This document shows positions 1 to 35,059 of a stretch of DNA of 35,059 bases, one piece after another. The notes under the pieces were generated by a model, which was not told where the DNA came from, searched no databases, and saw nothing but the letters and a program-made list of their open reading frames with translations. The position numbers were made by a program, and so were the translations under genes. Origin of the DNA: a virus; UHGV virus genome UHGV-1502588. One strand, 5' to 3'. How positions within the stretch are numbered: position 1 is the first letter of the stretch; the number at the start of each line of letters is the position of its first letter.

Positions 1-21
1 AAAACCACCCGGAGGTGGTTT
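1..21 (-). terminator. Rho-independent terminator hairpin of the host tRNA operon, downstream of the tRNA-Leu site
   Basis: Minus strand reads AAACCACCTCCGGGTGGTTTT: a 7-bp stem (AACCACC/GGTGGTT) followed by a T-run. It lies just 3' of the tRNA fragment in the tRNA's own orientation. Confidence 0.4.
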
Positions 22-63
22 CACGACACTGCTTATTGCTTTGATTATTCTACTTTATCCCAA

Positions 64-118
64 TGGTACCCGGAGTGGGACTTGAACCCACACAGCGCGA
101 ACGCCGAGGGATTTTAAA
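64..118 (-). other. Attachment-site core: 55-nt 3' fragment of tRNA-Leu(UAA) (anticodon-loop 3' half, long variable arm, T-arm, acceptor 3' end with CCA); no 5' half present
   Basis: Reverse complement reads TTTAAAATCCCTCGGCGTTCGCGCTGTGTGGGTTCAAGTCCCACTCCGGGTACCA. This matches the 3' portion of enterobacterial leuZ-type tRNA-Leu(UAA), including the GGTTCAAGTCC T-loop. The sequence 5' of it (positions 119 onward) is not tRNA-like. Confidence 0.75.
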
Positions 119-257
119 TTGGTTGTGAAATATATAATTATCAATCACATACAATTTTATTCCGAACATAGAATACTATTTGAGCACTTAACAATCAAAT
201 GGTTACGCCATTCGCAGCCAGCATCTTCTGACAGAAAAACATCCACATAAGCAAATA

Positions 258-497
258 TTATTCAGTTGCACGGTACCAGGATTGCCAGCGGTAAAGGTTT
301 GTTCTTAGCTCCCGCACGCACTCCGCCGTCTGTGTATCCGCAATTAAATCAGCATGGCTATCACCGCCGGCGTTACTTATCCTGCATGGCTGGTTCATCA
401 AATCCGGGGATATTGTTGGCCGCGTCGATTGCTCGCTGGCGCAGCTGCACAGCAGCAGGATCAAACTGGCACTTAGTATGATTCGGGTCGTTGACAT
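258..497 (-). CDS. o-spanin (Rz1-like outer-membrane lipoprotein), overlapping the 3' half of the i-spanin gene in another frame
   Basis: The 79-aa protein has a signal peptide ending in the lipobox-like LLLCSC. The mature part is Pro/Ser-rich. The gene starts inside the Rz gene and extends past it (overlapped spanin architecture). Confidence 0.6.
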   Translation of the reverse strand: MSTTRIILSASLILLLCSCASEQSTRPTISPDLMNQPCRISNAGGDSHADLIADTQTAECVRELRTNLYRWQSWYRATE

Positions 498-732
498 ATT
501 TCACCACATCACGATAAACGGTACGGTAAATTACCTTGGCTTCTGCGTTCGCCGTTGCCGCCTTCTGCTCTCCGGCTGCTACATCCTTTTCCTGCTTCTT
601 TTCCCGCGTCTTCGCCTGGCTATTAATATGCTCAGAATGCGCGTACCAGCCTTTCAAATACCCGGCATAGAAAACGCCGGCGGTCAGCGCCAGCGATATA
701 CCCGCGATAAGCAATTTCGTTTTGCCATTCAT
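373..732 (-). CDS. i-spanin (Rz-like, N-terminal TM anchor plus periplasmic coiled coil)
   Basis: The N-terminus [26 protein letters not shown] is a single TM helix, followed by a charged coiled-coil region. The ATG overlaps the endolysin stop (ATGA). Position is last in the lysis cassette. Confidence 0.65.
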   Translation of the reverse strand: MNGKTKLLIAGISLALTAGVFYAGYLKGWYAHSEHINSQAKTREKKQEKDVAAGEQKAATANAEAKVIYRTVYRDVVKYVNDPNHTKCQFDPAAVQLRQRAIDAANNIPGFDEPAMQDK

Positions 733-1265
733 TCGTAAAGTCCCCAGCACGTCAGCGCACTTTCCTGATCGCGGCGGTCAACCTGCCCGTAACAGCCGTT
801 GGCCTGCCCCTTCGTCAACCGGCAATCCCGGCCGCCATCAAATACCCAGCGCCGGATCTCCGCGCATGCCCCTTTGCGGTCGCCGGCATTCAGCTTGCGA
901 TAAAACGTCGAAGGGAAGCATTTACCCGGCCCAATGTTGTACGGGCAAAAGCTGGCAATGCCGACTTTCTGCGGCTCAGTTAGCGGAACATGAACATTCT
1001 TTTGTACCCACGCCAGCGCCTTATCGCGTTCGATTGCGTTGTAATGGTCACACTGGCTCTGCGTTAACTTCATCCCCTTCACTACCGGGTGGCCATCGAT
1101 GCGCGTTACCCCCCGGCATATTGACCAAACCCCACCGGGATCGATAACCGCCGTTAGCGTGTTACCTTCGCGTTCACCAATAAACTGATCGAACAGTACC
1201 GGCGCTGACGCACCGGCGGCCAGAAGCGCCAGCATAGCGGCACTGAATTTAGCTTTGTTGCTCAT
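729..1265 (-). CDS. SAR endolysin (phage lysozyme family, R21/P1 Lyz-like)
   Basis: Starts [23 protein letters not shown], a weakly hydrophobic Gly/Ala-rich signal-anchor-release domain. Followed by [10 protein letters not shown] and GACAEIRRW, close to the phage 21 R motifs GVWTVCHGHT and GACDQLRRW. The start overlaps the holin 3' end. Confidence 0.8.
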
Positions 1266-1479
1266 ATTCTCGCGCCTTCCGCCGGTCGTCTTTGATTTTG
1301 AAATACAGATTGGTGAGGTAGGTAAGTAACCCAAAAACAATACTGGCCAGTACGCCGATTGCCGCCCATTGACTGGGACTGACCTTATCGAGAAGTTGCA
1401 GCAACCAGTAGCTGCCGCTCACGGTGGATGTTATATACGACGTTCCCGCCGCTATATCCGGCAAATTCTTCATTCGCAT
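1249..1479 (-). CDS. Class II pinholin (S21-like) with dual start (antiholin from M1, holin from M3)
   Basis: [47 protein letters not shown] is near-identical in pattern to the phage 21 S pinholin. The N-terminus is MRMK (Met1-Arg-Met3), a dual-start motif. A strong RBS GGGGGTAAGG sits upstream. Confidence 0.8.
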
Positions 1480-1535
1480 GCCTTACCCCCACGGGGATCA
1501 CTGTATGTAGTGATGCGAGGGTAAGGCTTAGTATT

Positions 1536-1553
1536 GGTCGGAATCCTGACTAA
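1536..1553 (-). promoter_or_regulatory. Late-unit motif copy A (TTAGTCAGGATTCCGACC on the minus strand), about 65 nt 5' of the lysis cassette
   Basis: One of four near-identical 18-mers (see findings). It lies in the intergenic gap between the 85-aa ORF and the holin. Confidence 0.5.
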
Positions 1554-1557
1554 CTTC

Positions 1558-1815
1558 TTACGGGCTTAGTAATTTAAGTGCTTTTTCGATCACTAGCTTT
1601 TCTTGCTCAGGATTTCCACCGGCTGCGATGAATTCATCTTGCAGGCTAATCACCTGTGCATCCAAAGAATCATCACACACTATCGCACTTTCGGTAATAA
1701 ACTTGTCTCGTAGTTTGATCTGCTCGGTCGTAATATCCAGACCTGATATATTGCTAAAGTAATCAATTATCCCACGATACAGATAATCAACCTGCTTAGT
1801 TTCTGTGCCATTCAT
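1558..1815 (-). CDS. Hypothetical protein downstream of the tailspike (possible tailspike chaperone or accessory protein); AT-rich
   Basis: Clean 85-aa ORF whose ATG sits 3 nt after the tailspike stop. Its AT-rich composition matches the exchanged C-terminal part of the tailspike gene. Confidence 0.45.
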   Translation of the reverse strand: MNGTETKQVDYLYRGIIDYFSNISGLDITTEQIKLRDKFITESAIVCDDSLDAQVISLQDEFIAAGGNPEQEKLVIEKALKLLSP

Positions 1816-1818
1816 ATT

Positions 1819-4161
1819 TTAGTTCCCGTACATTCTTAACCCTATTTCTTTAAGGGTATTATTTGCCACACCGTTCGAGTATGTAACTCGCAGGTACATT
1901 GTGTTATCAACGCCTGAGCTAGCCCCCTCTACGGGTAAATATCCTGGCGAAGATGATTGAACATCTGCGGAGACTGACCAGATACCGTCCCCGTTTGCAC
2001 GGGCGGAAACCGATGCCGATAAAAGTACTATAGGGTCTGTTCCATTCCCGTCCACAGCAGACATTGAAATTACATCAATCGTACATACCGAATCCGTAGC
2101 CGCTGCCGCAGCTCCCACACTAAAATCACCGTATGCTGTAAATCCTGAAACAGCGATAGCACCTTCAGGGATCTTATATAAAAAAGTTGCAGTAGCACCG
2201 TTGTTAAATTTCACAGAATTATTAGAATTCCATGATGAAAGAGAAGTAAACGGCGTTCGCAGTATATCCAATGGGCGCAACCACGTAAATTTACGACGCC
2301 ACCCACCAATCGTATTATTGATCAGATACCAGTATTTAATGTTTGCACTGGCTTCGCTTATAGTTATTGAATCCGGCTTGCTCTTAAACCGGTTTCCCGT
2401 TGCATTAGCATTTCTGAAAAACAACTCTTGAAGGCAGTTGGTCGCTTTGATGTTAGAAAACACCGCATACTTACCGGTTACGCCCAGCGCTTGATCGCAA
2501 TTGTTCGCCTCAACCCCATCTATAAAGTTTGGGTTATTTGCATCATTCGTTGTTGCATCGACATAAAATGTACTGACGGCCGATTTAGCATTACCCATTT
2601 TTATGTTTTTAACCAAACAACCTTTGGAGTTGTTGATTAAAATACCTTCGGAGGAAACCGTCCGCCCAAGGTTTGGGACGTTAATATCTCTTATAACGCA
2701 ATCTTCTGTGAAATTAAGCGCCCCAAAACTACCGTTACTGGTGCCCGCGGTCAGTGGTGTTTCAAGGGAGCCCTCTGATATTTCACAATTTGTCGAGTTT
2801 GCAAAGAAAAAGCCAGCGTAATAAGTTCTAACGAGATCGGCTTTAATGACTCGCATATTATGAATTTTCACGTCATAACACGAAGGTGTATTCGGCGTGA
2901 CATCGGAACCCACATTGACACCCTCAGTCCATCCATTGAACACAGGGTTCAGTATTCTGACGTGTTGCGCATTCACGCAGTTAATAGCAAAACCTCCCCA
3001 GTATGTCGGATCGGTATAATATGCTTTTATTACCGGGTTTATGAAATTCACACGCTCAGCCTGAACGAACTGCTGATTATCACGAATATACTGTTTTTGC
3101 GCCGGGTCAGTGAACGCTGCATTAACTATTGAGCCAGGATATGCACCAGACTGGAACAAACTCCATGCCAAATCAAAGTTAAACTCCCGGCTGCTTCCAA
3201 TGATAAAACCACCACGGCCTGTAGTCGCGGAACGAGGATTGATAAACTCCATGGAGCCGCCGCCCACAAACATCACTGTCGTATTCGAATGCGGGAAAAG
3301 ACAAAAATCGACACAGTATTCATCATCAATGATGACCAGCCCACCGCCGTTATCACGTACAGCGTTAAACATTTTCTGGAAACACAATGAATTATCGTGT
3401 GCAAATCCAAGGCCGCCGTTATCTGTATTACCCGCCTTTGCATGAAACATTGCTGGTGTAACCATGTTTTTAACAAGATCAAACAGGTTGCCTGATAACG
3501 GCATGCCAATTAAAGACGTACCAAAATACGCTGCTAATTTTAAAGCGAGATCTGCAGTTTGCGTTTGACCTGCGATAGCAACAGGATCCCCAAAACTATT
3601 AAACCCTAACAGCATCTGCTCGCGAACTTCTACTGGGGGAACCACCCCTACCATCTGCTCAGGAACTCTCAGCACTCTGTTAAGATTCGTTTTTACAGTC
3701 TGACTTACATATTTTTTTGTTGCTGCGTCCTGGTCATTGACAGGGTCAGCAAGGTTTTCGATTCGGTAGCCTTTGGCGTTGAATGGCCCCCCAAAAAAAG
3801 GACGGGTAAGAGCAAACCCAAGATCAATAAACGCGCGCTGGATAGCCATCCAGATACGGTCGAAATCCTTATTGACGGTATCCGCCAGGAGGTCGCCGTT
3901 ATCCTGGTAATCAGTAAGCCGGTATGTCGGTACCACACGTTCGAGCATGACAACCGCACCATTCGCCGGCGGCGTCAGAAACGTAATATCTCCGCCGTCT
4001 TTGTTACCAACGCCGGATACGGTATAGCCGCTGGCAACAACGGAACCATTGATACTTACTTCTAAATCACTGGCGCTGATGATGTAGAATTCGTAAGTAA
4101 ATACGGTTGTCTGTCCGTTGGCCGTATAGATGTTGTAAGGAATTTGGTTAGGTACCGACAT
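1819..4161 (-). CDS. Tail fiber/tailspike: T7 gp17-like N-terminal adaptor domain plus right-handed beta-helix (pectate-lyase-like) capsule depolymerase domain
   Basis: The N-terminal 150 aa (TTVFTYEFYIISASDLEVSINGSVV...DNGDLLADTVNKDFDRIW) follows the T7 tail-fiber N-domain pattern. The remaining 600 aa are Asn/Gly/Ser/Thr-rich with beta-helix repeats. Start chosen at MSVPNQIPYN (GGAG RBS), 18 nt after the terminase stop. Confidence 0.8.
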   Translation of the reverse strand: MSVPNQIPYNIYTANGQTTVFTYEFYIISASDLEVSINGSVVASGYTVSGVGNKDGGDITFLTPPANGAVVMLERVVPTYRLTDYQDNGDLLADTVNKDFDRIWMAIQRAFIDLGFALTRPFFGGPFNAKGYRIENLADPVNDQDAATKKYVSQTVKTNLNRVLRVPEQMVGVVPPVEVREQMLLGFNSFGDPVAIAGQTQTADLALKLAAYFGTSLIGMPLSGNLFDLVKNMVTPAMFHAKAGNTDNGGLGFAHDNSLCFQKMFNAVRDNGGGLVIIDDEYCVDFCLFPHSNTTVMFVGGGSMEFINPRSATTGRGGFIIGSSREFNFDLAWSLFQSGAYPGSIVNAAFTDPAQKQYIRDNQQFVQAERVNFINPVIKAYYTDPTYWGGFAINCVNAQHVRILNPVFNGWTEGVNVGSDVTPNTPSCYDVKIHNMRVIKADLVRTYYAGFFFANSTNCEISEGSLETPLTAGTSNGSFGALNFTEDCVIRDINVPNLGRTVSSEGILINNSKGCLVKNIKMGNAKSAVSTFYVDATTNDANNPNFIDGVEANNCDQALGVTGKYAVFSNIKATNCLQELFFRNANATGNRFKSKPDSITISEASANIKYWYLINNTIGGWRRKFTWLRPLDILRTPFTSLSSWNSNNSVKFNNGATATFLYKIPEGAIAVSGFTAYGDFSVGAAAAATDSVCTIDVISMSAVDGNGTDPIVLLSASVSARANGDGIWSVSADVQSSSPGYLPVEGASSGVDNTMYLRVTYSNGVANNTLKEIGLRMYGN

Positions 4162-4178
4162 AGGGGAAGCTCCGGCGG

Positions 4179-5789
4179 CTAGTAATCTACAGCGACCGAA
4201 ATGTCGCCATCGTATGGCTGCCAATGCTCCCTCGCCTGCGCGGTCGGAATCCCGACTAATTTCCCGATACGTACAGGCGTAGCGCTGATCGCACCGGATC
4301 CAGAATCGATATAGTCGTCTGGCTGGTTAGTTAACGCCGGGTTGAAATCCCGCATCTGGTCGTACATGGGGCCGTCGAGAACGTCGGTATGCGCCCACAG
4401 GAACCGGGACGACAACGGCGCTTCGAATGCATCGAGGATGCGCTTTTGTTTGTTGGTGACGCTGAATTCTTCCCGTACGCCGCAGCCGGTACCCTTCAGC
4501 GCCTGAATAAGCAACTTCCCGGCGAAACTGCCGGGGCCGTTCACTTCTACACATACCAGCGGGATCTGGTACTTCAGCACCAGCTCTTTAATCTGCATCA
4601 CCTGACCGCCGGTGATTTTGTCGTTGTCGTCAAACTCTGCCAGCTCGCCAGTTAACCCCTGGCAAACATGCCAGTAAAGATGCCCGCGGGCGTCGGTGAA
4701 AATAAGGGAAAATGCCGAGGCGTCGGCCTTAACTTTGCCGGTGGCCACATCCCACCAGGCGACAGCGCCGACGATTTGCGTCTGGCCCAGCCACATCGAG
4801 CAGGAACGGTTCGCATAGCGAATTTCAGGCTGGACGTTGTACTCGCGGATACGGTCGGGATCGAGACGAACCTCGCCAACCGGTTTACTGTGCAGCTGGT
4901 ACTGGCTATCCCATTCGTTGACGGTGCGGCACTCTTTACGGCGCAGCAGTAATTCATCATGATCGAAACGGCCTGGCCACGCGCAGCCGGCATAAAAATC
5001 CACGACAGTTTCAGGCGGTGCCGCGAACTCCACACCGTCTTCCGTCAATCGATAATCAGTACCCTCGATCAATAACCGGGCGGCTTTGTGGATCCCCACG
5101 AAAACATATTCCGGGCGGAACGGTATCCGGTATCGTTTTTTGGTTGCCTTCTTCGCTTCGACGCGGTGCTCTTTATCGAATAGCTTTATCGTTAGGCAAT
5201 CGGCGCCCTCTGCTTCTTTCTCGTCGTAAAGGCTATCATGGGTATGCGGCGTACCGATAAACAATTTCCGGCCTCCGGGTATCAAAATATGCGTCTGCTC
5301 GCTTAGGCGATAGCGTAGTTTTTCGCGAGCCTCCGGAGTCTGGATATTGCCGGGCACCTCCACGTCATCATTCTGGCACTCGTTGGCACGGGCGCCGGTG
5401 ACGTTCGACAGAATGCCTTTAGCGAACATGCTGGCGTTACGCATATCCAGCGCGCCGTTTACCCACCATTGCTCGATGGTACCGATGCCGTCCGGCAACA
5501 TGCCTTTCGTCAGAGGGTGATTGCGCAGAACGTTTTGTGTATCGCGGCTGGTCTTTCTGGCAGTTGTATCGGATTCCGACTGATGCAGAATACGGTACTG
5601 GCGATCGCAGTAATACCGCCAGGCGTTATAAACGCCCAGGATAGTTGATTTACCAAAGCCACGAAAACAGCGAAGCACCGCGAGGTTTCCGCGATGCTCC
5701 AGCCAGTGGCAGGCTTTATAGTGGCAGTCCGGCACATCCCAGTTCATCCGTTCTGCCCACATCAAAAAGAAGGCCAGGAACGAAATCAT
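4179..5789 (-). CDS. Terminase large subunit, T7 gp19-like (DNA maturase B)
   Basis: LRCFRGFGKSTILGVYNAWRYY...ILHQSESDTTARK parallels T7 gp19 LQAFRGIGKSFITCAFVVW...ILIVSASKERAD (Walker A). IGTPHTHDSLYDE parallels LGTPQTEMTLYKE. The ATGA overlaps the upstream small gene. Confidence 0.85.
   Translation of the reverse strand: MISFLAFFLMWAERMNWDVPDCHYKACHWLEHRGNLAVLRCFRGFGKSTILGVYNAWRYYCDRQYRILHQSESDTTARKTSRDTQNVLRNHPLTKGMLPDGIGTIEQWWVNGALDMRNASMFAKGILSNVTGARANECQNDDVEVPGNIQTPEAREKLRYRLSEQTHILIPGGRKLFIGTPHTHDSLYDEKEAEGADCLTIKLFDKEHRVEAKKATKKRYRIPFRPEYVFVGIHKAARLLIEGTDYRLTEDGVEFAAPPETVVDFYAGCAWPGRFDHDELLLRRKECRTVNEWDSQYQLHSKPVGEVRLDPDRIREYNVQPEIRYANRSCSMWLGQTQIVGAVAWWDVATGKVKADASAFSLIFTDARGHLYWHVCQGLTGELAEFDDNDKITGGQVMQIKELVLKYQIPLVCVEVNGPGSFAGKLLIQALKGTGCGVREEFSVTNKQKRILDAFEAPLSSRFLWAHTDVLDGPMYDQMRDFNPALTNQPDDYIDSGSGAISATPVRIGKLVGIPTAQAREHWQPYDGDISVAVDY
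4242..4259 (-). promoter_or_regulatory. Late-unit motif copy B (TTAGTCGGGATTCCGACC), inside the 3' end of terL, about 85 nt 5' of the tailspike start
   Basis: Conserved 18-mer; see findings. Confidence 0.5.
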
Positions 5790-6133
5790 TTTTTGCCTTT
5801 GTGTTGCAGCCTCTCGATGACTTCCAGCGCTTTACGCTCAGCAGCTGCTACTTGCTGACCTAACTGGAACGCTTCATCGTCCGGATCTTCTCCGCCGGGC
5901 TTCGGCGTTCCTCCGCGAGTATGCATACCAATTAGTGAATGGACTTTTACCAGCAGGGTTAGCGATGCGGCCGCATTCTTCTTATGCCAGTACCGATCGC
6001 CGCGTTCCTGTTTGGTGTGCTTTGTGATTTCCTTCCCTGCCCCCGGCCAGTTGTCCGGATCGGCTTCTTCCAGAACTACATCTGTGAGCTTATCGCTAAG
6101 AGCAGTAAGGCGAGTTTTGTAATCTGAATGCAT
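5786..6133 (-). CDS. Putative terminase small subunit (positional equivalent of T7 gp18)
   Basis: 115-aa ORF translationally coupled (ATGA) to terL. No confident sequence signature, so the call is by synteny. The start codon is abutted by a hairpin plus U6 with no SD. Confidence 0.45.
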   Translation of the reverse strand: MHSDYKTRLTALSDKLTDVVLEEADPDNWPGAGKEITKHTKQERGDRYWHKKNAAASLTLLVKVHSLIGMHTRGGTPKPGGEDPDDEAFQLGQQVAAAERKALEVIERLQHKGKK

Positions 6134-6162
6134 AAAAAAGCCCCGTAGTTATCCATAGGGCT
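6134..6162 (-). terminator. Hairpin plus U6 element on the minus strand, directly abutting the terS start codon (terminator, attenuator or processing site)
   Basis: Minus strand reads AGCCCTATGGATAACTACGGGGCTTTTTTATG: a 5-6 bp stem, 14-nt loop and T6, then ATG. Confidence 0.4.
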
Positions 6163-6180
6163 ATGATGTATTCTTTCAAA

Positions 6181-6198
6181 GGTCGGAATCCTGACTAT
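6181..6198 (-). promoter_or_regulatory. Late-unit motif copy C (ATAGTCAGGATTCCGACC), 5' of the hairpin and terminase genes
   Basis: Conserved 18-mer. It lies between the moron and terS. Confidence 0.5.
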
Positions 6199-6214
6199 CA
6201 CAAGGAACATTAGA

Positions 6215-6736
6215 ATGAAAAAACTCATCCCATTATTGCTAATTTTTCCCTTTACTGCCTCTGCCTCCACAGATTTAATTGAGGATTCAGGATATATCGT
6301 CCCAATATCAGGCCCAGGAATACAAATTACTAACCCGTACACTGACTATAAGGTCATTAGCGGTATCGATAACGGTAAAAAAATTGTACTAAATGTGTCA
6401 GTATTAAACCTACGTTCCTACAAGGAGAATGCAGACCTAAGCGAATCTAATAAAAATTATGCGGAAGGAAGTAAAACTGTATTCAGTTACGGCGATAACG
6501 CTTACACAAAGGATTTTATAAAATTCTCCTCGGAAGCAGCTATAAATTCGACAAAAGAAGACCTAAAAAAATTATATTGTACGCCTGATGGTATTTACCC
6601 TATGTCCTCACAGGAGAGACTATTCTACGAAGCACGGAAAGAACATAAGACAATAATGCTCAATTACTACAGTGATTCAGGAAAAACCCTCATATTTGGG
6701 TTTGGGGTTTCTCCAGAATCATGTAAATCGAAATAG
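6215..6736 (+). CDS. Moron: secreted/periplasmic protein of unknown function, AT-rich, on the opposite strand to the virion operon
   Basis: N-terminus MKKLIPLLLIFPFTASAST is a classical Sec signal peptide with an AxA site. RBS AAGGAAC. The GC content is clearly lower than its neighbours. Its stop TAG directly abuts the stop (CTA) of the convergent internal virion protein gene. Confidence 0.7.
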   Translation: MKKLIPLLLIFPFTASASTDLIEDSGYIVPISGPGIQITNPYTDYKVISGIDNGKKIVLNVSVLNLRSYKENADLSESNKNYAEGSKTVFSYGDNAYTKDFIKFSSEAAINSTKEDLKKLYCTPDGIYPMSSQERLFYEARKEHKTIMLNYYSDSGKTLIFGFGVSPESCKSK

Positions 6737-9631
6737 CTATCGCATACCGGGGTCTACCTGGTTAATCAGCGGCGCAATCCAGAACAGATTATTACCTGGT
6801 AACAGCGTACGCACGCTATGCAGCACTCGGTCGCCGGCGTCGCCATTGAGCACGCCTGCGGTTACATCGGTAACGGTATCCAGCAGGCCAAAGGTTGGCC
6901 CCAGAGCAGAACCGATAAAGCCACGGCTGGCGTAACGGGACTGCGTACCTGTGCCGAGTAATGGCCCTAACCCTATCATCCCGCCGGATGCCTTTTCCGC
7001 CATGTTGTTATATTCCATCAGCGGGCCAATGATACCAGAACGGTCTATACCCTCGAGTACCATCTTCTGCGGCGTCAAATCAACCTCCCGGCCGTTCGCC
7101 GCCTGCTTAAGCGCATAGGTCAAGGAGCCCAGACCAATCTGGAAGGCTGTGCCGTAATAGAACTGCGCGGTACCTTCCTGCAAACCGCCCAACGTCGCGC
7201 GGTTATAGGATGCCGTAGCAAAAGACTTAAACTGGAATACAGTTTTCCCCAGCGGGGTACTGGCCCACAGCGGCGTATCACCGATCCCCGGCGTGATAAC
7301 GGTATTGTTTACATCCTTCAGCACAGCAGATTGCAGCAGGCCAGCGGCGTACTGGTCATCCCATTTTTCGAAATTGCCGATATGCCAGCCCTGAATAACT
7401 TCGCCGTGCTTCTGAAATTCTCGCTGGATGCGTTCGGCCATCTTCTCGTTGATGCCGAGTTTTGCCAGGCGCTTCGCAGGGAACGCGCCGGACAGAATAC
7501 CGTCGGACGTGATCATGCCATTCACCGATTTGTTCATATCGTCAAAGTGGCCCATCATGGTCAGCTTGCCGAACACATCGGTAATACGTTCCATGCCAGC
7601 TTCTGCAGCTGTCATACGTGAAGAGCTATCGACCAGATCCCCCATCGTGCGTGCGCGGGTATGCAGTATAGTTTCCAGCCCAACGGCCATTTTCTTCTGC
7701 TCCGCCCGGCTGGCGAGATAAGCCGGCGAGCGGGTGATCAGTGCGCCATATCCACGCATGGTATTGCTGAAGCCGTTAACCATCATGCCGCGCGCCAGAT
7801 CCGGGATAGCGGATACCGTCATGCCGCCGAGTTTCGTTACAAAGTTAGCGCTACGCAGGAAAGCACCAGCACGAACGAAAAATGATGATGGGTCATCCGG
7901 TATACCGTAGGTACCAACGAGGCGATCGCGAAGCGCCAGAATATCGCGCAGGTCGGCTTCACGTGCTTTCGCCAGCTTTTCCTGTTCCGCCGGGCGTAAA
8001 CGCATTAGCGCGTCGTACTCGTCCTGGATGGCGGCGAGCTGCGAATCCAGCGACTTGTTGCCAAAGGTGCGGGTTAATTCGATTTCTGCCGAGGCTTCGC
8101 GGATATGACGCTGCAGGACGTAGTTAGCGTCGCTCTCCAGATAATCTTTCATCAGGCGATCGGGAACGCTCAACGTACGCGATTTAGTGCTGCCCGGCGC
8201 TTTCACCATAAAGACGTTGGCGAACTCCTGCGGAATTTTGGCCCCAACGATACGGTTGATAGTGGTATCGGCGGCGATTTCGGCATCTTCGCGGGACATG
8301 GTTTTCTCACCGCGTGACCACCAGTCAACCAGCATGTTGCGGAATTTATCGCGCTCGCTAACGATTTTCCCTACCTTGTACACGCGTGGGAAATAGCTGG
8401 TCTGTCCCATCGCTTTCAGTTCGGCATCCGGCGGAAGTAAGCCCAGTTCCTGCTGTGCTGTCTTCACGCGGTTAATGACTGTACGCATTGCCTGCGCCGC
8501 TTCCTGCACTTTCGCATTGACGTGCACGTCGCCGTTGCGCAGCGCCTCGCCAACCTGTTCACGGAAGGCCGTATAACCCAGATCACCGCCTTCGGCTTTG
8601 TACTGGGTGTATGCCTGCTTATTCGCAGTAACGACGGCCGCCTCTTCGCGGCGCCAGCCACGTACGCGCGTCTCAGCTGCAACCGGCGTTTCAATACCGC
8701 GCAGGTTGCCTTCCAGCGTGAAGTTATTCTCTGCCAGTTCCAGCGCTGTCCGGCGCGCTTCTTTTGATGGGGATTCCATCAGGCGGGTGATCGGCGTCAG
8801 ATAGCTACCGGCTTTTTTAGCTAGTTTGCCGAGTGGGCCGCCAGACACTGGCGTGAGATCTTCCAGTGTAGCTTCGCGAATACGCATAGCACCGACGCTG
8901 CCACCGTTCGGTAAGGTATCCGCCAGGGCGTCGGCCGCGTTGTTAATCGTTGGCGAGGCGTTCATATTATCGAGCGCCTCTGCCACTTCACGGGTGGCCG
9001 CATTTCTTACCGACGGGGTGATCATCGTGCCAGCAGTGGCAAATACACCGCTGAGAAGTGCGCCGGCAGTAATGTGTGCGGCGCTCTCCCTGGCTGTTCT
9101 GGTGTACTGCTCGTTATTGAGCGCAACCTCGCTAAGTGCGGTACCAGCGGCACCAATAGCAACCTGAGAACCAATACGCACAGCCAGGCTTCCCTGCGCA
9201 CCGGGGATAAACATCGATGCGACTGTGACAGGATCGATAACCCCGGCGGCTATACTGGCTAAAGTTCCTTCGGCACCTGCTTCAGACAGCACCCGGCGGT
9301 CTTCGTTTTCATCGTCTATCTGGTTTTTAATCCAGGCGGTTTCCTCTGGGGATTGTGAATCCGCAAAGGCGGATCCCCATTGTTCGTACCCCTTTAGTTC
9401 GTTTTTATCAGAATAAGGGTTATACCCCTCCGCCGGCTCAAACTGTTTAGCCGGGCGGAACATCCCGGCGAGCAGGTTATTCTGACGAAAAGCGGCATCC
9501 CATACAGACGGTTGTTGCTGCTGTGGCTCCGGGTTAGTTCCTTCAGGCAGAGATACATCAAAACCAGTTGGTGCCTGAAGAGCATTATCCATTACGCTCG
9601 GCGGAACATCAGATTGCGGATAGATAGGCAT
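6737..9631 (-). CDS. Internal virion (ejectosome) protein, T7 gp15/gp16 class
   Basis: 964-aa protein in the gp15/16 position of the T7-like module. Its start overlaps the upstream stop by 1 nt (TAATG). Gln/Ala-rich N-terminus. Confidence 0.6.
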   Translation of the reverse strand: MPIYPQSDVPPSVMDNALQAPTGFDVSLPEGTNPEPQQQQPSVWDAAFRQNNLLAGMFRPAKQFEPAEGYNPYSDKNELKGYEQWGSAFADSQSPEETAWIKNQIDDENEDRRVLSEAGAEGTLASIAAGVIDPVTVASMFIPGAQGSLAVRIGSQVAIGAAGTALSEVALNNEQYTRTARESAAHITAGALLSGVFATAGTMITPSVRNAATREVAEALDNMNASPTINNAADALADTLPNGGSVGAMRIREATLEDLTPVSGGPLGKLAKKAGSYLTPITRLMESPSKEARRTALELAENNFTLEGNLRGIETPVAAETRVRGWRREEAAVVTANKQAYTQYKAEGGDLGYTAFREQVGEALRNGDVHVNAKVQEAAQAMRTVINRVKTAQQELGLLPPDAELKAMGQTSYFPRVYKVGKIVSERDKFRNMLVDWWSRGEKTMSREDAEIAADTTINRIVGAKIPQEFANVFMVKAPGSTKSRTLSVPDRLMKDYLESDANYVLQRHIREASAEIELTRTFGNKSLDSQLAAIQDEYDALMRLRPAEQEKLAKAREADLRDILALRDRLVGTYGIPDDPSSFFVRAGAFLRSANFVTKLGGMTVSAIPDLARGMMVNGFSNTMRGYGALITRSPAYLASRAEQKKMAVGLETILHTRARTMGDLVDSSSRMTAAEAGMERITDVFGKLTMMGHFDDMNKSVNGMITSDGILSGAFPAKRLAKLGINEKMAERIQREFQKHGEVIQGWHIGNFEKWDDQYAAGLLQSAVLKDVNNTVITPGIGDTPLWASTPLGKTVFQFKSFATASYNRATLGGLQEGTAQFYYGTAFQIGLGSLTYALKQAANGREVDLTPQKMVLEGIDRSGIIGPLMEYNNMAEKASGGMIGLGPLLGTGTQSRYASRGFIGSALGPTFGLLDTVTDVTAGVLNGDAGDRVLHSVRTLLPGNNLFWIAPLINQVDPGMR

Positions 9632-12345
9632 TATTCATTGCTCCATGAAAAGTAGTTTTTAACCCGGTTCATACGGTCATCGTGCAAACGCTGATATTGT
9701 TCATCGAGCGCACGGTGTTTTTCCTTAAAGCCTCGAATATCTTTCCCGTGTGATATTTCCTCTTCGCCTTGCTGTTCCCGCTCCTGCTGCATTTTTTTAT
9801 ACGGCTCCCAGTCTTCCAGCGACGGCTTCCAGCGCAAAGGACGGCCAAATTTATCGTTATACAGCTGAACCTTCGGAATCCCATTCTCATCTTTAGAGCG
9901 TATAACTATTGAGTACATCCCATCCCGAGGGGTCATTACATCCGGGGTTATTTCCAGTTCTCCACCGATACGCGATTCTGGGGTACTTGATGTAATAACA
10001 GGCGCTGAGCCTGAGGTAATTCCTAGTTGGGTCGGACTGGTTTCAATTATTTCTCCACGGTCGCCATAAGTCAGACGCTCTTTTTCTTCTTTCCACTGAG
10101 CAGCCTGCCACCCTGAGGGGCCATAGTTATAAAGCGCTTCAGGCGCATATTTCATAAGCTGGGCGCTGCCATTTACATCGCTAAGACTCCAGGTGCGCGC
10201 GATCTGGGTATTGGTCATCTTTTTGGCAATATCAGCATTACCACCTGAATTGCGATAATTAATGTCATAAAGTGACTGGTAGTCATTACGGAATTTTACA
10301 GTATCAGGATTCTGGTCATCCGCGGCGGGGCCGCCAAAGCTGTACCACGGTTTCATGCTGCTGACTGCGGAATCCATTGCGCTATCACGCTCTTTTCTAT
10401 ATTCCTTCGTGCTCTGCGTAGAAGACAATTGCGATTTCAGGGCGTCAGTCTGGTTGTAGGTCACGTTCTGCGCCTGTTTCACCGCTTCGTCTGACGCCAT
10501 ACCGGAGTCGGTAAGCTGTTTAACGGTCAGGTAAAAGCTTTGCATATCCTTTGGCATATCGCCCACAGAGGCTGGATCTGTTTCGTACAGAGCGTTAAAT
10601 AAGGTCGAGCCCTGCTTCACCACATCGGGACTGCTGGAGCGGGCGATCGCATTCAGTTGTGATGTAACTTGCGATGGGATAATGCCCGTCTGGTTAACTT
10701 GCTGCACGATAGCGTCGTGAGTGGTGGCGTCGTTAATGCGGAAGTTAAGCGCCGATGGCGTATTGTCCGCCGCCTTCTGCATGGATTTGTTGCTCGGGTC
10801 GAGTTTCTCGCCGGAGATCAGCGCGTCGTTAAAGCGGGCGGAATCACGCTGCGCCTGAATATTGGCGTTGCTCTTCTGCACCAGCGCACTAAGTTTGCCA
10901 TACGCATCGAGTTTCAGTGCGTAATCCGGGTCGTTTGCCTGCGGCTTCACTTTCGCCAGTTCGGCCTGCTGTTCTGCCGGGGTGACGTACTGGATAGCCT
11001 GGAAGGTTCTGGCGTTATCGATCGCGATATCCAGCTGCTTGATGATAGCCTGCCCTTGTTCGCCATATCCTCGCATTATTGTATCGGCGTTGAGCATAGC
11101 CTCTGGTACTTCGCCATTATATAACTGCGCAAAATTGTTATTGAGAATCGGGTCAATCTGCTGGCGCAGTGCCGTACGCTGCTGGCGGATCTGCGATTCG
11201 GCGATATTGTCGATTTTGTTTACTGCTACCGGGTCGAGACCAGTTTTATTTTTGTTGTAACGGGAAAGCCAACCACGCGTTTCGGCTGGCAGCTGCTTAA
11301 CGAAATCCGCCATTGAGATTTCGCCTTTGCGCGGGTCGCCAACTTTAGCGATCAGCTTATCGACGTTACCCATACCCCAGTTATATGCAGCACCGGCCAG
11401 CGTTTCAGACTGATATTTTTTACTGAGCTGCCCGGCATAATCGCGCGCCAGCTGCGCATGCTGCACAGGGTCGTCCGGGTTGTACTCCACGCCACGTTTA
11501 GACGCCAGTTCTTTCCCGGTGTCCGGCATCAACTGAAATTCACCCTGCGCGCCCGCGGGGGATGTAACAAGGCTACCATCTGCATTGCGGTGCTTGCCGC
11601 CAGATTCCACCAGGCCAACGGCGCGCATATCAAGTTCGCCGGTGCTGCTGTTGACCAGCGTAAAATCGCCATTAAGCCAGCCGGTGGGATTGGTTACTGC
11701 GTAGTTCTGCGCGCGCTGCTCAAGCGCTTTTTGGTTCGCTTCTGAGACCGCACCATCGATGCGCTCCTGTGACCAGCCGCGCGCCTGGCCATACATCTCG
11801 ATCGAGTGTTTCCGGGCGCTGCGTATTAGCCCGGCCTGCATCGGGTTATCGTAGGCACTGGCCTCCTGTTCAACTGAAGATGTCACCGTCGCGTTAAGCT
11901 GCTGGCGCTGGGCTTCCTCAGTCTGCGCACGCTCGAAACCGCTATAGGTGCTTGTCCGGCGTACCTGCCCCGCTTTCCACTGTGCATCAAAATAGTTTAA
12001 CTGGCTGGGCGGCACGCGCTTGCGCGCTTCCTCGTAATCGCCAGCGTCGGCCTTATCCATATCGGCGACCACACCGGACGATTTAAAGCCCTGACGCGTG
12101 ACCGTGGCGCCCGTCTCCGGGTTTTCCCAGCGGTCATTAGATTTAGCTTCCAGATCGGTCAGAATAGCCTGCGTGGCCGCTACGTCGGCTTTATCCTGTC
12201 GGCGCTGTTCCAGATCAGCAGCTTCGCCTAATGCCACACCCGCGCCAGAAATTGCATTGCCAATGGCGCCAACGTTGCTGACTGCCACCCGGTTTTGCTG
12301 CGCCTGCGGCGTTACATTGCCGAAATTTCCAGTTGGTATTCTCAC
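9631..12345 (-). CDS. Internal virion protein with a lytic transglycosylase (SLT) domain, T7 gp16-like function
   Basis: The central segment GEFQLMPDTGKELA...AAYNWGMGNV is SLT-like (E-x-G, LMQ/LMP and AYN motifs). 904 aa. GTG start directly after the upstream TAA, with a GGGGG SD. Confidence 0.65.
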   Translation of the reverse strand: MRIPTGNFGNVTPQAQQNRVAVSNVGAIGNAISGAGVALGEAADLEQRRQDKADVAATQAILTDLEAKSNDRWENPETGATVTRQGFKSSGVVADMDKADAGDYEEARKRVPPSQLNYFDAQWKAGQVRRTSTYSGFERAQTEEAQRQQLNATVTSSVEQEASAYDNPMQAGLIRSARKHSIEMYGQARGWSQERIDGAVSEANQKALEQRAQNYAVTNPTGWLNGDFTLVNSSTGELDMRAVGLVESGGKHRNADGSLVTSPAGAQGEFQLMPDTGKELASKRGVEYNPDDPVQHAQLARDYAGQLSKKYQSETLAGAAYNWGMGNVDKLIAKVGDPRKGEISMADFVKQLPAETRGWLSRYNKNKTGLDPVAVNKIDNIAESQIRQQRTALRQQIDPILNNNFAQLYNGEVPEAMLNADTIMRGYGEQGQAIIKQLDIAIDNARTFQAIQYVTPAEQQAELAKVKPQANDPDYALKLDAYGKLSALVQKSNANIQAQRDSARFNDALISGEKLDPSNKSMQKAADNTPSALNFRINDATTHDAIVQQVNQTGIIPSQVTSQLNAIARSSSPDVVKQGSTLFNALYETDPASVGDMPKDMQSFYLTVKQLTDSGMASDEAVKQAQNVTYNQTDALKSQLSSTQSTKEYRKERDSAMDSAVSSMKPWYSFGGPAADDQNPDTVKFRNDYQSLYDINYRNSGGNADIAKKMTNTQIARTWSLSDVNGSAQLMKYAPEALYNYGPSGWQAAQWKEEKERLTYGDRGEIIETSPTQLGITSGSAPVITSSTPESRIGGELEITPDVMTPRDGMYSIVIRSKDENGIPKVQLYNDKFGRPLRWKPSLEDWEPYKKMQQEREQQGEEEISHGKDIRGFKEKHRALDEQYQRLHDDRMNRVKNYFSWSNE

Positions 12346-12813
12346 TTAAGCCCCCTGCTTTGTTTTCCAGCCGTTATACGCTTTGGCACCACCCGACAAT
12401 AAAGAGCTGCCAGCGTTGATATAGCCGGCAGTTGCTGCGTTATTTCCACTGATGCGGTCAGCCTGCGCCTGCGATTGCAGACGGTTAGACGAATTCACGC
12501 CATTAAGGATCGTCTGGTAGGCGTCCTGTTCGGCGTCTTCAGTAATGCCAGAGGTGATACGCAGCGCGGTACCTTCGCCAGTTTCAACACCCGACGCCGC
12601 CAGCGAAGCGTTAGCCGCTGCGGCCTGTTCACGCCCGGCTTTACGGATACGGTCGGCTTCCACCCTTGCGGCTTTCTGACTCGCCTCTGCATCAGCTTCC
12701 GCCTGTGCTGCCTGATAGTTCGCCATTTTTTTCTGCTGCTGTCCGCTATACGCTGCGCCGCCAGCGGCTAACACCGTGGACGCCACCAGGGCAATTTCTA
12801 CGCCAGTGCACAT
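12346..12813 (-). CDS. Internal virion protein B, T7 gp14-like
   Basis: The N-terminus MCTGVEIALVASTVLAAGGAAYSGQQQKKM parallels T7 gp14 MCWAAAIPIAISGAQAISGQNAQAKM. Ala/Gln-rich. Confidence 0.6.
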   Translation of the reverse strand: MCTGVEIALVASTVLAAGGAAYSGQQQKKMANYQAAQAEADAEASQKAARVEADRIRKAGREQAAAANASLAASGVETGEGTALRITSGITEDAEQDAYQTILNGVNSSNRLQSQAQADRISGNNAATAGYINAGSSLLSGGAKAYNGWKTKQGA

Positions 12814-12815
12814 TG

Positions 12816-13268
12816 TTAAACCTCCATCGAATAAAGCAGGCCTGTTTGCTGCAGGCCGAGACGCGAATACAACTGGCCGGTGCGTTCAGCGTGCACGCCA
12901 GTGGTGATCCCCATGTTGATAACGGCGGCGCCGTGCTCTTTTGACCAGTCAATAAACGCGCGTGCCAGTCGCGGCCCGGCGCTGCCGCCCCGATGTTCTG
13001 GCGCGACAAATAAGCCGTATTCGAAGGCCATCAACTGGCGGGAAAAAAACTGCTCGGCAATACCGCCGCCAAGCCAGCCGATAACCTGCCCGTCTTTTTC
13101 GGCGACCAGTACGCAACCAGACGGCGAATAAATCAGGCTTTGCGCCAGTTCTGCGCATTTATCCGCATCAAACGGCGAGTTTTGCGAGTAACGGGACTCG
13201 AGATACATCCGGGTTCCCAGCTCGATAAGCACCGGAATATCCCCGGCAGTGGCGTTACGAATCATCAT
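12816..13268 (-). CDS. GNAT-family N-acetyltransferase in the gp13 position of the virion operon
   Basis: MMIRNATAGDIPVLIELG ... VIGWLGGGIAEQF ... FEYGLFVAPEHRGGSAGPRLARAFIDWSKEHG has the GNAT fold signature (acetyl-CoA pyrophosphate-binding R-x-x-G-x-G/A loop). The ATG overlaps the stop of tail tubular protein B (TAATG). Confidence 0.7.
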   Translation of the reverse strand: MMIRNATAGDIPVLIELGTRMYLESRYSQNSPFDADKCAELAQSLIYSPSGCVLVAEKDGQVIGWLGGGIAEQFFSRQLMAFEYGLFVAPEHRGGSAGPRLARAFIDWSKEHGAAVINMGITTGVHAERTGQLYSRLGLQQTGLLYSMEV

Positions 13269-15262
13269 TAGCCCCCGTTGCTGGTAAAGACGATGACAAT
13301 GGCGAGAAGATGGAACGGCAGCGGCTGGCGCTGCTGAATAGTCAGCGAGTCTTCTCCGCGCTCCCAGCCTAATTTTCCCCAGTAGTGATCGCCGGTGAAT
13401 AAAGGCGCCGGCTGGTTGAGGATTTTTGGCCCGAACGTGCGGAACGGGATCACCTGGCCGTTGCACTCGGCGCCAGTGGTTTCGAGGAAACGCATAGTGA
13501 CTTCACTTGTGCGCTTGCGGGTGTTCTGCGTGGTGCCTTCAGACGTAGCGACTTCAGGCGTCAGCGTGGTAATAGTCGTTTCAAAATGCAGGCCGATTTC
13601 GACTTTGTAGGCTTTGCGCGAAAGCGTGATTTGGCCGGATGATACGACCGCCTGCGGCATCACAGAGCCGTCTGCAACGATATCAACGGTCTCGCCTTCG
13701 AGGTGCGACAGGCCGCCCCATGTCGTTGCTCCAGCATCGCTGGATCCCGTCACGGCTGCATCGGTGTACAGGGCGCTGCTGAGCATTTCTACATAGCGAA
13801 CGGTCTGGCCGTTGACCGTACGGCGCACAATGGCGTACACCACATCGTCAGTCGCTGAGGGAATAGTCGCTACGGACTCAAACGCACCACTGGTGATCTG
13901 TCGTGACCACGCGACAACGTTCTGCGCCCGGTCGATAGCCATCGTCACCATTACGCCATCATTGCGAACCAGCCAGGTAAACGCATCAGGTTGCTGCTGA
14001 TACGCCATATCGATCACACCGCCTTCTGTGATGTGTTCCGCCAGTACAGTCATATCGTTGGCCGAGTAAGCTACATAGCTGTCGGGGTCATAGGCGACAG
14101 CGTAGAGCTTACGGCCAGAACGCTGGACGAACATAATTTCGGTACCGACGCGTACCGGGCGGATCCCGTTGCATCCGTACGGACTGGGATTTTTTACTGA
14201 AATATTGGTAGGCGTAATCGCCGCATCGTTACCAGCGGTGATGGTGAACTCGCCGCCGTACGTCAGCGCAATTAGCGTATTCATCTGCGCGAGGTGCACA
14301 ATCGGGTTGAGCTGGTCAGAAGACAGCGTAAAGCTGATCGCGTCGTCGTCATCGGTTCCCAGCTCGAAAGAGAGGTATACGCCCGATTCGCTCCACCAGA
14401 TAGTTTGCGGATACTGTGGCGAACCGGCCAGAACCAGCCGCTGCTGGTAAAGCGTTACCGCGCCCGGGTATCCAAATTCATCCGTCCAGACGGAATCCTC
14501 GCGAGTCCAGGCGCCCGGTGATGCCGCCTGAGTTGCGCTTAAATCGGTGCGAATGGTACCGACGGCGACCTGCGCACTGGCCACGCTCTTAATCAGCACC
14601 AGACCGCTGTTAATCCTGACGTACGAGCCCACATCTTCAGGCACCCAACCATCACCAGTAAACGGCGGTGGGTCTTCGCTACCTTCTGGCGGTTCGTCAT
14701 CGCTCAGGGTCAGCGTTATTTCCGAGCCGACGAATTCTTTTACCGATGGCTTGCACCATTTCTGCGGCGTGTCACGTACTTCGTCGAAGGGTTCAACGAT
14801 AAACGGCGCTGGTTCCAGTACCCAATCGGTTTGCCCGCGTCTCTGCAGGCGATGCGGTTTAACGGCCTGATGCACCAGAAACATGGTATCAGCGCCCTGA
14901 ACGTAATTTACCGATGGCAACATGTCAGAGGTGTACGGGCTGGCGATTTCGTACGGCGTGTTGTCTTCGTTCACCAGCTGCTTACCGTCCTGGTAAATTC
15001 GCAGATAGCCGTCGCCAAACTCCAGAATGTAAGCCTGCGTGCGGTTGAAAACGTACGGAATGAGGCGGGATTTTTTGTCGCCGTATTTTGCGGCCGCTAC
15101 GAACTGCGAGCCGGGGCGGCGCATTACCCCGCCCTGTACCACGACCACACTATTTTCCAGCGTCTTCGCGCCATTCGCATAGCGATCGATATCAACGCGC
15201 CCCATAAGACGCGGGGAAATTTCGCCGGCGGTGAAGTTTGTTTTAATCAGATTGGCGCGCAT
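13268..15262 (-). CDS. Tail tubular protein B (T7 gp12-like, nozzle)
   Basis: About 665 aa, in the gp12 position, coupled (TGAcATG) to the gp11-like gene. The start is ambiguous: 15298, 15280 or 15262, and I favour 15262 (GAGG RBS, no overlap). Confidence 0.6.
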   Translation of the reverse strand: MRANLIKTNFTAGEISPRLMGRVDIDRYANGAKTLENSVVVVQGGVMRRPGSQFVAAAKYGDKKSRLIPYVFNRTQAYILEFGDGYLRIYQDGKQLVNEDNTPYEIASPYTSDMLPSVNYVQGADTMFLVHQAVKPHRLQRRGQTDWVLEPAPFIVEPFDEVRDTPQKWCKPSVKEFVGSEITLTLSDDEPPEGSEDPPPFTGDGWVPEDVGSYVRINSGLVLIKSVASAQVAVGTIRTDLSATQAASPGAWTREDSVWTDEFGYPGAVTLYQQRLVLAGSPQYPQTIWWSESGVYLSFELGTDDDDAISFTLSSDQLNPIVHLAQMNTLIALTYGGEFTITAGNDAAITPTNISVKNPSPYGCNGIRPVRVGTEIMFVQRSGRKLYAVAYDPDSYVAYSANDMTVLAEHITEGGVIDMAYQQQPDAFTWLVRNDGVMVTMAIDRAQNVVAWSRQITSGAFESVATIPSATDDVVYAIVRRTVNGQTVRYVEMLSSALYTDAAVTGSSDAGATTWGGLSHLEGETVDIVADGSVMPQAVVSSGQITLSRKAYKVEIGLHFETTITTLTPEVATSEGTTQNTRKRTSEVTMRFLETTGAECNGQVIPFRTFGPKILNQPAPLFTGDHYWGKLGWERGEDSLTIQQRQPLPFHLLAIVIVFTSNGG

Positions 15263-15263
15263 G

Positions 15264-15827
15264 TCAGAACCTCGATTCATACGTTGGGTAGCCGCCAAGC
15301 TCTTCCGGTGGGTCTTCCTGACCGTCCACGGCCTTTGCCTGCTTCAGCAATACCAGCGATTCCTGGGCGAGACTGTCGCGCAGACTGGTAGAGCCAGTGA
15401 CGGCATAGGCCAGCTTTGCCTGCATCATCATTTCTGCCACATCAACGAGCGCGGCATCCCAGGTGGATTCGTCTTCGTTGCGGAACACATAACGCAGCTT
15501 CAGTACCTGCACATTCGCCAGTAGCCGGTTGCCTTCGACGCGGTACGGAATATCGTCGCAAGGTTCCCCAACGGACAAGACGCGAAGAAGATCACCGGGT
15601 AGCGCGAACTGAAAGCGGAAACCGAATACCGGTGCTGTACTGACAGGAGAGAGAACCACACGTTTTACAACGCAGTTCCACGGATGCGCGCGCAGCAGCT
15701 TATTGCGTACAGTGGGATAAAGGTTTGAGCACAGACGGGCGTGATCGGTGTTTTCGTCGAAACTGTTAATCGGGTGAGCACCGAGCGCCAGCAGTGCGTT
15801 AGAGCAGATAGAAATACTGTCAGCCAT
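15264..15827 (-). CDS. Tail tubular protein A (T7 gp11-like, adaptor)
   Basis: The N-terminus SNALLALGAHPINSFDENTDHARLCSNLYPTVRNKLLRAHPWN parallels T7 gp11 [42 protein letters not shown]. 187 aa. Confidence 0.7.
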   Translation of the reverse strand: MADSISICSNALLALGAHPINSFDENTDHARLCSNLYPTVRNKLLRAHPWNCVVKRVVLSPVSTAPVFGFRFQFALPGDLLRVLSVGEPCDDIPYRVEGNRLLANVQVLKLRYVFRNEDESTWDAALVDVAEMMMQAKLAYAVTGSTSLRDSLAQESLVLLKQAKAVDGQEDPPEELGGYPTYESRF

Positions 15828-15886
15828 AGCCTTACCTCAGATGAAAAAAGGCCGGGAGATATCCCCCGGCAAAGGCACCAGCGGCT

Positions 15887-16798
15887 TTATACTACGAAAT
15901 CGATGGCGACTACTTTGTTTTCCGCTGCGCGGCCTGCGCCATAGGACGCATCGACGGAAATCTGAATGGTGTTGTTTTTATCGCGGCGCGGGCCGATATC
16001 GACGTTGTACTCTTCGCCGGTACCGAAATGCACAGCGGTTTTACACCAGGCAACTGCGGTTTTGGTGGTGACAGCTGGATCACCTGCTTCAGCAGAATCC
16101 AGTTTTTCATAGGCCAGCCACTTAAAGCCCAGCCAGTTACCAGACACTGCGCCTTCCTGCAGCATTTTCACCGCCATAAAATCGGCGCTGGTCAGCGTGG
16201 TATCGCTGAGAATTTGGGTCAGCATGTCGGCGTTGTAGGTGATATACAGCTCTTCACCATTCTGCTCGTCACACTCGTTACGGCGGAACATGGCTTTGGC
16301 GGCGATCAGCTTCGCTTTGGTCATCCCGGTACCGCCGGCGACGATTTTCTGCGATGCGGGAAGCGCAACCGGAGCGTACGCGCCAGTGTTGGAGGTTTTG
16401 CGCAGAACGTCATCCAGCAGCGCACGATAGATAACATCGTCTTTTTTGCGGTTGGATGCGGCCAGCGTCAGCTGCAAATATGGCCCCTGCGGGTCAGCCA
16501 GCAGTTTGCGCAGGTCGCGCTTTTCCACCGGCACGAATACGCCATAGTCAGCCATCAGCGCATTACGGGTGCCGGCATCAGGCAGATCCCAGACGGTATC
16601 ACCGAAACGCTCGGTGATCTGGGTCATTTCGATGGTACCCATATCGTTGATGGTGAACGACGCACCGGTGATGTTGCCGCGGTCGTAAACAGCACCTTGC
16701 AGGCGGGAATCCTTCTGCTGTGCGGCAATTTCGAAAGAATCATGGAACTGCTGGATAAACGCAGCGGTGATCATGTTCTTAGCGGTATCAAATGACAT
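15887..16798 (-). CDS. Major capsid protein (T7 gp10-like pattern, HK97 fold presumed)
   Basis: Starts MSFDTAKNM with a GGAG RBS. About 304 aa, directly after the scaffold gene in T7 order. The segment FIQQFHDSF...ITGASFTINDMG parallels T7 gp10 LFLKVFGGE...KSAQFPVLG. Confidence 0.65.
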   Translation of the reverse strand: MSFDTAKNMITAAFIQQFHDSFEIAAQQKDSRLQGAVYDRGNITGASFTINDMGTIEMTQITERFGDTVWDLPDAGTRNALMADYGVFVPVEKRDLRKLLADPQGPYLQLTLAASNRKKDDVIYRALLDDVLRKTSNTGAYAPVALPASQKIVAGGTGMTKAKLIAAKAMFRRNECDEQNGEELYITYNADMLTQILSDTTLTSADFMAVKMLQEGAVSGNWLGFKWLAYEKLDSAEAGDPAVTTKTAVAWCKTAVHFGTGEEYNVDIGPRRDKNNTIQISVDASYGAGRAAENKVVAIDFVV

Positions 16799-16946
16799 AA
16801 CAATCACTCCAGAAAGTATCGCCTGCGGGGTATCGGTTTCCCGGCCCAAATCAGCACAATGCGGTTGGCGCTGGCGCATTGCGGGAAAATCAGGTATCCG
16901 GCGTCCCCGCCGGGCTGGTTGTGGAGTGATTGTTAGCGAGGTGCGC

Positions 16947-16964
16947 GGTCGGAATCCCGACCAA
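16947..16964 (-). promoter_or_regulatory. Late-unit motif copy D (TTGGTCGGGATTCCGACC), immediately 3' of a terminator and about 150 nt 5' of the capsid gene
   Basis: Conserved 18-mer. Here the GGTCGG/CCGACC arms are perfectly complementary. Confidence 0.5.
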
Positions 16965-16992
16965 ATAAAAAAGCCAGCGGGTTAGGCTGGCT
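16964..16992 (-). terminator. Rho-independent terminator (minus strand) after the 89-aa gene
   Basis: Minus strand reads AGCCAGCCTAACCCGCTGGCTTTTTTATTT: a 7-bp stem followed by T6. Confidence 0.65.
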
Positions 16993-17010
16993 TAGTTCGC
17001 GAGGGATTAT

Positions 17011-17280
17011 TTAGCAGTCTCCATCCGGACGGGCCACCGCACGGCATCCCCACATACAGGCTTCCTGCATTTTTGTGGTCGCCAACGCGGCGCTACGGTA
17101 AGCAGCAGTGCGGTCAGAGAGAACTGGATCCTGCGGTAACAAATCCAACTGAATATTTCGCAACTCTCGAATAAAATCGCGACTCAGTTCTTTTAGGCGA
17201 TTCATTGCTGCGATTTCTGCATCGCTTAATTTTCTGTATCCCTTAACGGTGCTGCCATCTTGCGGTTTTGCTTCACTCAT
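17011..17280 (-). CDS. Hypothetical 89-aa protein between the scaffold and capsid genes
   Basis: ORF with good spacing and its own terminator. T7 has no counterpart at this position. Confidence 0.4.
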   Translation of the reverse strand: MSEAKPQDGSTVKGYRKLSDAEIAAMNRLKELSRDFIRELRNIQLDLLPQDPVLSDRTAAYRSAALATTKMQEACMWGCRAVARPDGDC

Positions 17281-17313
17281 TGGTCTTTCCTCTGATTAAG
17301 TTATCGTGACATG

Positions 17314-18162
17314 TCACGCTACGGTTTGATCGCCGTAACGCTTCTGGTAGTACGCTTTAACCTGTGCAGATACGCGTTCATGGTCGGTATGCTTCGGATT
17401 CATGTACGCTTCGGACTTCATCAGGTCTCGGATGGTCTGCTGCTCTGCCGGGTTGCTGTCTGCGCCCGCTGGCGCGTCTTCCTGCATTTCCGCACCAATT
17501 TTCGCCAGCATGCGGATCACCATCGGGTTATTGCCGATTTCATCGATGCGGCCGCGGTCACCTTCATCGGTCAGGGAATTGAACGCTCGGAAAGCCAGGC
17601 CGATATTCTTGTTAAATTCGGCGTCAGTCTTCCAGACTTCGCGCAGCTGCGTGGTAGCAGATTCAGCATCAAGTTCCGCGGCACCGTTAACCAGCGACGG
17701 GGCGATTTGTGCATACTCACTGATGATGAAACTCATCTGGTCGTTGGTGATCCCCTTGCCGTGCGCCGATTTCATAAACGACTGCATGCGCGGGTCAGCT
17801 TTGAATTCTTCCCAGTTAAAGCCTTCGGCCTTTACCTCTGGGGCGTAGTCATCAGCAGTTTTTGGCGGCGTGCCGACGCTGCCAAGGCGCTTTTCAAGCG
17901 ACGTGTGAGCATCCGCCAGTTTGCGGGCAGAGCCTTCAATGTCGAGTTTTCCACCTTCGCCCATAACGCGGTATTTTTCAGGTATCCAGTCATTCGCGCC
18001 CGGTTCGCCCGCGCCGGTGCTGAGTAATGAATTACCAGCAGGATTACCAGCGCCCGGATTTTCAGCATCACCGTCATTGCCACCATCATTGCCCCCTGTG
18101 CTGCCTGCTGGCGCTTCGGCGCCCTGTTCGGCGTTCATGAATAAGTGTTTAATCTTCCACAT
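17314..18162 (-). CDS. Capsid assembly (scaffolding) protein, T7 gp9-like
   Basis: Highly acidic, with a Gly/Asn/Asp-rich low-complexity N-terminus. It sits between the portal and capsid genes. GGAG RBS. Confidence 0.6.
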   Translation of the reverse strand: MWKIKHLFMNAEQGAEAPAGSTGGNDGGNDGDAENPGAGNPAGNSLLSTGAGEPGANDWIPEKYRVMGEGGKLDIEGSARKLADAHTSLEKRLGSVGTPPKTADDYAPEVKAEGFNWEEFKADPRMQSFMKSAHGKGITNDQMSFIISEYAQIAPSLVNGAAELDAESATTQLREVWKTDAEFNKNIGLAFRAFNSLTDEGDRGRIDEIGNNPMVIRMLAKIGAEMQEDAPAGADSNPAEQQTIRDLMKSEAYMNPKHTDHERVSAQVKAYYQKRYGDQTVA

Positions 18163-18382
18163 CGTCGTTTACTCCATCTGCACGGTTGATTTGCATCAGA
18201 ATGAAATCGAGCACGGCGCGTTGTCCGGCCCGGTAACAGGTTTCGCGGTCACCCTCGGTGCCGCCGGGGACGTACGCCGCACGCCCAAATCGGCGCGTTA
18301 ATTCATCCAGCACCTGCGGCCCGCCTGGCATCTCCTCGAAAATGCGTTTGTAGTCCGCCGGTGATACTTGTTTTGTAGTCAT
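18149..18382 (-). CDS. Hypothetical 77-aa protein, translationally coupled between the portal and scaffold genes
   Basis: The ORF overlaps both neighbours at start/stop codons. Confidence 0.4.
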   Translation of the reverse strand: MTTKQVSPADYKRIFEEMPGGPQVLDELTRRFGRAAYVPGGTEGDRETCYRAGQRAVLDFILMQINRADGVNDDVED

Positions 18383-20004
18383 TAGCCCCCCGCTACTCGT
18401 TGGCCCAGCGCTGCGCCCACCTGCTGCCCTGCTGTGGTTGCCGCCTCGCTACCCGCCTGCATCATGAGTGCCTGCCCTGCTTGTTGCTGCTGCGCCCGCT
18501 GGCGCTGCTGGCGAAGCTGTTCGACGGCATCAGACGAGCGAATGACTTTCGCCGGTACGCCCAGCGCATCCGCTATCACGCGTGTTGCTTCGTCGGTGTC
18601 TACGAGGTCGGTCACATCGGGTGATACCTGCGCCAGATTCGCCACGTTCGCGCCAAGACGTTCAATGGCGGTTACGTTCTCCAGCTGCTGCGCGCGGGCA
18701 AGCGGCGAGATATAGCGCACGTTGAAATTGGCGTTTTGCAGGCTATCCGGCGCTGGCGGAAATACCCCGGCGCGGAATGCAAGACCGAAGCAGCGCTCTA
18801 CCAGCGGCTGCAGGTATTCAGCCTGAAATCGGCCATAGACCGGGCCAAGCAACTGGCGGATCAGCGCCACACGCACATGCACTTCGGTTGCGGTCATTGC
18901 CGGGCCGTCCTGCGGTTGCAGCTGATCGGCCATCATGATTTTGCGGATAGACGCCTGCAGGCGTTCTTCTGCGGTAAATGCCACATTGAAATCGGCACCA
19001 GTGAGCAACGGTTTCATGCTGTCTACACTGTTCGCCACGATGATGCGGCGCGGGCCCACCTTGACCGTGCGCGGGTTGAGCACGCCGTCGTCTTCCGCAA
19101 TCCACATCCCGGCAATTGCCAGATCCTGCGCGGCCTTCTCCATGCGCTTCGTTTCGTTCAGCTCTTTGCAGTCCGGCAGCGCGTCGTACACCGGGCCAAT
19201 ACCGTACGGTGTGCCGGGGATTTTCATCCAGCGCGGTACGCAGCAGGGGAATTCGTGATAGCCAGATTCACGCACAATGAGCTTGCCGCTCACTTCCACG
19301 TTGTACGATGCAAAGCGCAGGTTTTTAGCCAGGCGCGCATTCACCACGTAGTTTTCACGCGGGAAAATGCAGTGCAGGAAGTCAAATTTGTCATCCGGCT
19401 TTTTGGCGGCCGCATCGCGAATTTTTTTGCTGACCTTATCCGCGCCAAATTCTTTAATCGCCTGCTCTGCGGTGAGCTGGTAGCGACGATAAATCGTGTC
19501 CACGATGCCATCGCGGCGGGTGGATGTGACATAGCACTGCGCCAGCGGCCACTGCTGGAACGAGAATCCGCCCTCTTCGCGGTCTTCGTCGATGTACAAC
19601 GCGAACCAGCCAGCGCATACCACATCGAGATTCGCCTCATAGCCTTCGGCGTCGAAGTTGGCGGCGTGTATGTTTTCCCATACCAGCGTTGCGCAGGTGG
19701 ACAACCACGCGGCGGCATCATCCGGCAGCGATTCGCTGTCGAGGTTCAGCCACTGCGCGTTTGCCGGGGTCATGCCGGACATGAGAGCAGACGCCAGCAT
19801 GCGGGCGCTGTCAGTGGCCGTGCCGTCAAGCAGCCGTGCCACCTTCGATTTCGCGCTCTGTGCGTCCAGCACCTCATCGGATAGCCCCGCGCCGCGCAGC
19901 GGATAGGTGTAGTCGTAGCATTCCCGCCAGACGCTTTCGTGCACCTGTCGGTTGGCTTTCAGCGTATCGGCACGCTTAACCAGCTTTACGGCGAGTTCAT
20001 CCAT
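18382..20004 (-). CDS. Portal (head-to-tail connector) protein, T7 gp8-like
   Basis: 540 aa. The C-terminal Gln/Ala-rich tail (QQRQRAQQQQAGQALMMQAGSEAATTAG) resembles T7 gp8 EEQKQQKMAQQSMQMGMDNGAAALAQG. It lies upstream of scaffold and capsid, as in T7. Confidence 0.75.
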   Translation of the reverse strand: MDELAVKLVKRADTLKANRQVHESVWRECYDYTYPLRGAGLSDEVLDAQSAKSKVARLLDGTATDSARMLASALMSGMTPANAQWLNLDSESLPDDAAAWLSTCATLVWENIHAANFDAEGYEANLDVVCAGWFALYIDEDREEGGFSFQQWPLAQCYVTSTRRDGIVDTIYRRYQLTAEQAIKEFGADKVSKKIRDAAAKKPDDKFDFLHCIFPRENYVVNARLAKNLRFASYNVEVSGKLIVRESGYHEFPCCVPRWMKIPGTPYGIGPVYDALPDCKELNETKRMEKAAQDLAIAGMWIAEDDGVLNPRTVKVGPRRIIVANSVDSMKPLLTGADFNVAFTAEERLQASIRKIMMADQLQPQDGPAMTATEVHVRVALIRQLLGPVYGRFQAEYLQPLVERCFGLAFRAGVFPPAPDSLQNANFNVRYISPLARAQQLENVTAIERLGANVANLAQVSPDVTDLVDTDEATRVIADALGVPAKVIRSSDAVEQLRQQRQRAQQQQAGQALMMQAGSEAATTAGQQVGAALGQRVAGG

Positions 20005-20007
20005 CGA

Positions 20008-20232
20008 TTATGCCCCTAAGGTGTTTTTTGCTGCCTGAGCGCCAGAGGAAAGCAGGGATGAACCTGTATCCGTTGCGCCTTCGGCACCGCTTGCCAGCAG
20101 CGAGGAACCTTTCTTACGCTTCTTGCGCGCTGCGGCGTCGGCGTTCGCGGCCTTCGCTGCTGCATCGGCTGCTGCATCGGCCTCTGCCTGCGGATCCTGC
20201 TCTACGACTTTTGGTGCACCGCCTCCACACAT
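20008..20232 (-). CDS. Small virion-associated protein (T7 gp6.7/gp7.3-like composition)
   Basis: 74 aa starting MC, Ala/Asp-rich, with an ARKKRKKGSSLLASG basic/Gly-Ser tail. GGGGG RBS. Confidence 0.4.
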   Translation of the reverse strand: MCGGGAPKVVEQDPQAEADAAADAAAKAANADAAARKKRKKGSSLLASGAEGATDTGSSLLSSGAQAAKNTLGA

Positions 20233-20243
20233 ACGATTCCCCC

Positions 20244-20687
20244 TTAGCCCGGCACATGCCAGCCGTGTTCGGTTAATACAGGTGCGCCACGTACCGGTTG
20301 CGGTTTGCCCTCTTCGTTTGTCACCATTGCACCCGCGCCGCCGGTGCTTACATCAGTGGCTTTTCGTACGAGGGTAAGAAATTCGAGGTTGTCGGTAAGG
20401 CGCTGGCCATTGATGGAAATAAAATCCAGTTCATCAAAACGAGCGATGATTGTTGCACCCTGAGAATTGAGAGCGGCAAGGATCGCGTTACGTTCGGCAA
20501 GAGCGGTACCATCAAGCAGCTGCGCTACACGCTGTTGAATTTCTGGCGCTGAGGCTTTTTCCTCCACAGCGACCGGAAGCTGCGCAGTTTCTGAATTCAG
20601 CAATTGCGATTCCGCCACAAGCGTATTTTCATCCGACACAGTTTTTTCCTGCCCCGGCGTCTCAACGATTTTTTTCGGTCGAGCCAT
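20244..20687 (-). CDS. Hypothetical protein, first gene of the morphogenesis module
   Basis: 147 aa with a strong RBS AGGAGTGAAAAAAAATG. It is preceded by the CGACTCACTA 10-mer. Confidence 0.5.
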   Translation of the reverse strand: MARPKKIVETPGQEKTVSDENTLVAESQLLNSETAQLPVAVEEKASAPEIQQRVAQLLDGTALAERNAILAALNSQGATIIARFDELDFISINGQRLTDNLEFLTLVRKATDVSTGGAGAMVTNEEGKPQPVRGAPVLTEHGWHVPG

Positions 20688-20706
20688 TTTTTTTCACTCC
20701 TGAATT

Positions 20707-20716
20707 AGTGAGTCGT
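20707..20716 (-). promoter_or_regulatory. Exact match to the T7-class promoter core CGACTCACTA (T7 positions -12 to -3), 5' of the first virion-module gene
   Basis: Minus strand reads CAATGACGACTCACTAATTCAGGAGTGAAAAAAAATG. The flanks diverge from the T7 consensus (-1/+1 are not TA/G). Possibly vestigial. Confidence 0.25.
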
Positions 20717-21012
20717 CATTGTGTGTTGCCCTTCTGGTCAGTTTCCCGACCAAAAACAGGGCGTCGGAACGTCCACCACTGCCGATAAAGCACAGTGGGG
20801 AGTTTTTTTCGGTCTGAGCTGGTAGCCAGACACCAGAGAGCGATAAGCGCCTCACCGTGACCGTGGCGAGGCTCTGATCCGGATTTCCAACCGAGAACGG
20901 CAGATTTCGAAACGCCAAGTTCATCGGCGATTTGCTGAGTGGTGAGGTTTTTTCTGGTCAGGTCGGTAATGACGCGGAACCAGTCTGTTCGGAAGGTGGC
21001 AACCAGCGGCAT
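20716..21012 (-). CDS. Small HTH DNA-binding protein (candidate late-gene regulator)
   Basis: LTTQQIADELGVSKSAVLGW is a helix-turn-helix. GGGGG RBS. It is the last gene before the virion module. Confidence 0.55.
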   Translation of the reverse strand: MPLVATFRTDWFRVITDLTRKNLTTQQIADELGVSKSAVLGWKSGSEPRHGHGEALIALWCLATSSDRKKLPTVLYRQWWTFRRPVFGRETDQKGNTQ

Positions 21013-21167
21013 AAATCAGCCCCCTAAACGCGCGCGTGCGCGAGCATAGAGAGGGGAAAAATCGCCACCCGCCAGAATGGAAAAAGGAGCCAGACAGAAT
21101 TTCATGCTTTCCCGTCGCGTTGGCCAACCACACTTTCTAGATTTATATGCTGCTCTTAAGGATGGAA

Positions 21168-21485
21168 TTAAATTCTGCATAAACGTAATTCCCCCACCTC
21201 AGCGGTTACCTGATTGAGTAATTCAGATTCGGTACCGTAGTTTTCTTCCCATGTTTTTTGCCCTGCATGGATAGCTACGCCGTGTCCGCCTGTTCTATGG
21301 TGTGGCGGGCAAAGCGGGAGAGTTTTTTTATGGTCGGCGCGCTGGGCGATACCCTGCCCTTTGCGGATATGGTGAACTTCTGCAGGTGTGGCGCCGTAGC
21401 CAAGATTTCTGCATACGACGCAACCCAGTGATGCAACGTCTTCCAGCCAGCGTTTATCGTCTTTGGTCATGGCGATATTTCTCAC
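21168..21485 (-). CDS. YbcO-like (DUF1364-type) putative zinc-binding nuclease
   Basis: The Cys/His pattern CVVC...HHIR...LCPPHH matches the small lambdoid nin-region YbcO family. The start overlaps the upstream stop (ATGA). Confidence 0.45.
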   Translation of the reverse strand: MRNIAMTKDDKRWLEDVASLGCVVCRNLGYGATPAEVHHIRKGQGIAQRADHKKTLPLCPPHHRTGGHGVAIHAGQKTWEENYGTESELLNQVTAEVGELRLCRI

Positions 21486-22078
21486 GCGGCATAGCTGAAT
21501 AATTGCGAAGCGGCGTTTTCTGCTGCCTGCTGTGTTGGGAAGGTGCGGAATAAAATAAAATTCCAGAGGACGTCTAATACGGATTTATACAGCTGGGAAA
21601 ATTCTACATCGTCCATTTTTGCGAACGATATGGATTTGGGTTCTTTGCGGGTAGTGCCATCAGGCATCTGGTATTCAGTATAAAAACCGGCTTCGATAGT
21701 CACCCAGGAACGGAATGCTTCAAACGATTTTACCGCGCTGATATTCCCGGCGCGTTTTTCTGCTTCATCGCGGAGATACTGATCCGCCAGTTCCTGCAAA
21801 GTATCGGCATGCCCGGCATAGTGGGCCACCAGCTGCACATAGCCGTGTACCAGTTTTTTATCGGCTGGTGACATTACACCGCCTGACGGTTGCCAGTAAT
21901 CAAAGCCCAGATTCAGGAGGGCGAAAAATTTACGATGGAATGCCGGGTTTCTTGCCTGCTTAAAATCCGCATATAAAATACCGCCCATACGGACTTTTTT
22001 TTCTAAAAATTCGCGGGCATTAGGCGTCGCCGGAATTAATACATTACCAGGTGCTTTTACAAAAGAATACTGCGCCAT
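21482..22078 (-). CDS. DUF1367-like lambdoid phage protein
   Basis: 198 aa with GGILYADFKQARNPAFHRKFFALLNLGFDYWQP. In my recollection this family pairs with YbcO-like genes in nin regions. Confidence 0.45.
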   Translation of the reverse strand: MAQYSFVKAPGNVLIPATPNAREFLEKKVRMGGILYADFKQARNPAFHRKFFALLNLGFDYWQPSGGVMSPADKKLVHGYVQLVAHYAGHADTLQELADQYLRDEAEKRAGNISAVKSFEAFRSWVTIEAGFYTEYQMPDGTTRKEPKSISFAKMDDVEFSQLYKSVLDVLWNFILFRTFPTQQAAENAASQLFSYAA

Positions 22079-22146
22079 TGGGTTCCCCTTTAGCGCAGCA
22101 ATTGCTCAGAAATACAGTGTGTTGGGTGTTCAGGCCAACATCATAA

Positions 22147-22356
22147 TTATAGCACAGACCCGTCTGGTTTTATAATGGTGTAACCAGACAATTTAGCTAA
22201 TTCAAACAAAGCGTTAAGTGTTGCGACATGCTCGTCGGGCTTTACGTCGCGGAGCTTTCTTGCCTTACCACTTTTGCATCTAATCAGGACATCGCCATCA
22301 TCGGGGAGAAGGACTCCTGCATCGTTCTTATCAACCACAACTCCTAAACCCCCCAA
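22147..22356 (-). CDS. Small ORF immediately downstream of a LexA-box promoter (candidate SOS-induced antirepressor or effector)
   Basis: The frame is open from TTG at 22356. Candidate starts are TTG or GTG (no in-frame ATG), so the exact start is uncertain. Downstream of the terminator, SOS box and -10. Confidence 0.35.
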   Translation of the reverse strand: MGGLGVVVDKNDAGVLLPDDGDVLIRCKSGKARKLRDVKPDEHVATLNALFELAKLSGYTIIKPDGSVL

Positions 22357-22362
22357 TAATTA

Positions 22363-22382
22363 TACTGTATAAATTCACAGTA
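22363..22382. promoter_or_regulatory. LexA (SOS) box TACTGTATAAATTCACAGTA overlapping a perfect -10 (TATAAT on the minus strand)
   Basis: CTGT-N8-ACAG, with near-consensus flanks TA...TA. On the minus strand the box's 3' end runs into TATAAT. Confidence 0.7.
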
Positions 22383-22470
22383 TATATACTCCCATAAGTT
22401 CTTAATCGCAAATCCTTAAGAGCACAATGTGTTAAAAAACATAGAAAAAATATCAAATATCCGATTGAAT

Positions 22471-22498
22471 TAAAAAGAAAACCGCCATTTCTGGCGGT
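22471..22498 (-). terminator. Rho-independent terminator ending the leftward early operon
   Basis: Minus strand reads ACCGCCAGAAATGGCGGTTTTCTTTTTAATT: a 7-bp stem followed by a T-run. Confidence 0.65.
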
Positions 22499-22524
22499 CT
22501 ATATACTTCTGGTATGGTTGAACG

Positions 22525-22863
22525 TCACACAGTAAGTTTCGTCTCATGCCACCCATAAGTAACCCAGCACTGCGAATCACCGACACAAGGGCAACTGGTG
22601 ATCGGTAACGCATCGCCGCACTTCCCACATAACCGTTTGTTGATGGACTTGATACGGCTTTGCACGCGCGCGTCATCCTGGCGGATCAACAGCGCAATAT
22701 ACTCAGCGGCATCGTATGGCTCTCGACCGGGACGACGTGCAGCACAGTTACGCGCCAGCATATCCAGTTCCTGTGCATCGAGAACCAGCTCAATTTTACG
22801 GTTGCCGGCGGCAGACTGCCGCGCCCGCTGCGCGGCTTTACGTTCTGCGGATGATTTAGCCAT
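22525..22863 (-). CDS. Hypothetical protein: basic, RHH-like N-terminus plus Cys-rich (CxxC...CPC...C) C-terminus
   Basis: 112 aa. Last gene before the terminator. Possible DNA-binding or Zn-binding. Confidence 0.45.
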   Translation of the reverse strand: MAKSSAERKAAQRARQSAAGNRKIELVLDAQELDMLARNCAARRPGREPYDAAEYIALLIRQDDARVQSRIKSINKRLCGKCGDALPITSCPCVGDSQCWVTYGWHETKLTV

Positions 22864-23029
22864 ATACTCGCTTCAGAACTATCCATAAAACAAAGGGCAC
22901 TATCCCGGTAATAATGGCTAGTCCGGTACCAGCACAAAAAGTAATTGCATTGGCGTTATCAACCTGGCTGGTTATGTACCACCAAAATATAAAGTTAAAT
23001 GGAATCCAGAAAGGCCAAAATATACTCAT
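22856..23029 (-). CDS. Small hydrophobic membrane protein (2 TM, Trp/Phe-rich)
   Basis: Starts MSIFWPFWIPFNFIFWWYIT. The ATG overlaps the Dam stop (ATGA). Confidence 0.45.
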   Translation of the reverse strand: MSIFWPFWIPFNFIFWWYITSQVDNANAITFCAGTGLAIITGIVPFVLWIVLKRVYG

Positions 23030-23859
23030 GCTGCACACTCCTGTTTCTGCTGTGCTGCCGGGTTAAGCCAAAGGCACTCTGTACGAACTTTGGTACCCCG
23101 CCCTGCGCTGATGCGCGAAGTTTTCTCCGTTTTTGCCCAGCCGGTCAGCATGTCGTTGTAGACCTCGGTGTCATAACCGCTAATCATCACCATGCCTGAC
23201 ATTGTTCTGGCCACAGCAAGCAATTGCTCATGACCTTCAAGAGTCATTTCATGTGCGTAGTAACGATTACCCTGTACGCGAGTTTCCGGCACATACGGCG
23301 GATCGATGTAGTGCAGAGTTGTTTCTGCATCGTGGGCGCGCATTACCGCCAGAGCATCTTTGTTCTCGATAATGACTCCCTGAAGACGCTGGCAGACAGC
23401 CGCCAGATTGGCCGGGTAGCGCTCCCAGAGGTGAGCCGCAGTAGCGTATTTTCGTTTGCTGTCGCTACGGAATCCGGACTGACCGCCGACGCCAGCAGCA
23501 GAACCAAACCCCATACAGGCACGAACAACCATGCGGCGGGCACGTTCGATAGAATCTGTCGCTGGCTCCTGAGCGTGACAGAACTCATCTCGTGAGTACG
23601 GGGTCAGGCAGCAGGCATCCTGCAGGCGCTGGTTTAATTCAGAGTCACGCAGTACACGAAACAGGTTCACAACTTCGCCGTCGAGGTCGTTGTACACCTC
23701 TGAATAGCTGCGAGGCTTCTGGAGTAATACACCAGCAGCGCCGCCGAACGGCTCCACATAGCAGACGTGATACGGCATTTTCTCGATTATCCACGGTGCC
23801 AGGCGGAATTTACCACCGTGATAACGAATCGCAGGATGTTTGATGTTTTTAGCAATCAT
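23026..23859 (-). CDS. DNA adenine methyltransferase, Dam family (N6-adenine, DPPY class)
   Basis: Motifs FGGAAGV (AdoMet binding) and HYIDPPY (catalytic DPPY). N-terminal YHGGK. 277 aa. Confidence 0.85.
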   Translation of the reverse strand: MIAKNIKHPAIRYHGGKFRLAPWIIEKMPYHVCYVEPFGGAAGVLLQKPRSYSEVYNDLDGEVVNLFRVLRDSELNQRLQDACCLTPYSRDEFCHAQEPATDSIERARRMVVRACMGFGSAAGVGGQSGFRSDSKRKYATAAHLWERYPANLAAVCQRLQGVIIENKDALAVMRAHDAETTLHYIDPPYVPETRVQGNRYYAHEMTLEGHEQLLAVARTMSGMVMISGYDTEVYNDMLTGWAKTEKTSRISAGRGTKVRTECLWLNPAAQQKQECAA

Positions 23860-24038
23860 TCGTCAGCACCCCATTCATCATAGAAAAAATCATCAACACG
23901 TTTGTATGCCTCGTAAGCGGCTTCAATTTCCATTTCTGTGATATCGAATGATTTACCGTTTAGTTCGACTATGCATTCTAGGGCTTCCCCCCAATCCTGA
24001 AGTGATGCTGTTCTTTTTGTTGAGCTAAAATCCGCCAT
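23856..24038 (-). CDS. Small acidic hypothetical protein between the two methyltransferases
   Basis: 60-aa ORF translationally coupled to both neighbours. Confidence 0.4.
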   Translation of the reverse strand: MADFSSTKRTASLQDWGEALECIVELNGKSFDITEMEIEAAYEAYKRVDDFFYDEWGADE

Positions 24039-24629
24039 CTATGCCACCTCCCCAATAAATTCCGCAATGCCCGGCAGCAGCGCCACCGCAGGCGATTCAC
24101 ACTGATTGCCCCAAACATCAAAACCGTGCGACGACTGCCGCGCGAATAACTCAATACGGGGAACGTCGCCCAGCAGCTGCACCAGCATTTCGCGCACGTA
24201 GTCGGGTTTTCTGGAATGCTCGAGCCGCGGCGCCGTGAAAGACTGGATGATCCCGGCATCCAACCGGGCAGGAAGATTCCCCTTCACAGCAAACAAGCAA
24301 TCTTCGCTGTTTGCGCGCGTCATATGTCCCATTCCCATAACGAGCTTGTCGGTCTGCCGGCTTCCGCACTTATTCCAGGTGAATCCCTTCATTGTCATGA
24401 GACGGAAACCCCATGCCTCGATCACCTTCAGAGCCTCGAGCGGCATCGTCGGTACCCACCACATAGCCAGCAGGCAGTTTTCGGCGGCCAGTTCCCACAC
24501 TGGCAAACGGCAGATATCCAGTAGGGTCATGGTCTGATATTTATGCCCGGCGCCACGTTTTCCATCGTTGGCCTTATCGCGGTATGTCCACGGCGGATCA
24601 GCGTATATCAGGGTGTATTTTTGGTTCAT
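24039..24629 (-). CDS. MT-A70 family N6-adenine DNA methyltransferase (DPPW class)
   Basis: MNQKYTLIYADPPWTY carries the DPPW catalytic motif near the N-terminus. Start chosen at M5, which has an SD. Confidence 0.8.
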   Translation of the reverse strand: MNQKYTLIYADPPWTYRDKANDGKRGAGHKYQTMTLLDICRLPVWELAAENCLLAMWWVPTMPLEALKVIEAWGFRLMTMKGFTWNKCGSRQTDKLVMGMGHMTRANSEDCLFAVKGNLPARLDAGIIQSFTAPRLEHSRKPDYVREMLVQLLGDVPRIELFARQSSHGFDVWGNQCESPAVALLPGIAEFIGEVA

Positions 24630-24772
24630 GCAGCCACCCATTCAATCAGGGAGCAGCCAGCCCATAACACAGCTAAAATAGCCAACCAGCCAATTACGTT
24701 AACTAATGCCGCGAACCAAAGCAGAGTGCGGCGGCTGTAATGCTCAATATCTCGTTTAAAAAAATTCTTCAC
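24626..24772 (-). CDS. Possible 48-aa membrane protein (GTG start), not in the ORF track
   Basis: GGGAGA SD 7 nt 5' of the GTG. One TM helix (LLWFAALVNVIGWLAILAVLWAG). The stop overlaps the MTase ATG (ATGA). Confidence 0.3.
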   Translation of the reverse strand: MKNFFKRDIEHYSRRTLLWFAALVNVIGWLAILAVLWAGCSLIEWVAA

Positions 24773-25002
24773 GTTCGTTTCTCCCGCCAAAAATTCAATC
24801 GTTCTTTGAAAAACTCCCGGTAGCTTTCCGGCGTCGCTGCAATCTGCTCTACGATGGCCTGTCGAGTAACTGTCTTCTCAAACAGCTGTCGTATGAGTGC
24901 TGAGGCGCGCATGTCGTAGTGCTCTTTGAGCTGGTACTCCTGCGGCCATTTGGCGCGATTGAGCGGTAAGCCGGGCGGCAGGTAATCTGATTGCCCGGCC
25001 AT
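24769..25002 (-). CDS. Hypothetical 77-aa protein
   Basis: Coupled ORF in the early operon. Confidence 0.4.
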   Translation of the reverse strand: MAGQSDYLPPGLPLNRAKWPQEYQLKEHYDMRASALIRQLFEKTVTRQAIVEQIAATPESYREFFKERLNFWREKRT

Positions 25003-25005
25003 GCC

Positions 25006-25674
25006 TTACACCCTCTTGTTTTTCGCTGACTCGATGTAATAACGGGGATCCACGCTATTAAGCGTGAAATGAACCACTGGCGTATCGTCATGGCGAGTGA
25101 TGCCGACATAGTTCGACATGAACATGCTGAATACACGATCCTGAATTTCTTTAATCGTTACCTGGCATTCTGGATAGTGTTTCTGCAGCTGGCCGAGAAT
25201 GGTCTGATAAGAAAGGGTTTTACCTTTCATCACAGCGACCAGTTGCTGCGCGGTAACTTTCCCGGCACCCGGTTGATCGTCGCTGGCAAGCAGCGGGCGA
25301 ACGCTGTCGAGTACCAGGCGATGACGGCCAGCACCGCCGACACGCTGACCGGTTTTTTTGTCGAAATGCTCATTAGCGCCGGCAGACCAGACGGTGACAC
25401 CTTCGCTCAGGCGCACGGTTTTTTCGCCTTTGGAATAAATCACGGTACCGAGATGGGTTTTACGGCGACGGCCTGAAACTGCTGGCAGAGGCGCTTCGCG
25501 TTTAATTGGCTTTTGCGGAGTAATTCCCGGCACTGGTTCTGGTCGCGGTGCGGCAACAAATACAGAACGAGTACGCGCACGGGCGCCGGCGTTCATGCGC
25601 CATAAAATAACGGGAAGCCAGTTGCAGCCATCATCCGGATTAACTGGTTTTGGGTAATTTAAATTTGTGGTCAT
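25006..25674 (-). CDS. Hypothetical 222-aa protein (Pro/Arg-rich N-terminal half)
   Basis: ORF preceded by the conserved cassette GCGCCTGACCAGCG-N8-CCGAGGAAAGACCAATG. Confidence 0.5.
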   Translation of the reverse strand: MTTNLNYPKPVNPDDGCNWLPVILWRMNAGARARTRSVFVAAPRPEPVPGITPQKPIKREAPLPAVSGRRRKTHLGTVIYSKGEKTVRLSEGVTVWSAGANEHFDKKTGQRVGGAGRHRLVLDSVRPLLASDDQPGAGKVTAQQLVAVMKGKTLSYQTILGQLQKHYPECQVTIKEIQDRVFSMFMSNYVGITRHDDTPVVHFTLNSVDPRYYIESAKNKRV

Positions 25675-25712
25675 TGGTCTTTCCTCGGTTATATCGCGCT
25701 GGTCAGGCGCGG

Positions 25713-27101
25713 TTAAAATGAATCAGTGTTGTATTTCTCTGCGTATTTACGCGGTTGTTTTCGTGGTTTTGCTGCCTCCAGTTGAATACGGGTTTTCTCT
25801 TTGCCGACATGCTGATCGACGTGAAGGAAATGGCCGTTTTTAAACTCCTGGTAGATAACCGCGCCGGCGGCACTGAATCGGCTTTTCCCCAGGATGATTT
25901 CGGCGATGCCCGCCGCCGGGCTTTCCGGGTTGTAGACTTCATCGCGGTACAGAAACATGATGCTATCGGCATCCTGCTCAATAGAACCGGAATCACGGAG
26001 GTCTGACATAACCGGGCGGCGCTGGCCTGCCGGGCGGGAATCCACCGCGCGCGAAAGCTGGCTTAGTGCAAACGTCGGCGTATGCAGGCGCATAGCCATA
26101 GTTTTAAGGTTTCGGGAAATGTGGGCGATCGCCAGGTCGTTACGCTCTGCCTTAGGCTTTTTAATCAGGCCGAGGTAATCGACAACGATCATCGCCAGAT
26201 GCGGATAACGGCGCTTATGCGTCTCGGCAACGGCGCGGATTTGCTCAATCGTCAGATCGGTAGCGTCAACAATCCAGATATCGCGTCCGTTCATGGTCTC
26301 CATGGCCGCTGTAAAGCGCGCCCAGTCCTCGTCCTGCATATCGAGGGGATTACGCAGGCGTGACACCGACATGTTGCCAGAGCCTGCCAGAGAGCGTTCT
26401 ACGATTTGCGCAGCGGCCATTTCCATACTGAATATCAGCGCCCCGCCGCCGGCAGCGGTAACACCATCGACAATCTTCAGCGCAAACTCTGTTTTACCCA
26501 TGCCCGGGCGGCCAGCGACAACAATCAAATCCTGCAGGTTAATTCCGCCGGTGGCATCATCCAGTTCGTCGATGCCAGTCTTCAGGTTTCGGGTACCGGC
26601 TTCGCCGTCCATGCGTTTCTGTACCGTCTCCATGTAGGTTGGCAGCAAATCGCTGATGTGAACCGGCTGCACGTCGCCAGTATCGCCGGTCATGTCCAGC
26701 AGCTGCGCCACTGCACTTTCGACAACCTGATCGCGCTGTTCCTGATTATTGGCCTGGCGGATACCGTCAGCGCCCTGCTGCAGTAATTCAGCCATACGGC
26801 GACTGCGCCACGCCTTAACCATCTTTCCGGCGTAACCCTTCAGGTTCGGTACCGTGGCAGGCATGCGCGTAATTTCTGATAAATCAGCCAGGCTGCTACC
26901 GCCCAGCGCTTCGCTGACAAACAGCATGTCGATCAGACCGTTCGCCAGCGCCTGTTTTTTAATTTCGGAGAACGCGCGACGGTGAAACCCGATGCTGAAA
27001 GATTCTTCAGGCGTTGAGGCGATCACGTCGAATGCGTCCGGGCTTGCGCCGCCGTTCAGCAGTCCGGCCAGCACACAGGCTTCCAGTTCCTGCGGAGTCA
27101 T
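25713..27101 (-). CDS. Replicative DNA helicase, DnaB family
   Basis: Walker A GRPGMGKTEFALK, Walker B/DnaB-C motifs IVVDYLGLI, and the characteristic SRxxxxRPxxSDLRDSGSIEQDAD. 462 aa. Confidence 0.85.
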   Translation of the reverse strand: MTPQELEACVLAGLLNGGASPDAFDVIASTPEESFSIGFHRRAFSEIKKQALANGLIDMLFVSEALGGSSLADLSEITRMPATVPNLKGYAGKMVKAWRSRRMAELLQQGADGIRQANNQEQRDQVVESAVAQLLDMTGDTGDVQPVHISDLLPTYMETVQKRMDGEAGTRNLKTGIDELDDATGGINLQDLIVVAGRPGMGKTEFALKIVDGVTAAGGGALIFSMEMAAAQIVERSLAGSGNMSVSRLRNPLDMQDEDWARFTAAMETMNGRDIWIVDATDLTIEQIRAVAETHKRRYPHLAMIVVDYLGLIKKPKAERNDLAIAHISRNLKTMAMRLHTPTFALSQLSRAVDSRPAGQRRPVMSDLRDSGSIEQDADSIMFLYRDEVYNPESPAAGIAEIILGKSRFSAAGAVIYQEFKNGHFLHVDQHVGKEKTRIQLEAAKPRKQPRKYAEKYNTDSF

Positions 27102-28090
27102 AGCGAACCTTCCCGGGTTTTACGTAACGTTTCAGGTTTCATCAGGTAGTCAAAGCTGGCGCGCCAGCCGCCGTTAGCACCGAAATAAAAATCTGACGCA
27201 TCAGCGCGGAATTTTTCGAAATACCCCAAAAATGCGCCCGTGGTTTTGTTTTTCATGTGTGCGGCAAGCTGGGCGATCATTCGGCGGCGGTCGGTATCCA
27301 GTTCAGCGGCAGGCAGAACGTCAGCAAAAATTTCGTTGTAGCCGTTCATAACGGCTTCCGGATCAATGTCGGTTTCGGTCATCTCCCATGCTGCAGCGTC
27401 AGCGAGATAACCATCAAAACGGTTTACCCGGCAGATGTTCGCTGGCTTCGGCAGGCTATCGCCACGGCGGCGCCATGTGGCCAGAACCCAGCGGATAACT
27501 AACTGCAATTCATCCAGGGTGTACCCTGCCCGGGTGGTGGTCGGCGTCAGCATCATCACAAACGGTTTCAGGTCACGGCAGCGGGTACCGGTTTGCTCGT
27601 TGTAAAATTCCAGCGCTTTTTGTGCATCAGAAAGAATTATCTCAACGCCTTCCCCCTCTAAGGGGTTAGGGGTATATATATTCTCTGTAGTATTCTCTGT
27701 AAGAAAGTTTGCTGGTTTTCCACTTACTTGCTTGCTGGTTTTCCGCATTCCAGTATGTGGTTTTTCCGCATCCTTGTTTGCGGCTACAAGCGCTTGAAAT
27801 AAAACATCATTATCAATCTTGTAGAAAAGACTAGCAGGTACACCTTTCTTTTTTTCCAGCAGTACACCAATTGAGCGAAGTTTCTTACGCGCCCCCTCCT
27901 GCTCGTAACGGGAAAGCCCTGTTTCTTCCTCCCATTCTTCCTGGGTTTTATATACCCATCCGTCATCGTCGGATCGGTTAGTCCAGTAAGTCATTTGAGA
28001 CAGGAACAGTGCAGCCGTCACACCAATATTCAGACGAATGAAACTACGCTGGAAGGCGATCGGCCTGTCGAGTAATGGCAAAATATTCAT
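27098..28090 (-). CDS. Replication initiation protein (O-like, N-terminal DNA-binding domain plus conserved phage C-terminal helicase-loader-interaction domain)
   Basis: Position upstream of DnaB and coupled to it. Iterons and an AT-rich stretch lie in the middle of the gene, as in lambda O. Confidence 0.6.
   Translation of the reverse strand: MNILPLLDRPIAFQRSFIRLNIGVTAALFLSQMTYWTNRSDDDGWVYKTQEEWEEETGLSRYEQEGARKKLRSIGVLLEKKKGVPASLFYKIDNDVLFQALVAANKDAEKPHTGMRKTSKQVSGKPANFLTENTTENIYTPNPLEGEGVEIILSDAQKALEFYNEQTGTRCRDLKPFVMMLTPTTTRAGYTLDELQLVIRWVLATWRRRGDSLPKPANICRVNRFDGYLADAAAWEMTETDIDPEAVMNGYNEIFADVLPAAELDTDRRRMIAQLAAHMKNKTTGAFLGYFEKFRADASDFYFGANGGWRASFDYLMKPETLRKTREGSL
27650..27775. promoter_or_regulatory. 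Putative replication origin inside the initiator gene: AT-rich tract plus direct repeats (iterons)
   Basis: GTATATATATTCTCTGTAGTATTCTCTGTAAG, followed by GCTGGTTTTCC twice and TGGTTTTTCCGCA. The repeats are visible by eye. Confidence 0.45.
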
Positions 28091-28092
28091 CG

Positions 28093-28314
28093 TCAGATCC
28101 CCAGCGAGTCAGCCAGCTGGCGGCAGGCGATTTCGTATTCTTTCTGGGTGAGCCCCGCTTCCTGCAGGACTGCTTTGCGTAATTCGTAGCGCTCCCAGAT
28201 TGTCAGCGCAGCTGTGCGACGTTCTTCGAAAATCGATTCGATCTCTTCCATCGGGACTTGTACCCCGTTCCGGCGAAACCCGTTCCGCCAGGTGATGCGG
28301 TCTTGTGTTCTCAT
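28093..28314 (-). CDS. Hypothetical 73-aa protein
   Basis: ORF preceded by the same CCGAGGAAAGACCAATG cassette. Confidence 0.4.
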   Translation of the reverse strand: MRTQDRITWRNGFRRNGVQVPMEEIESIFEERRTAALTIWERYELRKAVLQEAGLTQKEYEIACRQLADSLGI

Positions 28315-28334
28315 TGGTCTTTCCTCGGTACAGG

Positions 28335-28781
28335 TTAAACGCTGGTCAGGCGCTGTGTTTCTCGCATCGCTTGCAATGCCTTCGCGACTTGCTGCGGGCC
28401 GTCTCTGGCCTCGAGCAATAACGCGATAATGGCCGCCGCAAATTCGCGTATAGCGACGCAGATCAAATACTGGGTGGACATGTCCAGGCGCGCGTAGCGT
28501 TCTGCCGGCAGTGCCGCTTCCATCGCTTTAGCCAGCGTCTGGGTTTTAGTTCTGGCCGCTTTCGTCTCACCACGCAGCCAGCGAAAAATCTGTTGGCGGT
28601 TATTGTTGATGGCCCGCCAGTCTGCATTTCCGTCTGCATCTTCAATCTGGTGCAGCTTCAGCACGCCAGTGTTACCACCGAGACGAAACCACATACGGCT
28701 TATCTCGATAGCAACCAACTCCTGCCCGCTTTCAGCTGCCCAGCTAAATATCTCTCGTTTCAGTTCCTCGAGGTTCTCCAC
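28335..28781 (-). CDS. YdaT-like protein (CII-position protein of Rac-type immunity regions)
   Basis: AAESGQELVAIEI...RQQIFRWLRGETKAARTKTQTLAKA parallels E. coli YdaT AAEKGQAWVANAI...QQNIYHRWLKGETKTQREKIQKL. Confidence 0.55.
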   Translation of the reverse strand: MENLEELKREIFSWAAESGQELVAIEISRMWFRLGGNTGVLKLHQIEDADGNADWRAINNNRQQIFRWLRGETKAARTKTQTLAKAMEAALPAERYARLDMSTQYLICVAIREFAAAIIALLLEARDGPQQVAKALQAMRETQRLTSV

Positions 28782-28841
28782 TTCGCGTCTCCTGTCGCTG
28801 AAAATTGATTAAGCGTAATCAGATTTAGATCACGCAGATTG

Positions 28842-29078
28842 TTAAGCTGCATCCTGTTCTGGTAGTCCATCGGTTGGCTTCCGATAAATGCTTGGGAGCA
28901 GATCGTGGGGAGTTACCTGGTAATTGGTTGCTGCTGACCATACCAATGCTGATGCAGCAGACAGAAAGCATTCCCCAGCAGCGATTCGGCTTACATAGCC
29001 TTGAGTTTTCCCAACCAGTACGGCGAACTCATGCTGACGAACACCAGATGTTTTTAAGTAGTCTTTCAGTTTCATCAT
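28842..29078 (-). CDS. Cro/YdaS-like HTH regulator (divergent from the repressor)
   Basis: HTH in QHEFAVLVGKTQGYVSRIAAGE. 78 aa. AGAGG RBS. Confidence 0.65.
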   Translation of the reverse strand: MMKLKDYLKTSGVRQHEFAVLVGKTQGYVSRIAAGECFLSAASALVWSAATNYQVTPHDLLPSIYRKPTDGLPEQDAA

Positions 29079-29100
29079 TAAGGCCTCTGTGATTGAACAT

Positions 29101-29134
29101 CATGAATATTAATAACGTTAATATTTTTCGTCAA
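29101..29134 (-). promoter_or_regulatory. PR-like leftward promoter (-35 TTGACG, 17-nt spacer, -10 TAATAT) with an overlapping repressor operator AATATTAATAA
   Basis: Sequence read directly. The same 11-mer (reverse complement TTATTAATATT) recurs at 29726 and 29761. Confidence 0.55.
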
Positions 29135-29181
29135 TACCAATGACCTTAGAGTTTGATTAATTTTGCGAATAACATGCTTCC

Positions 29182-29637
29182 ATGAGAAAGAAAACCATTG
29201 ACGCCGTTGAACGCGAAGCAGCTAAACGCCTTCGTGAAATCTGGAACGAAAAAAAAGTAACTTTACGTCTGACTCAGGAGAAGGCAGCGGAGGTGCTTGG
29301 CTTCAGCACGCAGGCGTCAGTAAGCCATTACTTAAATGGCACTACGCCACTAAATACCGATGCCACTTTAAAATTCGCCTCACTTCTTGGAGTGAAACCA
29401 GAAGAGATTCGGCCTGATCTGGCTGAAATGATGAATTACGTTAGAAAGTCAGGTGAGTATCTAGAAGATCGATCAGGACCAGGCTGGAAGCTACTTAGCC
29501 CAGAACATGCAGAACTCATTGATTTGTATGAAAGACTTCCACAGAGCGAAAAAGAACGGCATTTATCTGATTTAAAAGAGAAAGTGGAAGGTTTTGATCG
29601 TTTATTTAGAGAGTTACTAGCCACACGAAAGCAATAA
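29182..29637 (+). CDS. CI-like prophage repressor, XRE-family HTH, without a LexA-like (S24) autocleavage domain
   Basis: HTH in LTQEKAAEVLGFSTQASVSHYLNG. 151 aa. The C-terminus lacks the S24 Ser/Lys motifs. Flanked by operator repeats. Confidence 0.75.
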   Translation: MRKKTIDAVEREAAKRLREIWNEKKVTLRLTQEKAAEVLGFSTQASVSHYLNGTTPLNTDATLKFASLLGVKPEEIRPDLAEMMNYVRKSGEYLEDRSGPGWKLLSPEHAELIDLYERLPQSEKERHLSDLKEKVEGFDRLFRELLATRKQ

Positions 29638-29659
29638 CGCCTCCCCTCAAGTGACAACG

Positions 29660-29688
29660 ATCCCAGCTTCGCGCTGGGATTTTTTTTG
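29660..29688 (+). terminator. Rho-independent terminator after the repressor gene
   Basis: ATCCCAGC-TTCGC-GCTGGGAT followed by T8. Confidence 0.75.
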
Positions 29689-29725
29689 TCTAAATTTATC
29701 AACGTCATACAAAAAATATTGTCGT

Positions 29726-29771
29726 TATTAATATTTTAATGTTGACCAATAATATTATCATTATTAATATT
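29726..29771 (+). promoter_or_regulatory. Rightward early promoter (TTGACC, 17-nt spacer, TAATAT) bracketed by two TTATTAATATT operators
   Basis: TTATTAATATTttaatgTTGACCaataatattatcatTATTAATATT. Read directly. Confidence 0.55.
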
Positions 29772-29829
29772 CACCACATCAACGACGCACTAACCACGCG
29801 GCAGTTGTTCAGAAACAGTTCTGACAGTC

Positions 29830-30215
29830 CGGAAAGACGGGCAAGAATTCTTCGGGTCGCCGACAGTACGATGACATGCGGGAAAGACCGCAACGAATGC
29901 AAATTGCTGTGTGTAGTCTTGGCCCCGGCGCCCGGGGCATTTTTTTAACACAGGAACGATTTATGCGACCCTTCAGTGAAAACTGAAGCCCTCGAGGAGA
30001 GGGGCCCCGTGAGGAAAGACCGTAGAGCCTGACCAGCTCTGACACCGGGAAAGACCGGGAGGAAAGACCAACGGGCATGACCAGCCCTGACAGCCGGGAA
30101 AGACCGGCAACCTTTAGATGGCAAAAGGCCCGCACAAGGCGGGCCAGTTACCCCGAACGGTGACCAAACCATTCGGATTTTTGCCGGGAACCACCCCGGC
30201 TAGGAAAGACCAATG
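29830..30215. repeat. Array of about 9 GGAAAGACC copies, including a tandem 46-bp duplication (30008..30103) and a stem-loop GGCCCGC-ACAA-GCGGGCC
   Basis: Visible direct repeats: GGAAAGACC-N5-GCcTGACCAGCyCTGACAsCGGGAAAGACCGG, twice in tandem. No convincing ORF. Confidence 0.6.
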
Positions 30216-30269
30216 CAGGCCAGAGCCACACACTGATCGGCTCTGAGTATACATCACCAAGGAGTCGCT

Positions 30270-30593
30270 ATGGAAGCGCTTACCATCCCCGTAACTATCT
30301 ACGTTATGGCAACAACCAATCCATATCTACCAACGTCTTATCACTCATTCACCTGTGACATGTCACAGAAATATCCTGATTCGTACGTGCTTGTTACTAC
30401 CAAAACGGTAGAGATTGCCATTCCTGCTTTAGAGCCTATCGATATTATCGGGATGCAGGTTAATGCCCTTCGCGCGAAGAAAGAGCAAATATCTGCTGAT
30501 GCCAACAAACAGTTAAGCGTTATTGAAGACCAGATCCAGCAGCTGCTATGCATCGACCACTCTCCGATTGAAGAAAGCGACGTACCGTTTTAA
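30270..30593 (+). CDS. Hypothetical 107-aa protein
   Basis: Strong RBS AAGGAGTCGCTATG. First gene of the rightward operon. Confidence 0.55.
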   Translation: MEALTIPVTIYVMATTNPYLPTSYHSFTCDMSQKYPDSYVLVTTKTVEIAIPALEPIDIIGMQVNALRAKKEQISADANKQLSVIEDQIQQLLCIDHSPIEESDVPF

Positions 30594-30637
30594 TTAACTG
30601 GCGCTTGACCTGCGCCTGCAACCAAGAGGAAAGACCA

Positions 30638-32782
30638 ATGACCATCTACAACGGCTTATTCGAGCCAAAAAAATCGGCTATCAAAGACTGCGGCGCCGTG
30701 CAGCTGGCGATCGCCGTCGAAGCACCAAACAAGAAAATCGCCGAAAGCATTATCACCGGCAAACTCTGGGAATCTTACCCGGCGAACGGTGACAACTATT
30801 TCAAACCGAAGCTGTGGGAACACGAAGAAGGCCAGCCGCTGCCAACCGTTGGCCAGTTCGACGAGCTATTCGCCCAGCAACATACTTTCGACGGTGAAAA
30901 ATGGGTTTCCATCGCCGCGAACGGTACCGCCGGTGAGGAATCAAATTTACCCGCTGGTGATGATGTTATCGATCTGATGACTGTTTCTCCTAGCGAACGC
31001 TTTGCTGCCGTCCTGCTGTTTAGTACCGCGGCAATTGATGGCCATCTTTATTCTCAGGTTGTGGATTATCTGGATAACCTGAATAACCGTGATACAGAAC
31101 TGGAAGAAGAAGATCGTTTTAACCTTAACGTTCTGTGTGCTCTGCACAATAACGAACCAGTTAAGCACATGCATGTTGAAGGGCTGAATAATCTTATTCA
31201 GGGCATTTTCTCCCATTTTGAAAACCAGACTCCGGGCAAATCGGCTATTTCTCAATTTGTAAAACGCTGGCTTGAGAATCCTGGCAAACGTGAAGAAATG
31301 GTACCAGGCCAAAATTCCTCACTCGGCGCCGCCAGCACTGATACCAACGTTAAAATCGCGCCAAAACGAGGTTATAAACATACCTATGCAACACTGGTTC
31401 AGGAGATCGCTGTCGCCCTACTCCCTATTTCTCCCGACGCGCCAGTATTATCAGGCAACCTTCGCGATGCTGAGAAAATCATTGCAGACGAGCGCGAAGA
31501 TTTTAAACGTTGGTCAATGGCGCTTCGCACCACGGAGCACATTCTCAAATATGACCGAGACAGTATTTTTGGCGTAGTGCAGAACGTACCGGCAAAAGAT
31601 ACCTACCATTTCCCTGACAGCCTACGCCGCCACATTGATTCATGGCTGGAAGCAAACGGCCGCTTTGAAGAAACCGAGACAGGATCCGTTAAACAACCAG
31701 AGGCAACGCAAAATACCACCTCAAACGTGGTCGAAAAAGAGGAAGCGCCACAGCCGGTGGTAACCGATACCCAGGCCAAACAGGCGCGTGAGACGCTCAA
31801 CGATATGGGCTATGGCGTATATGCCTCTGGTGATGCAGAACAGCCAGTAGAGAAGTTAAGCGCTAAAGCGGAAACAATAGCTGATAACGCCGAGGTGCTG
31901 GCAAAGCAAATTATTCACGCTGAAAGACTGCCTGACGCTGAAGAAGTAATGAAGTCTGCCGGCGCACAGAGTATCGGACAGGACAATTTAGAACTGTGGA
32001 AACGTGTATTCAAAACTGATGAACGGTTTACTAAAGCCTTTACGCAGAACGGCGGCGGTACCTCGATCAACGGTACCTATTTAACCATGCTTGCCACTCG
32101 CGAGTTTGGGCCAAAGGGAATCGGCTGGGGTGTGGACATCCTCGAGGAACGTTTCGATATCGGTGCCCCCATTACACGCCAGGTGAAAGGGAAAGATAAC
32201 AATGCGTCATGGGAGTTAGTGCTCGACGGGAATGGAAATACCGTCAACGAGCAGCATCACGTCGTTACCGTGCGACTCTGGTACATCCTGAATGGTGTGC
32301 GCGGCGAGGAAACGGCCTACGGTTGCACGCCATACATTTACGGCAGTAAGTACGGGATCACCTGCGATGGTGAGGCAACAAAAAAATCGCTGACTGATGC
32401 AACCAAAAAGGCTTTATCTGGCCTCGGCTTCAGTGGCGATATCTTCATGGGCCTTTACGACAATCTGGAATACCGCCAGAAAAACAAGGCAGAGTTTGAT
32501 CTGAAGAATGCCAGCGAAACCGCAGAAGACGCAGCACGTCTTCGCCAGGAATTCGACGACAAACTCAGCCGTGTTGCTAACACTCTCGCCCATGGCGTGA
32601 CAGTGAACGAAATAAACGGCGTTTTCTCCCCTATCGCACGTGAAATCGATGTTCACATTAAGGCCGCACAGGCCAACGGTGACGCGCAACATGAACGTTA
32701 TCTGTCTGGCCGCTTGCGCCGACTTATTACGATTAAAGACGGCCGCATCAAAGAACTGAATAAAGCTGAGGAGAAAGCATAA
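30638..32782 (+). CDS. Large protein with a C-terminal Rad52/Sak-type single-strand annealing domain and an unknown N-terminal domain of about 470 aa
   Basis: NGGGTSINGTYLTMLATREFGPKGIGWGV...VVTVRLWYILNGVRGEETAYG...KKSLTDATKKALSGLGFSGDIF parallels the Rad52 N-domain [31 protein letters not shown]...HEDVGYG...[20 protein letters not shown]. Start at MTIYN (GAGG SD). Confidence 0.7.
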   Translation: MTIYNGLFEPKKSAIKDCGAVQLAIAVEAPNKKIAESIITGKLWESYPANGDNYFKPKLWEHEEGQPLPTVGQFDELFAQQHTFDGEKWVSIAANGTAGEESNLPAGDDVIDLMTVSPSERFAAVLLFSTAAIDGHLYSQVVDYLDNLNNRDTELEEEDRFNLNVLCALHNNEPVKHMHVEGLNNLIQGIFSHFENQTPGKSAISQFVKRWLENPGKREEMVPGQNSSLGAASTDTNVKIAPKRGYKHTYATLVQEIAVALLPISPDAPVLSGNLRDAEKIIADEREDFKRWSMALRTTEHILKYDRDSIFGVVQNVPAKDTYHFPDSLRRHIDSWLEANGRFEETETGSVKQPEATQNTTSNVVEKEEAPQPVVTDTQAKQARETLNDMGYGVYASGDAEQPVEKLSAKAETIADNAEVLAKQIIHAERLPDAEEVMKSAGAQSIGQDNLELWKRVFKTDERFTKAFTQNGGGTSINGTYLTMLATREFGPKGIGWGVDILEERFDIGAPITRQVKGKDNNASWELVLDGNGNTVNEQHHVVTVRLWYILNGVRGEETAYGCTPYIYGSKYGITCDGEATKKSLTDATKKALSGLGFSGDIFMGLYDNLEYRQKNKAEFDLKNASETAEDAARLRQEFDDKLSRVANTLAHGVTVNEINGVFSPIAREIDVHIKAAQANGDAQHERYLSGRLRRLITIKDGRIKELNKAEEKA

Positions 32783-33348
32783 TGACTTCCACAACTGCAA
32801 TTGCTATCGCTGCTGATATGTCTAAACTCCAGGCGCTTCTGGAAAACGAAGACGGTTCTGGTCTGTCAGCTGAAATGATCGCCGATACAATGGAGGGGCT
32901 CGAGCTGCAGCTCGGCGACAAACTGGACGCGGTATTCGTCCACGTTCGCAACCTTGAGGGTCTGGCGAAAACCTGCGACGAAGAAGCCAAACGCCTGGCC
33001 GCCCGTAAAAAGTCTTTCGAAGGTAAGATCACCAACCTGAAGAAATATGTTCTCCAGTGCCTTCTGGCCGCCGGACAGGATACTGTAAAAACGGCAAAAA
33101 ACACCTTCACCGCCCGTAAAGGTGCAATCAACGTGGTGATCGATAACGTTGATTTACTCCCGGATGAATTGGTGACCGTTCAGACAGTAGTTGCGCCTGA
33201 CAAAAAGGCAATAAAAGAAGCTATCGAGTCAGCAGAAGCGGCCGCAGCTCAGATTACCGCAGATGGTGGGGAAGTCCCGGAAGAACTCTTAAACCCGGTT
33301 CCGGGCGCCCACATTGAAATCGGCGAACGTTCACTGCAGGTACGCTGA
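32782..33348 (+). CDS. Gp157-family-like phage protein (frequently linked to recombination genes)
   Basis: 188 aa with a coiled-coil N-terminus (LQALLENEDG...LEGLAKTCDEEAKRLAARKKSFEGKITNLKKYV). The ATG overlaps the SSAP stop (ATAATGA). Confidence 0.45.
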   Translation: MTSTTAIAIAADMSKLQALLENEDGSGLSAEMIADTMEGLELQLGDKLDAVFVHVRNLEGLAKTCDEEAKRLAARKKSFEGKITNLKKYVLQCLLAAGQDTVKTAKNTFTARKGAINVVIDNVDLLPDELVTVQTVVAPDKKAIKEAIESAEAAAAQITADGGEVPEELLNPVPGAHIEIGERSLQVR

Positions 33349-33349
33349 T

Positions 33350-33535
33350 ATGCTGAGACTATCCCTGAAAAAAGGTGATGCGGTTCACGTCGTTTTACCA
33401 GATGGAACCAACGCAATTATCGAAGCGCGGGCCCGTTGCGAACTCGGCATGCACTTCCCCCGCAATATCAAGATAACGCGTGAAGATGGTGCATTCCGAC
33501 CGAAACAAAACCTGATTAAGCGTAATCAGAAATAA
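33350..33535 (+). CDS. Hypothetical 61-aa protein (faint CsrA-like beta-rich pattern)
   Basis: MLRLSLKKGDAVHVVLPDG...GMHFPRNIKITRED. Start 1 nt after the upstream stop (TGATATG). Confidence 0.35.
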   Translation: MLRLSLKKGDAVHVVLPDGTNAIIEARARCELGMHFPRNIKITREDGAFRPKQNLIKRNQK

Positions 33536-33584
33536 CCCATCACTACCGATAGCATTGTGGTCTACCAATAAACCGGAGATCACA

Positions 33585-33809
33585 ATGCTACGTTGGCAAC
33601 CAGGTGTAGTTTTACTTTCAGAATTCGATATCAAAATTGGCAGGCTATCAGCCAGCGTTAGAAAGAGGACTCTGACCCAGTCCGATATCCAGCGCGCTTG
33701 CGATGCAGCAGACAACGCTATAGCCGGCATGCTGAGGAAAGACCATGAGACACGATCACGACATCATCACCAGAGAGGAAATGATCGAGCTGACGGGGAC
33801 GCCACTTAA
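33585..33809 (+). CDS. Hypothetical small protein (C-terminal extent uncertain; overlaps the next gene)
   Basis: GGAG RBS 7 nt before the ATG. The frame overlaps the DUF4224 gene by 65 nt. Confidence 0.3.
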   Translation: MLRWQPGVVLLSEFDIKIGRLSASVRKRTLTQSDIQRACDAADNAIAGMLRKDHETRSRHHHQRGNDRADGDAT

Positions 33810-34008
33810 ATCAAAACAATGTGAGGCGCTGCGCCGGGCCGGCATCTTCTTTATGGAAAGAGCAGATGGCCACCCTAAAACCACATGGGGCCACTTCCTG
33901 AACCCGATCAAGTACCGCGGCCAGAAGGAAGATATAACGCACGAAAATGACGAACCTGATTTTGGAGCTATATTCGATGGCCGGAAAGCGAAAGAATCCT
34001 GCCGATAG
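33745..34008 (+). CDS. DUF4224-like small protein adjacent to the integrase (possible excision/recombination directionality factor)
   Basis: ITREEMIELTGTPLKSKQCEALRRAGIFFMERADGHP matches the conserved LTxEELxELTG...WLRxxGIPF...DGRP pattern of integrase-adjacent DUF4224 proteins. The GAGGAAAGACCATG cassette sits at its start. Confidence 0.55.
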   Translation: MRHDHDIITREEMIELTGTPLKSKQCEALRRAGIFFMERADGHPKTTWGHFLNPIKYRGQKEDITHENDEPDFGAIFDGRKAKESCR

Positions 34009-34993
34009 CTGGATGCCCCCGCGAGTATACCGGGGCAAGGCTGCATTTGAATTCCGTACGAAAGACAACAAAGGGATCCGCCTGTGTGGGTTAAATGAAC
34101 CACAATCCGCTGTATGGCTGGCATATGAAAAAGCTGTAGGTGAAGTGACAGAAAGAAAAACGTTCCAGGCGCTCACAGAGCAGTTTATGGCGTCTCCAGA
34201 CTGGCAGGATTTAGCGGCAGAAACCAGAAAAGACTATACGAAATACGCAGGAAAAGTGTTGCCAGTATTCGGGAAAGTTAACCCTGATAAAATTAAACCT
34301 GAACACATCCGGCGATATATGGATCAACGTGGTATTGCCAGTAAAACGCAGGCCAACCGGGAAAAGAGTTTTCTCTCGCGGGTATTCCGCTGGGGTTACG
34401 AGCGGGGTTACGTCCAGCACAATCCCTGCCAGGGCGTTAAGAAGTTCAAAGAGACAGCCCGAGAGCGTTACATCACCGACGAAGAATACAAAGCGGTTTA
34501 CGATGTGGCTCCTGACGTAGTGCGCGCCACCATGGAAATAGCTTATTTGTGTCTGGCCAGACAAAGCGATGTGCTGGCTTTAACTGAAGACCAGATACGG
34601 GAAACCGGGATATTTATCCGCCAGGGGAAAACAGGAGTGAAGCAAATCAAGGCATGGTCGCCACGCCTCCGCGCTGCCGTCGCCCTCGCCCGTTCCCTGC
34701 CGTTAAAGCCGGGTATCCGTAGCCTGTTCGTCATTCACCAGACCAGCGGCAGTAAATACACTCGCGACGGTTTTAATTCACGCTGGCGCGAAGCCAAAAT
34801 TGCAGCACAGGAGAAGTACCCACACCTGCAGATAGATTTCACATTTCACGATCTGAAGGCTAAAGGTGTCTCTGATCTGGAAGGAAGCCTCGAGGAGAAG
34901 CAGGCAATTTCTGGTCATAAGAATTCGAGACAAACGGCGATTTATGACAGGAAAACTAAAATTGTGCCGGTTGTTGGCGGTCAGAAAAAATGA
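33977..34993 (+). CDS. int: Tyrosine recombinase / phage integrase
   Basis: The C-terminal catalytic region has HDLKAKGVSD and TAIYDR (catalytic Tyr). Starts MAGKRKNP. Located next to the att end. Confidence 0.85.
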   Translation: MAGKRKNPADSWMPPRVYRGKAAFEFRTKDNKGIRLCGLNEPQSAVWLAYEKAVGEVTERKTFQALTEQFMASPDWQDLAAETRKDYTKYAGKVLPVFGKVNPDKIKPEHIRRYMDQRGIASKTQANREKSFLSRVFRWGYERGYVQHNPCQGVKKFKETARERYITDEEYKAVYDVAPDVVRATMEIAYLCLARQSDVLALTEDQIRETGIFIRQGKTGVKQIKAWSPRLRAAVALARSLPLKPGIRSLFVIHQTSGSKYTRDGFNSRWREAKIAAQEKYPHLQIDFTFHDLKAKGVSDLEGSLEEKQAISGHKNSRQTAIYDRKTKIVPVVGGQKK

Positions 34994-35009
34994 ATCGCTA
35001 TGCGTTCGT

Positions 35010-35059
35010 AGAAAAACCATCTTCGGACGCATCTTCGGAAATGACGCTTCGGAAATGAA
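35010..35059. repeat. Three direct CTTCGGA(A) repeats 3' of the integrase (putative arm-type integrase binding sites); an inverted copy TTCCGAA lies at 164..170 near the left att
   Basis: ATCTTCGGAcgcATCTTCGGAAatgacgCTTCGGAAatgaa. Read directly. Confidence 0.3.

Follow-up and report, generated by a model that had tools for sequence, protein, structure and literature searches.

The virion module of the DNA analysed here, a window of 35,059 nt, belongs to the YeP4 lineage within the wider ε15/BPP-1/HTVC010P podovirus group and not to the T7 group, and the window as a whole makes up a single complete temperate podovirus genome of 35 kb that is probably functional. Our overall reading, to which we give a probability of roughly 0.7, is of a complete temperate, non-T7 podophage whose late promoters would be served by host RNA polymerase, with a 98-aa helix-turn-helix protein (HTH98) as activator and with induction linked to LexA. 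The first-pass annotation had described a lambdoid control region driving a T7-like virion module, and the features it listed were found in place (Table 1).

Table 1. Features of the window, in order of position
Position	Strand	Feature	Evidence or remark
1-61	-	Terminator-containing flank	homologous to region downstream of leuZ; part of att-flanking repeat
62-118	-	att core copy, 57-nt 3′ part of tRNA-Leu(UAA), leuZ-type	alignment to E. coli leuZ
373-750	-	Rz-like spanin	phrog_2536, E 5.6e-44
729-1340	-	Endolysin (ORF as listed)	PF00959, E 2e-22; YeP4 lysozyme 63%; real start probably near 1265
1249-1479	-	Phage-21-type class II holin	PF04971, E 1e-30
1518-1550	-	Predicted P-lysis	dyad GTCAGGATTCCGACC (1550-1536), 12-nt spacer, TACCCT (1523-1518)
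1819-4224	-	Tail fibre or spike, T7-type N-terminal adaptor domain	PF03906, E 1.1e-11; start likely 4161
4179-5789	-	Large terminase TerL	PF22530; YeP4 76%
4224-4256	-	Predicted P-fibre	dyad GTCGGGATTCCGACC, N12, GAGCAT; within 3′ end of terL
5786-6133	-	115-aa protein, small-terminase position	YeP4 64%; translationally coupled to terL
6163-6195	-	Predicted P-ter	dyad GTCAGGATTCCGACC, N12, CATCAT
6215-6736	+	Antisense accessory ORF, 173 aa	phrog_8033; cargo slot between internal-protein and terminase genes
6737-9631	-	964-aa internal virion protein D (gp16 homologue)	phrog_342, E 9e-193
9631-12345	-	904-aa internal virion protein, SLT transglycosylase domain, gp15 position	PF01464
12346-12813	-	Small internal virion protein (gp14-like)	phrog_418, E 9e-40
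12816-13265	-	GNAT acetyltransferase, gp13 position	PF00583; phrog_1249; conserved with virion module (55 related loci)
13268-15298	-	Tubular tail protein B / nozzle	PF25675; HTVC010P 36%, TL-2011b 40%
15264-15827	-	Tubular tail protein A / adaptor (gp11-like)	phrog_394, E 3e-59
15851-15870	-	Intrinsic terminator	directly 3′ of capsid gene
15887-16798	-	Major capsid protein	PF19821, E 9e-68; YeP4 84%, HTVC010P 30%
16799-16925	-	Capsid mRNA 5′ leader	conserved, structured; three hairpins
16929-16961	-	Predicted P-capsid	dyad GTCGGGATTCCGACC, N12, AACAAT
16971-16993	-	Intrinsic terminator	after 89-aa insert, before P-capsid; conserved in most relatives
17011-17280	-	89-aa moron-like ORF	between scaffold and capsid genes; phrog_717
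17314-18162	-	Scaffold-position protein	phrog_3742; YeP4 60% (annotated there as 'endoprotease')
18149-18382	-	Bbp19-family small protein	
18382-20004	-	Portal	PF12236, E 1.8e-120; YeP4 82%
20008-20232, 20244-20687	-	o74 and o147	conserved small late genes
20716-21012	-	HTH98, 98-aa XRE/Cro-C1-type HTH protein	phrog_16553 (PHROGs label 'transcriptional repressor'); predicted structure, Foldseek
20718-20750	-	Predicted P-portal, first late promoter	dyad GTCGGGAAACTGACC, N12, CACAAT; overlaps HTH98 stop codon
21168-21485	-	Ref-type RecA-dependent nuclease	
21482-22078	-	DUF1367 protein	
22147-22382	-	LexA box TACTGTGAATTTATACAGTA and 69-aa ORF (o69)	box at 22382-22363
22479-22500	-	Strong intrinsic terminator	after 112-aa regulator gene
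22525-22863	-	112-aa protein	phrog_536 'transcriptional regulator'
23026-23859	-	D12-class adenine DNA methyltransferase	
24039-24641	-	MT-A70 adenine DNA methyltransferase	
25713-27101	-	DnaB-type helicase	
27098-28090	-	Lambda-O-like initiator RepO	
28335-28781	-	YdaT	next after Cro-like gene
28842-29078	-	Cro-like HTH	faces CI-like gene
29182-29637	+	CI-like HTH repressor	HTH domain only, no S24 domain
30605-33348	+	725-aa exonuclease (phrog_2489) and Gp157-family protein	early-left recombination module
33745-34008	+	Excisionase	
33947-34993	+	Tyrosine integrase	

The lineage was judged from a protein-by-genome matrix of 16 virion and packaging proteins. The Yersinia phage YeP4 matched 14 of these and also the lysozyme, with identities of 29-84% (51-84% when two are set aside), whereas T7 matched TerL only (32% over 198 aa of gp19, E 1e-18) and P22 matched no protein. 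The pelagiphage HTVC010P matched the portal, scaffold, capsid, both tail-tube proteins and the fibre N-domain, and the ε15-type phage TL-2011b matched both giant internal proteins over their full length (gp37, 59% to the 904-aa protein; gp38, 71% to the 964-aa protein). BPP-1 is related both by layout and by sequence similarity, tube B being 30% identical to Bbp13 over its full length (E 1e-81 to 7e-81), and Hardies et al. place BPP-1 in the ε15 subgroup, apart from the T7 subgroup (PMC4819975). The fibre is 57% identical to that of YeP4 over its N-terminal 221 aa and 32% identical to that of TL-2011b, with a C-terminal part unlike that of its relatives. Since other podovirus families thus match these proteins better than T7-like ones do, the T7-like designation has to be given up, and within the module only the terminase has T7 affinity.

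One might still argue that a true T7-type module, related to the Autographiviridae, was captured by the lambdoid control region and lost its polymerase, which would make this an unusual element. T7-named Pfam families do match the portal, fibre N-domain, TerL and nozzle, TerL has the identity to gp19 given above, the portal can be aligned with T7 gp8 in a pairwise search only (24%, E 7e-13), and the order gp8-gp16 is preserved. That order, running from portal through scaffold, capsid, tube A and tube B to the internal proteins, is however ancestral to most podoviruses (PMC4819975). Moreover, BLASTP against T7 gave no similarity for the capsid, tube A (against gp11) or tube B, all virion proteins but TerL match YeP4, HTVC010P, ε15-type phages or BPP-1, and database-wide tblastn with the portal and tube B matched about 260 phage records with no Autographiviridae among those listed or in the organism tallies. 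No polymerase was found in the examined relatives, so no loss needs to be supposed. We consider capture of a T7-type module very unlikely, and the sequence tests point to tail-tube proteins and a capsid that lie outside the T7 subgroup. The canonical T7 order claimed earlier holds from gp8 to gp16 but fails beyond, where terS-TerL precede the fibre; likewise the gp15 and gp16 counterparts are both present, but it is the gp15-position protein that carries the SLT domain and not the gp16 homologue, which has no lysozyme domain either. The virion and lysis genes are all on the minus strand, and the phage-21-type lysis cassette does sit distally beside att, at 373-1479.

The reported absence of a phage RNA polymerase was borne out. 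All seven ORFs of at least 500 aa in the window were assigned to something else, tblastn of T7 gp1 against the window gave a best E of 1.1 (the control T7 locus matched at 100%), and no polymerase was found in 72 related loci. It is no anomaly, as had been supposed: a polymerase is neither annotated nor found in the examined relatives (YeP4, HTVC010P-type, ε15-type, BPP-1), and since these are temperate in most cases its absence is to be expected. Late expression must therefore use host RNA polymerase plus a phage factor, as the first-pass annotation had proposed.

The early region is lambdoid and of Rac type, with the CI-like, Cro-like, YdaT, RepO and DnaB genes as well as int and xis in place, and the description of a temperate mosaic with such a control region stands. 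The term 'nin-like' is looser, as DUF1367, a Ref-type nuclease, two adenine methylases and a theta-like gene are found there but no scanned ORF matched the NinB or NinG families. Because the repressor has no autocleavage domain, induction probably proceeds through a small LexA-controlled antirepressor, for which the 69-aa ORF is a candidate: the LexA box overlaps a TATAAT hexamer (22364-22359) that the ORF then follows, and the box is kept before its homologues in seven of eight loci.

To say that the control region drives the virion module is imprecise, as the late genes appear to have conserved promoters of their own that are driven by host RNA polymerase. A 15-bp dyad, GTCRGGAWWCYGACC, precedes five late gene blocks, each time with a σ70-type −10 hexamer at a constant spacing downstream; there are five exact sites in the window against none expected. 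The dyad is conserved over 70-odd related loci: YeP4 has four orthologous sites and E. coli five, the other loci have them too, and an unbiased 16-mer search returned it in Pseudomonas, Cupriavidus, Massilia and others; 90 sites lie on the late strand against one on the opposite strand. In 68 of 74 unique sites the second base of the hexamer is A and the sixth is T, even though the spacers are variable. We propose that host σ70 RNA polymerase would transcribe the late genes from five phage-specific promoters, serving o147-portal, capsid, terS-TerL, fibre and holin, in which the dyad, centred near −32.5, would substitute for the −35 element, with the −10 hexamer 12 nt downstream. This promoter set is a new inference from the present analysis. 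A centre at −32.5 is an unusual position for a class II activator.

Alternatively, control may be lambda-style, with a single long transcript, started at the early promoter on the Cro side or at a lone late promoter, that passes terminators with the help of an unrecognised Q- or N-like factor or of a put-like RNA; the dyads would then be boxB-like hairpins or processing sites rather than promoter elements. The genes from cro through the lysis cassette all point the same way, three intrinsic terminators of that orientation have to be passed, and three of the five dyads can form stable RNA hairpins of 5-7 bp, some with GAAA loops. The other two fold poorly (−2.1 kcal/mol), and the symmetric dyad changes seen in distant loci are compatible with a hairpin or an operator alike. 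No ORF was matched by a Q or N family, and an informal reading of the sequences upstream of the dyads noticed no boxA-like partner. Hairpins would also leave unexplained why the hexamers of those 68 sites share their A and T at a fixed 12-nt distance, and give no account of why the dyads lie 45-150 nt ahead of gene-block starts. We regard lambda-style control as unlikely.

The candidate late-gene activator is HTH98, which would act on the late promoters through the dyad and whose gene accompanies the virion module. Of the 72 loci, 55 carry it, irrespective of their early region. No other gene separates it from the first late promoter, and many loci have their first dyad no more than about 60 nt from where the gene ends. 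Its predicted XRE fold resembles P22 c2 and restriction-modification C-proteins (Foldseek, weak, E 0.02-0.1), and changes in its recognition helix accompany symmetric changes in the dyad. Co-occurrence is imperfect (both in 35 loci, HTH98 only in 14, dyad only in 5, neither in 8), in part since the search pattern misses divergent dyads. HTH98 could instead silence the late promoters in the lysogen or in early infection, with the dyad as its operator and another factor, or unaided σ70 holoenzyme, driving transcription. The family label, a site over the −35 region, which is typical of repressors, and a fold common to many repressors would all suit this. The label is, however, a PHROGs annotation only, and the HTH98 gene comes last in the lytic early operon, away from the immunity region. 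There is also no recognisable −35 element and several −10 hexamers are weak (GAGCAT, TACCCT), so the late promoters should need activation. A silencing role thus seems rather improbable, and we favour HTH98 as activator.

The terminators on either side of the capsid gene may insulate a high-output capsid transcription unit with a structured leader, whose middle hairpin has five compensatory pairs and a AGCGCCAA loop; the leader matched no Rfam family. As there is no promoter motif before the tail-tube genes, we assume that these, together with the internal-protein genes, would be reached by terminator read-through.

Integration is at the 3′ end of tRNA-Leu (leuZ). The att copy claimed earlier is thus present, but the tRNA is a partial 3′ copy and not a full gene, as ARAGORN found no tRNA gene in the window; in the E. 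coli relative, which lies between yecA and leuZ, an intact tRNA-Leu adjoins int. When the end of the window is joined to its start, the result is the int-to-tRNA stretch that runs without a break in the E. coli lysogen, so the window spans one whole unit of the element with nothing hidden outside. The same mosaic occurs as prophages in several Enterobacterales genera (Raoultella, Enterobacter, Serratia, Symbiopectobacterium); the host here is most likely Klebsiella or Raoultella, a genus assignment drawn only from 99%-identical proteins, as a search for an exact copy of the integrase gave no match. An IS110 insertion in the E. coli relative might suggest a defective or cryptic prophage that has ceased to express its late genes, but for the present element this seems highly improbable given that the core ORFs are all full length and intact, int, xis and both att-side features are retained, and the regulatory motifs are kept, apparently under selection.

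The terminator after the capsid gene occupies the same place as Tφ of T7, and YeP4 carries two antisense genes where the window has one. Also against a defective element, the close relatives YeP4-6 are induced by mitomycin C and yield infectious particles with podovirus morphology and turbid plaques (PMC6548840), and the window has nearly the size of the inducible YeP4 (35,059 against 35,029 bp).

The window holds one entire element of 35,059 bp, no part of which lies outside it. ARAGORN found no tRNA gene in the window; visual inspection and alignment to E. coli leuZ nevertheless show that the minus strand, near the start of the window, carries the 3' 57 nt of a leuZ-type tRNA-Leu(UAA), adjoined by the terminator region that follows leuZ. 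In E. coli the closest relative (91% identity over 77% of the first 25 kb) is a prophage flanked by yecA and the leuZ-cysT-glyW tRNA operon; an intact tRNA-Leu stands about 130 bp beyond its int, and the end of the window (…GGAAATGAA) followed by its start (AAAACCACCCGGAGG…) reads as the contiguous int-terminator-tRNA sequence of that lysogen. The window thus spans a single unit exactly, whether in attP form or cut at the att repeats, which removes the reservation of the first-pass annotation that an RNA polymerase gene might lie beyond it. Three close-set copies of CTTCGGA(A) directly after int, kept in the E. coli relative, could be arm-type sites for integrase binding.

An ORF map combined with profile searches (Pfam, PHROGs and others) places most features in one long minus-strand array that starts at a Cro-like gene and ends with the lysis cassette (see the table), and essentially all the genes named in the first-pass annotation were recovered in this way; NCBIfam had no match for ten small or unassigned proteins. 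The order 8, 9, 10, 11, 12, (13), 14, 15, 16 is present, so the T7 order proposed for the element holds through gp16, but it breaks down beyond that gene, where terS and TerL precede the fibre. Immunity is lambdoid in its Rac-type variant, with a divergent pair of CI-like and Cro-like HTH genes and YdaT at the cII position, and replication is likewise lambdoid, with an O-like initiator and a DnaB-type helicase. The N/Q antiterminators and single late promoter before the lysis cassette that complete the lambdoid plan were not found, five dispersed promoter motifs being present instead, and the lysis genes are distal. The SLT lysozyme domain lies in the protein at the gp15 position; the gp16 homologue aligns only to positions 199-1226 of the phrog_342 profile and is thus without the N-terminal lysozyme part.

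Features of the window, with the minus-strand array listed in its direction of transcription (dyad, 15-bp motif of the predicted late promoters; hexamer, predicted -10 element)
Feature	Position	Strand	Remarks
Cro-like gene	28842-29078	-	HTH; followed by YdaT, RepO and DnaB
RepO		-	lambda-O-like initiator; phrog_428 and phrog_9773 'O-like'; PGAP name RepO
Partial dyad core	27291-27301	-	CTGGATACCGACC; inside repO
DnaB		-	PF03796
Accessory genes		-	theta-like gene, two adenine methylases, 112-aa regulator, 69-aa ORF, DUF1367, Ref-type nuclease
Segment similar to BUCT708/BUCT709	21195-25000		DUF1367, small ORFs, two methylases
Intrinsic terminator	22500-22479	-	strong; co-directional; after 112-aa regulator gene
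LexA box	22382-22363	-	TACTGTGAATTTATACAGTA; just downstream of the terminator 22500-22479
69-aa ORF	22147-22356	-	phrog_340
HTH98	20716-21012	-	98-aa XRE/Cro-C1-type HTH protein; followed by two small conserved genes (o147, o74)
Dyad	20750-20736	-	ahead of o147-o74-portal; hexamer CACAAT
Portal		-	PF12236, E 1.8e-120; followed by Bbp19-family protein and scaffold-position protein
89-aa insert	17011-17280	-	phrog_717; followed by capsid
Intrinsic terminator	16993-16971	-	co-directional; after 89-aa insert
Dyad	16961-16947	-	ahead of capsid; hexamer AACAAT
Capsid mRNA leader	16799-16925	-	three hairpins
Partial dyad core	16833-16843	-	CGGGAAACCGA; near capsid RBS
Capsid		-	PF19821
Intrinsic terminator, strong	15870-15851	-	GCCGGGGGATATCTCCCGGC and T-run; between capsid gene and tube A, where T7 has Tφ
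Tube A (gp11-like); nozzle (tube B)		-	tube B PF25675
GNAT acetyltransferase	12816-13265	-	followed by gp14-like internal protein
SLT protein, 904 aa	9631-12345	-	gp15 position
gp16 homologue, 964 aa	6737-9631	-	phrog_342
Antisense 173-aa ORF	6215-6736	+	phrog_8033
Dyad	6195-6181	-	ahead of terS-TerL; hexamer CATCAT
terS-position gene; TerL		-	TerL PF22530
Dyad	4256-4242	-	ahead of fibre; hexamer GAGCAT
Fibre with T7-type N-domain		-	PF03906
Dyad	1550-1536	-	ahead of holin-lysozyme-Rz; hexamer TACCCT
P21-type holin, lysozyme, Rz-like spanin		-	distal end of array
tRNA-Leu(UAA) fragment	62-118	-	leuZ type
leuZ terminator region	1-61
CI-like repressor	29182-29637	+	HTH
725-aa exonuclease		+	phrog_2489; Gp157 protein also on + strand
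Excisionase and tyrosine integrase	33947-34993	+	coordinates of integrase
CTTCGGA(A) copies	35020-35059	+	after int

The virion module had been called T7-like in the first-pass annotation, and this reading did not stand. Among portal, capsid and tail-tube proteins only the portal could be detected pairwise (24% identity to T7 gp8, E 7e-13 in a two-sequence search), and pairwise BLASTP of capsid, tube A and tube B against their T7 counterparts gave noise only. When portal and tube B were each searched against 50,697 phage records, about 260 were matched by each, and these included YeP4-6, HTVC010P-type pelagiphages, ε15-type phages of Escherichia and Salmonella and Pseudomonas AF-like phages, together with phages of Vibrio, Burkholderia, Xanthomonas, Liberibacter, Bordetella and Acinetobacter. 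Autographiviridae, of which the collection holds thousands, were absent from the listed records and organism tallies for both proteins. We also compared the virion proteins with seven reference genomes (YeP4, HTVC010P, TL-2011b, BPP-1, VpV262, T7 and P22). YeP4 matched 14 of the 16 virion and packaging proteins, plus the lysozyme, at 51-84% identity except for o147 (34%) and the SLT protein (29%), with no counterpart of the gp16 homologue. TL-2011b, taken as the ε15/phiV10-type representative (its tube B shares 98.9% identity with the phiV10 protein and 88% with the ε15 protein), matched the two giant internal proteins over their full length (59% and 71%), as well as tube B (40%), the fibre N-domain (32%), tube A (28%), portal (27%) and scaffold. 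Portal, scaffold, capsid, both tubes and the fibre N-domain found matches in HTVC010P (27-37%), and tube B (30%, full length), portal (28%), tube A and the SLT domain in BPP-1. VpV262 matched TerL and the GNAT protein only, and weakly, T7 matched TerL only (32% over 198 aa), and P22 matched nothing. Other podovirus families thus match the module better than T7-like ones do, the outcome that had itself been named as refuting the T7-like reading.

Hardies et al. (2016) place BPP-1, ε15, BcepC6B, VP5 and Liberibacter SC1 in an ε15 tail-structure subgroup, apart from the T7 subgroup, and argue that, for most podoviruses, a T7-like layout of tail tube and internal virion proteins is the ancestral one (PMC4819975). 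Judged by the similarity of tube B to BPP-1 Bbp13 (30%, full length) and to its TL-2011b counterpart (40%), and of the internal protein IVP-D to TL-2011b gp38 (71%), the window belongs with the ε15 subgroup. Its virion proteins are not closest to the T7 group, as those of Autographiviridae should be, and its integrase, excisionase, tRNA att copy and repressor contradict the strictly lytic habit of that family. Nor is it a Uetakevirus, given that capsid, TerL and early genes have no TL-2011b match; in a megablast of the first 25 kb, no phage record covered more than 8%. With the YeP4-like phages it has the late module in common, including the HTH gene and the dyad promoters, and we regard it as a mosaic relative of these unclassified Caudoviricetes, not of the same species or genus. 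By protein similarity, the module is one of the YeP4/ε15/BPP-1/HTVC010P group and not of the T7 group, and the combination of TL-2011b-like internal proteins (59-71%) with an otherwise YeP4-like module marks a recombination boundary inside it.

The other part of the earlier interpretation, a temperate mosaic phage that carries no single-subunit RNA polymerase, is supported. All seven ORFs of at least 500 aa are otherwise assigned and none matched PF00940, and a sensitive tblastn of T7 gp1 against the window gave a best E of 1.1, with T7's own gene recovered at 100% as the positive control. A portal-based scan of one genome per species returned 72 related chromosomal loci, and none of these had an RNA polymerase match within 10 kb on either side of the portal. 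The missing polymerase is ordinary for the ε15/BPP-1/HTVC010P/YeP4 group, since BPP-1 and the HTVC010P-type phages are without one too and none is annotated in YeP4-6. Integrating elements of this kind had been thought poorly characterised, but temperate, tRNA-integrating podoviruses with no RNA polymerase and the same virion layout are already documented (ε15, phiV10, BPP-1, HTVC010P subgroup II, YeP4-6).

The 72 loci lie in Enterobacterales (Raoultella, Pluralibacter, Enterobacter, Trabulsiella, Rosenbergiella, Serratia, Symbiopectobacterium, Pectobacterium and Pantoea) and elsewhere in Pseudomonas, Stenotrophomonas, Acinetobacter and Burkholderiales. The identical mosaic type, with Rac-type immunity, a RepO/DnaB early region and this late module, occurs in Raoultella, Enterobacter, Serratia and Symbiopectobacterium, and the virion module is present in at least 3 of 5,426 complete E. 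coli genomes among the matches listed. Copies of HTH98 that are 99% identical are found in Klebsiella pneumoniae and Raoultella, and it is these proteins alone that suggest Klebsiella or Raoultella as the host.

How the late genes would be transcribed is indicated by a short motif, seen twice in the capsid leader, that is part of the 15-mer GTCRGGAWWCYGACC. This dyad has five exact occurrences in the window, where none is expected, and all five are on the late strand; 12 nt past each stands a hexamer whose second base is A and whose sixth is T. Orthologous places hold four dyad sites in YeP4 and five in the E. coli relative. Of the enterobacterial loci examined, nearly all carry a dyad some 50 nt ahead of o147, and every one except the divergent Pantoea locus carries a dyad some 145 nt ahead of the capsid start. 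When the best 16-mer shared by capsid-upstream and portal-upstream sequences was sought without bias, this dyad came up again in Pseudomonas, Stenotrophomonas, Cupriavidus, Massilia, Herbaspirillum and others. Across all loci 90 sites lie on the late strand and 1 on the opposite strand, and the A and T of a σ70-type -10 hexamer, at this fixed distance, are both present in 68 of the 74 unique sites (92% and 93%), with the spacer freely variable. We infer that dyad and hexamer together mark σ70-type promoters whose -35 element has given way to a dyad, centred near -32.5, to which a factor binds. Host RNA polymerase would then transcribe the late genes from five dispersed dyad promoters, with leaders that, counted from the predicted starts, measure about 20-56 nt for four of the blocks and, for the capsid gene, about 124 nt. 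No dyad promoter precedes the tail-tube genes, which are presumably expressed by read-through.

Three of the five dyads could form RNA hairpins, and we considered whether the motif might mark RNase III sites; such sites need longer stems than the 5-7 bp available here, and this explanation was dismissed. No ORF in 20008-22937 matched the Q/N antiterminator families in Pfam, PHROGs or NCBIfam. Neither the dyad sequence nor the HTH98 protein family was found in the searchable literature, a search for the dyad returning unrelated papers only. Partial dyad cores, short of the full 15-mer, also lie near the capsid RBS, where one forms the third leader hairpin, and inside repO.

HTH98 is the best candidate for the factor acting at these promoters, on points that are suggestive rather than proof. 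No other gene lies between it and the predicted first late promoter, the -10 hexamer of which overlaps the HTH98 stop codon, and in many loci the first dyad lies no more than about 60 nt from the end of the gene. It is found in 55 of the 72 loci regardless of the early region, and also in YeP4, where the early genes are unrelated. Its predicted core (residues 10-70, pLDDT about 90) has an XRE/Cro-C1 fold, the nearest solved structures being the P22 c2 N-domain and the controller C-proteins of restriction-modification systems, both weak matches (E 0.02-0.1). Different recognition helices go with different dyads, LGWK with GTCGGG…CCGAC, TSWQ with GCCGAG…TCGGC, KSWS with GGCGAG…TCGCC and VIYWK with GTCAAG…TCGAC, the dyad changes being symmetric and the TSWQ and KSWS variants coming from Achromobacter and Burkholderiaceae. 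Co-occurrence of HTH98 and dyad is imperfect across loci, the PHROGs label of the family is 'repressor', and among isolated phages homologues occur only in YeP4-6 and two Acinetobacter phages. Weak matches to PF10668 and phrog_7067 raised the possibility that HTH98 is the small terminase, which was dismissed given the XRE fold and a terS-position gene coupled to terL. The 112-aa phrog_536 protein was likewise considered as late regulator; it occurs only in lambdoid-type mosaics (5 loci) and was set aside because YeP4 lacks it while sharing these promoters. As an XRE-type activator, HTH98 would bind the dyad near -32.5 and recruit host RNA polymerase. Taken as a whole, we give roughly even odds (about 0.5) to the reading that the window represents a large, uncharacterised temperate podovirus family, occurring as prophages of Enterobacterales, Pseudomonas, Stenotrophomonas and Burkholderiales, with an undescribed late system, made up of an XRE activator, a 15-bp dyad near -32.5, 4-5 dispersed σ70 promoters and a structured capsid leader RNA.

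The capsid leader is kept across about a dozen genera. Its middle hairpin has a conserved loop, AGCGCCAA, and compensatory changes in 5 of 8 pairs; 98.6% of cells are paired overall, compared with 24-40% when the partners are slid, and the covariation was reached by 0 of 500 shuffles. Rfam at gathering thresholds had no match in the whole window, this leader included. The leader may act on translation or mRNA stability, or it may be a protein operator.

A second predicted control point lies in the accessory region, where a near-consensus LexA box overlaps a perfect TATAAT and is followed by the 69-aa ORF; a CTGT-N8-ACAG box stands upstream of homologues of this ORF in 7 of 8 related loci. Since the CI-like repressor is without an S24 autocleavage domain, the LexA box makes an SOS-controlled antirepressor, encoded by the 69-aa ORF, the probable means of induction, on the model of the Gifsy phages, 186 Tum and N15 AntC.

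Several smaller features of the module were also observed. The GNAT acetyltransferase gene, at the T7 gp13 position between tube B and the gp14-like gene, is kept at this junction in 55 related loci and may encode an enzyme that is ejected or carried in the virion; HTVC010P-type phages likewise have an annotated acetyltransferase behind tube B, and VpV262 has one among its tail genes. The 89-aa ORF between the scaffold and capsid genes has a good RBS and is followed by a terminator, and since the scaffold-capsid gap ranges from about 210 to 700 bp among relatives, its site resembles a moron insertion hot spot. The antisense 173-aa ORF lies between the gp16-homologue and terS-like genes, and opposite-strand genes at the same junction in the E. 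coli relative and YeP4 suggest a cargo slot. The segment containing DUF1367 and the two methylases is 86% identical at the nucleotide level to BUCT708 and BUCT709, two phages of Stenotrophomonas, a genus not expected as a partner host for DNA of enterobacterial type.

As a phage type the element offers little novelty, being one more mosaic of known modules, and it carries a caution for annotation in that Pfam names such as 'T7 tail fibre' and 'T7 terminase', together with the ancestral order of podovirus genes, are not enough for a module to count as T7-like. What appears to be new is the predicted set of dyad promoters with a co-inherited HTH gene, and a capsid leader RNA with covariation. 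These give a testable prediction, with five mapped promoters and one candidate activator, for how late genes are switched on in a widespread prophage family. If the regulon were confirmed, it would provide a portable activator/promoter pair dependent on host RNA polymerase and a marker motif for annotating prophages of this family.

Like the window, YeP4, YeP5 and YeP6 (MK733262-4), induced prophages of Y. enterocolitica O:9 with podovirus morphology, are temperate and of 35 kb. They were induced with mitomycin C, identified as podoviruses by electron microscopy and gave turbid plaques (PMC6548840). The late module of YeP4 follows that of the window gene for gene (small HTH gene, portal, Bbp19, scaffold, capsid, tubes A and B, GNAT and gp14-like protein, and also terS-like gene, TerL, fibre N-domain and lysozyme, at 34-84% identity), with dyad promoters at orthologous sites, and YeP4-6 carry integrase and repressor with no annotated RNA polymerase. 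The early region of YeP4 is unrelated, however: it encodes a DNA polymerase, a primase and a helicase of its own, and its repressor is different. Neither giant internal protein is common to both, and nucleotide similarity is confined to about 1.3 kb.

The ε15-type phages (Uetakevirus: Salmonella ε15, E. coli phiV10 and TL-2011b) are temperate enterobacterial podoviruses with the same virion gene order, and TL-2011b has an integrase and no annotated polymerase. In these genomes, unlike the window, the terminase genes lie ahead of the portal and the early region is different, and TL-2011b has no match to the window's capsid, TerL, small proteins, HTH98 or lysis genes. BPP-1 (Bordetella, Rauchvirus) has the window's layout throughout, from tRNA att, lysis genes, fibre and giant internal proteins including SLT, through tube B, tube A, capsid, 'protease'/scaffold, Bbp19 and portal, to cro|cI, exonuclease and xis-int, and no RNA polymerase was found in it either. 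It differs in its distant sequences, diversity-generating retroelement, own DNA polymerase, primase and helicase, LexA-like cleavable repressor and tRNA-His att site. HTVC010P-type pelagiphages are of about 35 kb and have neither RNA nor DNA polymerase, and their subgroup II integrates into tRNA genes (PMC8477408). Their hosts are marine SAR11 and their early genes different, and no HTH98 homologue was detected in HTVC010P in the matrix comparison.

With regard to regulation, dispersed promoters with no -35 element, in which a dyad is bound by a small phage protein that recruits host σ70 RNA polymerase, are familiar from Mu C/Mor, P2 Ogr and lambda CII, the last a protein of 97 aa that binds across the -35 region. 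HTH98 matched none of the Mor/C, Ogr or CII families, giving generic HTH matches only, all below cut-offs, and the dyad sequence and its -32.5 position are distinct from those systems, so the likeness would be one of mechanism only; the controller C-proteins have the XRE fold predicted for HTH98. T7 and the Autographiviridae are like the window in the order of portal, scaffold, capsid, tubes A and B and internal proteins, in the T7-type terminase and fibre N-domain, in a terminator directly after the capsid gene and in several dispersed phage-specific late promoters, those of the window being predicted. The window differs in being temperate and without a single-subunit RNA polymerase, in capsid and tail-tube proteins that are not detectably similar, and in predicted promoters with a σ70-type -10 element, whereas those of T7 are a polymerase-specific 23-mer. 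An activator system of the kind proposed here would be a functional parallel to T7's dispersed polymerase-specific promoters, using the RNA polymerase of the host.

Follow-up and report, generated by a model that had tools for sequence, protein, structure and literature searches.

Near-palindromic boxes as candidate activator sites at putative late promoters of a temperate podovirus

How a phage with a T7-like virion module and no RNA polymerase of its own might switch on its late genes is the question raised by a short element repeated in the stretch of viral DNA analysed here (35,059 nucleotides, hereafter the window). The window is a temperate podovirus of the T7/BPP-1-like type, with a lambdoid early region. 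No phage RNA polymerase was found in any window ORF, and every large ORF has another function assigned, including one of 725 aa that corresponds to a RecE-like exonuclease. A preliminary description, made without knowledge of the origin of the DNA, had reported four copies of an 18-bp element in front of late gene blocks, together with a weaker fifth copy, and had favoured recognition at the DNA level, as a late promoter or activator site, over an RNA hairpin.

The repeated box is a real feature of this DNA, and not a product of chance. Exact matches to GGTCGGAATCC (plus strand) begin at positions 1536, 4242, 6181 and 16947 of the window, where none is expected by chance, and none occurs in 100 dinucleotide-preserving shuffles of the window. 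The four minus-strand copies first described are thus borne out, and all four 18-mers are within one mismatch of GGTCGGAATCCYGACTAA. The fifth copy reads GGTCAGTTTCCCGACC on the plus strand; it differs from the 18-mer by four mismatches, and is therefore absent from a scan that permits three. This copy is genuine, being supported by synteny with an E. coli prophage (L003) that has a consensus box at the same place and by the spacing to a -10 element that it has in common with the other boxes, but it is 16 nt long (20736-20751) and does not extend to 20753 as had been proposed. The gene positions originally given for all copies also hold (Table 1), including the location of copy D directly after a terminator, and copy C is indeed followed by a hairpin and U6 at the terS AUG.

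The conserved unit is a near-palindromic box of 16 bp, (G/A)GTC(G/A)G-GAWW-CCGACC, in which an inverted repeat (GGTCGG-N4-CCGACC) separates the half-site centres by 10 bp. The loop between the arms varies even inside single genomes, and can be GATT, GAAA or GAAT. Box B falls within the 27 codons at the 3' end of terL, with the tailspike ATG downstream at 4161, and box E is within the 3' tail of an ORF for a helix-turn-helix (HTH) protein, ahead of the 147-aa/portal operon. An exact copy of box A precedes the lysis cassette of Yersinia phage YeP4. A degenerate sixth box, D2, is conserved as GCCGGGAAACCGACA in loci L003, L127, L129, L130, L134, L145 and L209, and could represent a weak promoter in tandem or an additional binding site. 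The tailspike gene contains one chance look-alike of the box (2947-2961), which lacks the -10 signature described below.

Table 1. Boxes, predicted promoter elements and neighbouring features of the window
Feature	Position	Strand	Description
Box A	1536..1553	-	TTAGTCAGGATTCCGACC; proposed lysis-cassette promoter; -10 TACCCT at 1518-1523; predicted start ~1511
Holin ATG	1479		Downstream of box A
Holin leader	1480..1527	-	Long-range stem CCUUACCC/GGGUAAGG; 5' arm overlaps the -10 of promoter A
Box B	4242..4259	-	TTAGTCGGGATTCCGACC; proposed tailspike promoter; -10 GAGCAT at 4224-4229; predicted start ~4217
Box C	6181..6198	-	ATAGTCAGGATTCCGACC; proposed terS/terL promoter; -10 CATCAT at 6163-6168; predicted start ~6156
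Hairpin AGCCCU...GGGGCU + U6	6136..6162	-	Abuts the terS AUG; 5' arm upstream of the predicted start of promoter C
ATG of terS-like gene	6133		After box C
Terminator-like hairpin	15851..15870	-	Just 3' of the capsid gene; with box D brackets the capsid gene
Degenerate sixth box, D2	16831..16845	-	GCCGGGAAACCGATA; TACTTT at 16813-16818; ~33 nt before the capsid ATG at 16798
Box D	16947..16964	-	TTGGTCGGGATTCCGACC, a perfect palindrome; proposed capsid promoter; -10 AACAAT at 16929-16934; predicted start ~16922
Intrinsic terminator	16971..16993	-	Ends the portal/scaffold operon; directly upstream of box D; conserved in YeP4
Box E	20736..20751	-	GGTCGGGAAACTGACC; proposed promoter of the 147-aa/74-aa/portal/scaffold operon; -10 CACAAT at 20718-20723; predicted start ~20711
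HTH protein	20716..21012	-	98 aa; proposed late-gene activator; weak Pfam HTH matches, PHROG 16553, AlphaFold model

Boxes are found at the same five places in two E. coli prophages (L002 and L003), in YeP4 and in ~90 viral contig fragments, and the window, L002, L003 and YeP4 each carry five syntenic copies. The genes next downstream of 125 boxes in related contigs most often encode the major capsid protein (34), tailspike (29), holin (25), terS (19) and the 147-aa protein (10). The group occurs in Klebsiella, Raoultella, Enterobacter, Serratia, Yersinia and E. coli. Only 3 of 5,426 complete E. coli genomes contain a prophage of this type, and the hosts of box-bearing phages span Enterobacterales to Burkholderiales. 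A Zeimonas locus, whose HTH protein is 40% identical, has two boxes that still carry the -10 signature. As a point against the model developed below, relatives in Acinetobacter and Alcaligenes have a quite different repeated box.

The main new observation is that every box is followed, at a fixed distance of 13 nt, by a sigma-70-type -10 signature, A-N3-T. This signature is at the same distance in five unrelated sequence contexts of the window and in all relatives, and accompanies 5/5 copies in the window and 5/5 in YeP4. Counted from the G of GTC, position +28 is A in 78 and position +32 is T in 77 of 99 non-redundant instances, whose flanks are otherwise unconserved, and A-N3-T is enriched at that offset only (264/533, versus at most 49 at any other offset). 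Both nucleotides are present at 125/125 exact boxes in 90 viral stretches that encode homologs of the window's late proteins, but at only 5/30 boxes in 29 viral stretches without such homologs, where the boxes are chance occurrences of the 15-mer.

This arrangement suggests that the box sits at approximately -40 to -25, the usual place of a -35 hexamer, and that transcription would start ~7 nt past the -10 element. Read from the sequences at a 17-bp spacer, the position of the -35 hexamer is occupied by GGATTC or GGAAAC, with 0/6 matches to TTGACA, and a scan for sigma-70 consensus promoters found none at late gene starts. The -10 elements are weak, and their -12 position is unconserved. Each late promoter would accordingly comprise a short AT-rich stretch at ~-44 to -40, the 16-bp box, a 12-nt spacer and a weak -10 element of the form nA-N3-T (e.g., AACAAT, CACAAT, CATCAT, TACCCT or GAGCAT). 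Because the -35 hexamer is absent and the -10 is poor, such promoters should be silent alone. The original preference for a promoter rather than an operator is refined: the promoter assignment is supported, with an operator-like, near-palindromic site embedded in its -35 region.

The 98-aa HTH protein had been singled out early as a candidate regulator, and in relatives the box does track its gene. An AlphaFold model of the protein (pLDDT 75) has four helices in a Cro/CI-like fold of the XRE type, also comparable to that of CII, with P22 c2, C.BclI, SinR and HipB as its best fold matches, and PHROG 16553, to which it belongs, is labelled "transcriptional repressor" by annotation transfer only. 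In L002 (100% identity), L003 (60%) and YeP4 (51%) the gene likewise immediately precedes box E, and it is retained even though the early modules of HTH-bearing genomes differ or are unrelated. No other non-virion protein is shared by every box-bearing genome, and nearly all of 89 HTH-bearing loci have a box at the 3' end of the gene. Conversely, vB_EcoM_APEC has a related virion module, yet neither an HTH homolog nor a box was found in it. Co-occurrence across unrelated early modules and absence from this box-less relative both agree with this candidate; against it, no recognisable box was found downstream of three distant HTH homologs (L131-L133).

Variation in the HTH protein also appears to correlate with variation in the box, within a sample of few independent lineages. 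Recognition helices of the form ...SAVL, ...SAII or ...STLL accompany the right half-site CCGACC, those of the form ...STVH or ...ATLF accompany CCGAAC, and ...ISTLR accompanies CCGTTC. The left half-site remains GGTCGG in lineages with an altered right half. A constant left half is unexpected for a simple symmetric dimer on identical half-sites, so part of the right half may have another reader, such as sigma region 4.

From these observations we infer that the HTH protein binds the box and that it activates transcription rather than repressing it. The reading that we favour, and consider somewhat probable, is that the boxes are activator docking sites at late promoters without a -35 hexamer, with the HTH protein as the activator. 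Each repeat would form the upstream half of a late promoter that host RNA polymerase uses, with five such promoters in all, or perhaps six. The HTH gene lies at the end of the early rightward operon, and its product would bind the box; the 10-bp distance between half-site centres makes a dimer probable. Bound protein would recruit RNA polymerase through sigma region 4, the alpha subunit, or both, and thereby turn on the portal/scaffold operon from box E, the capsid from D, terminase from C, tailspike from B and lysis from A, five blocks in all.

Most likely, the box promoters are an undescribed example of a familiar phage gene switch, and by geometry they resemble promoters that depend on CII, PhoB or MotA. 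Lambda CII (PDB 1zs4, 1xwr and 8igr), 97 aa long, is a phage activator of the HTH type that resembles lambda repressor in fold. It binds across the -35 region of pRE, pI and paQ, which have no usable -35 hexamer and a modest -10, recognising direct repeats (TTGC-N6-TTGC) as a tetramer, and drives lysogeny genes. In contrast, the box is an inverted repeat, and its targets are late virion and lysis genes; the cII position in the window is taken by a YdaT-type protein. Residues 23-52 of the HTH protein are weakly collinear with residues 24-53 of the CII HTH (GVSKSAVLGWK versus GVDKSQISRWK). An hhalign comparison, which covers only 30 HTH columns, gave an E value of 0.001 and a probability of 21%, CII sequences from the PDB matched with E values of 0.5-0.7, and the protein has no match to Pfam Phage_CII. 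Because this sequence similarity is weak, homology to CII is not established. In T4 middle promoters (MotA box plus AsiA, sigma appropriation) and PhoB pho-box promoters, a box replaces the -35 element ~12 bp upstream of a sigma-70 -10, and activity requires an activator at the box that either touches sigma region 4 or takes its place. However, the MotA box is 9 bp, asymmetric and requires the AsiA co-factor, and the pho box consists of direct repeats, unlike the near-palindromic inverted repeat described here; homologs of MotA, AsiA and PhoB were not found in the window.

In their logic, the putative promoters recall those controlled by Mu C, P2 Ogr/P4 Delta and P1 Lpa, where a small protein from the end of early or middle transcription activates several dispersed late promoters that have a common conserved site and no good -35. 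C and Ogr belong to other families (Mor/C and zinc-finger Ogr, to which neither Pfam nor PHROG links the HTH protein), and their sites are located differently (~-55 for Ogr, -30 to -55 for C). Restriction-modification C proteins are also small dimeric XRE-type HTH proteins that act at palindromic boxes by or over the -35 and activate via sigma-70. C.BclI, C.Kpn2I and C.AhdI are among the closest folds to the HTH protein, in weak matches with E values of about 0.03-0.3. Such proteins autoregulate one operon through two adjacent operators, however, whereas the window has single boxes at five dispersed promoters.

The promoter geometry stands whichever factor binds, and another factor could read the box while the HTH protein does something else. 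This could be a host factor or a small sigma-like or sigma-remodelling phage protein, for which the 147-aa and 74-aa proteins, portal neighbours without a known function that are conserved in enterobacterial members, are candidates. The independent variation of the right half of the box hints at a second reader. Nevertheless, neither of these two proteins shows a DNA-binding or sigma-like signature in Pfam or NCBIfam, and whereas the HTH protein was detected in the Zeimonas and L211 loci, which bear boxes, the other two were not. A host factor is unlikely because the hosts span Enterobacterales to Burkholderiales, and the spacings for sigma-54, sigma-28, sigma-E and sigma-32, compared by eye with consensus sequences, do not fit the box. 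We regard another reader as unlikely overall. Less likely still, the boxes could be operators at which the HTH protein or another repressor covers the -35 region of late promoters, in the manner of immunity operators or mycobacteriophage stoperators. A Cro/CI-like fold is typical of repressors, the PHROG family is labelled as one, and overlap with the -35 region is a classic repressor position. With no match to the -35 consensus and a weak -10, however, there would be little to repress. Moreover, the HTH gene does not accompany cI but follows the replication and nin-type genes on the lytic (cro-side) strand, and the cI/cro operators of the window (29103-29134 and 29709-29773) are rich in AT and bear no relation to the box. 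Sites of the stoperator type, as in mycobacteriophage cluster A, were rejected, since the dispersed boxes do not resemble these operators.

It is very improbable that the box functions as an RNA hairpin on late mRNAs, be it for processing, for stabilisation or for antitermination in the manner of nut/boxB. A stem of 5-6 bp capped by a GAUU loop is possible in copies D and B, and copy D folds with -9.5 kcal/mol (z = -3.2) on the mRNA strand. However, copies A and C have A·C mismatches on that strand, copy A folds no better than shuffled sequence (-2.1 kcal/mol), and pairing in the YeP4-type box (GGTCGGGAAACCGAAC) is broken by an internal G·A mismatch. Compensatory changes are absent among >100 copies, the loop is variable, and, given the -10 assignment, the box would be upstream of the transcript start. 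All computational tests, including the fixed distance to the -10 and the failure to keep a hairpin, agree with the DNA-level recognition first advanced. The boxes are least of all expected to be promoters for a T7-type single-subunit RNA polymerase or a host REP-like repeat. Their placement before the capsid and tail fibre genes is that of T7 class III promoters, in a T7/BPP-1-like virion module with the same gene order and a terminator after the capsid gene. T7 promoters are 23 bp and are read by the phage enzyme, though, whereas here a box is followed by a sigma-70-type -10, and the complete YeP4 genome, like the window, has no RNA polymerase among its annotated genes. A REP-like repeat, which had been raised as a possible origin of the element, is contradicted by the host flanks, given that ~30 kb of host DNA beside each of L002 and L003 contains no box; the copies in viral contigs adjoin homologs of this phage's late genes.

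Returning to the proposed activator-dependent promoters, two of them overlap potential RNA structures. In read-through RNA, the holin leader folds with -31.6 kcal/mol (z = -4.5), compared with -8.3 kcal/mol (z = 0.5) for RNA from the predicted start, and its long-range stem, which would mask the holin ribosome-binding site in read-through RNA, is retained in 21 relatives solely through one-sided, wobble-compatible changes, with no double compensation. The hairpin before terS (CATAGCCC...GGGGCTTTTTTATG) is kept in 17 unique relatives. A tentative and rather doubtful extension is that the 98-aa protein defines a widespread family of late activators and, jointly, that its promoters are built into RNA switches. 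In temperate, RNA-polymerase-less relatives of T7/BPP-1/HTVC010P podoviruses, the box promoters might then correspond to the dispersed class III promoters of T7, with host polymerase as their enzyme. At promoter A, the -10 would double as the 5' arm of the stem masking the holin ribosome-binding site, and at promoter C the terminator ahead of terS would have its 5' arm just upstream of the start. Read-through RNA would be terminated or translationally silent, and terminase and holin would be expressed only from box-initiated RNA.

These results provide a concrete, testable model of late-gene timing in common but unstudied temperate podoviruses with a T7-like virion and no phage RNA polymerase, which specifies a single small activator and five mapped promoters with their predicted start sites. 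The combination of box and -10 is a highly specific marker, as the contrast between in-family and chance copies indicates, and could help in annotating the late transcription units of prophages of this kind and in designing expression parts under activator control. The model also bears on how T7-like phages may have been regulated before, or are regulated without, a polymerase of their own.

The string GGTCGGAATCC occurs exactly four times in the window, and no exact match was found in 100 dinucleotide-preserving shuffles of it. As 18-mers, copies A to D are each at most one base off GGTCGGAATCCYGACTAA. All late genes of the window lie on the minus strand, on which the element reads (T/A)T(A/G)GTC(A/G)GGATTCCGACC, with half-sites GGTCGG and CCGACC whose centres are 10 bp apart. 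This spacing is usual for a dimeric helix-turn-helix (HTH) protein. The central four bases differ among copies (GATT, GAAA, GAAT) even inside single genomes. Box D is a perfect palindrome in every case, and a weaker left half, AGTCAG, is frequent in boxes A and C (17 of 30 unique class A and 10 of 17 class C sequences). Box E (GGTCGGGAAACTGACC) has four mismatches to the 18-mer and was therefore missed by a three-mismatch scan, but it is genuine on the evidence that follows. The four conserved minus-strand copies, and the weaker fifth before the first virion-module gene, thus stand as the preliminary description had them. A look-alike in the tailspike gene (2947-2961) is a chance match and not a further copy.

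Five boxes are found at the same five places in two E. coli prophages, L002 (92% identical to the window) and L003 (virion module 80% identical; early module quite different, with VapE and a DNA polymerase), and in Yersinia phage YeP4. Four of the YeP4 boxes are the variant GTCGGGAAACCGAAC, and the one before the lysis cassette is GTCAGGATTCCGACC, which suggests that YeP4 took over its lysis module, promoter included, from a phage with the other type of box. In IMG/VR, GTCRGGATTCCGACC is present in at least 119 stretches, and homologs of the window's late proteins are encoded in 90 of the 119 listed. Because the box is syntenic in relatives and absent from the host flanks of L002 and L003, and because this prophage type occurs in only 3 of 5,426 complete E. 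coli genomes, it is not a host-wide REP-like repeat, a possibility considered earlier.

The flanks of 99 non-redundant box instances are unconserved but for two features of their profile. At 5 nt upstream the sequence is AT-rich; downstream, with the G of GTC numbered 0, there is an A at +28 (78 of 99) and a T at +32 (77 of 99). A-N3-T is the signature of the sigma-70 -10 hexamer, with A at -11 and T at -7. The pair lies at that offset in 264 of 533 both-strand matches, about half of which are the reverse strand of the near-palindromic box, and at every other offset in no more than 49. Among the matches listed, it accompanies all 125 exact boxes of 90 stretches that encode homologs of the window's late proteins, and just 5 of 30 boxes of 29 stretches without related genes; these 29, largely chance 15-mer occurrences, are the cleanest control. 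All five YeP4 copies have A-N3-T at the expected distance. The box would therefore lie at about -40 to -25, its centre near -32.5, in the expected place of a -35 hexamer. The hexamer at a 17-bp spacer (GGATTC) has 0 of 6 matches to TTGACA, and the -12 position of the -10 element is unconserved. Starts predicted from the -10 alone would give leaders of about 24 to 124 nt. A consensus scan found no ordinary sigma-70 promoters at late gene starts. It did locate two terminators, one directly ahead of box D and one directly behind the capsid gene, the former being the intrinsic terminator that copy D was said to follow directly, and this bracketing of a palindromic box is consistent with high capsid expression. 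Compared by eye, the consensus spacings of sigma-54, sigma-28, sigma-E and sigma-32 do not fit.

If the late element acted as RNA, its arms would have to pair in the transcript, and copy D does fold on the mRNA strand at -9.5 kcal/mol. Copy A reaches -2.1 kcal/mol, a stability that does not exceed that of shuffled sequence. On the mRNA strand, G-to-A substitutions leave A·C mismatches in copies A and C, the YeP4 variant is interrupted by a G·A mismatch, and no compensatory changes were found among more than 100 box copies. The -10 assignment, moreover, puts the box upstream of the transcript. We therefore reject the RNA hairpin and consider action as RNA very improbable, in agreement with the earlier preference for a DNA-level site. 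Since all substitutions in copies A to D are G·T-compatible on the plus strand, an N4-type template-strand DNA hairpin was also considered; copy E and the YeP4 variants break the G·T rule and rule it out.

The HTH of the 98-aa ORF adjoining box E belongs, in an AlphaFold model (pLDDT 75), to a predicted four-helix Cro/CI-type domain, whose nearest folds, at weak E-values, are P22 c2, restriction-modification controller proteins, SinR and HipB. No significant relative was found among solved structures. The HTH segment is collinear with lambda CII (GVSKSAVLGWK vs GVDKSQISRWK) in a weak match (hhalign E 0.001, probability 21%); membership of the CII family is unsupported, because the similarity falls short of significance and the box is built as an inverted, not a direct, repeat. 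Homologs 97-100% identical come from Klebsiella and Raoultella. The gene directly precedes box E in the window, L002, L003 and YeP4, and the early modules of L003 and YeP4 have no protein in common with the window. In a protein-by-protein comparison of the window, YeP4, L003, a Zeimonas locus and locus L211, only the HTH gene and the virion genes were common to all box-bearing genomes. An HTH ORF could be recognised in 89 loci from HTH-family searches. In nearly all of them the gene's 3' end carries a box, and another precedes the capsid gene 3.5-4 kb further downstream. At the Zeimonas (Burkholderiales) locus, whose homolog shares 40% identity, there are still two boxes, GTCGGGATTCCGTT(C/G), and a -10 follows each of them (GATACT, GAGGAT). 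Phage vB_EcoM_APEC, a negative control with a related virion module (capsid 41% identical), has neither HTH homolog nor box. The box and the HTH gene thus co-occur across these relatives, a pattern that the preliminary description had proposed to look for. In distant HTH-bearing phages, a 14-mer search found no recurring box downstream of the HTH gene (L131-L133, L136, L137), and a 12-mer family search for BcepC6B returned mostly GC-rich low-complexity words.

We propose that the HTH protein, encoded where the early rightward operon ends, acts through the boxes: bound there, it would bring host sigma-70 holoenzyme to five promoters otherwise too poor to fire. In lambda, Q holds the matching position. 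Where boxes A and C have the weaker left half, lysis and packaging could come later than capsid synthesis. The right half-site appears to vary with the recognition helix: CCGACC goes with ...SAVL, ...SAII and ...STLL, CCGAAC with ...STVH and ...ATLF, CCGACA with ...TTLL (ARTTLL), and CCGTTC with ...ISTLR. This pattern, from few independent lineages, is suggestive, and a simple symmetric dimer does not explain the independent variation of left and right half-sites. Some other factor might read the box, which we think unlikely. It is more doubtful still that the HTH protein is a repressor, even though its nearest folds include P22 c2 and its candidate sites would lie in the place of a -35 hexamer.

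The C-terminal tail of the HTH ORF, ending in FGRETDQKGNTQ and the stop codon, is encoded by promoter E itself (20716-20760, minus strand). Shorter homologs stop before the box, so the tail is perhaps accidental read-through of the promoter; dual use as coding tail and promoter may explain the divergent box E (GAAACTGACC).

Alcaligenes phage Piluca and Acinetobacter phage TPWB-05, whose HTH protein is ~40% and capsid ~50% identical, carry a different repeated box, (T/A)CACCCAACAAAC. It is intergenic, before terS, the tail tube gene, the holin gene and the pre-portal gene. A hairpin and U-run abutting the start codon lie downstream of every copy, at distances that vary. This box has no fixed distance to a -10-like element in either phage, and we therefore do not generalise the promoter architecture to them.

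PHROG and Pfam scans show that the window is a complete temperate phage with a T7/BPP-1-type virion module and no RNA polymerase gene. Its lambdoid early region also encodes YdaT, an O-like replication protein, DnaB, two DNA methyltransferases, DUF1367 and a NinG/Ref-like nuclease, and its leftward arm a RecE-like 725-aa exonuclease, a Gp157-like protein, xis and int. Bases 1-123 match the tRNA-Leu/attP region common to phage mEp390 and many E. coli chromosomes; with this attP-like left end, and xis and int at the right end, the window is in essence a single entire prophage. The capsid protein clusters with those of Yersinia phages YeP4-6, temperate podoviruses of Acinetobacter and Alcaligenes, and the HTVC010P group of Pelagibacter. 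NCBIfam named none of the small conserved proteins.

Several other elements were observed. On either side of the cI-like gene are AT-rich inverted repeats (88-89% complementary) that coincide in part with sigma-70-like promoter matches and bear no relation to the late box; they are most likely the immunity operators OR/OL. A 173-aa ORF (PHROG 8033), is on the opposite strand between an internal virion protein gene and box C; L002 has an ORF in this place too, L003 and YeP4 have none, and the 173-aa ORF looks like a moron-type insertion beside a late promoter. One translation-start block precedes at least five genes from different modules. Non-coding tandem units of ~48 bp, GAGGAAAGACC...CATGACCAGCCCTGACA, with three copies of TGACAGNCGGGAAAGACCG, lie between a cI-side small ORF and a 107-aa gene, and might be iterons or a small RNA.

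Coordinates of boxes, genes and other elements in the window and of boxes in YeP4
Feature	Position	Strand	Details
Box A	1536	exact GGTCGGAATCC on plus	before holin gene; -10 TACCCT; predicted start near 1511 (minus)
Box B	4242	exact GGTCGGAATCC on plus	last codons of terL, before tail fibre gene; -10 GAGCAT; start near 4217 (minus)
Box C	6181	exact GGTCGGAATCC on plus	before terS; -10 CATCAT; start near 6156 (minus)
Box D	16947	exact GGTCGGAATCC on plus	between terminator (upstream) and capsid gene; -10 AACAAT; start near 16922 (minus)
Box E	20736-20751	minus	before 147-aa/portal operon; -10 CACAAT; start near 20711 (minus)
Sixth box, GCCGGGAAACCGATA	16813-16845	minus	includes -10-like TACTTT at promoter spacing
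Terminator	16993-16971	minus	just before box D
Terminator	15870-15851	minus	just after capsid gene
HTH ORF	20716-21012	minus	98 aa
cI-like gene	29182-29637	plus	PHROG/Pfam
cro-like gene	28842-29078	minus	PHROG/Pfam
147-aa and 74-aa proteins, then portal	portal 18382-20004	minus	PHROG/Pfam
Bbp19-like protein, scaffold	after portal	minus	PHROG/Pfam
Capsid	15887-16798	minus	PHROG/Pfam
Tail tube A and B, acetyltransferase-like protein	after capsid	minus	PHROG/Pfam
Internal virion proteins (155, 904, 964 aa)	after acetyltransferase-like gene	minus	PHROG/Pfam
terS-like gene	5786-6133	minus	PHROG/Pfam
terL	4179-5789	minus	PHROG/Pfam
Tailspike	1819-4161	minus	PHROG/Pfam
Holin, endolysin, Rz	end of virion module	minus	PHROG/Pfam
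xis and int	33745-34993		right end
173-aa ORF	6215-6736	plus	PHROG 8033
Inverted repeats	29103-29134, 29709-29735, 29742-29773		flank cI-like gene
Start block GAGGAAAGACC(A)ATG	17276-17303, 25670-25697, 28310-28337	minus	minus-strand genes
Start block GAGGAAAGACC(A)ATG	30626-30650, 33734-33758	plus	plus-strand genes
Tandem units	29800-30110		non-coding
YeP4 boxes	17956, 21350, 32999, 34940		AAACCGAAC type
YeP4 box	1916-1930		ATTCCGACC type; lysis cassette

The sixth, degenerate box is ~110 nt past box D, and ~33 nt separate it from the capsid ATG. Several relatives keep it as GCCGGGAAACCGACA, and it could be a weak promoter in tandem or a further site for the activator. In the capsid 5' leader (16850-16925, minus strand), ATACCTG comes after a conserved hairpin, CCGGCGGGGACGCCGG. 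This hairpin can be identified in YeP4 and also in relatives rich in GC (ggcccgcggtggcgcgcggacaccc, for example); a role in mRNA stability or translation is possible.

The window's proposed promoters share their geometry and logic with several known types. One comprises lambda CII, PhoB pho-box and T4 MotA middle promoters, in which a box stands ~12 bp from the -10 in place of the -35; another comprises the late-activator systems of Mu (C), P2/P4 (Ogr/Delta) and P1 (Lpa). T7 class III promoters are alike in placement only. A full-text literature search with the motif strings matched only unrelated primer sequences, and the papers found on BPP-1, BcepC6B, YeP4 and Piluca are genome descriptions with nothing on late promoters; a paper on APSE phages (PMC8579659) does not describe them either. 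The late-promoter system therefore appears to be new, though of familiar type. In APSE phages, a Q antiterminator and late genes of P22 type accompany an early module like that of YeP4 (PMC8579659), which fits the idea that a late regulator travels with its virion module.

Two leaders hint at what box-dependent initiation might achieve. Read-through RNA across site A is strongly structured (-31.6 kcal/mol, z = -4.5): in the holin leader (1480-1527, minus strand), CCUUACCC pairs with GGGUAAGG, the holin ribosome-binding site. Because this 5' arm overlaps the promoter A -10, the stem would be absent from box-initiated RNA, which from predicted start A folds at -8.3 kcal/mol (z = 0.5). Kept in 21 relatives through one-sided wobble-compatible changes only, the stem would hide the ribosome-binding site in read-through RNA. 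The terminator-like hairpin and U6 reported to abut the terS AUG downstream of copy C are at 6136-6162 (minus strand), and their CATAGCCC...GGGGCTTTTTTATG is conserved in 17 unique relatives. The 5' arm (AGCCC) is just upstream of predicted start C, so this hairpin should form only in read-through transcripts. If transcription starts as predicted, holin and terS would be efficiently expressed from box-initiated transcripts only.

Follow-up and report, generated by a model that had tools for sequence, protein, structure and literature searches.

How a gene for an acetyltransferase-like protein comes to lie in the middle of a virion operon, and what its product may do there, is the question raised by an open reading frame (ORF) at positions 12816-13268 of the virus genome UHGV-1502588, the whole 35,059-nucleotide stretch of which was analyzed and is called the window below. 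The window is a temperate podovirus: its minus strand carries T7-type genes for the portal, capsid, adaptor, nozzle, internal virion proteins (IVPs), a tail-fibre N-domain and TerL, and it additionally encodes DnaB/RepO-type replication genes, two DNA methyltransferases and an integrase; a phage RNA polymerase is absent from this prophage. Near-identical copies of the putative acetyltransferase, which is of the GNAT type, are named from Klebsiella, Citrobacter, Enterobacter, Serratia, Yersinia, Pectobacterium and other genomes, and a related prophage was found in 3 of 5,426 complete E. coli genomes. The isolated relatives in the phage collection are the Yersinia phages YeP4-6 only, with a GNAT that is 65% identical. 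As argued below, the ORF is probably the IVP-A, i.e., the equivalent of T7 gp13 and ε15 gp13, and belongs to a temperate podovirus whose virion module is T7-like and which is integrated in an enterobacterial genome of the Klebsiella type.

The gene was first delineated at the nucleotide level. A sequence-only reading of this DNA had placed an ORF of about 150 amino acids at these positions, coupled through a TAATG between tail tubular protein B and a gp14-like gene; the ORF is present there, the TAATG can be read directly, and the neighbors matched as named. The strand was absent from that reading; the gene lies on the minus strand, running from 13268 to 12816, and encodes 150 amino acids followed by a stop, the N-terminus being MMIRNATAGDIPVL. 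In the TAATG (13266-13270, minus strand), the TAA of the nozzle gene (13270-13268) shares a letter with the first ATG of the GNAT gene (13268-13266). A second in-frame ATG is found at 13265-13263, and most of the GNAT homologues are 149 amino acids long, initiating at this second Met. A GGGGG at 13272-13276 of the same strand, 3 nucleotides 5' of the first ATG and 6 nucleotides 5' of the second, could be a Shine-Dalgarno-like element. At the other end, the TAA stop occupies 12818-12816, and the ATG of the next gene (12813) follows 2 nucleotides on. The GC content across the gene is uniform with that of the flanks, no promoter-like site was seen near it in a scan of the surrounding sequence, and no terminator specific to the gene was found. 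It is to be noted that a terminator-like hairpin at 13074-13052, inside the ORF, was considered and rejected, as it falls in coding sequence (FF codons) and such hairpins occurred at chance level (21 found vs 17.9 expected).

The flanking genes, all on the minus strand, are of the kind expected of a T7-like virion module. Immediately upstream is the gene for the nozzle or tail tubular protein B, the T7 gp12 equivalent (13268-15298; 676 amino acids), which matched PF25675 (Phage_nozzle, E 3.1e-8) and phrog_376 (E 4.8e-221). Immediately downstream is a small internal virion or ejection protein of 155 amino acids (12346-12813), an IVP-B-like equivalent of T7 gp14 that matched phrog_418, 'internal virion protein' (E 9e-40). 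Next come two large internal virion proteins, of which one is IVP-C/D-like with a lytic transglycosylase (SLT) domain (9631-12345; PF01464, E 1.1e-9; phrog_1044) and the other IVP-D-like (6737-9631; phrog_342, 'internal virion protein with endolysin domain', E 9e-193). The GNAT gene (12816-13268), defined by its matches to Acetyltransf_1 and phrog_1249, is thus the first of the internal virion protein module, and its placement at the gp13 slot, between the nozzle and the gp14-like IVP, stands as originally proposed.

The identity of the product was examined by profile, fold and motif. The ORF scored 47.4 bits against Pfam PF00583 (Acetyltransf_1; cut-off 20.7, E 2.8e-12) and 35.2 bits against PF13508 (Acetyltransf_7; cut-off 27), and its residues 1-149 aligned to positions 8-156 of the PHROG profile phrog_1249, 'acetyltransferase', with an E value of 2.9e-48. 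An AlphaFold2 model built with 28 homologues had a pLDDT of 95.9 and a pTM of 0.90, and its elements follow the order β1-α1-α2-β2-β3-β4-α3-β5-α4-β6(-β7), which is the GNAT topology; the PDB matches of this model by Foldseek were all GNATs, with TM values up to 0.86 (PAT, YncA, 4j3g). The acetyl-CoA pyrophosphate-binding loop of motif A is R93-G-G-S-A-G98 (12975-12992, minus strand), which aligns to RGGGIG of PDB 4j3g and has Ser in place of the i+3 Gly of the pattern applied for this motif, R/Q-x-x-G-x-G/A. R93 is invariant, and G94 at least 90% conserved, in homologues down to 30% identity. The motif B segment is L133-Y134-S-R-L-G138 (12855-12872, minus strand), in which Y134, conserved in most members, takes the position of the usual general-acid tyrosine and G138 is invariant among the homologues. 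By profile, fold and motifs A and B, therefore, the ORF belongs to the GNAT superfamily, and the clear GNAT fold reported earlier agrees with the Pfam, phrog_1249 and AlphaFold2 results. The retained acetyl-CoA loop and the motif B tyrosine suggest, as judged from these residues, that the protein is probably still an enzyme that would bind acetyl-CoA and transfer an acetyl group, although actual catalysis is speculative.

Conservation of the slot and of the sequence was examined in 80 loci recovered from IMG/VR, in which the GNAT is 79-99% identical to the window copy. In 80/80 of these loci the genes run portal … capsid, adaptor, nozzle, GNAT, IVP-B, the 904-residue IVP and the 964-residue IVP. 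The same slot is occupied in three E. coli prophages with unrelated replication modules (RepO/DnaB in one, VapE primase plus a DNA polymerase in another), and the order nozzle, GNAT, IVP-B, IVP-C/D recurs in Yersinia phages YeP4-6. At about 30% identity, the same slot is found in Alcaligenes phage Piluca, Acinetobacter phage TPWB-05, Roseobacter phage SIO1 (gp26.2; Zobellviridae), Roseobacter phage CRP-810 and Pseudoalteromonas phage vB_Pun_Y3; the gene of Alteromonas phage ZP6 lies there too (PMC8515928). Purifying selection on the GNAT is as strong as on its structural neighbors: its median pairwise dN/dS was 0.074, compared with 0.058 for IVP-B, 0.080 for the adaptor and 0.094 for the capsid, and disrupted copies numbered 0 among 77 unique sequences. 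One apparent natural truncation (locus L083) was set aside, being an in-frame deletion fusion of DnaB to GNAT in either a decayed prophage or a chimeric contig; this fusion is uninformative on GNAT function. Among mosaic relatives, the divergence of the GNAT from the window copy correlated with that of IVP-B (Spearman rho 0.86) and of the 904-amino-acid IVP (0.78), whereas it did not track that of the nozzle (0.20) or the adaptor (0.19), these rho values being a rough measure as the loci are non-independent. Since the divergence follows the IVP genes and not the nozzle, the GNAT is inherited as a piece of the IVP module.

Profile searches for a GNAT subfamily (AAC, RimI and others), which had been proposed as a check, returned only generic, far sub-threshold similarity, and no subfamily is assigned. 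None of the named NCBIfam equivalogs of the aminoglycoside, phosphinothricin or RimI type scored above its cut-off, the best scores being 21.5 vs 200 bits for AAC(3)-I, 20.4 vs 86.4 for RimI and 18.5 vs 170 for ArsN1a, and NCBIfam, PDB sequence search and Foldseek alike gave generic similarity to AAC(3)-I, PAT/YncA, RimI, ArsN and DpA. The closest solved structures (PAT/YncA, AAC(3)-I, ArsN and DpA), at about 20% identity, are small-molecule amine acetyltransferases, and thus offer no pointer to a protein substrate. This proximity, together with the weak NCBIfam matches to the same groups, is what would recommend the gene as a moron, i.e., lysogenic-conversion cargo encoding an aminoglycoside-, phosphinothricin- or polyamine-type acetyltransferase that benefits the host. 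However, the NCBIfam scores fall far below cut-off (as in the AAC(3)-I case), the GC content matches the flanks, the gene has neither promoter nor terminator of its own and shows translational coupling to both of its neighbors, lytic phages that infect distant hosts keep the slot, and the GNAT is co-inherited with the IVP genes; a moron or resistance gene is therefore very unlikely. A GNAT toxin of a toxin-antitoxin pair (TacT/AtaT/ItaT type) would share with this protein its fold and size only. No antitoxin-like ORF is adjacent, the neighbors being virion genes, PADLOC gave no match, and no TacT/AtaT-like match was obtained in the PDB or NCBIfam; the toxin reading is effectively refuted, as the earlier dismissal of it on the lack of a partner gene had anticipated. 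The PADLOC search, which returned no defence-system match for the gene, likewise lends no support to the anti-defence function that had been floated for it.

Two further explanations accept the operon position but interpret it differently. In one, the protein travels in the capsid core and enters the next host cell together with the ejection proteins, acting as that infection begins, as the sequence-only reading had also entertained; the gene does head the ejection-protein operon, and the historical name of T7 gp13 is 'internal virion protein'. Nevertheless, T7 gp13, in the account of Kemp et al. [quoted passage not shown] An early-acting effector, suggested in the same earlier reading, does not fit either, because the gene is in the late virion operon and has no promoter of its own. 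In the other explanation, the GNAT is a host-directed enzyme resembling Rac (LUZ19 gp28), acetylating a host protein late in infection to shut down or redirect the host or to counter its defences, and the operon position reflects timing only. Rac, itself a GNAT, is encoded immediately ahead of the first structural gene, and its acetyl-CoA site is required for cleaving the alpha subunit of the host RNA polymerase (PMC7552054); SP6-type members of phrog_1249 share its pre-portal slot, and the catalytic motifs are kept in the window GNAT family. Against this, Rac belongs to phrog_3986, which reaches phrog_1249 only at a generic level (E 4.9e-4) and without an hhalign match, and its phenotype is genus-specific even among the phiKMV relatives, being confined to the genus Phikmvvirus (PMC7552054). 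Moreover, the prophage has no phage RNA polymerase to profit from a shut-off of the host enzyme, and the GNAT is co-inherited with the IVP genes in a slot kept across hosts from Alpha- to Gammaproteobacteria. Because such co-inheritance and conservation across distant hosts are better fitted by a virion-intrinsic partner than by a host-specific target, Rac-like activity fits them less well, and we regard it as unlikely, albeit somewhat less so than packaging.

The assignment as IVP-A, in contrast to these alternatives, suggests the following picture. The GNAT gene, which heads the operon of internal virion (ejection) proteins, would be transcribed late, alongside the virion genes, and its translation is coupled to theirs. 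By analogy with T7 gp13 (PMC4819975), a very divergent protein, the product would work inside the infected cell without becoming part of the virion, as a morphogenesis factor that the downstream ejection proteins IVP-B, IVP-C and IVP-D require for their functional assembly; this morphogenesis role, which we infer from the analogy, is the most likely one. Unlike T7 gp13, this lineage would also bind acetyl-CoA and transfer the acetyl group, and the most economical guess for the acceptor is a co-expressed internal virion protein. Both catalytic activity and substrate are speculative, and a literature search found no published experiments on canonical-GNAT members of this family. The chief practical value of the assignment lies in the annotation of GNATs beside podovirus tail or ejection-protein genes, which have repeatedly been called auxiliary metabolic, regulatory or possible resistance genes (PMC11288001, PMC8515928), and of which one had been annotated as FadL until corrected in PMC6775973. 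As IVP-A/gp13 equivalents of the virion-assembly module, such small podovirus GNATs should not be counted as cargo or resistance genes in prophage surveys. In addition, the lineages in which an intact acetyl-CoA site is under strong purifying selection offer a natural system for probing acetylation in the assembly of the ejection apparatus.

Comparison with T7 itself shows both the likeness and the distance. T7 gp13 occupies the same slot, between gp12 (tail tubular B) and gp14 (IVP-B), and has 138 amino acids compared with 150 in the window GNAT. It has no Pfam GNAT match, its families being PF11090 (Phage_T7_Gp13) and phrog_308; conversely, the window GNAT does not match PF11090 and falls in phrog_1249. 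T7 gene 13 is preceded by its own promoter, phi13, whereas the window gene has no promoter-like site. The relationship is seen more readily in the fold. An AlphaFold2 model of the gp13 family, the first sequence of which is 97% identical to T7 gp13, had a pLDDT of 94.3 and the topology β1-α1-α2-β2-β3-β4-α3-β5-α4-β6-β7, i.e., that of a GNAT, and the best 50 PDB matches of this model were all GNATs (RimI, PA4794, Ard1, SpeG and others; best E 2e-5). With shallow profiles, hhalign between the window GNAT family and T7 gp13 was not significant. An exhaustive profile search then widened the gp13 family to 238 representatives, and with the 136-sequence gp13 alignment used for hhalign the probability rose to 83.8% (E 7.9e-6), over the N-terminal 63 columns only. 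No bridge between gp13 and GNAT was found at the HMM level, as PF11090 was matched by 136/136 of these relatives and Acetyltransf_1 weakly by one. At the residue level, the acetyl-CoA loop is variable in the gp13 family (the RLSGKA of T7 is not conserved) whereas the window family keeps RGGSAG, and the aromatic residue of motif B is Phe in the former and Y134 in the latter. The variable loop and the Phe suggest that the T7-type IVP-A has probably lost catalysis, which the window type has probably kept; T7 gp13 would then be a degenerate protein of the acetyltransferase fold.

These results agree with published analyses. Hardies et al. (2016) described IVP-A as a nonstructural IVP assembly protein and found that a gene of the acetyltransferase family, T7 IVP-A included, fills this slot in many podoviruses (PMC4819975), and Bischoff et al. 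(2019) equated the cobavirus GNAT with T7 gp13 (PMC6775973). Thus, 'GNAT' and 'gp13' are probably not alternatives at this slot, since position, fold, partial profile similarity and published analysis concur; the earlier choice between a GNAT that replaces gp13 and a divergent gp13 dissolves, both probably being the same thing in the light of PMC4819975, PMC6775973 and the gp13 model. As T7 gp13 is itself of the acetyltransferase fold, the arrangement in the window is ordinary and already published, namely an acetyltransferase-family IVP-A in a podovirus ejection-protein operon. Independent recruitment of a GNAT into the slot is nonetheless possible, the fold being very common. The comparison extends to P22 gp14 (DUF2824, PF11039; phrog_651, 'head morphogenesis') and ε15 gp13, which like the window GNAT are about 150 amino acids long, lie between the tail-hub or needle genes and the first ejection protein, and are 'very standard IVP-A homologs' for Hardies et al. 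(PMC4819975). P22 gp14 aligned by hhalign to the motif A/B region of the window family without significance, its comparison with the deep gp13 profile was negative, and its profile retrieved repeat-protein artefacts ('Cake' designs) and a PseH match of E 0.11 from the PDB. In its RefSeq record, ε15 gp13, located between tail protein gp12 and IVP gp14, is annotated with an HHpred GNAT hit; it matched PF11090 weakly (E 0.009), and its hhalign match to the window family was also weak (E 1e-3, probability 21%). To our knowledge, no biochemical explanation has ever been given for factors of the T7 gp13 or P22 gp14 type.

Among the nearest known systems are phages with a phrog_1249 acetyltransferase in the same slot, matched over its full length, namely YeP4-6, SIO1 (gp26.2), cobavirus (pc40), Piluca (gp44), TPWB-05 and CRP-810 (gp40), previously read as IVP-A or gp13 equivalents (PMC4819975, PMC6775973). 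As in the window, their gene order is tail B, GNAT, small IVP and large IVPs, and their GNATs possess the same conserved motifs, yet they are only 30-65% identical, and the hosts and virus families differ (e.g., Zobellviridae). Members of the SP6 gp28/K1-5 gp27 type, from Autographiviridae of the Molineuxvirinae and Colwellvirinae, also belong to phrog_1249 (E 9e-52) and are 27-35% identical to the window GNAT over the full length; direct phrog_1249 matches were obtained for the GNATs of YeP4, SIO1, Piluca, SP6 (gp28) and HJG. In SP6, K1-5, Aeromonas phage HJG, Pseudomonas phage Nerthus and Rhizobium phage Paso, the phrog_1249 GNAT ends the DNA-metabolism genes, and one or two small ORFs and then the portal gene follow. 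Between tail tubular B and IVP-B, whose genes abut or overlap in SP6, K1-5 and Nerthus, the gp13 slot of these phages is empty; it is empty in LUZ19 as well, where the GNAT Rac occupies the pre-portal slot. With the two slots occupied in complementary fashion in these four genomes, the pre-portal GNATs may be IVP-A equivalents that have been displaced. Rac is the only functionally studied small phage GNAT adjoining a virion module in a comparable position (PMC7552054); it is placed in phrog_3986 and not phrog_1249, to which it has the generic-level E value given above. Membership of the window GNAT in the Rac family was accordingly rejected, and the likeness is one of analogy. A broader and doubtful, though not idle, proposal is that IVP-As were ancestrally, and in this lineage still are, active acetyltransferases, that acetyl transfer is a required maturation of the DNA-ejection machinery, and that the pre-portal GNATs of the SP6, K1-5, Colwellvirinae and phiKMV types, possibly with Rac, are displaced IVP-A orthologues; the acetyl group might go to the N-terminus or to lysines of co-translated ejection proteins. 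If true, this would provide the reason why SP6-, K1-5-, Colwellvirinae- and phiKMV-type phages 'lack gp13', and the morphogenesis factors of the gp13 and gp14 type would gain a defined chemistry and a link to the host-shutoff acetyltransferase.

The tail fibre gene of the window (1819-4224, minus strand) was compared with the corresponding regions of two related Escherichia coli prophages, L004 7031-9220 and L005 7202-9703 plus 6034-7137. The fibre was found to retain the N-terminal adaptor domain of the T7 gp17 type, while the receptor-binding part is exchanged among the relatives; one E. coli prophage carries a sialate O-acetylesterase, and another carries a different fibre followed by a gene of an acyltransferase family. 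The sole sizeable plus-strand ORF within the minus-strand virion operon encodes 173 amino acids (6215-6736), lies between a small TerL-adjacent ORF and the 964-residue internal virion protein (IVP) gene, and had no match in Pfam or PADLOC. A different small plus-strand gene occupies the equivalent position in a related E. coli prophage (L004 11343-11735), and the position is a candidate moron locus.

Also on the minus strand, the major capsid gene is flanked by two strong terminator-like hairpins with T-runs, one directly 3' of the gene (15851-15870) and the other shortly upstream of it (16971-16993), which is the usual attenuator arrangement that raises capsid mRNA over the downstream tail and IVP genes. 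It is to be noted that the early region contains two DNA methyltransferase genes near each other, both on the minus strand, namely a Dam-like N6-adenine methylase of the D12 class (23026-23859) and an MT-A70 family methylase (24039-24641); the pair probably serves the prophage against host restriction.

A single IMG/VR contig (L083 8195-9118) carries an in-frame fusion of the N-terminal part (~170 residues) of a DnaB-like helicase with residues ~19-150 of the GNAT, and the genes running from the helicase to the nozzle are all absent; this reflects either an extensive internal loss of DNA from a prophage in decay or a chimeric assembly. The profile search that enlarged the T7 gp13 family also retrieved giant proteins of 1,600-5,800 amino acids (P0286, P0302-P0304 and P0312), in which 10-26 repeated stretches match the T7 gp13 profile, spanning only its positions ~12-73; the matches reflect either an array of repeats similar to the gp13 N-terminal half or an artefact of low-complexity sequence.

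In four members of the Autographiviridae, the GNAT gene is located directly before the portal gene, and the interval from tail tubular protein B to IVP-B, i.e., the gp13 slot, contains no gene: SP6 (L092 485-3616), LUZ19 (L093 979-4004), Nerthus (L099 715-3806) and K1-5 (L100 631-1158 and 5926-9050). No pre-portal GNAT was seen in the phages in which the gp13 slot is filled, such as T7, the window prophage, SIO1, Piluca and others. Occupancy of the two slots looks mutually exclusive, and this apparent exclusivity suggests that the GNATs of the SP6 gp28 type, and perhaps Rac (gp28 of LUZ19) as well, are displaced equivalents of IVP-A.

What the first reader, a model, noticed from the sequence alone, without database searches (positions are those of the whole stretch)
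22147..22500. Near-consensus LexA box overlapping a perfect -10 in front of a small gene, combined with a non-cleavable CI-like repressor: likely SOS-controlled antirepression
TACTGTATAAATTCACAGTA (CTGT-N8-ACAG) runs directly into TATAAT on the minus strand. It sits just downstream of the terminator that ends the early-left operon and upstream of a 60-70 codon ORF. The CI-like repressor at 29182..29637 has an XRE HTH but no S24 peptidase domain, so induction via RecA-mediated autocleavage is unlikely. The 186/Fels-2/Gifsy paradigm uses a LexA-repressed antirepressor gene. This small ORF, or a small RNA from this promoter, is the best candidate. It could also read through into the DUF1367/YbcO/HTH genes and so couple SOS to late expression.
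Basis: partly seen in the sequence, partly recalled or inferred. Interest (0 to 1): 0.6.

Follow-up and report, generated by a model that had tools for sequence, protein, structure and literature searches.

The report
SOS-controlled prophage antirepressor gene
A strong, evolutionarily conserved LexA-binding site sits on the promoter of a 63-codon gene that is a relative of the known Gifsy (GfoA) and Qin (Rem) antirepressors, so this prophage most likely wakes up after DNA damage by making a small protein that disables its non-cleavable repressor: a correct reading, but of a mechanism that is already known.

Summary
TACTGTATAAATTCACAGTA lies at 22363-22382 and scores 24.6 bits on a LexA matrix. 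It is the only match in the window to the 20-nt consensus at three mismatches or fewer (0 expected). It follows an intrinsic terminator (22500-22479, minus strand) and precedes a small minus-strand ORF.

The ORF most likely starts at GTG 22338 (63 aa). It is homologous to two tested antirepressors: GfoA of Gifsy-1/3 (hhalign 96.5%, E 8e-10) and Rem of Qin (95.3%, E 2e-8). It occupies their position, directly upstream of DUF1367/irsA.

In 75 of 78 related loci (41-98% protein identity) a box of at least 17 bits precedes the gene. The CTG and ACAG half-sites never vary, while the spacer does.

The 151-aa repressor has a lambda-CI-type HTH and no S24 domain. Its C-terminal 47 residues are 40% identical to DicA, the target of Rem.

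One correction: the conserved promoter is TTGCGA-17-TATATA, just upstream of the box.

Verdict: a LexA-repressed antirepressor module of the Gifsy type, and a new member of a known kind. No binding or induction was tested here.

The parts
22479..22500 (-). Intrinsic terminator ending the cro-cII-replication-methylase operon
   Evidence: 9-bp stem (5 G-C pairs), 4-nt loop and T-run. Lemire et al. 2011 (PMC3121763) describe terminator-like palindromes before the LexA box in all three Gifsy prophages. One is also visible in Gifsy-2 and in relatives L067-L071.
22406..22411 (-). Conserved -35 hexamer TTGCGA of the antirepressor promoter (inferred)
   Evidence: In the alignment of upstream regions, TTG(C/A)NN, 16-18 nt, then TA(T/A)A(T/A)A abuts the box in 27 of 43 distinct upstream sequences. 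This is a consensus match plus conservation; no transcription start was mapped.
22383..22388 (-). Conserved -10 hexamer TATATA, immediately upstream of the LexA box (inferred)
   Evidence: It lies 17 nt from the -35. The predicted start (about 22376) falls inside the LexA box, so bound LexA would block RNA polymerase.
22363..22382 (.). LexA (SOS) box TACTGTATAAATTCACAGTA
   Evidence: 24.6 bits and unique in the window. Across 27 distinct box sequences from relatives, positions 3-5 (CTG) and 15-18 (ACAG) never vary, while positions 7-11 vary freely.
22359..22364 (-).
   Evidence: Present. It lacks a usable -35 (ATATAT/TATATA) and is absent from most relatives, for example ACAGTAtagtta, ACAGTAatttgc and ACAGTAttttgt.
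22341..22345 (-). Shine-Dalgarno AGGAG, only 2 nt before the GTG start
   Evidence: The short spacing and the GTG start are kept in relatives. Gifsy gftA also starts with GUG (PMC3121763), and the GfoA-like genes recovered here start with TTG or GTG.
22147..22338 (-). Antirepressor gene, 63 aa, GfoA/Rem family (PHROG 340)
   Evidence: Family matches: phrog_340 at 1.4e-16 and a weak match to anti-repressor phrog_4792. Most homologues are exactly 63 aa with an aligned start. Homology: hhalign to GfoA-like 96.5% and to Rem 95.3%. Coding signature. AlphaFold2 model with pLDDT 87.9: helix, beta-hairpin, helix.
22079..22154 (-). Conserved spacer between the antirepressor gene and DUF1367, of unknown function
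   Evidence: It contains TGnTATAAT (22154-22146), a 5-bp hairpin (22139-22121) with loop CCTGAACAC, and a second CTGAGCAA (22109-22102). The spacer is about 72 nt in most loci (71-88 nt overall), with the sequences listed. The hairpin has two pairs with compensatory changes and is also present in Gifsy-2, Qin and Rac. No T-run follows it, so it is not an intrinsic terminator.
21482..22078 (-). DUF1367 (IrsA/STM1020-like) gene, probably co-transcribed
   Evidence: Pfam DUF1367 at 6e-84. 55% identical to Gifsy-2 STM1020. It follows the small gene in every related locus that extends far enough downstream.
21168..21485 (-). DUF968 / RecA-dependent-nuclease-like (P1 Ref-like) HNH gene, overlapping the DUF1367 stop
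   Evidence: Pfam RecA_dep_nuc at 2.1e-14 and DUF968 at 3.6e-7.
29182..29637 (+). Prophage repressor, 151 aa: lambda-CI-type HTH plus DicA-type C-terminal module, no S24 peptidase
   Evidence: Pfam HTH_3/HTH_31 only. Residues 2-83 match lambda CI's N-terminal domain, PDB 1lmb, at 8e-7. Residues 105-151 are 40% identical to DicA 85-131, E 7e-12. Weak similarity to Gifsy-2 GtgR includes the same C-terminal motif.
28842..29078 (-). Cro-like HTH gene, divergent from the repressor, with the CII/YdaT-like gene (28335-28781) downstream
   Evidence: ORFs and translation (HTH assigned by eye; this ORF was not scanned against any family library). YdaT_toxin Pfam and phrog_163 'CII-like'. A palindrome AATATTAATAACGTTAATATT at 29106-29126, read from the sequence, is a candidate operator.

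Best explanation
This is a Gifsy-type SOS induction module.

In the lysogen, host LexA binds the box at 22363-22382. The box begins right after the -10 of a conserved sigma-70 promoter (TTGCGA-17-TATATA) and covers the predicted transcription start, so the promoter is shut. The terminator just upstream insulates it from the early operon.

DNA damage activates RecA, LexA cleaves itself, and the promoter fires. A 63-aa GfoA/Rem-family antirepressor is then made. Its translation is probably weak, because it uses a GTG start with a Shine-Dalgarno only 2 nt upstream.

The antirepressor binds the prophage's short, non-cleavable repressor (29182-29637) and takes it off its operators. The likely contact is the conserved DicA-type C-terminal module. 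Release of the repressor derepresses the cro-cII-replication operon and starts lytic growth.

The same transcript probably continues into DUF1367 and the Ref-like nuclease gene.

Shown here: the box, its conservation, the homologies, the gene order, and the absence of S24.

Inferred: LexA binding, promoter use, the protein-protein contact and its site, and read-through.
For: Box:
- Strength and uniqueness.
- 75 of 78 related loci keep a box of at least 17 bits upstream of the gene, against 6 such sites in about 470,000 background positions. Half-sites are invariant and the spacer is variable.
- A conserved -35/-10 abuts the box.

Protein:
- The family profile matches a GfoA-like protein at prob 96.5%, E 7.8e-10. 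That protein was recovered with the published gfoA primer. It sits between dinI and DUF1367 and lies behind a 26-bit LexA box.
- Direct BLASTP of the window protein against it gives E 3e-5.
- The family profile matches the Rem family at prob 95.3%, E 2e-8.
- GfoA and Rem are experimentally shown antirepressors (PMC3121763; PMC10448788).
- The same domain forms the C-terminus of longer proteins whose N-termini are KilA-N, P22_AR_N or Rha domains. Of these, P22_AR_N is the P22 antirepressor's N-terminal domain.

Synteny: same order as gftA and rem.

Repressor:
- No S24 domain, and a DicA-type C-terminus.
- In 59 related loci, 57 repressors are 128-154 aa. They fall into at least six N-terminal classes that share the motif LPESEKERH...LFEELL.
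- One antirepressor class (at least 90% identical) pairs with four to six repressor classes.

Coding signature of the ORF.
Against: - Nothing here shows LexA binding, SOS induction or a repressor-antirepressor contact.
- Homology to Gifsy-2 GftA is not established: prob 34-63%.
- The Pfam Rem model (PF27490) is not in the local library. Precomputed hits on close homologues are only 'faint'.
- The conserved -10 (TATATA) and -35 (TTGCGA) are imperfect, and the promoter scan did not call them.
- E. coli rem genes have no LexA box, so LexA control is not universal in the family.
- One relative (L089) pairs the module with a 241-aa S24 repressor. The module is therefore not strictly tied to non-cleavable repressors.
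- The free pairing of antirepressor and repressor classes could reflect mosaic recombination rather than a shared docking site.
Confidence: 0.85

Rival explanations
1. The LexA-controlled promoter mainly serves the downstream genes: DUF1367, the Ref-like RecA-dependent nuclease, and perhaps the HTH and packaging genes. Under this reading it is an SOS-induced recombination or late module, and the small protein is accessory or does something other than antirepression.
For: The small gene is followed by DUF1367 at a near-constant distance (about 72 nt, up to 88 nt) in every locus that extends far enough. No intrinsic terminator lies between them. The next gene belongs to the RecA-dependent nuclease family, which would make sense under SOS conditions.
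Against: The small protein is homologous to two tested antirepressors. In Gifsy-2, gftA alone suffices for induction (PMC3121763). A conserved -10-like hexamer in the spacer suggests DUF1367 may have its own promoter. This rival is compatible with the main explanation rather than exclusive of it.
Confidence: 0.1
2. The small protein is SOS-induced but acts on a host target, for example RecA in the manner of DinI, cell division, or a defence system. The prophage repressor is inactivated in some other way.
For: Gifsy prophages place a dinI homologue at this promoter. The small protein has no solved structural relative, so its function rests on sequence homology alone.
Against: There is no DinI match in the small protein. 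There is homology to GfoA and Rem. The domain recurs as the C-terminus of longer proteins with P22_AR_N (P22 antirepressor N-terminal), KilA-N or Rha N-termini. The repressor carries the DicA-type module that Rem's target has.
Confidence: 0.04
3. The box is a chance or decayed palindrome with no regulatory role.
For: AT-rich intergenic DNA can contain palindromes. The window has two other CTGT-N8-ACAG matches that are not LexA-like.
Against: Shuffles give 0 expected matches at three mismatches or fewer. The box is conserved in 75 of 78 loci with invariant half-sites and a variable spacer, including E. coli phage 705R4, whose protein is only 41% identical.
Confidence: 0.01

Closest known systems
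Gifsy-1/Gifsy-3 GfoA/GfhA antirepressors with GfoR/GfhR repressors (Salmonella; Lemire, Figueroa-Bossi and Bossi 2011, PMC3121763)
   Same: - A LexA box on a promoter placed after a terminator, downstream of the replication genes and outside the immunity region.
- A small antirepressor with a non-ATG start, directly upstream of DUF1367/irsA.
- A short repressor without a cleavage domain.
- Detectable sequence homology.
- One antirepressor serving heteroimmune repressors, which is reported for GfoA and suggested here.
   Different: - No dinI gene lies between the box and the antirepressor; the box ends 24 nt before the start codon.
- The protein is 63 aa rather than 82 aa and lacks about 20 N-terminal residues.
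- Only about 28% identity.
- The repressor's N-terminal domain is of the lambda-CI type.
- The homologues found come mainly from Klebsiella and Raoultella.
Rem antirepressor and DicA repressor of the Qin prophage (E. coli K-12; Ragunathan et al. 2023, PMC10448788); Pfam PF27490 'Rem'
   Same: - Homologous core: beta-hairpin, helix and the AG(Y/F) motif.
- Same position upstream of irsA/ydfU-type genes.
- The repressor's C-terminal 47 residues are 40% identical to DicA.
   Different: - E. coli rem genes have no LexA box within 400 nt; the best score is 1.5 bits. Their inducing signal is unknown according to the paper.
- Rem is 83 aa.
- In E. coli, hok or relBE modules lie upstream of rem.
Gifsy-2 GftA antirepressor with GtgR/GftR repressor
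   Same: Identical locus architecture, 55% identical DUF1367 neighbour, GUG start, and weak repressor similarity that includes the C-terminal motif.
   Different: Sequence homology of the antirepressors is not established: hhalign 34-63% and no BLASTP hit.
Coliphage 186 Tum, N15 AntC, P22 Ant (LexA- or otherwise controlled antirepressors; cited in PMC3121763)
   Same: Same logic: an antirepressor made on induction binds and inactivates a repressor that is not cleaved. Tum and AntC are LexA-controlled.
   Different: Different proteins and sizes. Tum is 146 aa with a DinI-like half, while the window protein has no DinI match. Some longer proteins with a P22_AR_N (P22 antirepressor N-terminal), KilA-N or Rha N-terminus carry the window protein's domain only as a C-terminal module.

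Membership tests
Gammaproteobacterial LexA (SOS) box | 16-mer core CTGT-N8-ACAG within a 20-nt palindrome close to TACTGTATATATATACAGTA | tested here: met
   17 of 20 matches to the consensus, and 24.6 bits against a training median of 20.5. The matrix was built from E. coli boxes recalled from memory.
Gammaproteobacterial LexA (SOS) box | Overlaps a promoter so that bound LexA blocks transcription | tested here: inconclusive
   The box abuts a conserved -10 (TATATA) and covers the predicted start. The hexamers are imperfect, the scan did not call the promoter, and no start site was mapped.
Gammaproteobacterial LexA (SOS) box | Bound by LexA; gene induced by DNA damage | not testable with these tools
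   Needs EMSA or ChIP and a reporter with mitomycin C.
Gifsy-type LexA-controlled small antirepressor module (GfoA/GfhA) | Sequence homology to GfoA | tested here: met
   hhalign of the family profile against the GfoA-like protein: prob 96.5%, E 7.8e-10, 56 columns. BLASTP gives E 3e-5. The GfoA-like sequence was recovered with the published gfoA primer and is not taken from strain ATCC14028 itself.
Gifsy-type LexA-controlled small antirepressor module (GfoA/GfhA) | LexA box preceded by a terminator, downstream of the replication genes and outside the immunity region | tested here: met
   The Gifsy-2 comparison is, and the description is in PMC3121763.
Gifsy-type LexA-controlled small antirepressor module (GfoA/GfhA) | Cognate repressor is short and lacks the RecA-stimulated self-cleavage (S24) domain | tested here: met
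   151 aa with HTH only. 57 of 59 relatives have repressors of 128-154 aa.
Gifsy-type LexA-controlled small antirepressor module (GfoA/GfhA) | Antirepressor binds the repressor and removes it from DNA; its expression alone induces the prophage | not testable with these tools
   Needs co-purification, EMSA, and arabinose-driven expression in a lysogen.
Pfam PF27490 Rem | Match to the family model at its gathering score | not testable with these tools
   The model is absent from the local Pfam copy. Precomputed hits on homologues with 67-73% identity are marked 'faint'.
Pfam PF27490 Rem | Homology to E. coli Rem proteins | tested here: met
   Profile-profile comparison: prob 95.3%, E 2e-8, over 43 columns. 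Pairwise BLASTP finds nothing, so this is a distant sister group rather than Rem proper.
Pfam PF27490 Rem | Partner repressor of the DicA type | tested here: met
   C-terminal module 40% identical to DicA, E 7e-12. The N-terminal DNA-binding domain is of the lambda-CI type instead. Many relatives carry repressors that are DicA-like over their full length, at 45-69% identity.
Gifsy-2 GftA family | Sequence homology to GftA | tested here: inconclusive
   hhalign prob 62.6% against the single sequence and 34.1% against the GftA family profile. No BLASTP hit.
186 Tum / DinI-fusion antirepressors | DinI-like domain | tested here: not met
   No DinI match in the small protein, even at E up to 10.

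The most novel reading that the evidence does not exclude
The antirepressor may dock on the roughly 47-residue C-terminal module (LL.LF..LPESEKERH...LFEELL). This module is shared by at least six heteroimmune classes of DicA-type repressors in Klebsiella and Enterobacteriaceae prophages. If so, one SOS-induced 63-aa protein could wake every co-resident prophage of this class, whatever its immunity.

A corollary concerns E. coli Rem, whose inducing signal is unknown. Rem would be a member of the same lineage that lost its ancestral LexA promoter when hok or relBE modules were inserted upstream.

A further unexplored point is the conserved -10-like hexamer, hairpin and CTGAACA repeat between the antirepressor gene and DUF1367. 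It is present from Klebsiella phages to Gifsy-2 and Qin, and could be an undescribed regulatory element of the irsA operon.
Probability: 0.4. Interest if true: 0.5.

Novelty: new member of a known kind. Interest (0 to 1): 0.35.

Why it matters
- It assigns a function to a family that databases leave unnamed. PHROG 340 is 'unknown function', and the homologues found, mainly from Klebsiella and Raoultella, are named 'hypothetical protein' where they carry a name at all.
- It predicts that these prophages are induced through LexA and an antirepressor rather than through repressor cleavage. That bears on induction by DNA-damaging antibiotics and on cross-induction among co-resident prophages.
- It links the two experimentally studied small antirepressors, GfoA and Rem, through an intermediate family.
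- It suggests SOS as the ancestral signal for the Rem lineage.
- It names a candidate docking module on DicA-type repressors that can be tested directly.
- The regulatory principle itself has been known since 2011.

Tried and rejected
Searches that gave nothing useful:
- Local Pfam gave no family for the small protein, even at E up to 10.
- PDB sequence search with the family profile gave only chance-level hits.
- Foldseek against viral models gave nothing at E of 0.001 or less. The fold therefore adds no functional evidence.
- Megablast of the locus against complete E. coli genomes found nothing.
- Rfam found no family at gathering score in the whole window, and only two sub-threshold matches near the terminator.
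- The search for related loci with the broad alignment failed because it had no conserved stretch. The narrow alignment worked.

Comparisons that did not establish a link:
- Homology to Gifsy-2 GftA could not be established.
- The Rem profile against GftA or the GfoA-like protein was not significant. The window's family is the bridge between them.

Readings rejected:
- A small-RNA product was rejected on the coding signature and protein conservation.
- RecA-mediated cleavage of the repressor was rejected because there is no S24 domain.
- The second CTGT-N8-ACAG at 24870 (14 bits) lies inside a 77-aa gene. The third, at 30353, scores below 5.1 bits, outside the window's 12 best sites. Both were set aside as chance.
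- The weak DinI match at the N-terminus of the repressor (E 0.0097, below the Pfam cut-off) was treated as noise.

Full report
**Observation**

The 20-mer TACTGTATAAATTCACAGTA is at 22363-22382. On the minus strand it reads TACTGTGAATTTATACAGTA and runs into TATAAT at 22364-22359.

A terminator-like hairpin with a T-run lies upstream at 22500-22479 on the minus strand. A minus-strand ORF follows, running 22147-22356 from TTG, with an in-frame GTG at 22338.

The site is the only match in 35 kb to the 20-nt LexA consensus at three mismatches or fewer. None is expected in shuffles.

On a matrix that I built from E. coli SOS boxes recalled from memory, the site scores 24.6 bits, against a training median of 20.5. 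The next best site in the window scores 14.0 and lies inside a 77-aa gene.

**The small gene**

Most homologues are exactly 63 aa and start at the position of GTG 22338. The related phage record BUCT708 annotates a 63-aa gene there. I therefore take 22147-22338 as the gene.

It evolves as a protein. Across 50 distinct alleles, the variable columns by codon position are 39/26/53, and synonymous codon differences outnumber non-synonymous ones.

The local Pfam copy has no match. PHROGs places it in phrog_340 ('unknown function', 1.4e-16), with a weak match to the C-terminus of an anti-repressor family.

A profile search of 1.84 billion representatives found only 60 clusters. Nearly all are 55-100 aa. 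A few longer proteins carry the domain at the C-terminus behind KilA-N, P22_AR_N or Rha domains.

**Link to known antirepressors**

Precomputed annotation on close homologues shows faint hits to PF27490, named 'Rem'. Rem of the Qin prophage relieves DicA repression when expressed (PMC10448788).

- A 42-sequence profile of the window's family matches a 20-sequence Rem profile with probability 95.3%, E 2e-8.
- I used the published gfoA forward primer (PMC3121763) to recover the Gifsy-1/3-type gene from Salmonella prophage contigs.
- That gene gives an 82-aa, TTG-initiated protein. It lies between dinI and DUF1367, behind a 26-bit LexA box.
- The family profile matches it with probability 96.5%, E 7.8e-10, over 56 columns.
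- The window protein alone gives BLASTP E 3e-5 against it.
- Homology to Gifsy-2 GftA stays unproven.

**Synteny**

In Gifsy-2 the order is: terminator, LexA box, dinI, gftA, STM1020. STM1020 is a DUF1367 protein 55% identical to the window's.

In an E. coli Rac-type record the order is rem ('prophage antirepressor'), irsA (DUF1367), ybcO, Q.

The window has terminator, LexA box, small gene, DUF1367, and a DUF968/Ref-like HNH gene. The small gene therefore sits at the gftA/gfoA/rem position.

**Conservation of the box**

I examined 78 loci that encode a relative of the small protein, at 41-98% identity. They come from IMG/VR, genomes and phage records.

- 75 of them have a box of at least 17 bits within 300 nt upstream.
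- The box is usually 14-24 nt before the start codon. In the more distant relatives it is 44-54 nt before it, and in one subgroup 169 nt.
- Of the three loci without a box, one (L065) is cut off at the contig end, so its upstream region is missing.
- Elsewhere in those loci, such sites occur 6 times in about 470,000 positions.
- Among 27 distinct box sequences, CTG and ACAG never vary, while positions 7-11 vary freely. This is the pattern expected for selection on LexA binding.
- E. coli phage vB_EcoM-705R4 has TACTGTATAAATATACAGGT in front of a homologue that is only 41% identical.

By contrast, E. coli rem genes in Qin, mEp460_ev081, PPompW and Rac 442/2 have no box; the best score is 1.5 bits. 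That agrees with the published statement that Rem's inducing signal is unknown.

**Promoter**

Aligning the upstream regions by the box shows a conserved TTGCGA, a 17-nt spacer and TATA(T/A)A abutting the box. In the window these are 22411-22406 and 22388-22383.

The box therefore spans roughly -6 to +14 relative to the predicted start. It may act as a second -10 here.

Either way, LexA would occlude the promoter. This is inference; no start site is known.

The GTG start, with a Shine-Dalgarno only 2 nt upstream, is conserved. It parallels the GUG start reported for gftA and the TTG or GTG starts of the GfoA-like genes recovered here. This points to deliberately weak translation.

**The repressor**

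The 151-aa protein at 29182-29637 is divergent from a Cro-like gene and a CII/YdaT-like gene.

- Residues 2-83 match the N-terminal domain of lambda CI at 8e-7.
- There is no S24 domain.
- Residues 105-151 are 40% identical (77% similar) to DicA 85-131, E 7e-12. They also resemble the C-terminus of Gifsy-2 GtgR.

In 59 related loci with the immunity region in reach, 57 repressors are 128-154 aa. One more (L133) is cut off at the locus edge and yields only a 30-aa fragment. They fall into at least six N-terminal classes, either the window's type or DicA-like at 45-69% identity. All share the C-terminal motif LL.LF..LPESEKERH...LFEELL.

Only one repressor (L089) is a 241-aa S24 protein.

The last 50 residues are more conserved than the rest: a mean of 52% against 35% between classes. 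A single antirepressor class (at least 90% identical) is found with four to six repressor classes.

This fits an antirepressor that recognises the shared C-terminal module, as GfoA acts on both GfoR and GfhR. Mosaic recombination alone could give the same pattern.

**Mechanism, with status**

| Step | Status |
|---|---|
| Strong, conserved LexA box on a conserved promoter-like sequence | Shown |
| GfoA/Rem-family gene directly behind the box | Shown |
| Non-cleavable repressor with a DicA-type C-terminus | Shown |
| LexA represses the promoter | Inferred |
| SOS releases the promoter | Inferred |
| The 63-aa protein binds the repressor, probably at residues 105-151, and removes it from its operators | Inferred |
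| The transcript continues into DUF1367 and the Ref-like nuclease gene | Inferred |

No intrinsic terminator lies between the small gene and DUF1367.

**Structure**

**Novelty**

The regulatory design was described for the Gifsy prophages in 2011, and the protein family includes GfoA and Rem. This is a new member of a known kind.

The additions are modest:
- a functional assignment for an unnamed family found mainly in Klebsiella and Raoultella;
- a bridge between GfoA and Rem;
- a hint that SOS control is ancestral for the Rem lineage;
- a candidate docking module on DicA-type repressors.

The conserved spacer element between the antirepressor gene and DUF1367 remains unexplained.

Noticed in passing
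window 22079-22154 (minus strand); also L002 about 11705-11740, L009 about 6610-6650 (minus), L003 2345-2385, L154 1762-1827: The spacer between the antirepressor gene and DUF1367 is about 72 nt in most of roughly 70 loci. It holds a -10-like hexamer (TGnTATAAT in the window, overlapping the stop codon) 6-7 nt before a 5-bp hairpin with a conserved loop CCUGAACAC, and then a second CTGA(A/G)CAA. Two stem pairs show compensatory changes. The hexamer and hairpin persist in Gifsy-2, Qin, Rac and 705R4 even where the coding sequence differs. This could be a separate promoter with a 5' stem-loop for the irsA operon, or a protein-binding site. There is no Rfam match.
   Followed up: partly
window 21168-21485 (minus strand): The gene after DUF1367 matches the RecA-dependent nuclease family (P1 Ref-like; PF16786) and DUF968. 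It lies in the same probable SOS-driven transcription unit. That would place a RecA-filament-dependent nuclease under LexA control.
   Followed up: no
L089 (IMGVR_UViG_2767802184_000002), repressor at about 3254-3980 on the minus strand of the locus: One relative carries a 241-aa repressor with a Peptidase_S24 domain, yet keeps the LexA-box antirepressor gene (95% identical). This mosaic would have two routes to SOS induction, or an antirepressor without a cognate target.
   Followed up: partly
L067-L071 (for example L067 2812-3000): In this subgroup (about 51-54% identical proteins) the LexA box, followed by TATAAT, lies 169 nt upstream of the ATG. This leaves a long leader of unknown role. 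A terminator still precedes the box.
   Followed up: no
window 24868-24887: A second, weak LexA-like site AACTGTCTTCTCAAACAGCT scores 14 bits, within the range of the weakest known boxes. It lies inside the 77-aa gene 24769-25002 (minus strand) and is probably chance.
   Followed up: partly
window 30353-30368: A perfect 16-bp palindrome CTGTGACATGTCACAG lies inside ORF 30270-30593 (phrog_2479, unknown function). It fits CTGT-N8-ACAG but scores poorly as a LexA box.
   Followed up: no
window 29106-29126: The palindrome AATATTAATAACGTTAATATT lies in the 103-nt gap between the cro-like gene and the repressor gene. It is a candidate operator.
   Followed up: no
window 29640-30270: About 630 nt next to the repressor gene have no convincing gene. 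The only long ORF there (29809-30135, minus strand, 108 aa) matches no Pfam or PHROG family.
   Followed up: no
L001 (OM816834.1, Stenotrophomonas phage vB_SmeS_BUCT708) and OM816835.1: Two phages recorded as infecting Stenotrophomonas maltophilia share 86-89% nucleotide identity with this region, whose other relatives are mostly from Klebsiella and Raoultella. This includes the LexA-box antirepressor module. The host label looks odd. In those phages an ATPase/RloB pair on the opposite strand sits upstream of the module.
   Followed up: no
L004-L007, 7500-8500 of each locus: Relatives carry anti-defence genes (Tad2-like, Acb2/Tad1 hairpin family) just downstream of the HTH gene that follows the DUF968 gene. 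The equivalent region of the window was not examined.
   Followed up: no

Follow-up and report, generated by a model that had tools for sequence, protein, structure and literature searches.

The closest described analogues of the sequences considered here are the start-associated sequences of mycobacteriophages and the c4 antisense RNA of phages P1/P7. Start-associated sequences (SAS) and extended SAS (ESAS) are found in Cluster K mycobacteriophages, and whether SAS are read by an RNA or by a protein was left open by the authors (Pope et al. 2011, PMC3203893).

The window, i.e. the whole stretch of 35,059 nt of virus genome UHGV-1502588 that was analyzed, carries a gene-start tag that is comparable to SAS. 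Both are asymmetric, have a Shine-Dalgarno (SD) core, are positioned a few nt before the start codons of several unrelated non-structural genes, show one orientation and are lacking in the host (PMC3203893). An inverted repeat immediately upstream accompanies about half of the SAS, similar to the hairpins found at the tags (PMC3203893). ESAS repeats do not display compensation of the RNA type and are thought to be DNA sites, whereas the tag hairpin stems covary, and no complementary RNA gene has been reported for SAS (PMC3203893). The SAS sequence is GGGATAGGAGCCC and that of the tag is GAGGAAAGACC; the host phylum and the phage type also differ. Since the tag sequence is unrelated to the mycobacteriophage SAS, the resemblance is one of analogy and not of homology.

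The c4 RNA of P1/P7 (immI), on which Citron and Schuster are said to have reported in 1990 and 1992 (the latter paper is cited in PMC8546580), is reportedly a small structured antisense RNA. Short exposed segments of c4 pair with repeated complementary segments of the phage mRNA and occlude a ribosome-binding site, and in P1 and P7 matched base changes in the RNA and its targets give distinct specificities. The candidate sRNA described below resembles c4 in its exposed segment, the repeated complementary segments and the lineage-matched changes in RNA and targets. However c4 is processed from the strand of its own target and controls one operon (icd-ant), whereas the sRNA is antisense to a putative decoy copy of the tag, and at least five dispersed genes are proposed as its targets. 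The two display no sequence or Rfam similarity.

The CI RNA of P4 acts on leader sites and causes termination. P4 CI, P22 sar, lambda OOP and aQ and BTP1 STnc6030 are RNA regulators of temperate phages that map within or adjacent to the immunity region, which is also the location here (PMC12197685). With STnc6030, exclusion of related superinfecting phages through base pairing has been demonstrated for a prophage antisense RNA (PMC12197685). P22 sar, lambda OOP/aQ and STnc6030 act on a single overlapped gene whereas the sRNA here matches a multi-gene tag, and none of these RNAs, P4 CI included, has been described as matching a tag common to many genes (PMC12197685).

For the window we propose, with a probability of roughly 0.6, a two-part RNA circuit that would consist of a portable translation-initiation tag and a phage sRNA that pairs with the tag.

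The gene-start tag and its distribution

The nonamer GGAAAGACC is present in 11 exact copies in the window versus 0.22 expected (100 shuffles, largest count 2), and all 11 have the orientation of the local gene sense. Five are found 0–1 nt ahead of start codons. Six, together with one near-copy, are situated in the leader between cI and the early left operon. The layout of the tag is an intercistronic hairpin with the loop yUGACCw, about 10 nt, GAGGAAAGACC, 0–4 nt and AUG (Table 1).

A sequence-only reading of this DNA had reported a nearly identical start segment at three early genes. The 18-mer CCGAGGAAAGACCAATGA is indeed exact at the genes starting at 25674 and 28314 (25671–25688 and 28311–28328, minus strand), but at gene 30638 it has two mismatches (30624–30641, plus strand), and the gene start with one mismatch at 17277–17294 (minus strand; nonamer at 17282) had been overlooked. 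The related form said to precede gene 33745 is present there, and the GCGC-type hairpins noted upstream of three tagged starts are real. The core stems of the upstream hairpins display 11 G.U versus 2 A.C (counted by eye from the stem list), which favors the mRNA sense. The tagged set in the window comprises at least five unrelated genes, i.e. the exonuclease, the excisionase-family gene, the 73-aa and 222-aa early proteins and the Acb2-like anti-defence gene.

Table 1. Position of tag, leader and sRNA features in the window
Feature	Position	Strand	Description
Cassette 5′ of 89-aa Acb2/Tad1-like late-region gene (17011–17280)	17278–17294	−	Copy at 17282; Pfam PF24729, E 9e-17
222-aa gene start module (gene 25006–25674)	25672–25710	−	Hairpin 25696–25710, cassette 25676–25684
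222-aa gene upstream hairpin	25696–25710	−	GCGC-CTGACCA-GCGC
73-aa gene start module (gene 28093–28314)	28312–28354	−	Hairpin 28338–28354, cassette 28316–28324
73-aa gene upstream hairpin	28338–28354	−	AGCGC-CTGACCA-GCGTT
Operator-like repeats and predicted leftward early promoter	29709–29771	+	Promoter scan TTGACC-17-TAATAT at 29742–29770; direct repeat family D6
First GAAAGA-loop hairpin	29827–29842	+	GUCCG-GAAAGA-CGGGC; CUGACAG 5′ of it; repeat family D1/D5
RprA-like RNA module	29847–29948	+	Rfam RF00034, 37.6 bits (gathering 70), E 0.005
Tandem duplication of leader module	30007–30107	+	TRF period 48, 2.1 copies, 84% matches; repeat family D3
Candidate sRNA gene, ~117 nt	30122–30238	−	5′-stem 1, single-stranded anti-cassette seed, hairpin C, hairpin B, intrinsic terminator-3′
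sRNA intrinsic terminator	30123–30145	−	GGCCCGC-CUUGU-GCGGGCC then UUUU; 100% paired, 3 covarying pairs
sRNA hairpin B	30153–30176	−	CCGAAUGG-UUUGGUCA-CCGUUCGG
sRNA hairpin C	30183–30200	−	Stem GCCGGG/CCCGGC, loop GUGGUU in window; UUGGUC loop in most relatives
Leader pseudo-start AGGAAAGACCAATG	30202–30215	+	Followed by 7-codon ORF
Predicted sRNA −10 box	30246–30251	−	TATACT; predicted start ~30238, G of GATC
Exonuclease gene start module (gene 30638–32782)	30600–30640	+	Hairpin 30600–30616, cassette 30628–30636, ATG 30638; PHROG exonuclease
Exonuclease upstream hairpin	30600–30616	+	GGCGC-TTGACCT-GCGCC
Cassette directly 5′ of DUF4224/excisionase-family gene (33745–34008)	33736–33747	+	GAGGAAAGACCATG; Pfam DUF4224, PHROG excisionase

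In host DNA GGAAAGACC is at chance level, with one copy in 130 kb of the E. coli SK1144 chromosome versus seven in the early region of the SK1144 prophage. Relatives contain 1227 copies in 171 loci, ahead of at least eight unrelated gene families, and tag positions are kept in about 250 related loci. These counts, which are contrary to a host SD context with copies not conserved in relatives, support the earlier proposal of a conserved regulatory cassette that is specific to the phage. The tag also has the properties that define SAS: an asymmetric motif with an SD core, a spacing of 0–4 nt, at least eight gene families, sense orientation only, and chance level in the host.

The nonamer is identical to 23S rRNA positions G2056–C2064 (A2058 region, peptidyl-transferase center), the rRNA sequence of the minimal Erm substrate (ACGGAAAGACCCC; PMC7449152). 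The tag could thus mimic this site as a decoy for a factor that targets it. Such a role is highly improbable. By our own estimate the chance of a nonamer match in about 4.4 kb of rRNA is about 2%, the form GGCAAGACC of a sister lineage breaks the identity, and neither Pfam nor PHROG revealed an rRNA-directed enzyme in the window.

The leader and its candidate minus-strand sRNA gene

The leader of the leftward early operon is predicted to be driven by the TTGACC-17-TAATAT promoter. Exact copies of GGAAAGACC start at 29881, 30013, 30048, 30061, 30097 and 30203 and a copy with one mismatch is at 29831, where about nine intergenic copies had been counted before. The start-to-start spacing of neighboring copies is irregular (13 to 132 nt), the unit is 9 bp and the sole tandem structure is the leader duplication, in agreement with the previous view that the array is not CRISPR, for which regular direct repeats of 24–40 bp with unique, similarly long spacers are expected. 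The leader duplication is present, but with a period of 48 bp and not 46 bp. Each 48-bp unit contains a linear GAGGAAAGACC, a hairpin with the loop yTGACCA, CUGACAs, and a hairpin with the loop GAAAGA. One unit is kept in the relatives termed T-seed below, and the G-seed leaders inspected lack the module. The array is not built of a single 9-bp unit, as had been thought, but contains at least three kinds of element: linear SD-type GAGGAAAGACC, covarying GAAAGA-loop hairpins in which the nonamer is incidental, and the copy at 30203, which lies in the pseudo-start of 30202–30215. The GAAAGA-loop hairpins show 27 distinct covarying stems among relatives and their G.U pairs favor the leader-sense strand.

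The RprA-like module had escaped notice. It includes a GAAAGA-loop hairpin (29877–29892), is closed by a strong terminator (29922–29948, terminator scan) and is probably the first transcript from the leftward promoter to terminate. RprA (RF00034) is a Hfq-dependent sRNA of the host, and its 3′ module is common to positions 29902–29950, i.e. AAUUGCUGUGUGUAGUCUU, a 19-nt stretch identical to the RF00034 consensus, a GC hairpin and a U-tail. This segment matches annotated rprA at about 81% in 5424 of 5426 E. coli genomes. The 5′ two-thirds of RprA are unrelated to the leader module, which is situated in a phage early leader. As only the 3′ module is common and the score is below the gathering value, the module is not considered a member of the RprA family.

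A lambda-type nut site (boxA and boxB), with a boxB hairpin behind each early promoter and an arginine-rich N-like protein, was likewise rejected. The GAAAGA-loop hairpins are found in the leftward leader only, with none between the cro-like and YdaT-like genes, and the product of the first leftward ORF (107 aa) is not rich in arginine and lacks a family assignment. More generally, the leader array might act in cis, either by antitermination past the 29922–29948 terminator similar to lambda nut or HK022 put, or as a sponge for host CsrA/Hfq. A strong terminator does lie between promoter and operon, the first GAAAGA-loop hairpin follows the leftward early promoter at a distance of about 50 nt, and every copy has a GGA motif. 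GC-stem hairpins with a purine-rich GAAAGA loop may also resemble lambda boxB. However an N-like arginine-rich protein is not seen in the window, there is no comparable hairpin after the cro-like gene, no Rfam family was matched, and the array module is missing from the inspected G-seed leaders, which keep the sRNA and the tags. Binding of CsrA/Hfq explains neither the invariant AAAGACC of the tag nor the A/C switch between tag classes. Action of the array in cis is quite unlikely.

The key element, which the sequence-only reading missed, is a candidate sRNA gene on the minus strand within the leader. A covariance model (R1), built from 11 relatives with the window left out, matches the window at 30122–30217 (minus strand) with 69.4 bits (E 7e-15). 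In a first set 98.2% of the cells are paired and 18 of 25 pairs are compensatory; in a broader set the values are 96.9% and 20 of 25. Covariation is 0.54–0.69 versus 0.23 in shuffles (0/500) and slid controls reach at most 56%. The alignment contains 118 G.U versus 3 A.C cells, thus the transcribed strand is the minus strand. The minus-strand MFE of the region is −64.2 kcal/mol (z −4.8). Among 80 loci anchored on a different gene, 78 contain the sRNA, which keeps the same relative strand throughout, and the remaining two contigs stop before the site. The sRNA with its intrinsic terminator thus displays a one-strand structure backed by compensatory changes. The gene was previously unannotated and is carried by a family of enterobacterial prophages. 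A scan of the window with Rfam 15 gave no family at its gathering score, C4 and P4 CI antisense RNA included, and at E up to 5–10 the sRNA region shows only weak, terminator-driven matches (Trp_leader 17.7, isrB 14 and rsmX 13.5 bits).

Stem 1 (30208–30215 with 30231–30238) is 100% paired with three covarying pairs. Hairpin C has compensatory changes in eight of nine pairs, with 99.6% of cells paired and 24 distinct stems. In hairpin B seven of nine pairs are compensatory and the loop is UUGGUC in 50 of 51 distinct sequences. At one related locus (L002) the homologous terminator hairpin, with UUUUU(U), is called as a minus-strand terminator, and a G.U pair in the terminator of two others (L051/L052) is compatible with the minus strand only. 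The window sRNA is a weaker member of the family, with a 4-U tail and the GUGGUU loop in hairpin C.

The sRNA promoter is predicted from its −10 box only. The TATAnT box is invariant in 28 distinct relatives, and its flanks are variable; the form TATAAT also occurs, in some relatives as TGnTATAAT. The distance from the box to GATC is a constant 6–7 nt and stem 1 begins exactly at the predicted start. A simple two-hexamer promoter scan did not call this promoter and found no −35.

Seed and tag in two phage lineages

The copy at 30203 is the template-strand complement of the sRNA seed; the seed CAUUGGUCUUUCCU is the minus-strand complement of the pseudo-start. The seed columns UUGGUCUUUCCU do not vary among 51 distinct sequences and are unpaired in the MFE structure. 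Half of the seed is sequestered by stem 1. Through the stretch UUGGUCUUUCCU(C), the sRNA is complementary to the tag over the SD and the spacer as far as the start codon. With four cassette starts the seed forms 14 contiguous bp (−23.6 kcal/mol), versus a median of −10 for other starts.

In T-seed phages the gene starts display 955 GGAAAGACC versus 0 GGCAAGACC. The G-seed sister lineage (119 loci, 88 distinct sRNAs) has the seed UUGGUCUUGCCU, and its gene starts display 426 GGCAAGACC versus 0 GGAAAGACC, e.g. GGCAAGACC at the orthologue of the 73-aa gene. The two tag classes are never mixed within one genome, and tag conservation spans phages with proteins diverged to about 50% identity. The GAAAGA-loop hairpins of G-seed phages are not switched. 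The change of seed and tag may have been a single evolutionary event. Since the seed overlaps a tag copy, the joint T/G switch is also compatible with concerted evolution of the tags, and because the seed is antisense to one tag copy by construction, both complementarity and switch are also expected if the tags are kept identical otherwise. A phage protein and gene conversion can be named as other causes of identical tags. The loops of the sRNA and of the target hairpins are complementary (UUGGUC with GACCA), with opposite strands favored. Kissing-loop antisense control of the CopA/CopT or c4-like kind would call for regulator and target loops that co-vary; TAACC-loop targets amount to about 8% whatever the sRNA loop type, where the loop-B types come from a faulty classifier.

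The tag might be no more than a good portable ribosome-binding site with an intercistronic hairpin, spread and homogenized by recombination as a module linker, with the intergenic copies being scars of lost genes and no factor acting in trans. The idea of a recombination linker had been raised before, and it is partly borne out in that accessory genes are inserted exactly between tag copies, one with a partial hairpin remnant behind it. Tags also lie at boundaries between non-homologous genes, and pseudo-starts open only short ORFs that are not conserved. However a linker alone does not explain the clean lineage-wide switch to GGCAAGACC with no mixing of classes, nor the fact that, in T-seed loci, 955 of the 959 gene starts matching the pattern GA-GGNNNGACC(0–5 nt)ATG keep the nonamer with its spacer AAAGACC unchanged although the proteins are about 50% identical. 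Judging from the known anti-SD sequence, this spacer plays no part in pairing to the 16S 3′ end. Moreover the “scar” at 30203 belongs to an RNA that shows strong strand-specific covariation, and lies where this RNA is single-stranded. We regard recombination without a trans factor as improbable.

Alternatively, an RNA-binding protein encoded by the phage could use the tag as its operator and repress or activate translation much as T4 RegA does. The role of the minus-strand RNA would then be limited to local cis-antisense regulation of the leader or the first leftward gene, and its seed match would come from the tag copy there. In T4 one phage factor, RegA or RegB, causes repression or cleavage at a motif common to many early initiation regions. 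RegA and RegB are proteins, and a homologue was not found in the window. The window does encode conserved early proteins of 73, 107 and 222 aa that are without a Pfam match and belong to PHROGs of unknown function, a match of seed and tag follows automatically for an antisense gene, and the conserved-loop hairpin upstream of the tag resembles a protein-binding site. However no RNA-binding fold was found in the 73-aa protein (pLDDT 72, best PDB match only E 2.6) or in the 107-aa protein, whose model is unreliable. With an operator it has to be explained separately that, in both seed classes, the unpaired stretch of highest conservation in the sRNA is exactly the tag complement, and the retention in every relative of a non-coding tag copy at the seed position is left unexplained. 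A protein operator is unlikely. The earlier suggestion of a regulator site can be made more specific, as recognition of GGAAAGACC by a trans-acting RNA is the best-supported reading.

Proposed RNA circuit

In the two-part circuit the sRNA would pair with tagged mRNAs and block ribosome binding, so that one sRNA could co-regulate genes dispersed among morons and the two early operons. The early promoters are off in the lysogen, and there leaky transcripts or those of an incoming related phage would be silenced by the sRNA. On induction, leftward early transcription would run head-on through the sRNA gene, and the induced leader would bring three to seven tag copies and the full complement of the sRNA. 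The leader RNA would titrate and destroy the sRNA, resulting in a joint release of the tagged genes. The leader copies of the tag may act as decoys. As the inspected G-seed leaders lack the tandem array, a decoy role of the array is not general.

We suggest, tentatively and as a possibility only, that the tag defines a plug-in regulon, i.e. that any gene which gains a tag, morons included, comes under one sRNA switch tied to the lysis-lysogeny state, and that the orthogonal UUUCC/GGAAA and UUGCC/GGCAA classes represent immunity specificities at the RNA level. If so, an Acb2-like anti-defence moron would be among the genes under a lysis-lysogeny RNA switch. A resident prophage could also silence early genes in same-class relatives that superinfect the cell and are heteroimmune with respect to the repressor, and relatives of the other class would be spared.

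Recurrent tag at gene starts in the prophage early region

The window represents an Enterobacterales prophage of lambdoid type. The rightward early genes lie on the minus strand in the order YdaT-like gene, 73-aa ORF, RepO-like gene, DnaB-like gene and 222-aa ORF. A non-coding leader follows the leftward early promoter. Beyond it a 107-aa ORF comes first, then the exonuclease and Gp157 genes, then a gene of the DUF4224/excisionase family and finally the integrase. The divergent early promoters are TTGACG-17-TAATAT (minus strand) and TTGACC-17-TAATAT (plus strand). Repeats of the AATATTAAT type flank both promoters and are likely the operators of the 151-aa repressor. A 77-aa ORF matches DNA polymerase III theta weakly and below threshold (PF06440, 21.4 bits, cutoff 34.6).

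The family is a common one. Of 5426 complete E. coli genomes, 450 carry a closely related prophage, and many of these belong to ST131; BUCT708/709, deposited as Stenotrophomonas phages, are likewise close. Further members are found among Klebsiella-like, Citrobacter, Serratia, Raoultella and Rosenbergiella prophages. OM816835.1 (locus L001) and OM816834.1, deposited as Stenotrophomonas maltophilia phages, have about 86–89% identity to the window in the leader and sRNA region. The remaining relatives found here are all from Enterobacterales, and this host looks doubtful.

Features of the window discussed in the text
Feature	Position	Strand	Remark
Acb2/Tad1-type 89-aa ORF	17011-17280	minus	late region
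Tag copies (GGAAAGACC) at gene starts	17282, 25676, 28316	minus	0-1 nt 5′ of start codon
77-aa ORF	24769-25002	minus	
cro-like gene	28842-29078	minus	opposite HTH repressor gene
AATATTAAT-type repeats	29100-29135, 29709-29771		flank early promoters
HTH repressor gene	29182-29637	plus	faces cro-like gene
Leftward promoter with operator-like repeats	29709-29771	plus	directed into 500-nt non-coding leader
GC-stem hairpins with purine-rich GAAAGA loop	29827-29842, 29877-29892, 30045-30058, 30093-30108	plus	CUGACA(G/U/C) before each
RprA-like module	29847-29948	plus	
Covariance model match	30122-30217	minus	69.4 bits, E 7e-15
Candidate sRNA, predicted extent	~30238 to 30122	minus	
Hairpin CAGAGCC...GGCTCTG	30222-30245	plus	spans -10/start region of sRNA
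GATC (Dam) site	30235-30238		predicted sRNA start
Predicted sRNA -10 box, TATACT	30251-30246	minus	
Tag copies (GGAAAGACC) at gene starts	30628, 33736	plus	0-1 nt 5′ of start codon

The tag sequence GGAAAGACC is found 11 times in the window, where 0.22 copies are expected, and all copies are in the sense of the local genes. Five are at gene starts. The leader contains six exact copies and one near-copy, so that the "about 9" intergenic copies of the sequence-only reading were an overstatement. The 18-mer, the upstream hairpins and the pseudo-start described there are all present, as is the tandem duplication in the leader, although its period is 48 bp and not 46 bp. Interpretation of the leader array as a CRISPR was rejected, as was a coding array, the ORFs being short and their frames inconsistent.

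A host-wide Shine-Dalgarno (SD) context for the tag was rejected on the E. coli SK1144 chromosome, where 130 kb outside the prophage contain one copy (chance level) as against seven in the 10-kb early region of the prophage. Such a context would have refuted the sequence-only reading, and it is not observed. Across 171 related loci 1227 tag copies were counted. Gene-start tags precede at least eight unrelated families, which include the exonuclease, the 73-aa family, the DDGCxW family, DUF4224/excisionase, an Xis-like HTH, a 94-aa moron and an Acb2/Tad1-like gene. The spacing between tag and start codon is 0–4 nt in these loci, and the tag therefore consists of the SD sequence (GAGG) and an invariant spacer, AAAGACC. 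In about half of the unique contexts a short GC hairpin is located 7–13 nt 5′ of the tag. Its loop, yTGACCw, is kept and its stem is variable (GGCGC, GGGC, GAGC, CACGC, GTCGT and others). In mRNA sense these hairpins display 11 G.U against 2 A.C pairs, a count made by eye on the listed stems and limited to their five core pairs.

The 89-aa ORF carries the early-gene tag although it belongs to the late region. Its Acb2/Tad1 hairpin domain (PF24729, E 9e-17) makes it a likely anti-CBASS/Thoeris sponge. In the related loci L004, L006, L016 and L043 one or two small accessory genes separate the 107-aa gene from the exonuclease (+300 to +1000 relative to the start of the former). The start of the 94-aa accessory gene (MDIRKLLE...) is directly after a tag, and a second tag with a degraded hairpin is found 3′ of the gene. 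The 9-mer GGAAAGACC (all copies, e.g. 30013-30021) is identical to 23S rRNA G2056-C2064, which includes the A2058 macrolide/Erm site (PMC7449152). This is probably a coincidence, with a chance estimated at roughly 2%, and the sister lineage has GGCAAGACC.

A candidate structured minus-strand RNA in the leader

The 170 nt 5′ of the 107-aa gene were first aligned for 28 distinct relatives. Single substitutions in the hairpins of this alignment leave a G.U pair when read as minus-strand RNA but A.C when read from the other strand, and RNAalifold predicts two hairpins and a 5′ stem (stem 1) for the minus strand. As the MAFFT alignment misregistered hairpin B and the terminator, a covariance model was built instead from a clean subset of 11 relatives, with the window excluded. 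The model matches the window and 60 further loci. It also matches 78 of the 80 loci gathered by way of the unrelated 73-aa protein; the other two contigs end before the site. A pattern scan of genome contigs gave 87 stretches, of which ten score 61–109 bits with the model and one 37.9 bits, all from Enterobacterales. The remaining stretches fit the approximately 70 expected by chance.

Among 51 distinct sequences there are 118 G.U and 3 A.C cells; therefore pairing reaches 98.2% of cells if the RNA is read from the minus strand and 89.0% if it is read from the plus strand. Compensatory change is found in 18 of 25 pairs. The covariation score is 0.538 compared with 0.232 for shuffled alignments (0/500), and slid controls pair at most 52%. 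In a broader set that includes the sister lineage, pairing is 96.9%, compensatory change affects 20 of 25 pairs and the covariation score is 0.686 (0.234 shuffled).

Stem 1 begins at an invariant GAUC, 6–7 nt past a predicted -10 box. It is 100% paired, with three covarying pairs, and its G.U pairs are compatible with the minus strand only. The TATAnT of the -10 box is invariant and its flanks are variable; other relatives have TATAAT or TGnTATAAT, and no -35 is recognisable in the predicted promoter. A U-run follows the last hairpin on the minus strand, and a terminator is called there in a relative. From these signals an RNA of about 117 nt is predicted. Rfam, at gathering and permissive thresholds, shows no family for the candidate sRNA, and RefSeq has nothing annotated at the site. 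The sub-threshold Rfam match to RprA is to the leader module at 29847-29948.

Nearly all relatives have a GATC (Dam) site at the predicted sRNA start. Pairing in stem 1 would be better with GACC, and the U may therefore be retained for control by methylation. The plus-strand hairpin over the -10/start region, where wobble pairs in the relatives L014 and L051 favour the plus strand, may belong to the 5′ UTR of the 107-aa gene and overlap the sRNA promoter.

Seed and tag in two matched classes

The sole invariant unpaired stretch of the candidate sRNA, UUGGUCUUUCCU(C), is the complement of (G)AGGAAAGACCAA. Half of this seed is covered by stem 1. Duplex energies of the full-length sRNA with initiation regions do not discriminate, as values of -30 to -54 kcal/mol arise everywhere from long GC-rich partners, and they were replaced by seed-only duplexes. 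With four of the tagged starts the seed forms 14 contiguous pairs (-23.6 kcal/mol) and with the fifth the energy is -22.1 kcal/mol; the median at 199 other candidate starts is -10 kcal/mol. Only one site outside the tags reaches -25 kcal/mol, and this is a GC-rich stretch of coding sequence at ~20180 on the minus strand. Both sRNA hairpin loops are UUGGUC in nearly all relatives and are complementary to the GACCA loops of the mRNA-sense hairpins 5′ of tags. A co-variation test of sRNA loops and target loops gave no signal, with a loop-B pattern that mis-assigned some loops.

Three divergent loci have the seed UUGGUCUUGCCU and display GAGGCAAGACC at their orthologous gene starts. A targeted scan for this sister lineage (G-seed) found at least 119 loci with 88 distinct RNAs that score 50–87 bits with the model. 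G-seed gene starts have 426 GGCAAGACC, 5 GGTAAGACC and 0 GGAAAGACC; those of the window's class (T-seed) have 955 GGAAAGACC and 0 GGCAAGACC. Seed variants at two other positions gave 4 and 5 matches in jumbo-phage contigs, none of which fits the model, and these are chance matches. The T/G class switch may have been one event.

Host factors (the ribosome, CsrA or Hfq, for example) cannot explain two exclusive classes in phages of related hosts. A reader of the tag would have to be encoded by the phage and co-evolve with the tag. The seed is itself antisense to a tag copy, and therefore the match and the joint switch are necessary but not sufficient for the sRNA model. A protein that reads the tags would, by concerted tag evolution, be accompanied by the identical match and joint switch. 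However no RNA-binding family was found by Pfam or PHROGs in a search for such a reader, which weakens this explanation. The AlphaFold model of the 73-aa protein has no PDB match, and that of the 107-aa protein was too poor to search.

Leader array, proposed regulation and significance

Leader tag copies fall into three classes: (a) linear GAGGAAAGACC, (b) GAAAGA-loop hairpins and (c) a copy at 30203. The class b hairpins have the form NNCGG-GAAAGA-CCGNN with CUGACAG on the 5′ side. The first is about 50 nt from the promoter and the second is within the RprA-like module. There are 27 different compensating stems, so it is the hairpin and GAAAGA loop that are conserved and not the 9-mer. The stems covary. 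The loops are unchanged in G-seed phages and do not follow the A/C class switch. In shape these hairpins resemble lambda boxB.

Over 19 nt the RprA-like module does not differ from the RprA consensus; a GC hairpin and a U7 tail come next, and a strong terminator closes the module. Its score against Rfam RprA is 37.6 bits (threshold 70), and its 3′ half has an approximately 81% match over about 50 nt to the rprA annotated in 5424 of 5426 E. coli genomes. Transcription from the leftward early promoter probably yields the module as its first terminated product, which could be a mimic of, or competitor to, host RprA. In the E. coli relatives (L052:3440-3760, the SK1144 prophage leader) an additional ~300 nt, including a tRNA-like T-arm (GGTTCGATTCC), separate the first hairpin from the RprA-like 3′ end.

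Given the observed tag, the strand-specific structured RNA, their complementarity and the two matched classes, we propose that the candidate sRNA would pair with tagged initiation regions and block 30S binding. In the lysogen it would silence tagged transcripts, whether leaky or incoming. Once the prophage is induced, transcription from the leftward early promoter would collide with the sRNA promoter, and leader RNA, with its tag copies and full complement, would remove the sRNA and release all tagged genes at once. The weakest step is the array as a "sponge", because G-seed phages keep GAAAGA and none of their leaders that were inspected has the tandem array. Morons are inserted exactly between tags, which suggests that the tag is also a recombination joint; this would explain the entry of new genes into the regulon.

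The antisense RNAs of phage immunity regions, to our knowledge, each control an overlapped gene or a single operon. The c4 RNA of P1/P7 is the closest mechanism, including matched specificity differences between related phages. Start-associated sequences of mycobacteriophages have, as far as we know, been without a reader since 2011. That of Cluster K mycobacteriophages is the closest description, with the same anatomy (PMC3203893), whereas the similar tag here is accompanied by a candidate reader from the same genome. No comparable system is listed in a 2025 review of phage sRNAs, which gives STnc6030 as a precedent for superinfection exclusion by antisense RNA (PMC12197685). Searches of the literature on the motif strings and on multi-target phage sRNAs turned up nothing relevant besides the 23S rRNA coincidence. 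What would be new compared with known antisense sRNA regulators is a portable multi-gene tag in two orthogonal classes. These natural, matched seed/tag classes make the hypothesis directly testable by swaps.

Recombination, excision and anti-defence functions are among those of the tagged genes. If confirmed, the system would show how temperate phages co-regulate mosaic, horizontally shuffled genes post-transcriptionally, and would make a compact orthogonal RNA/tag pair available for engineering.
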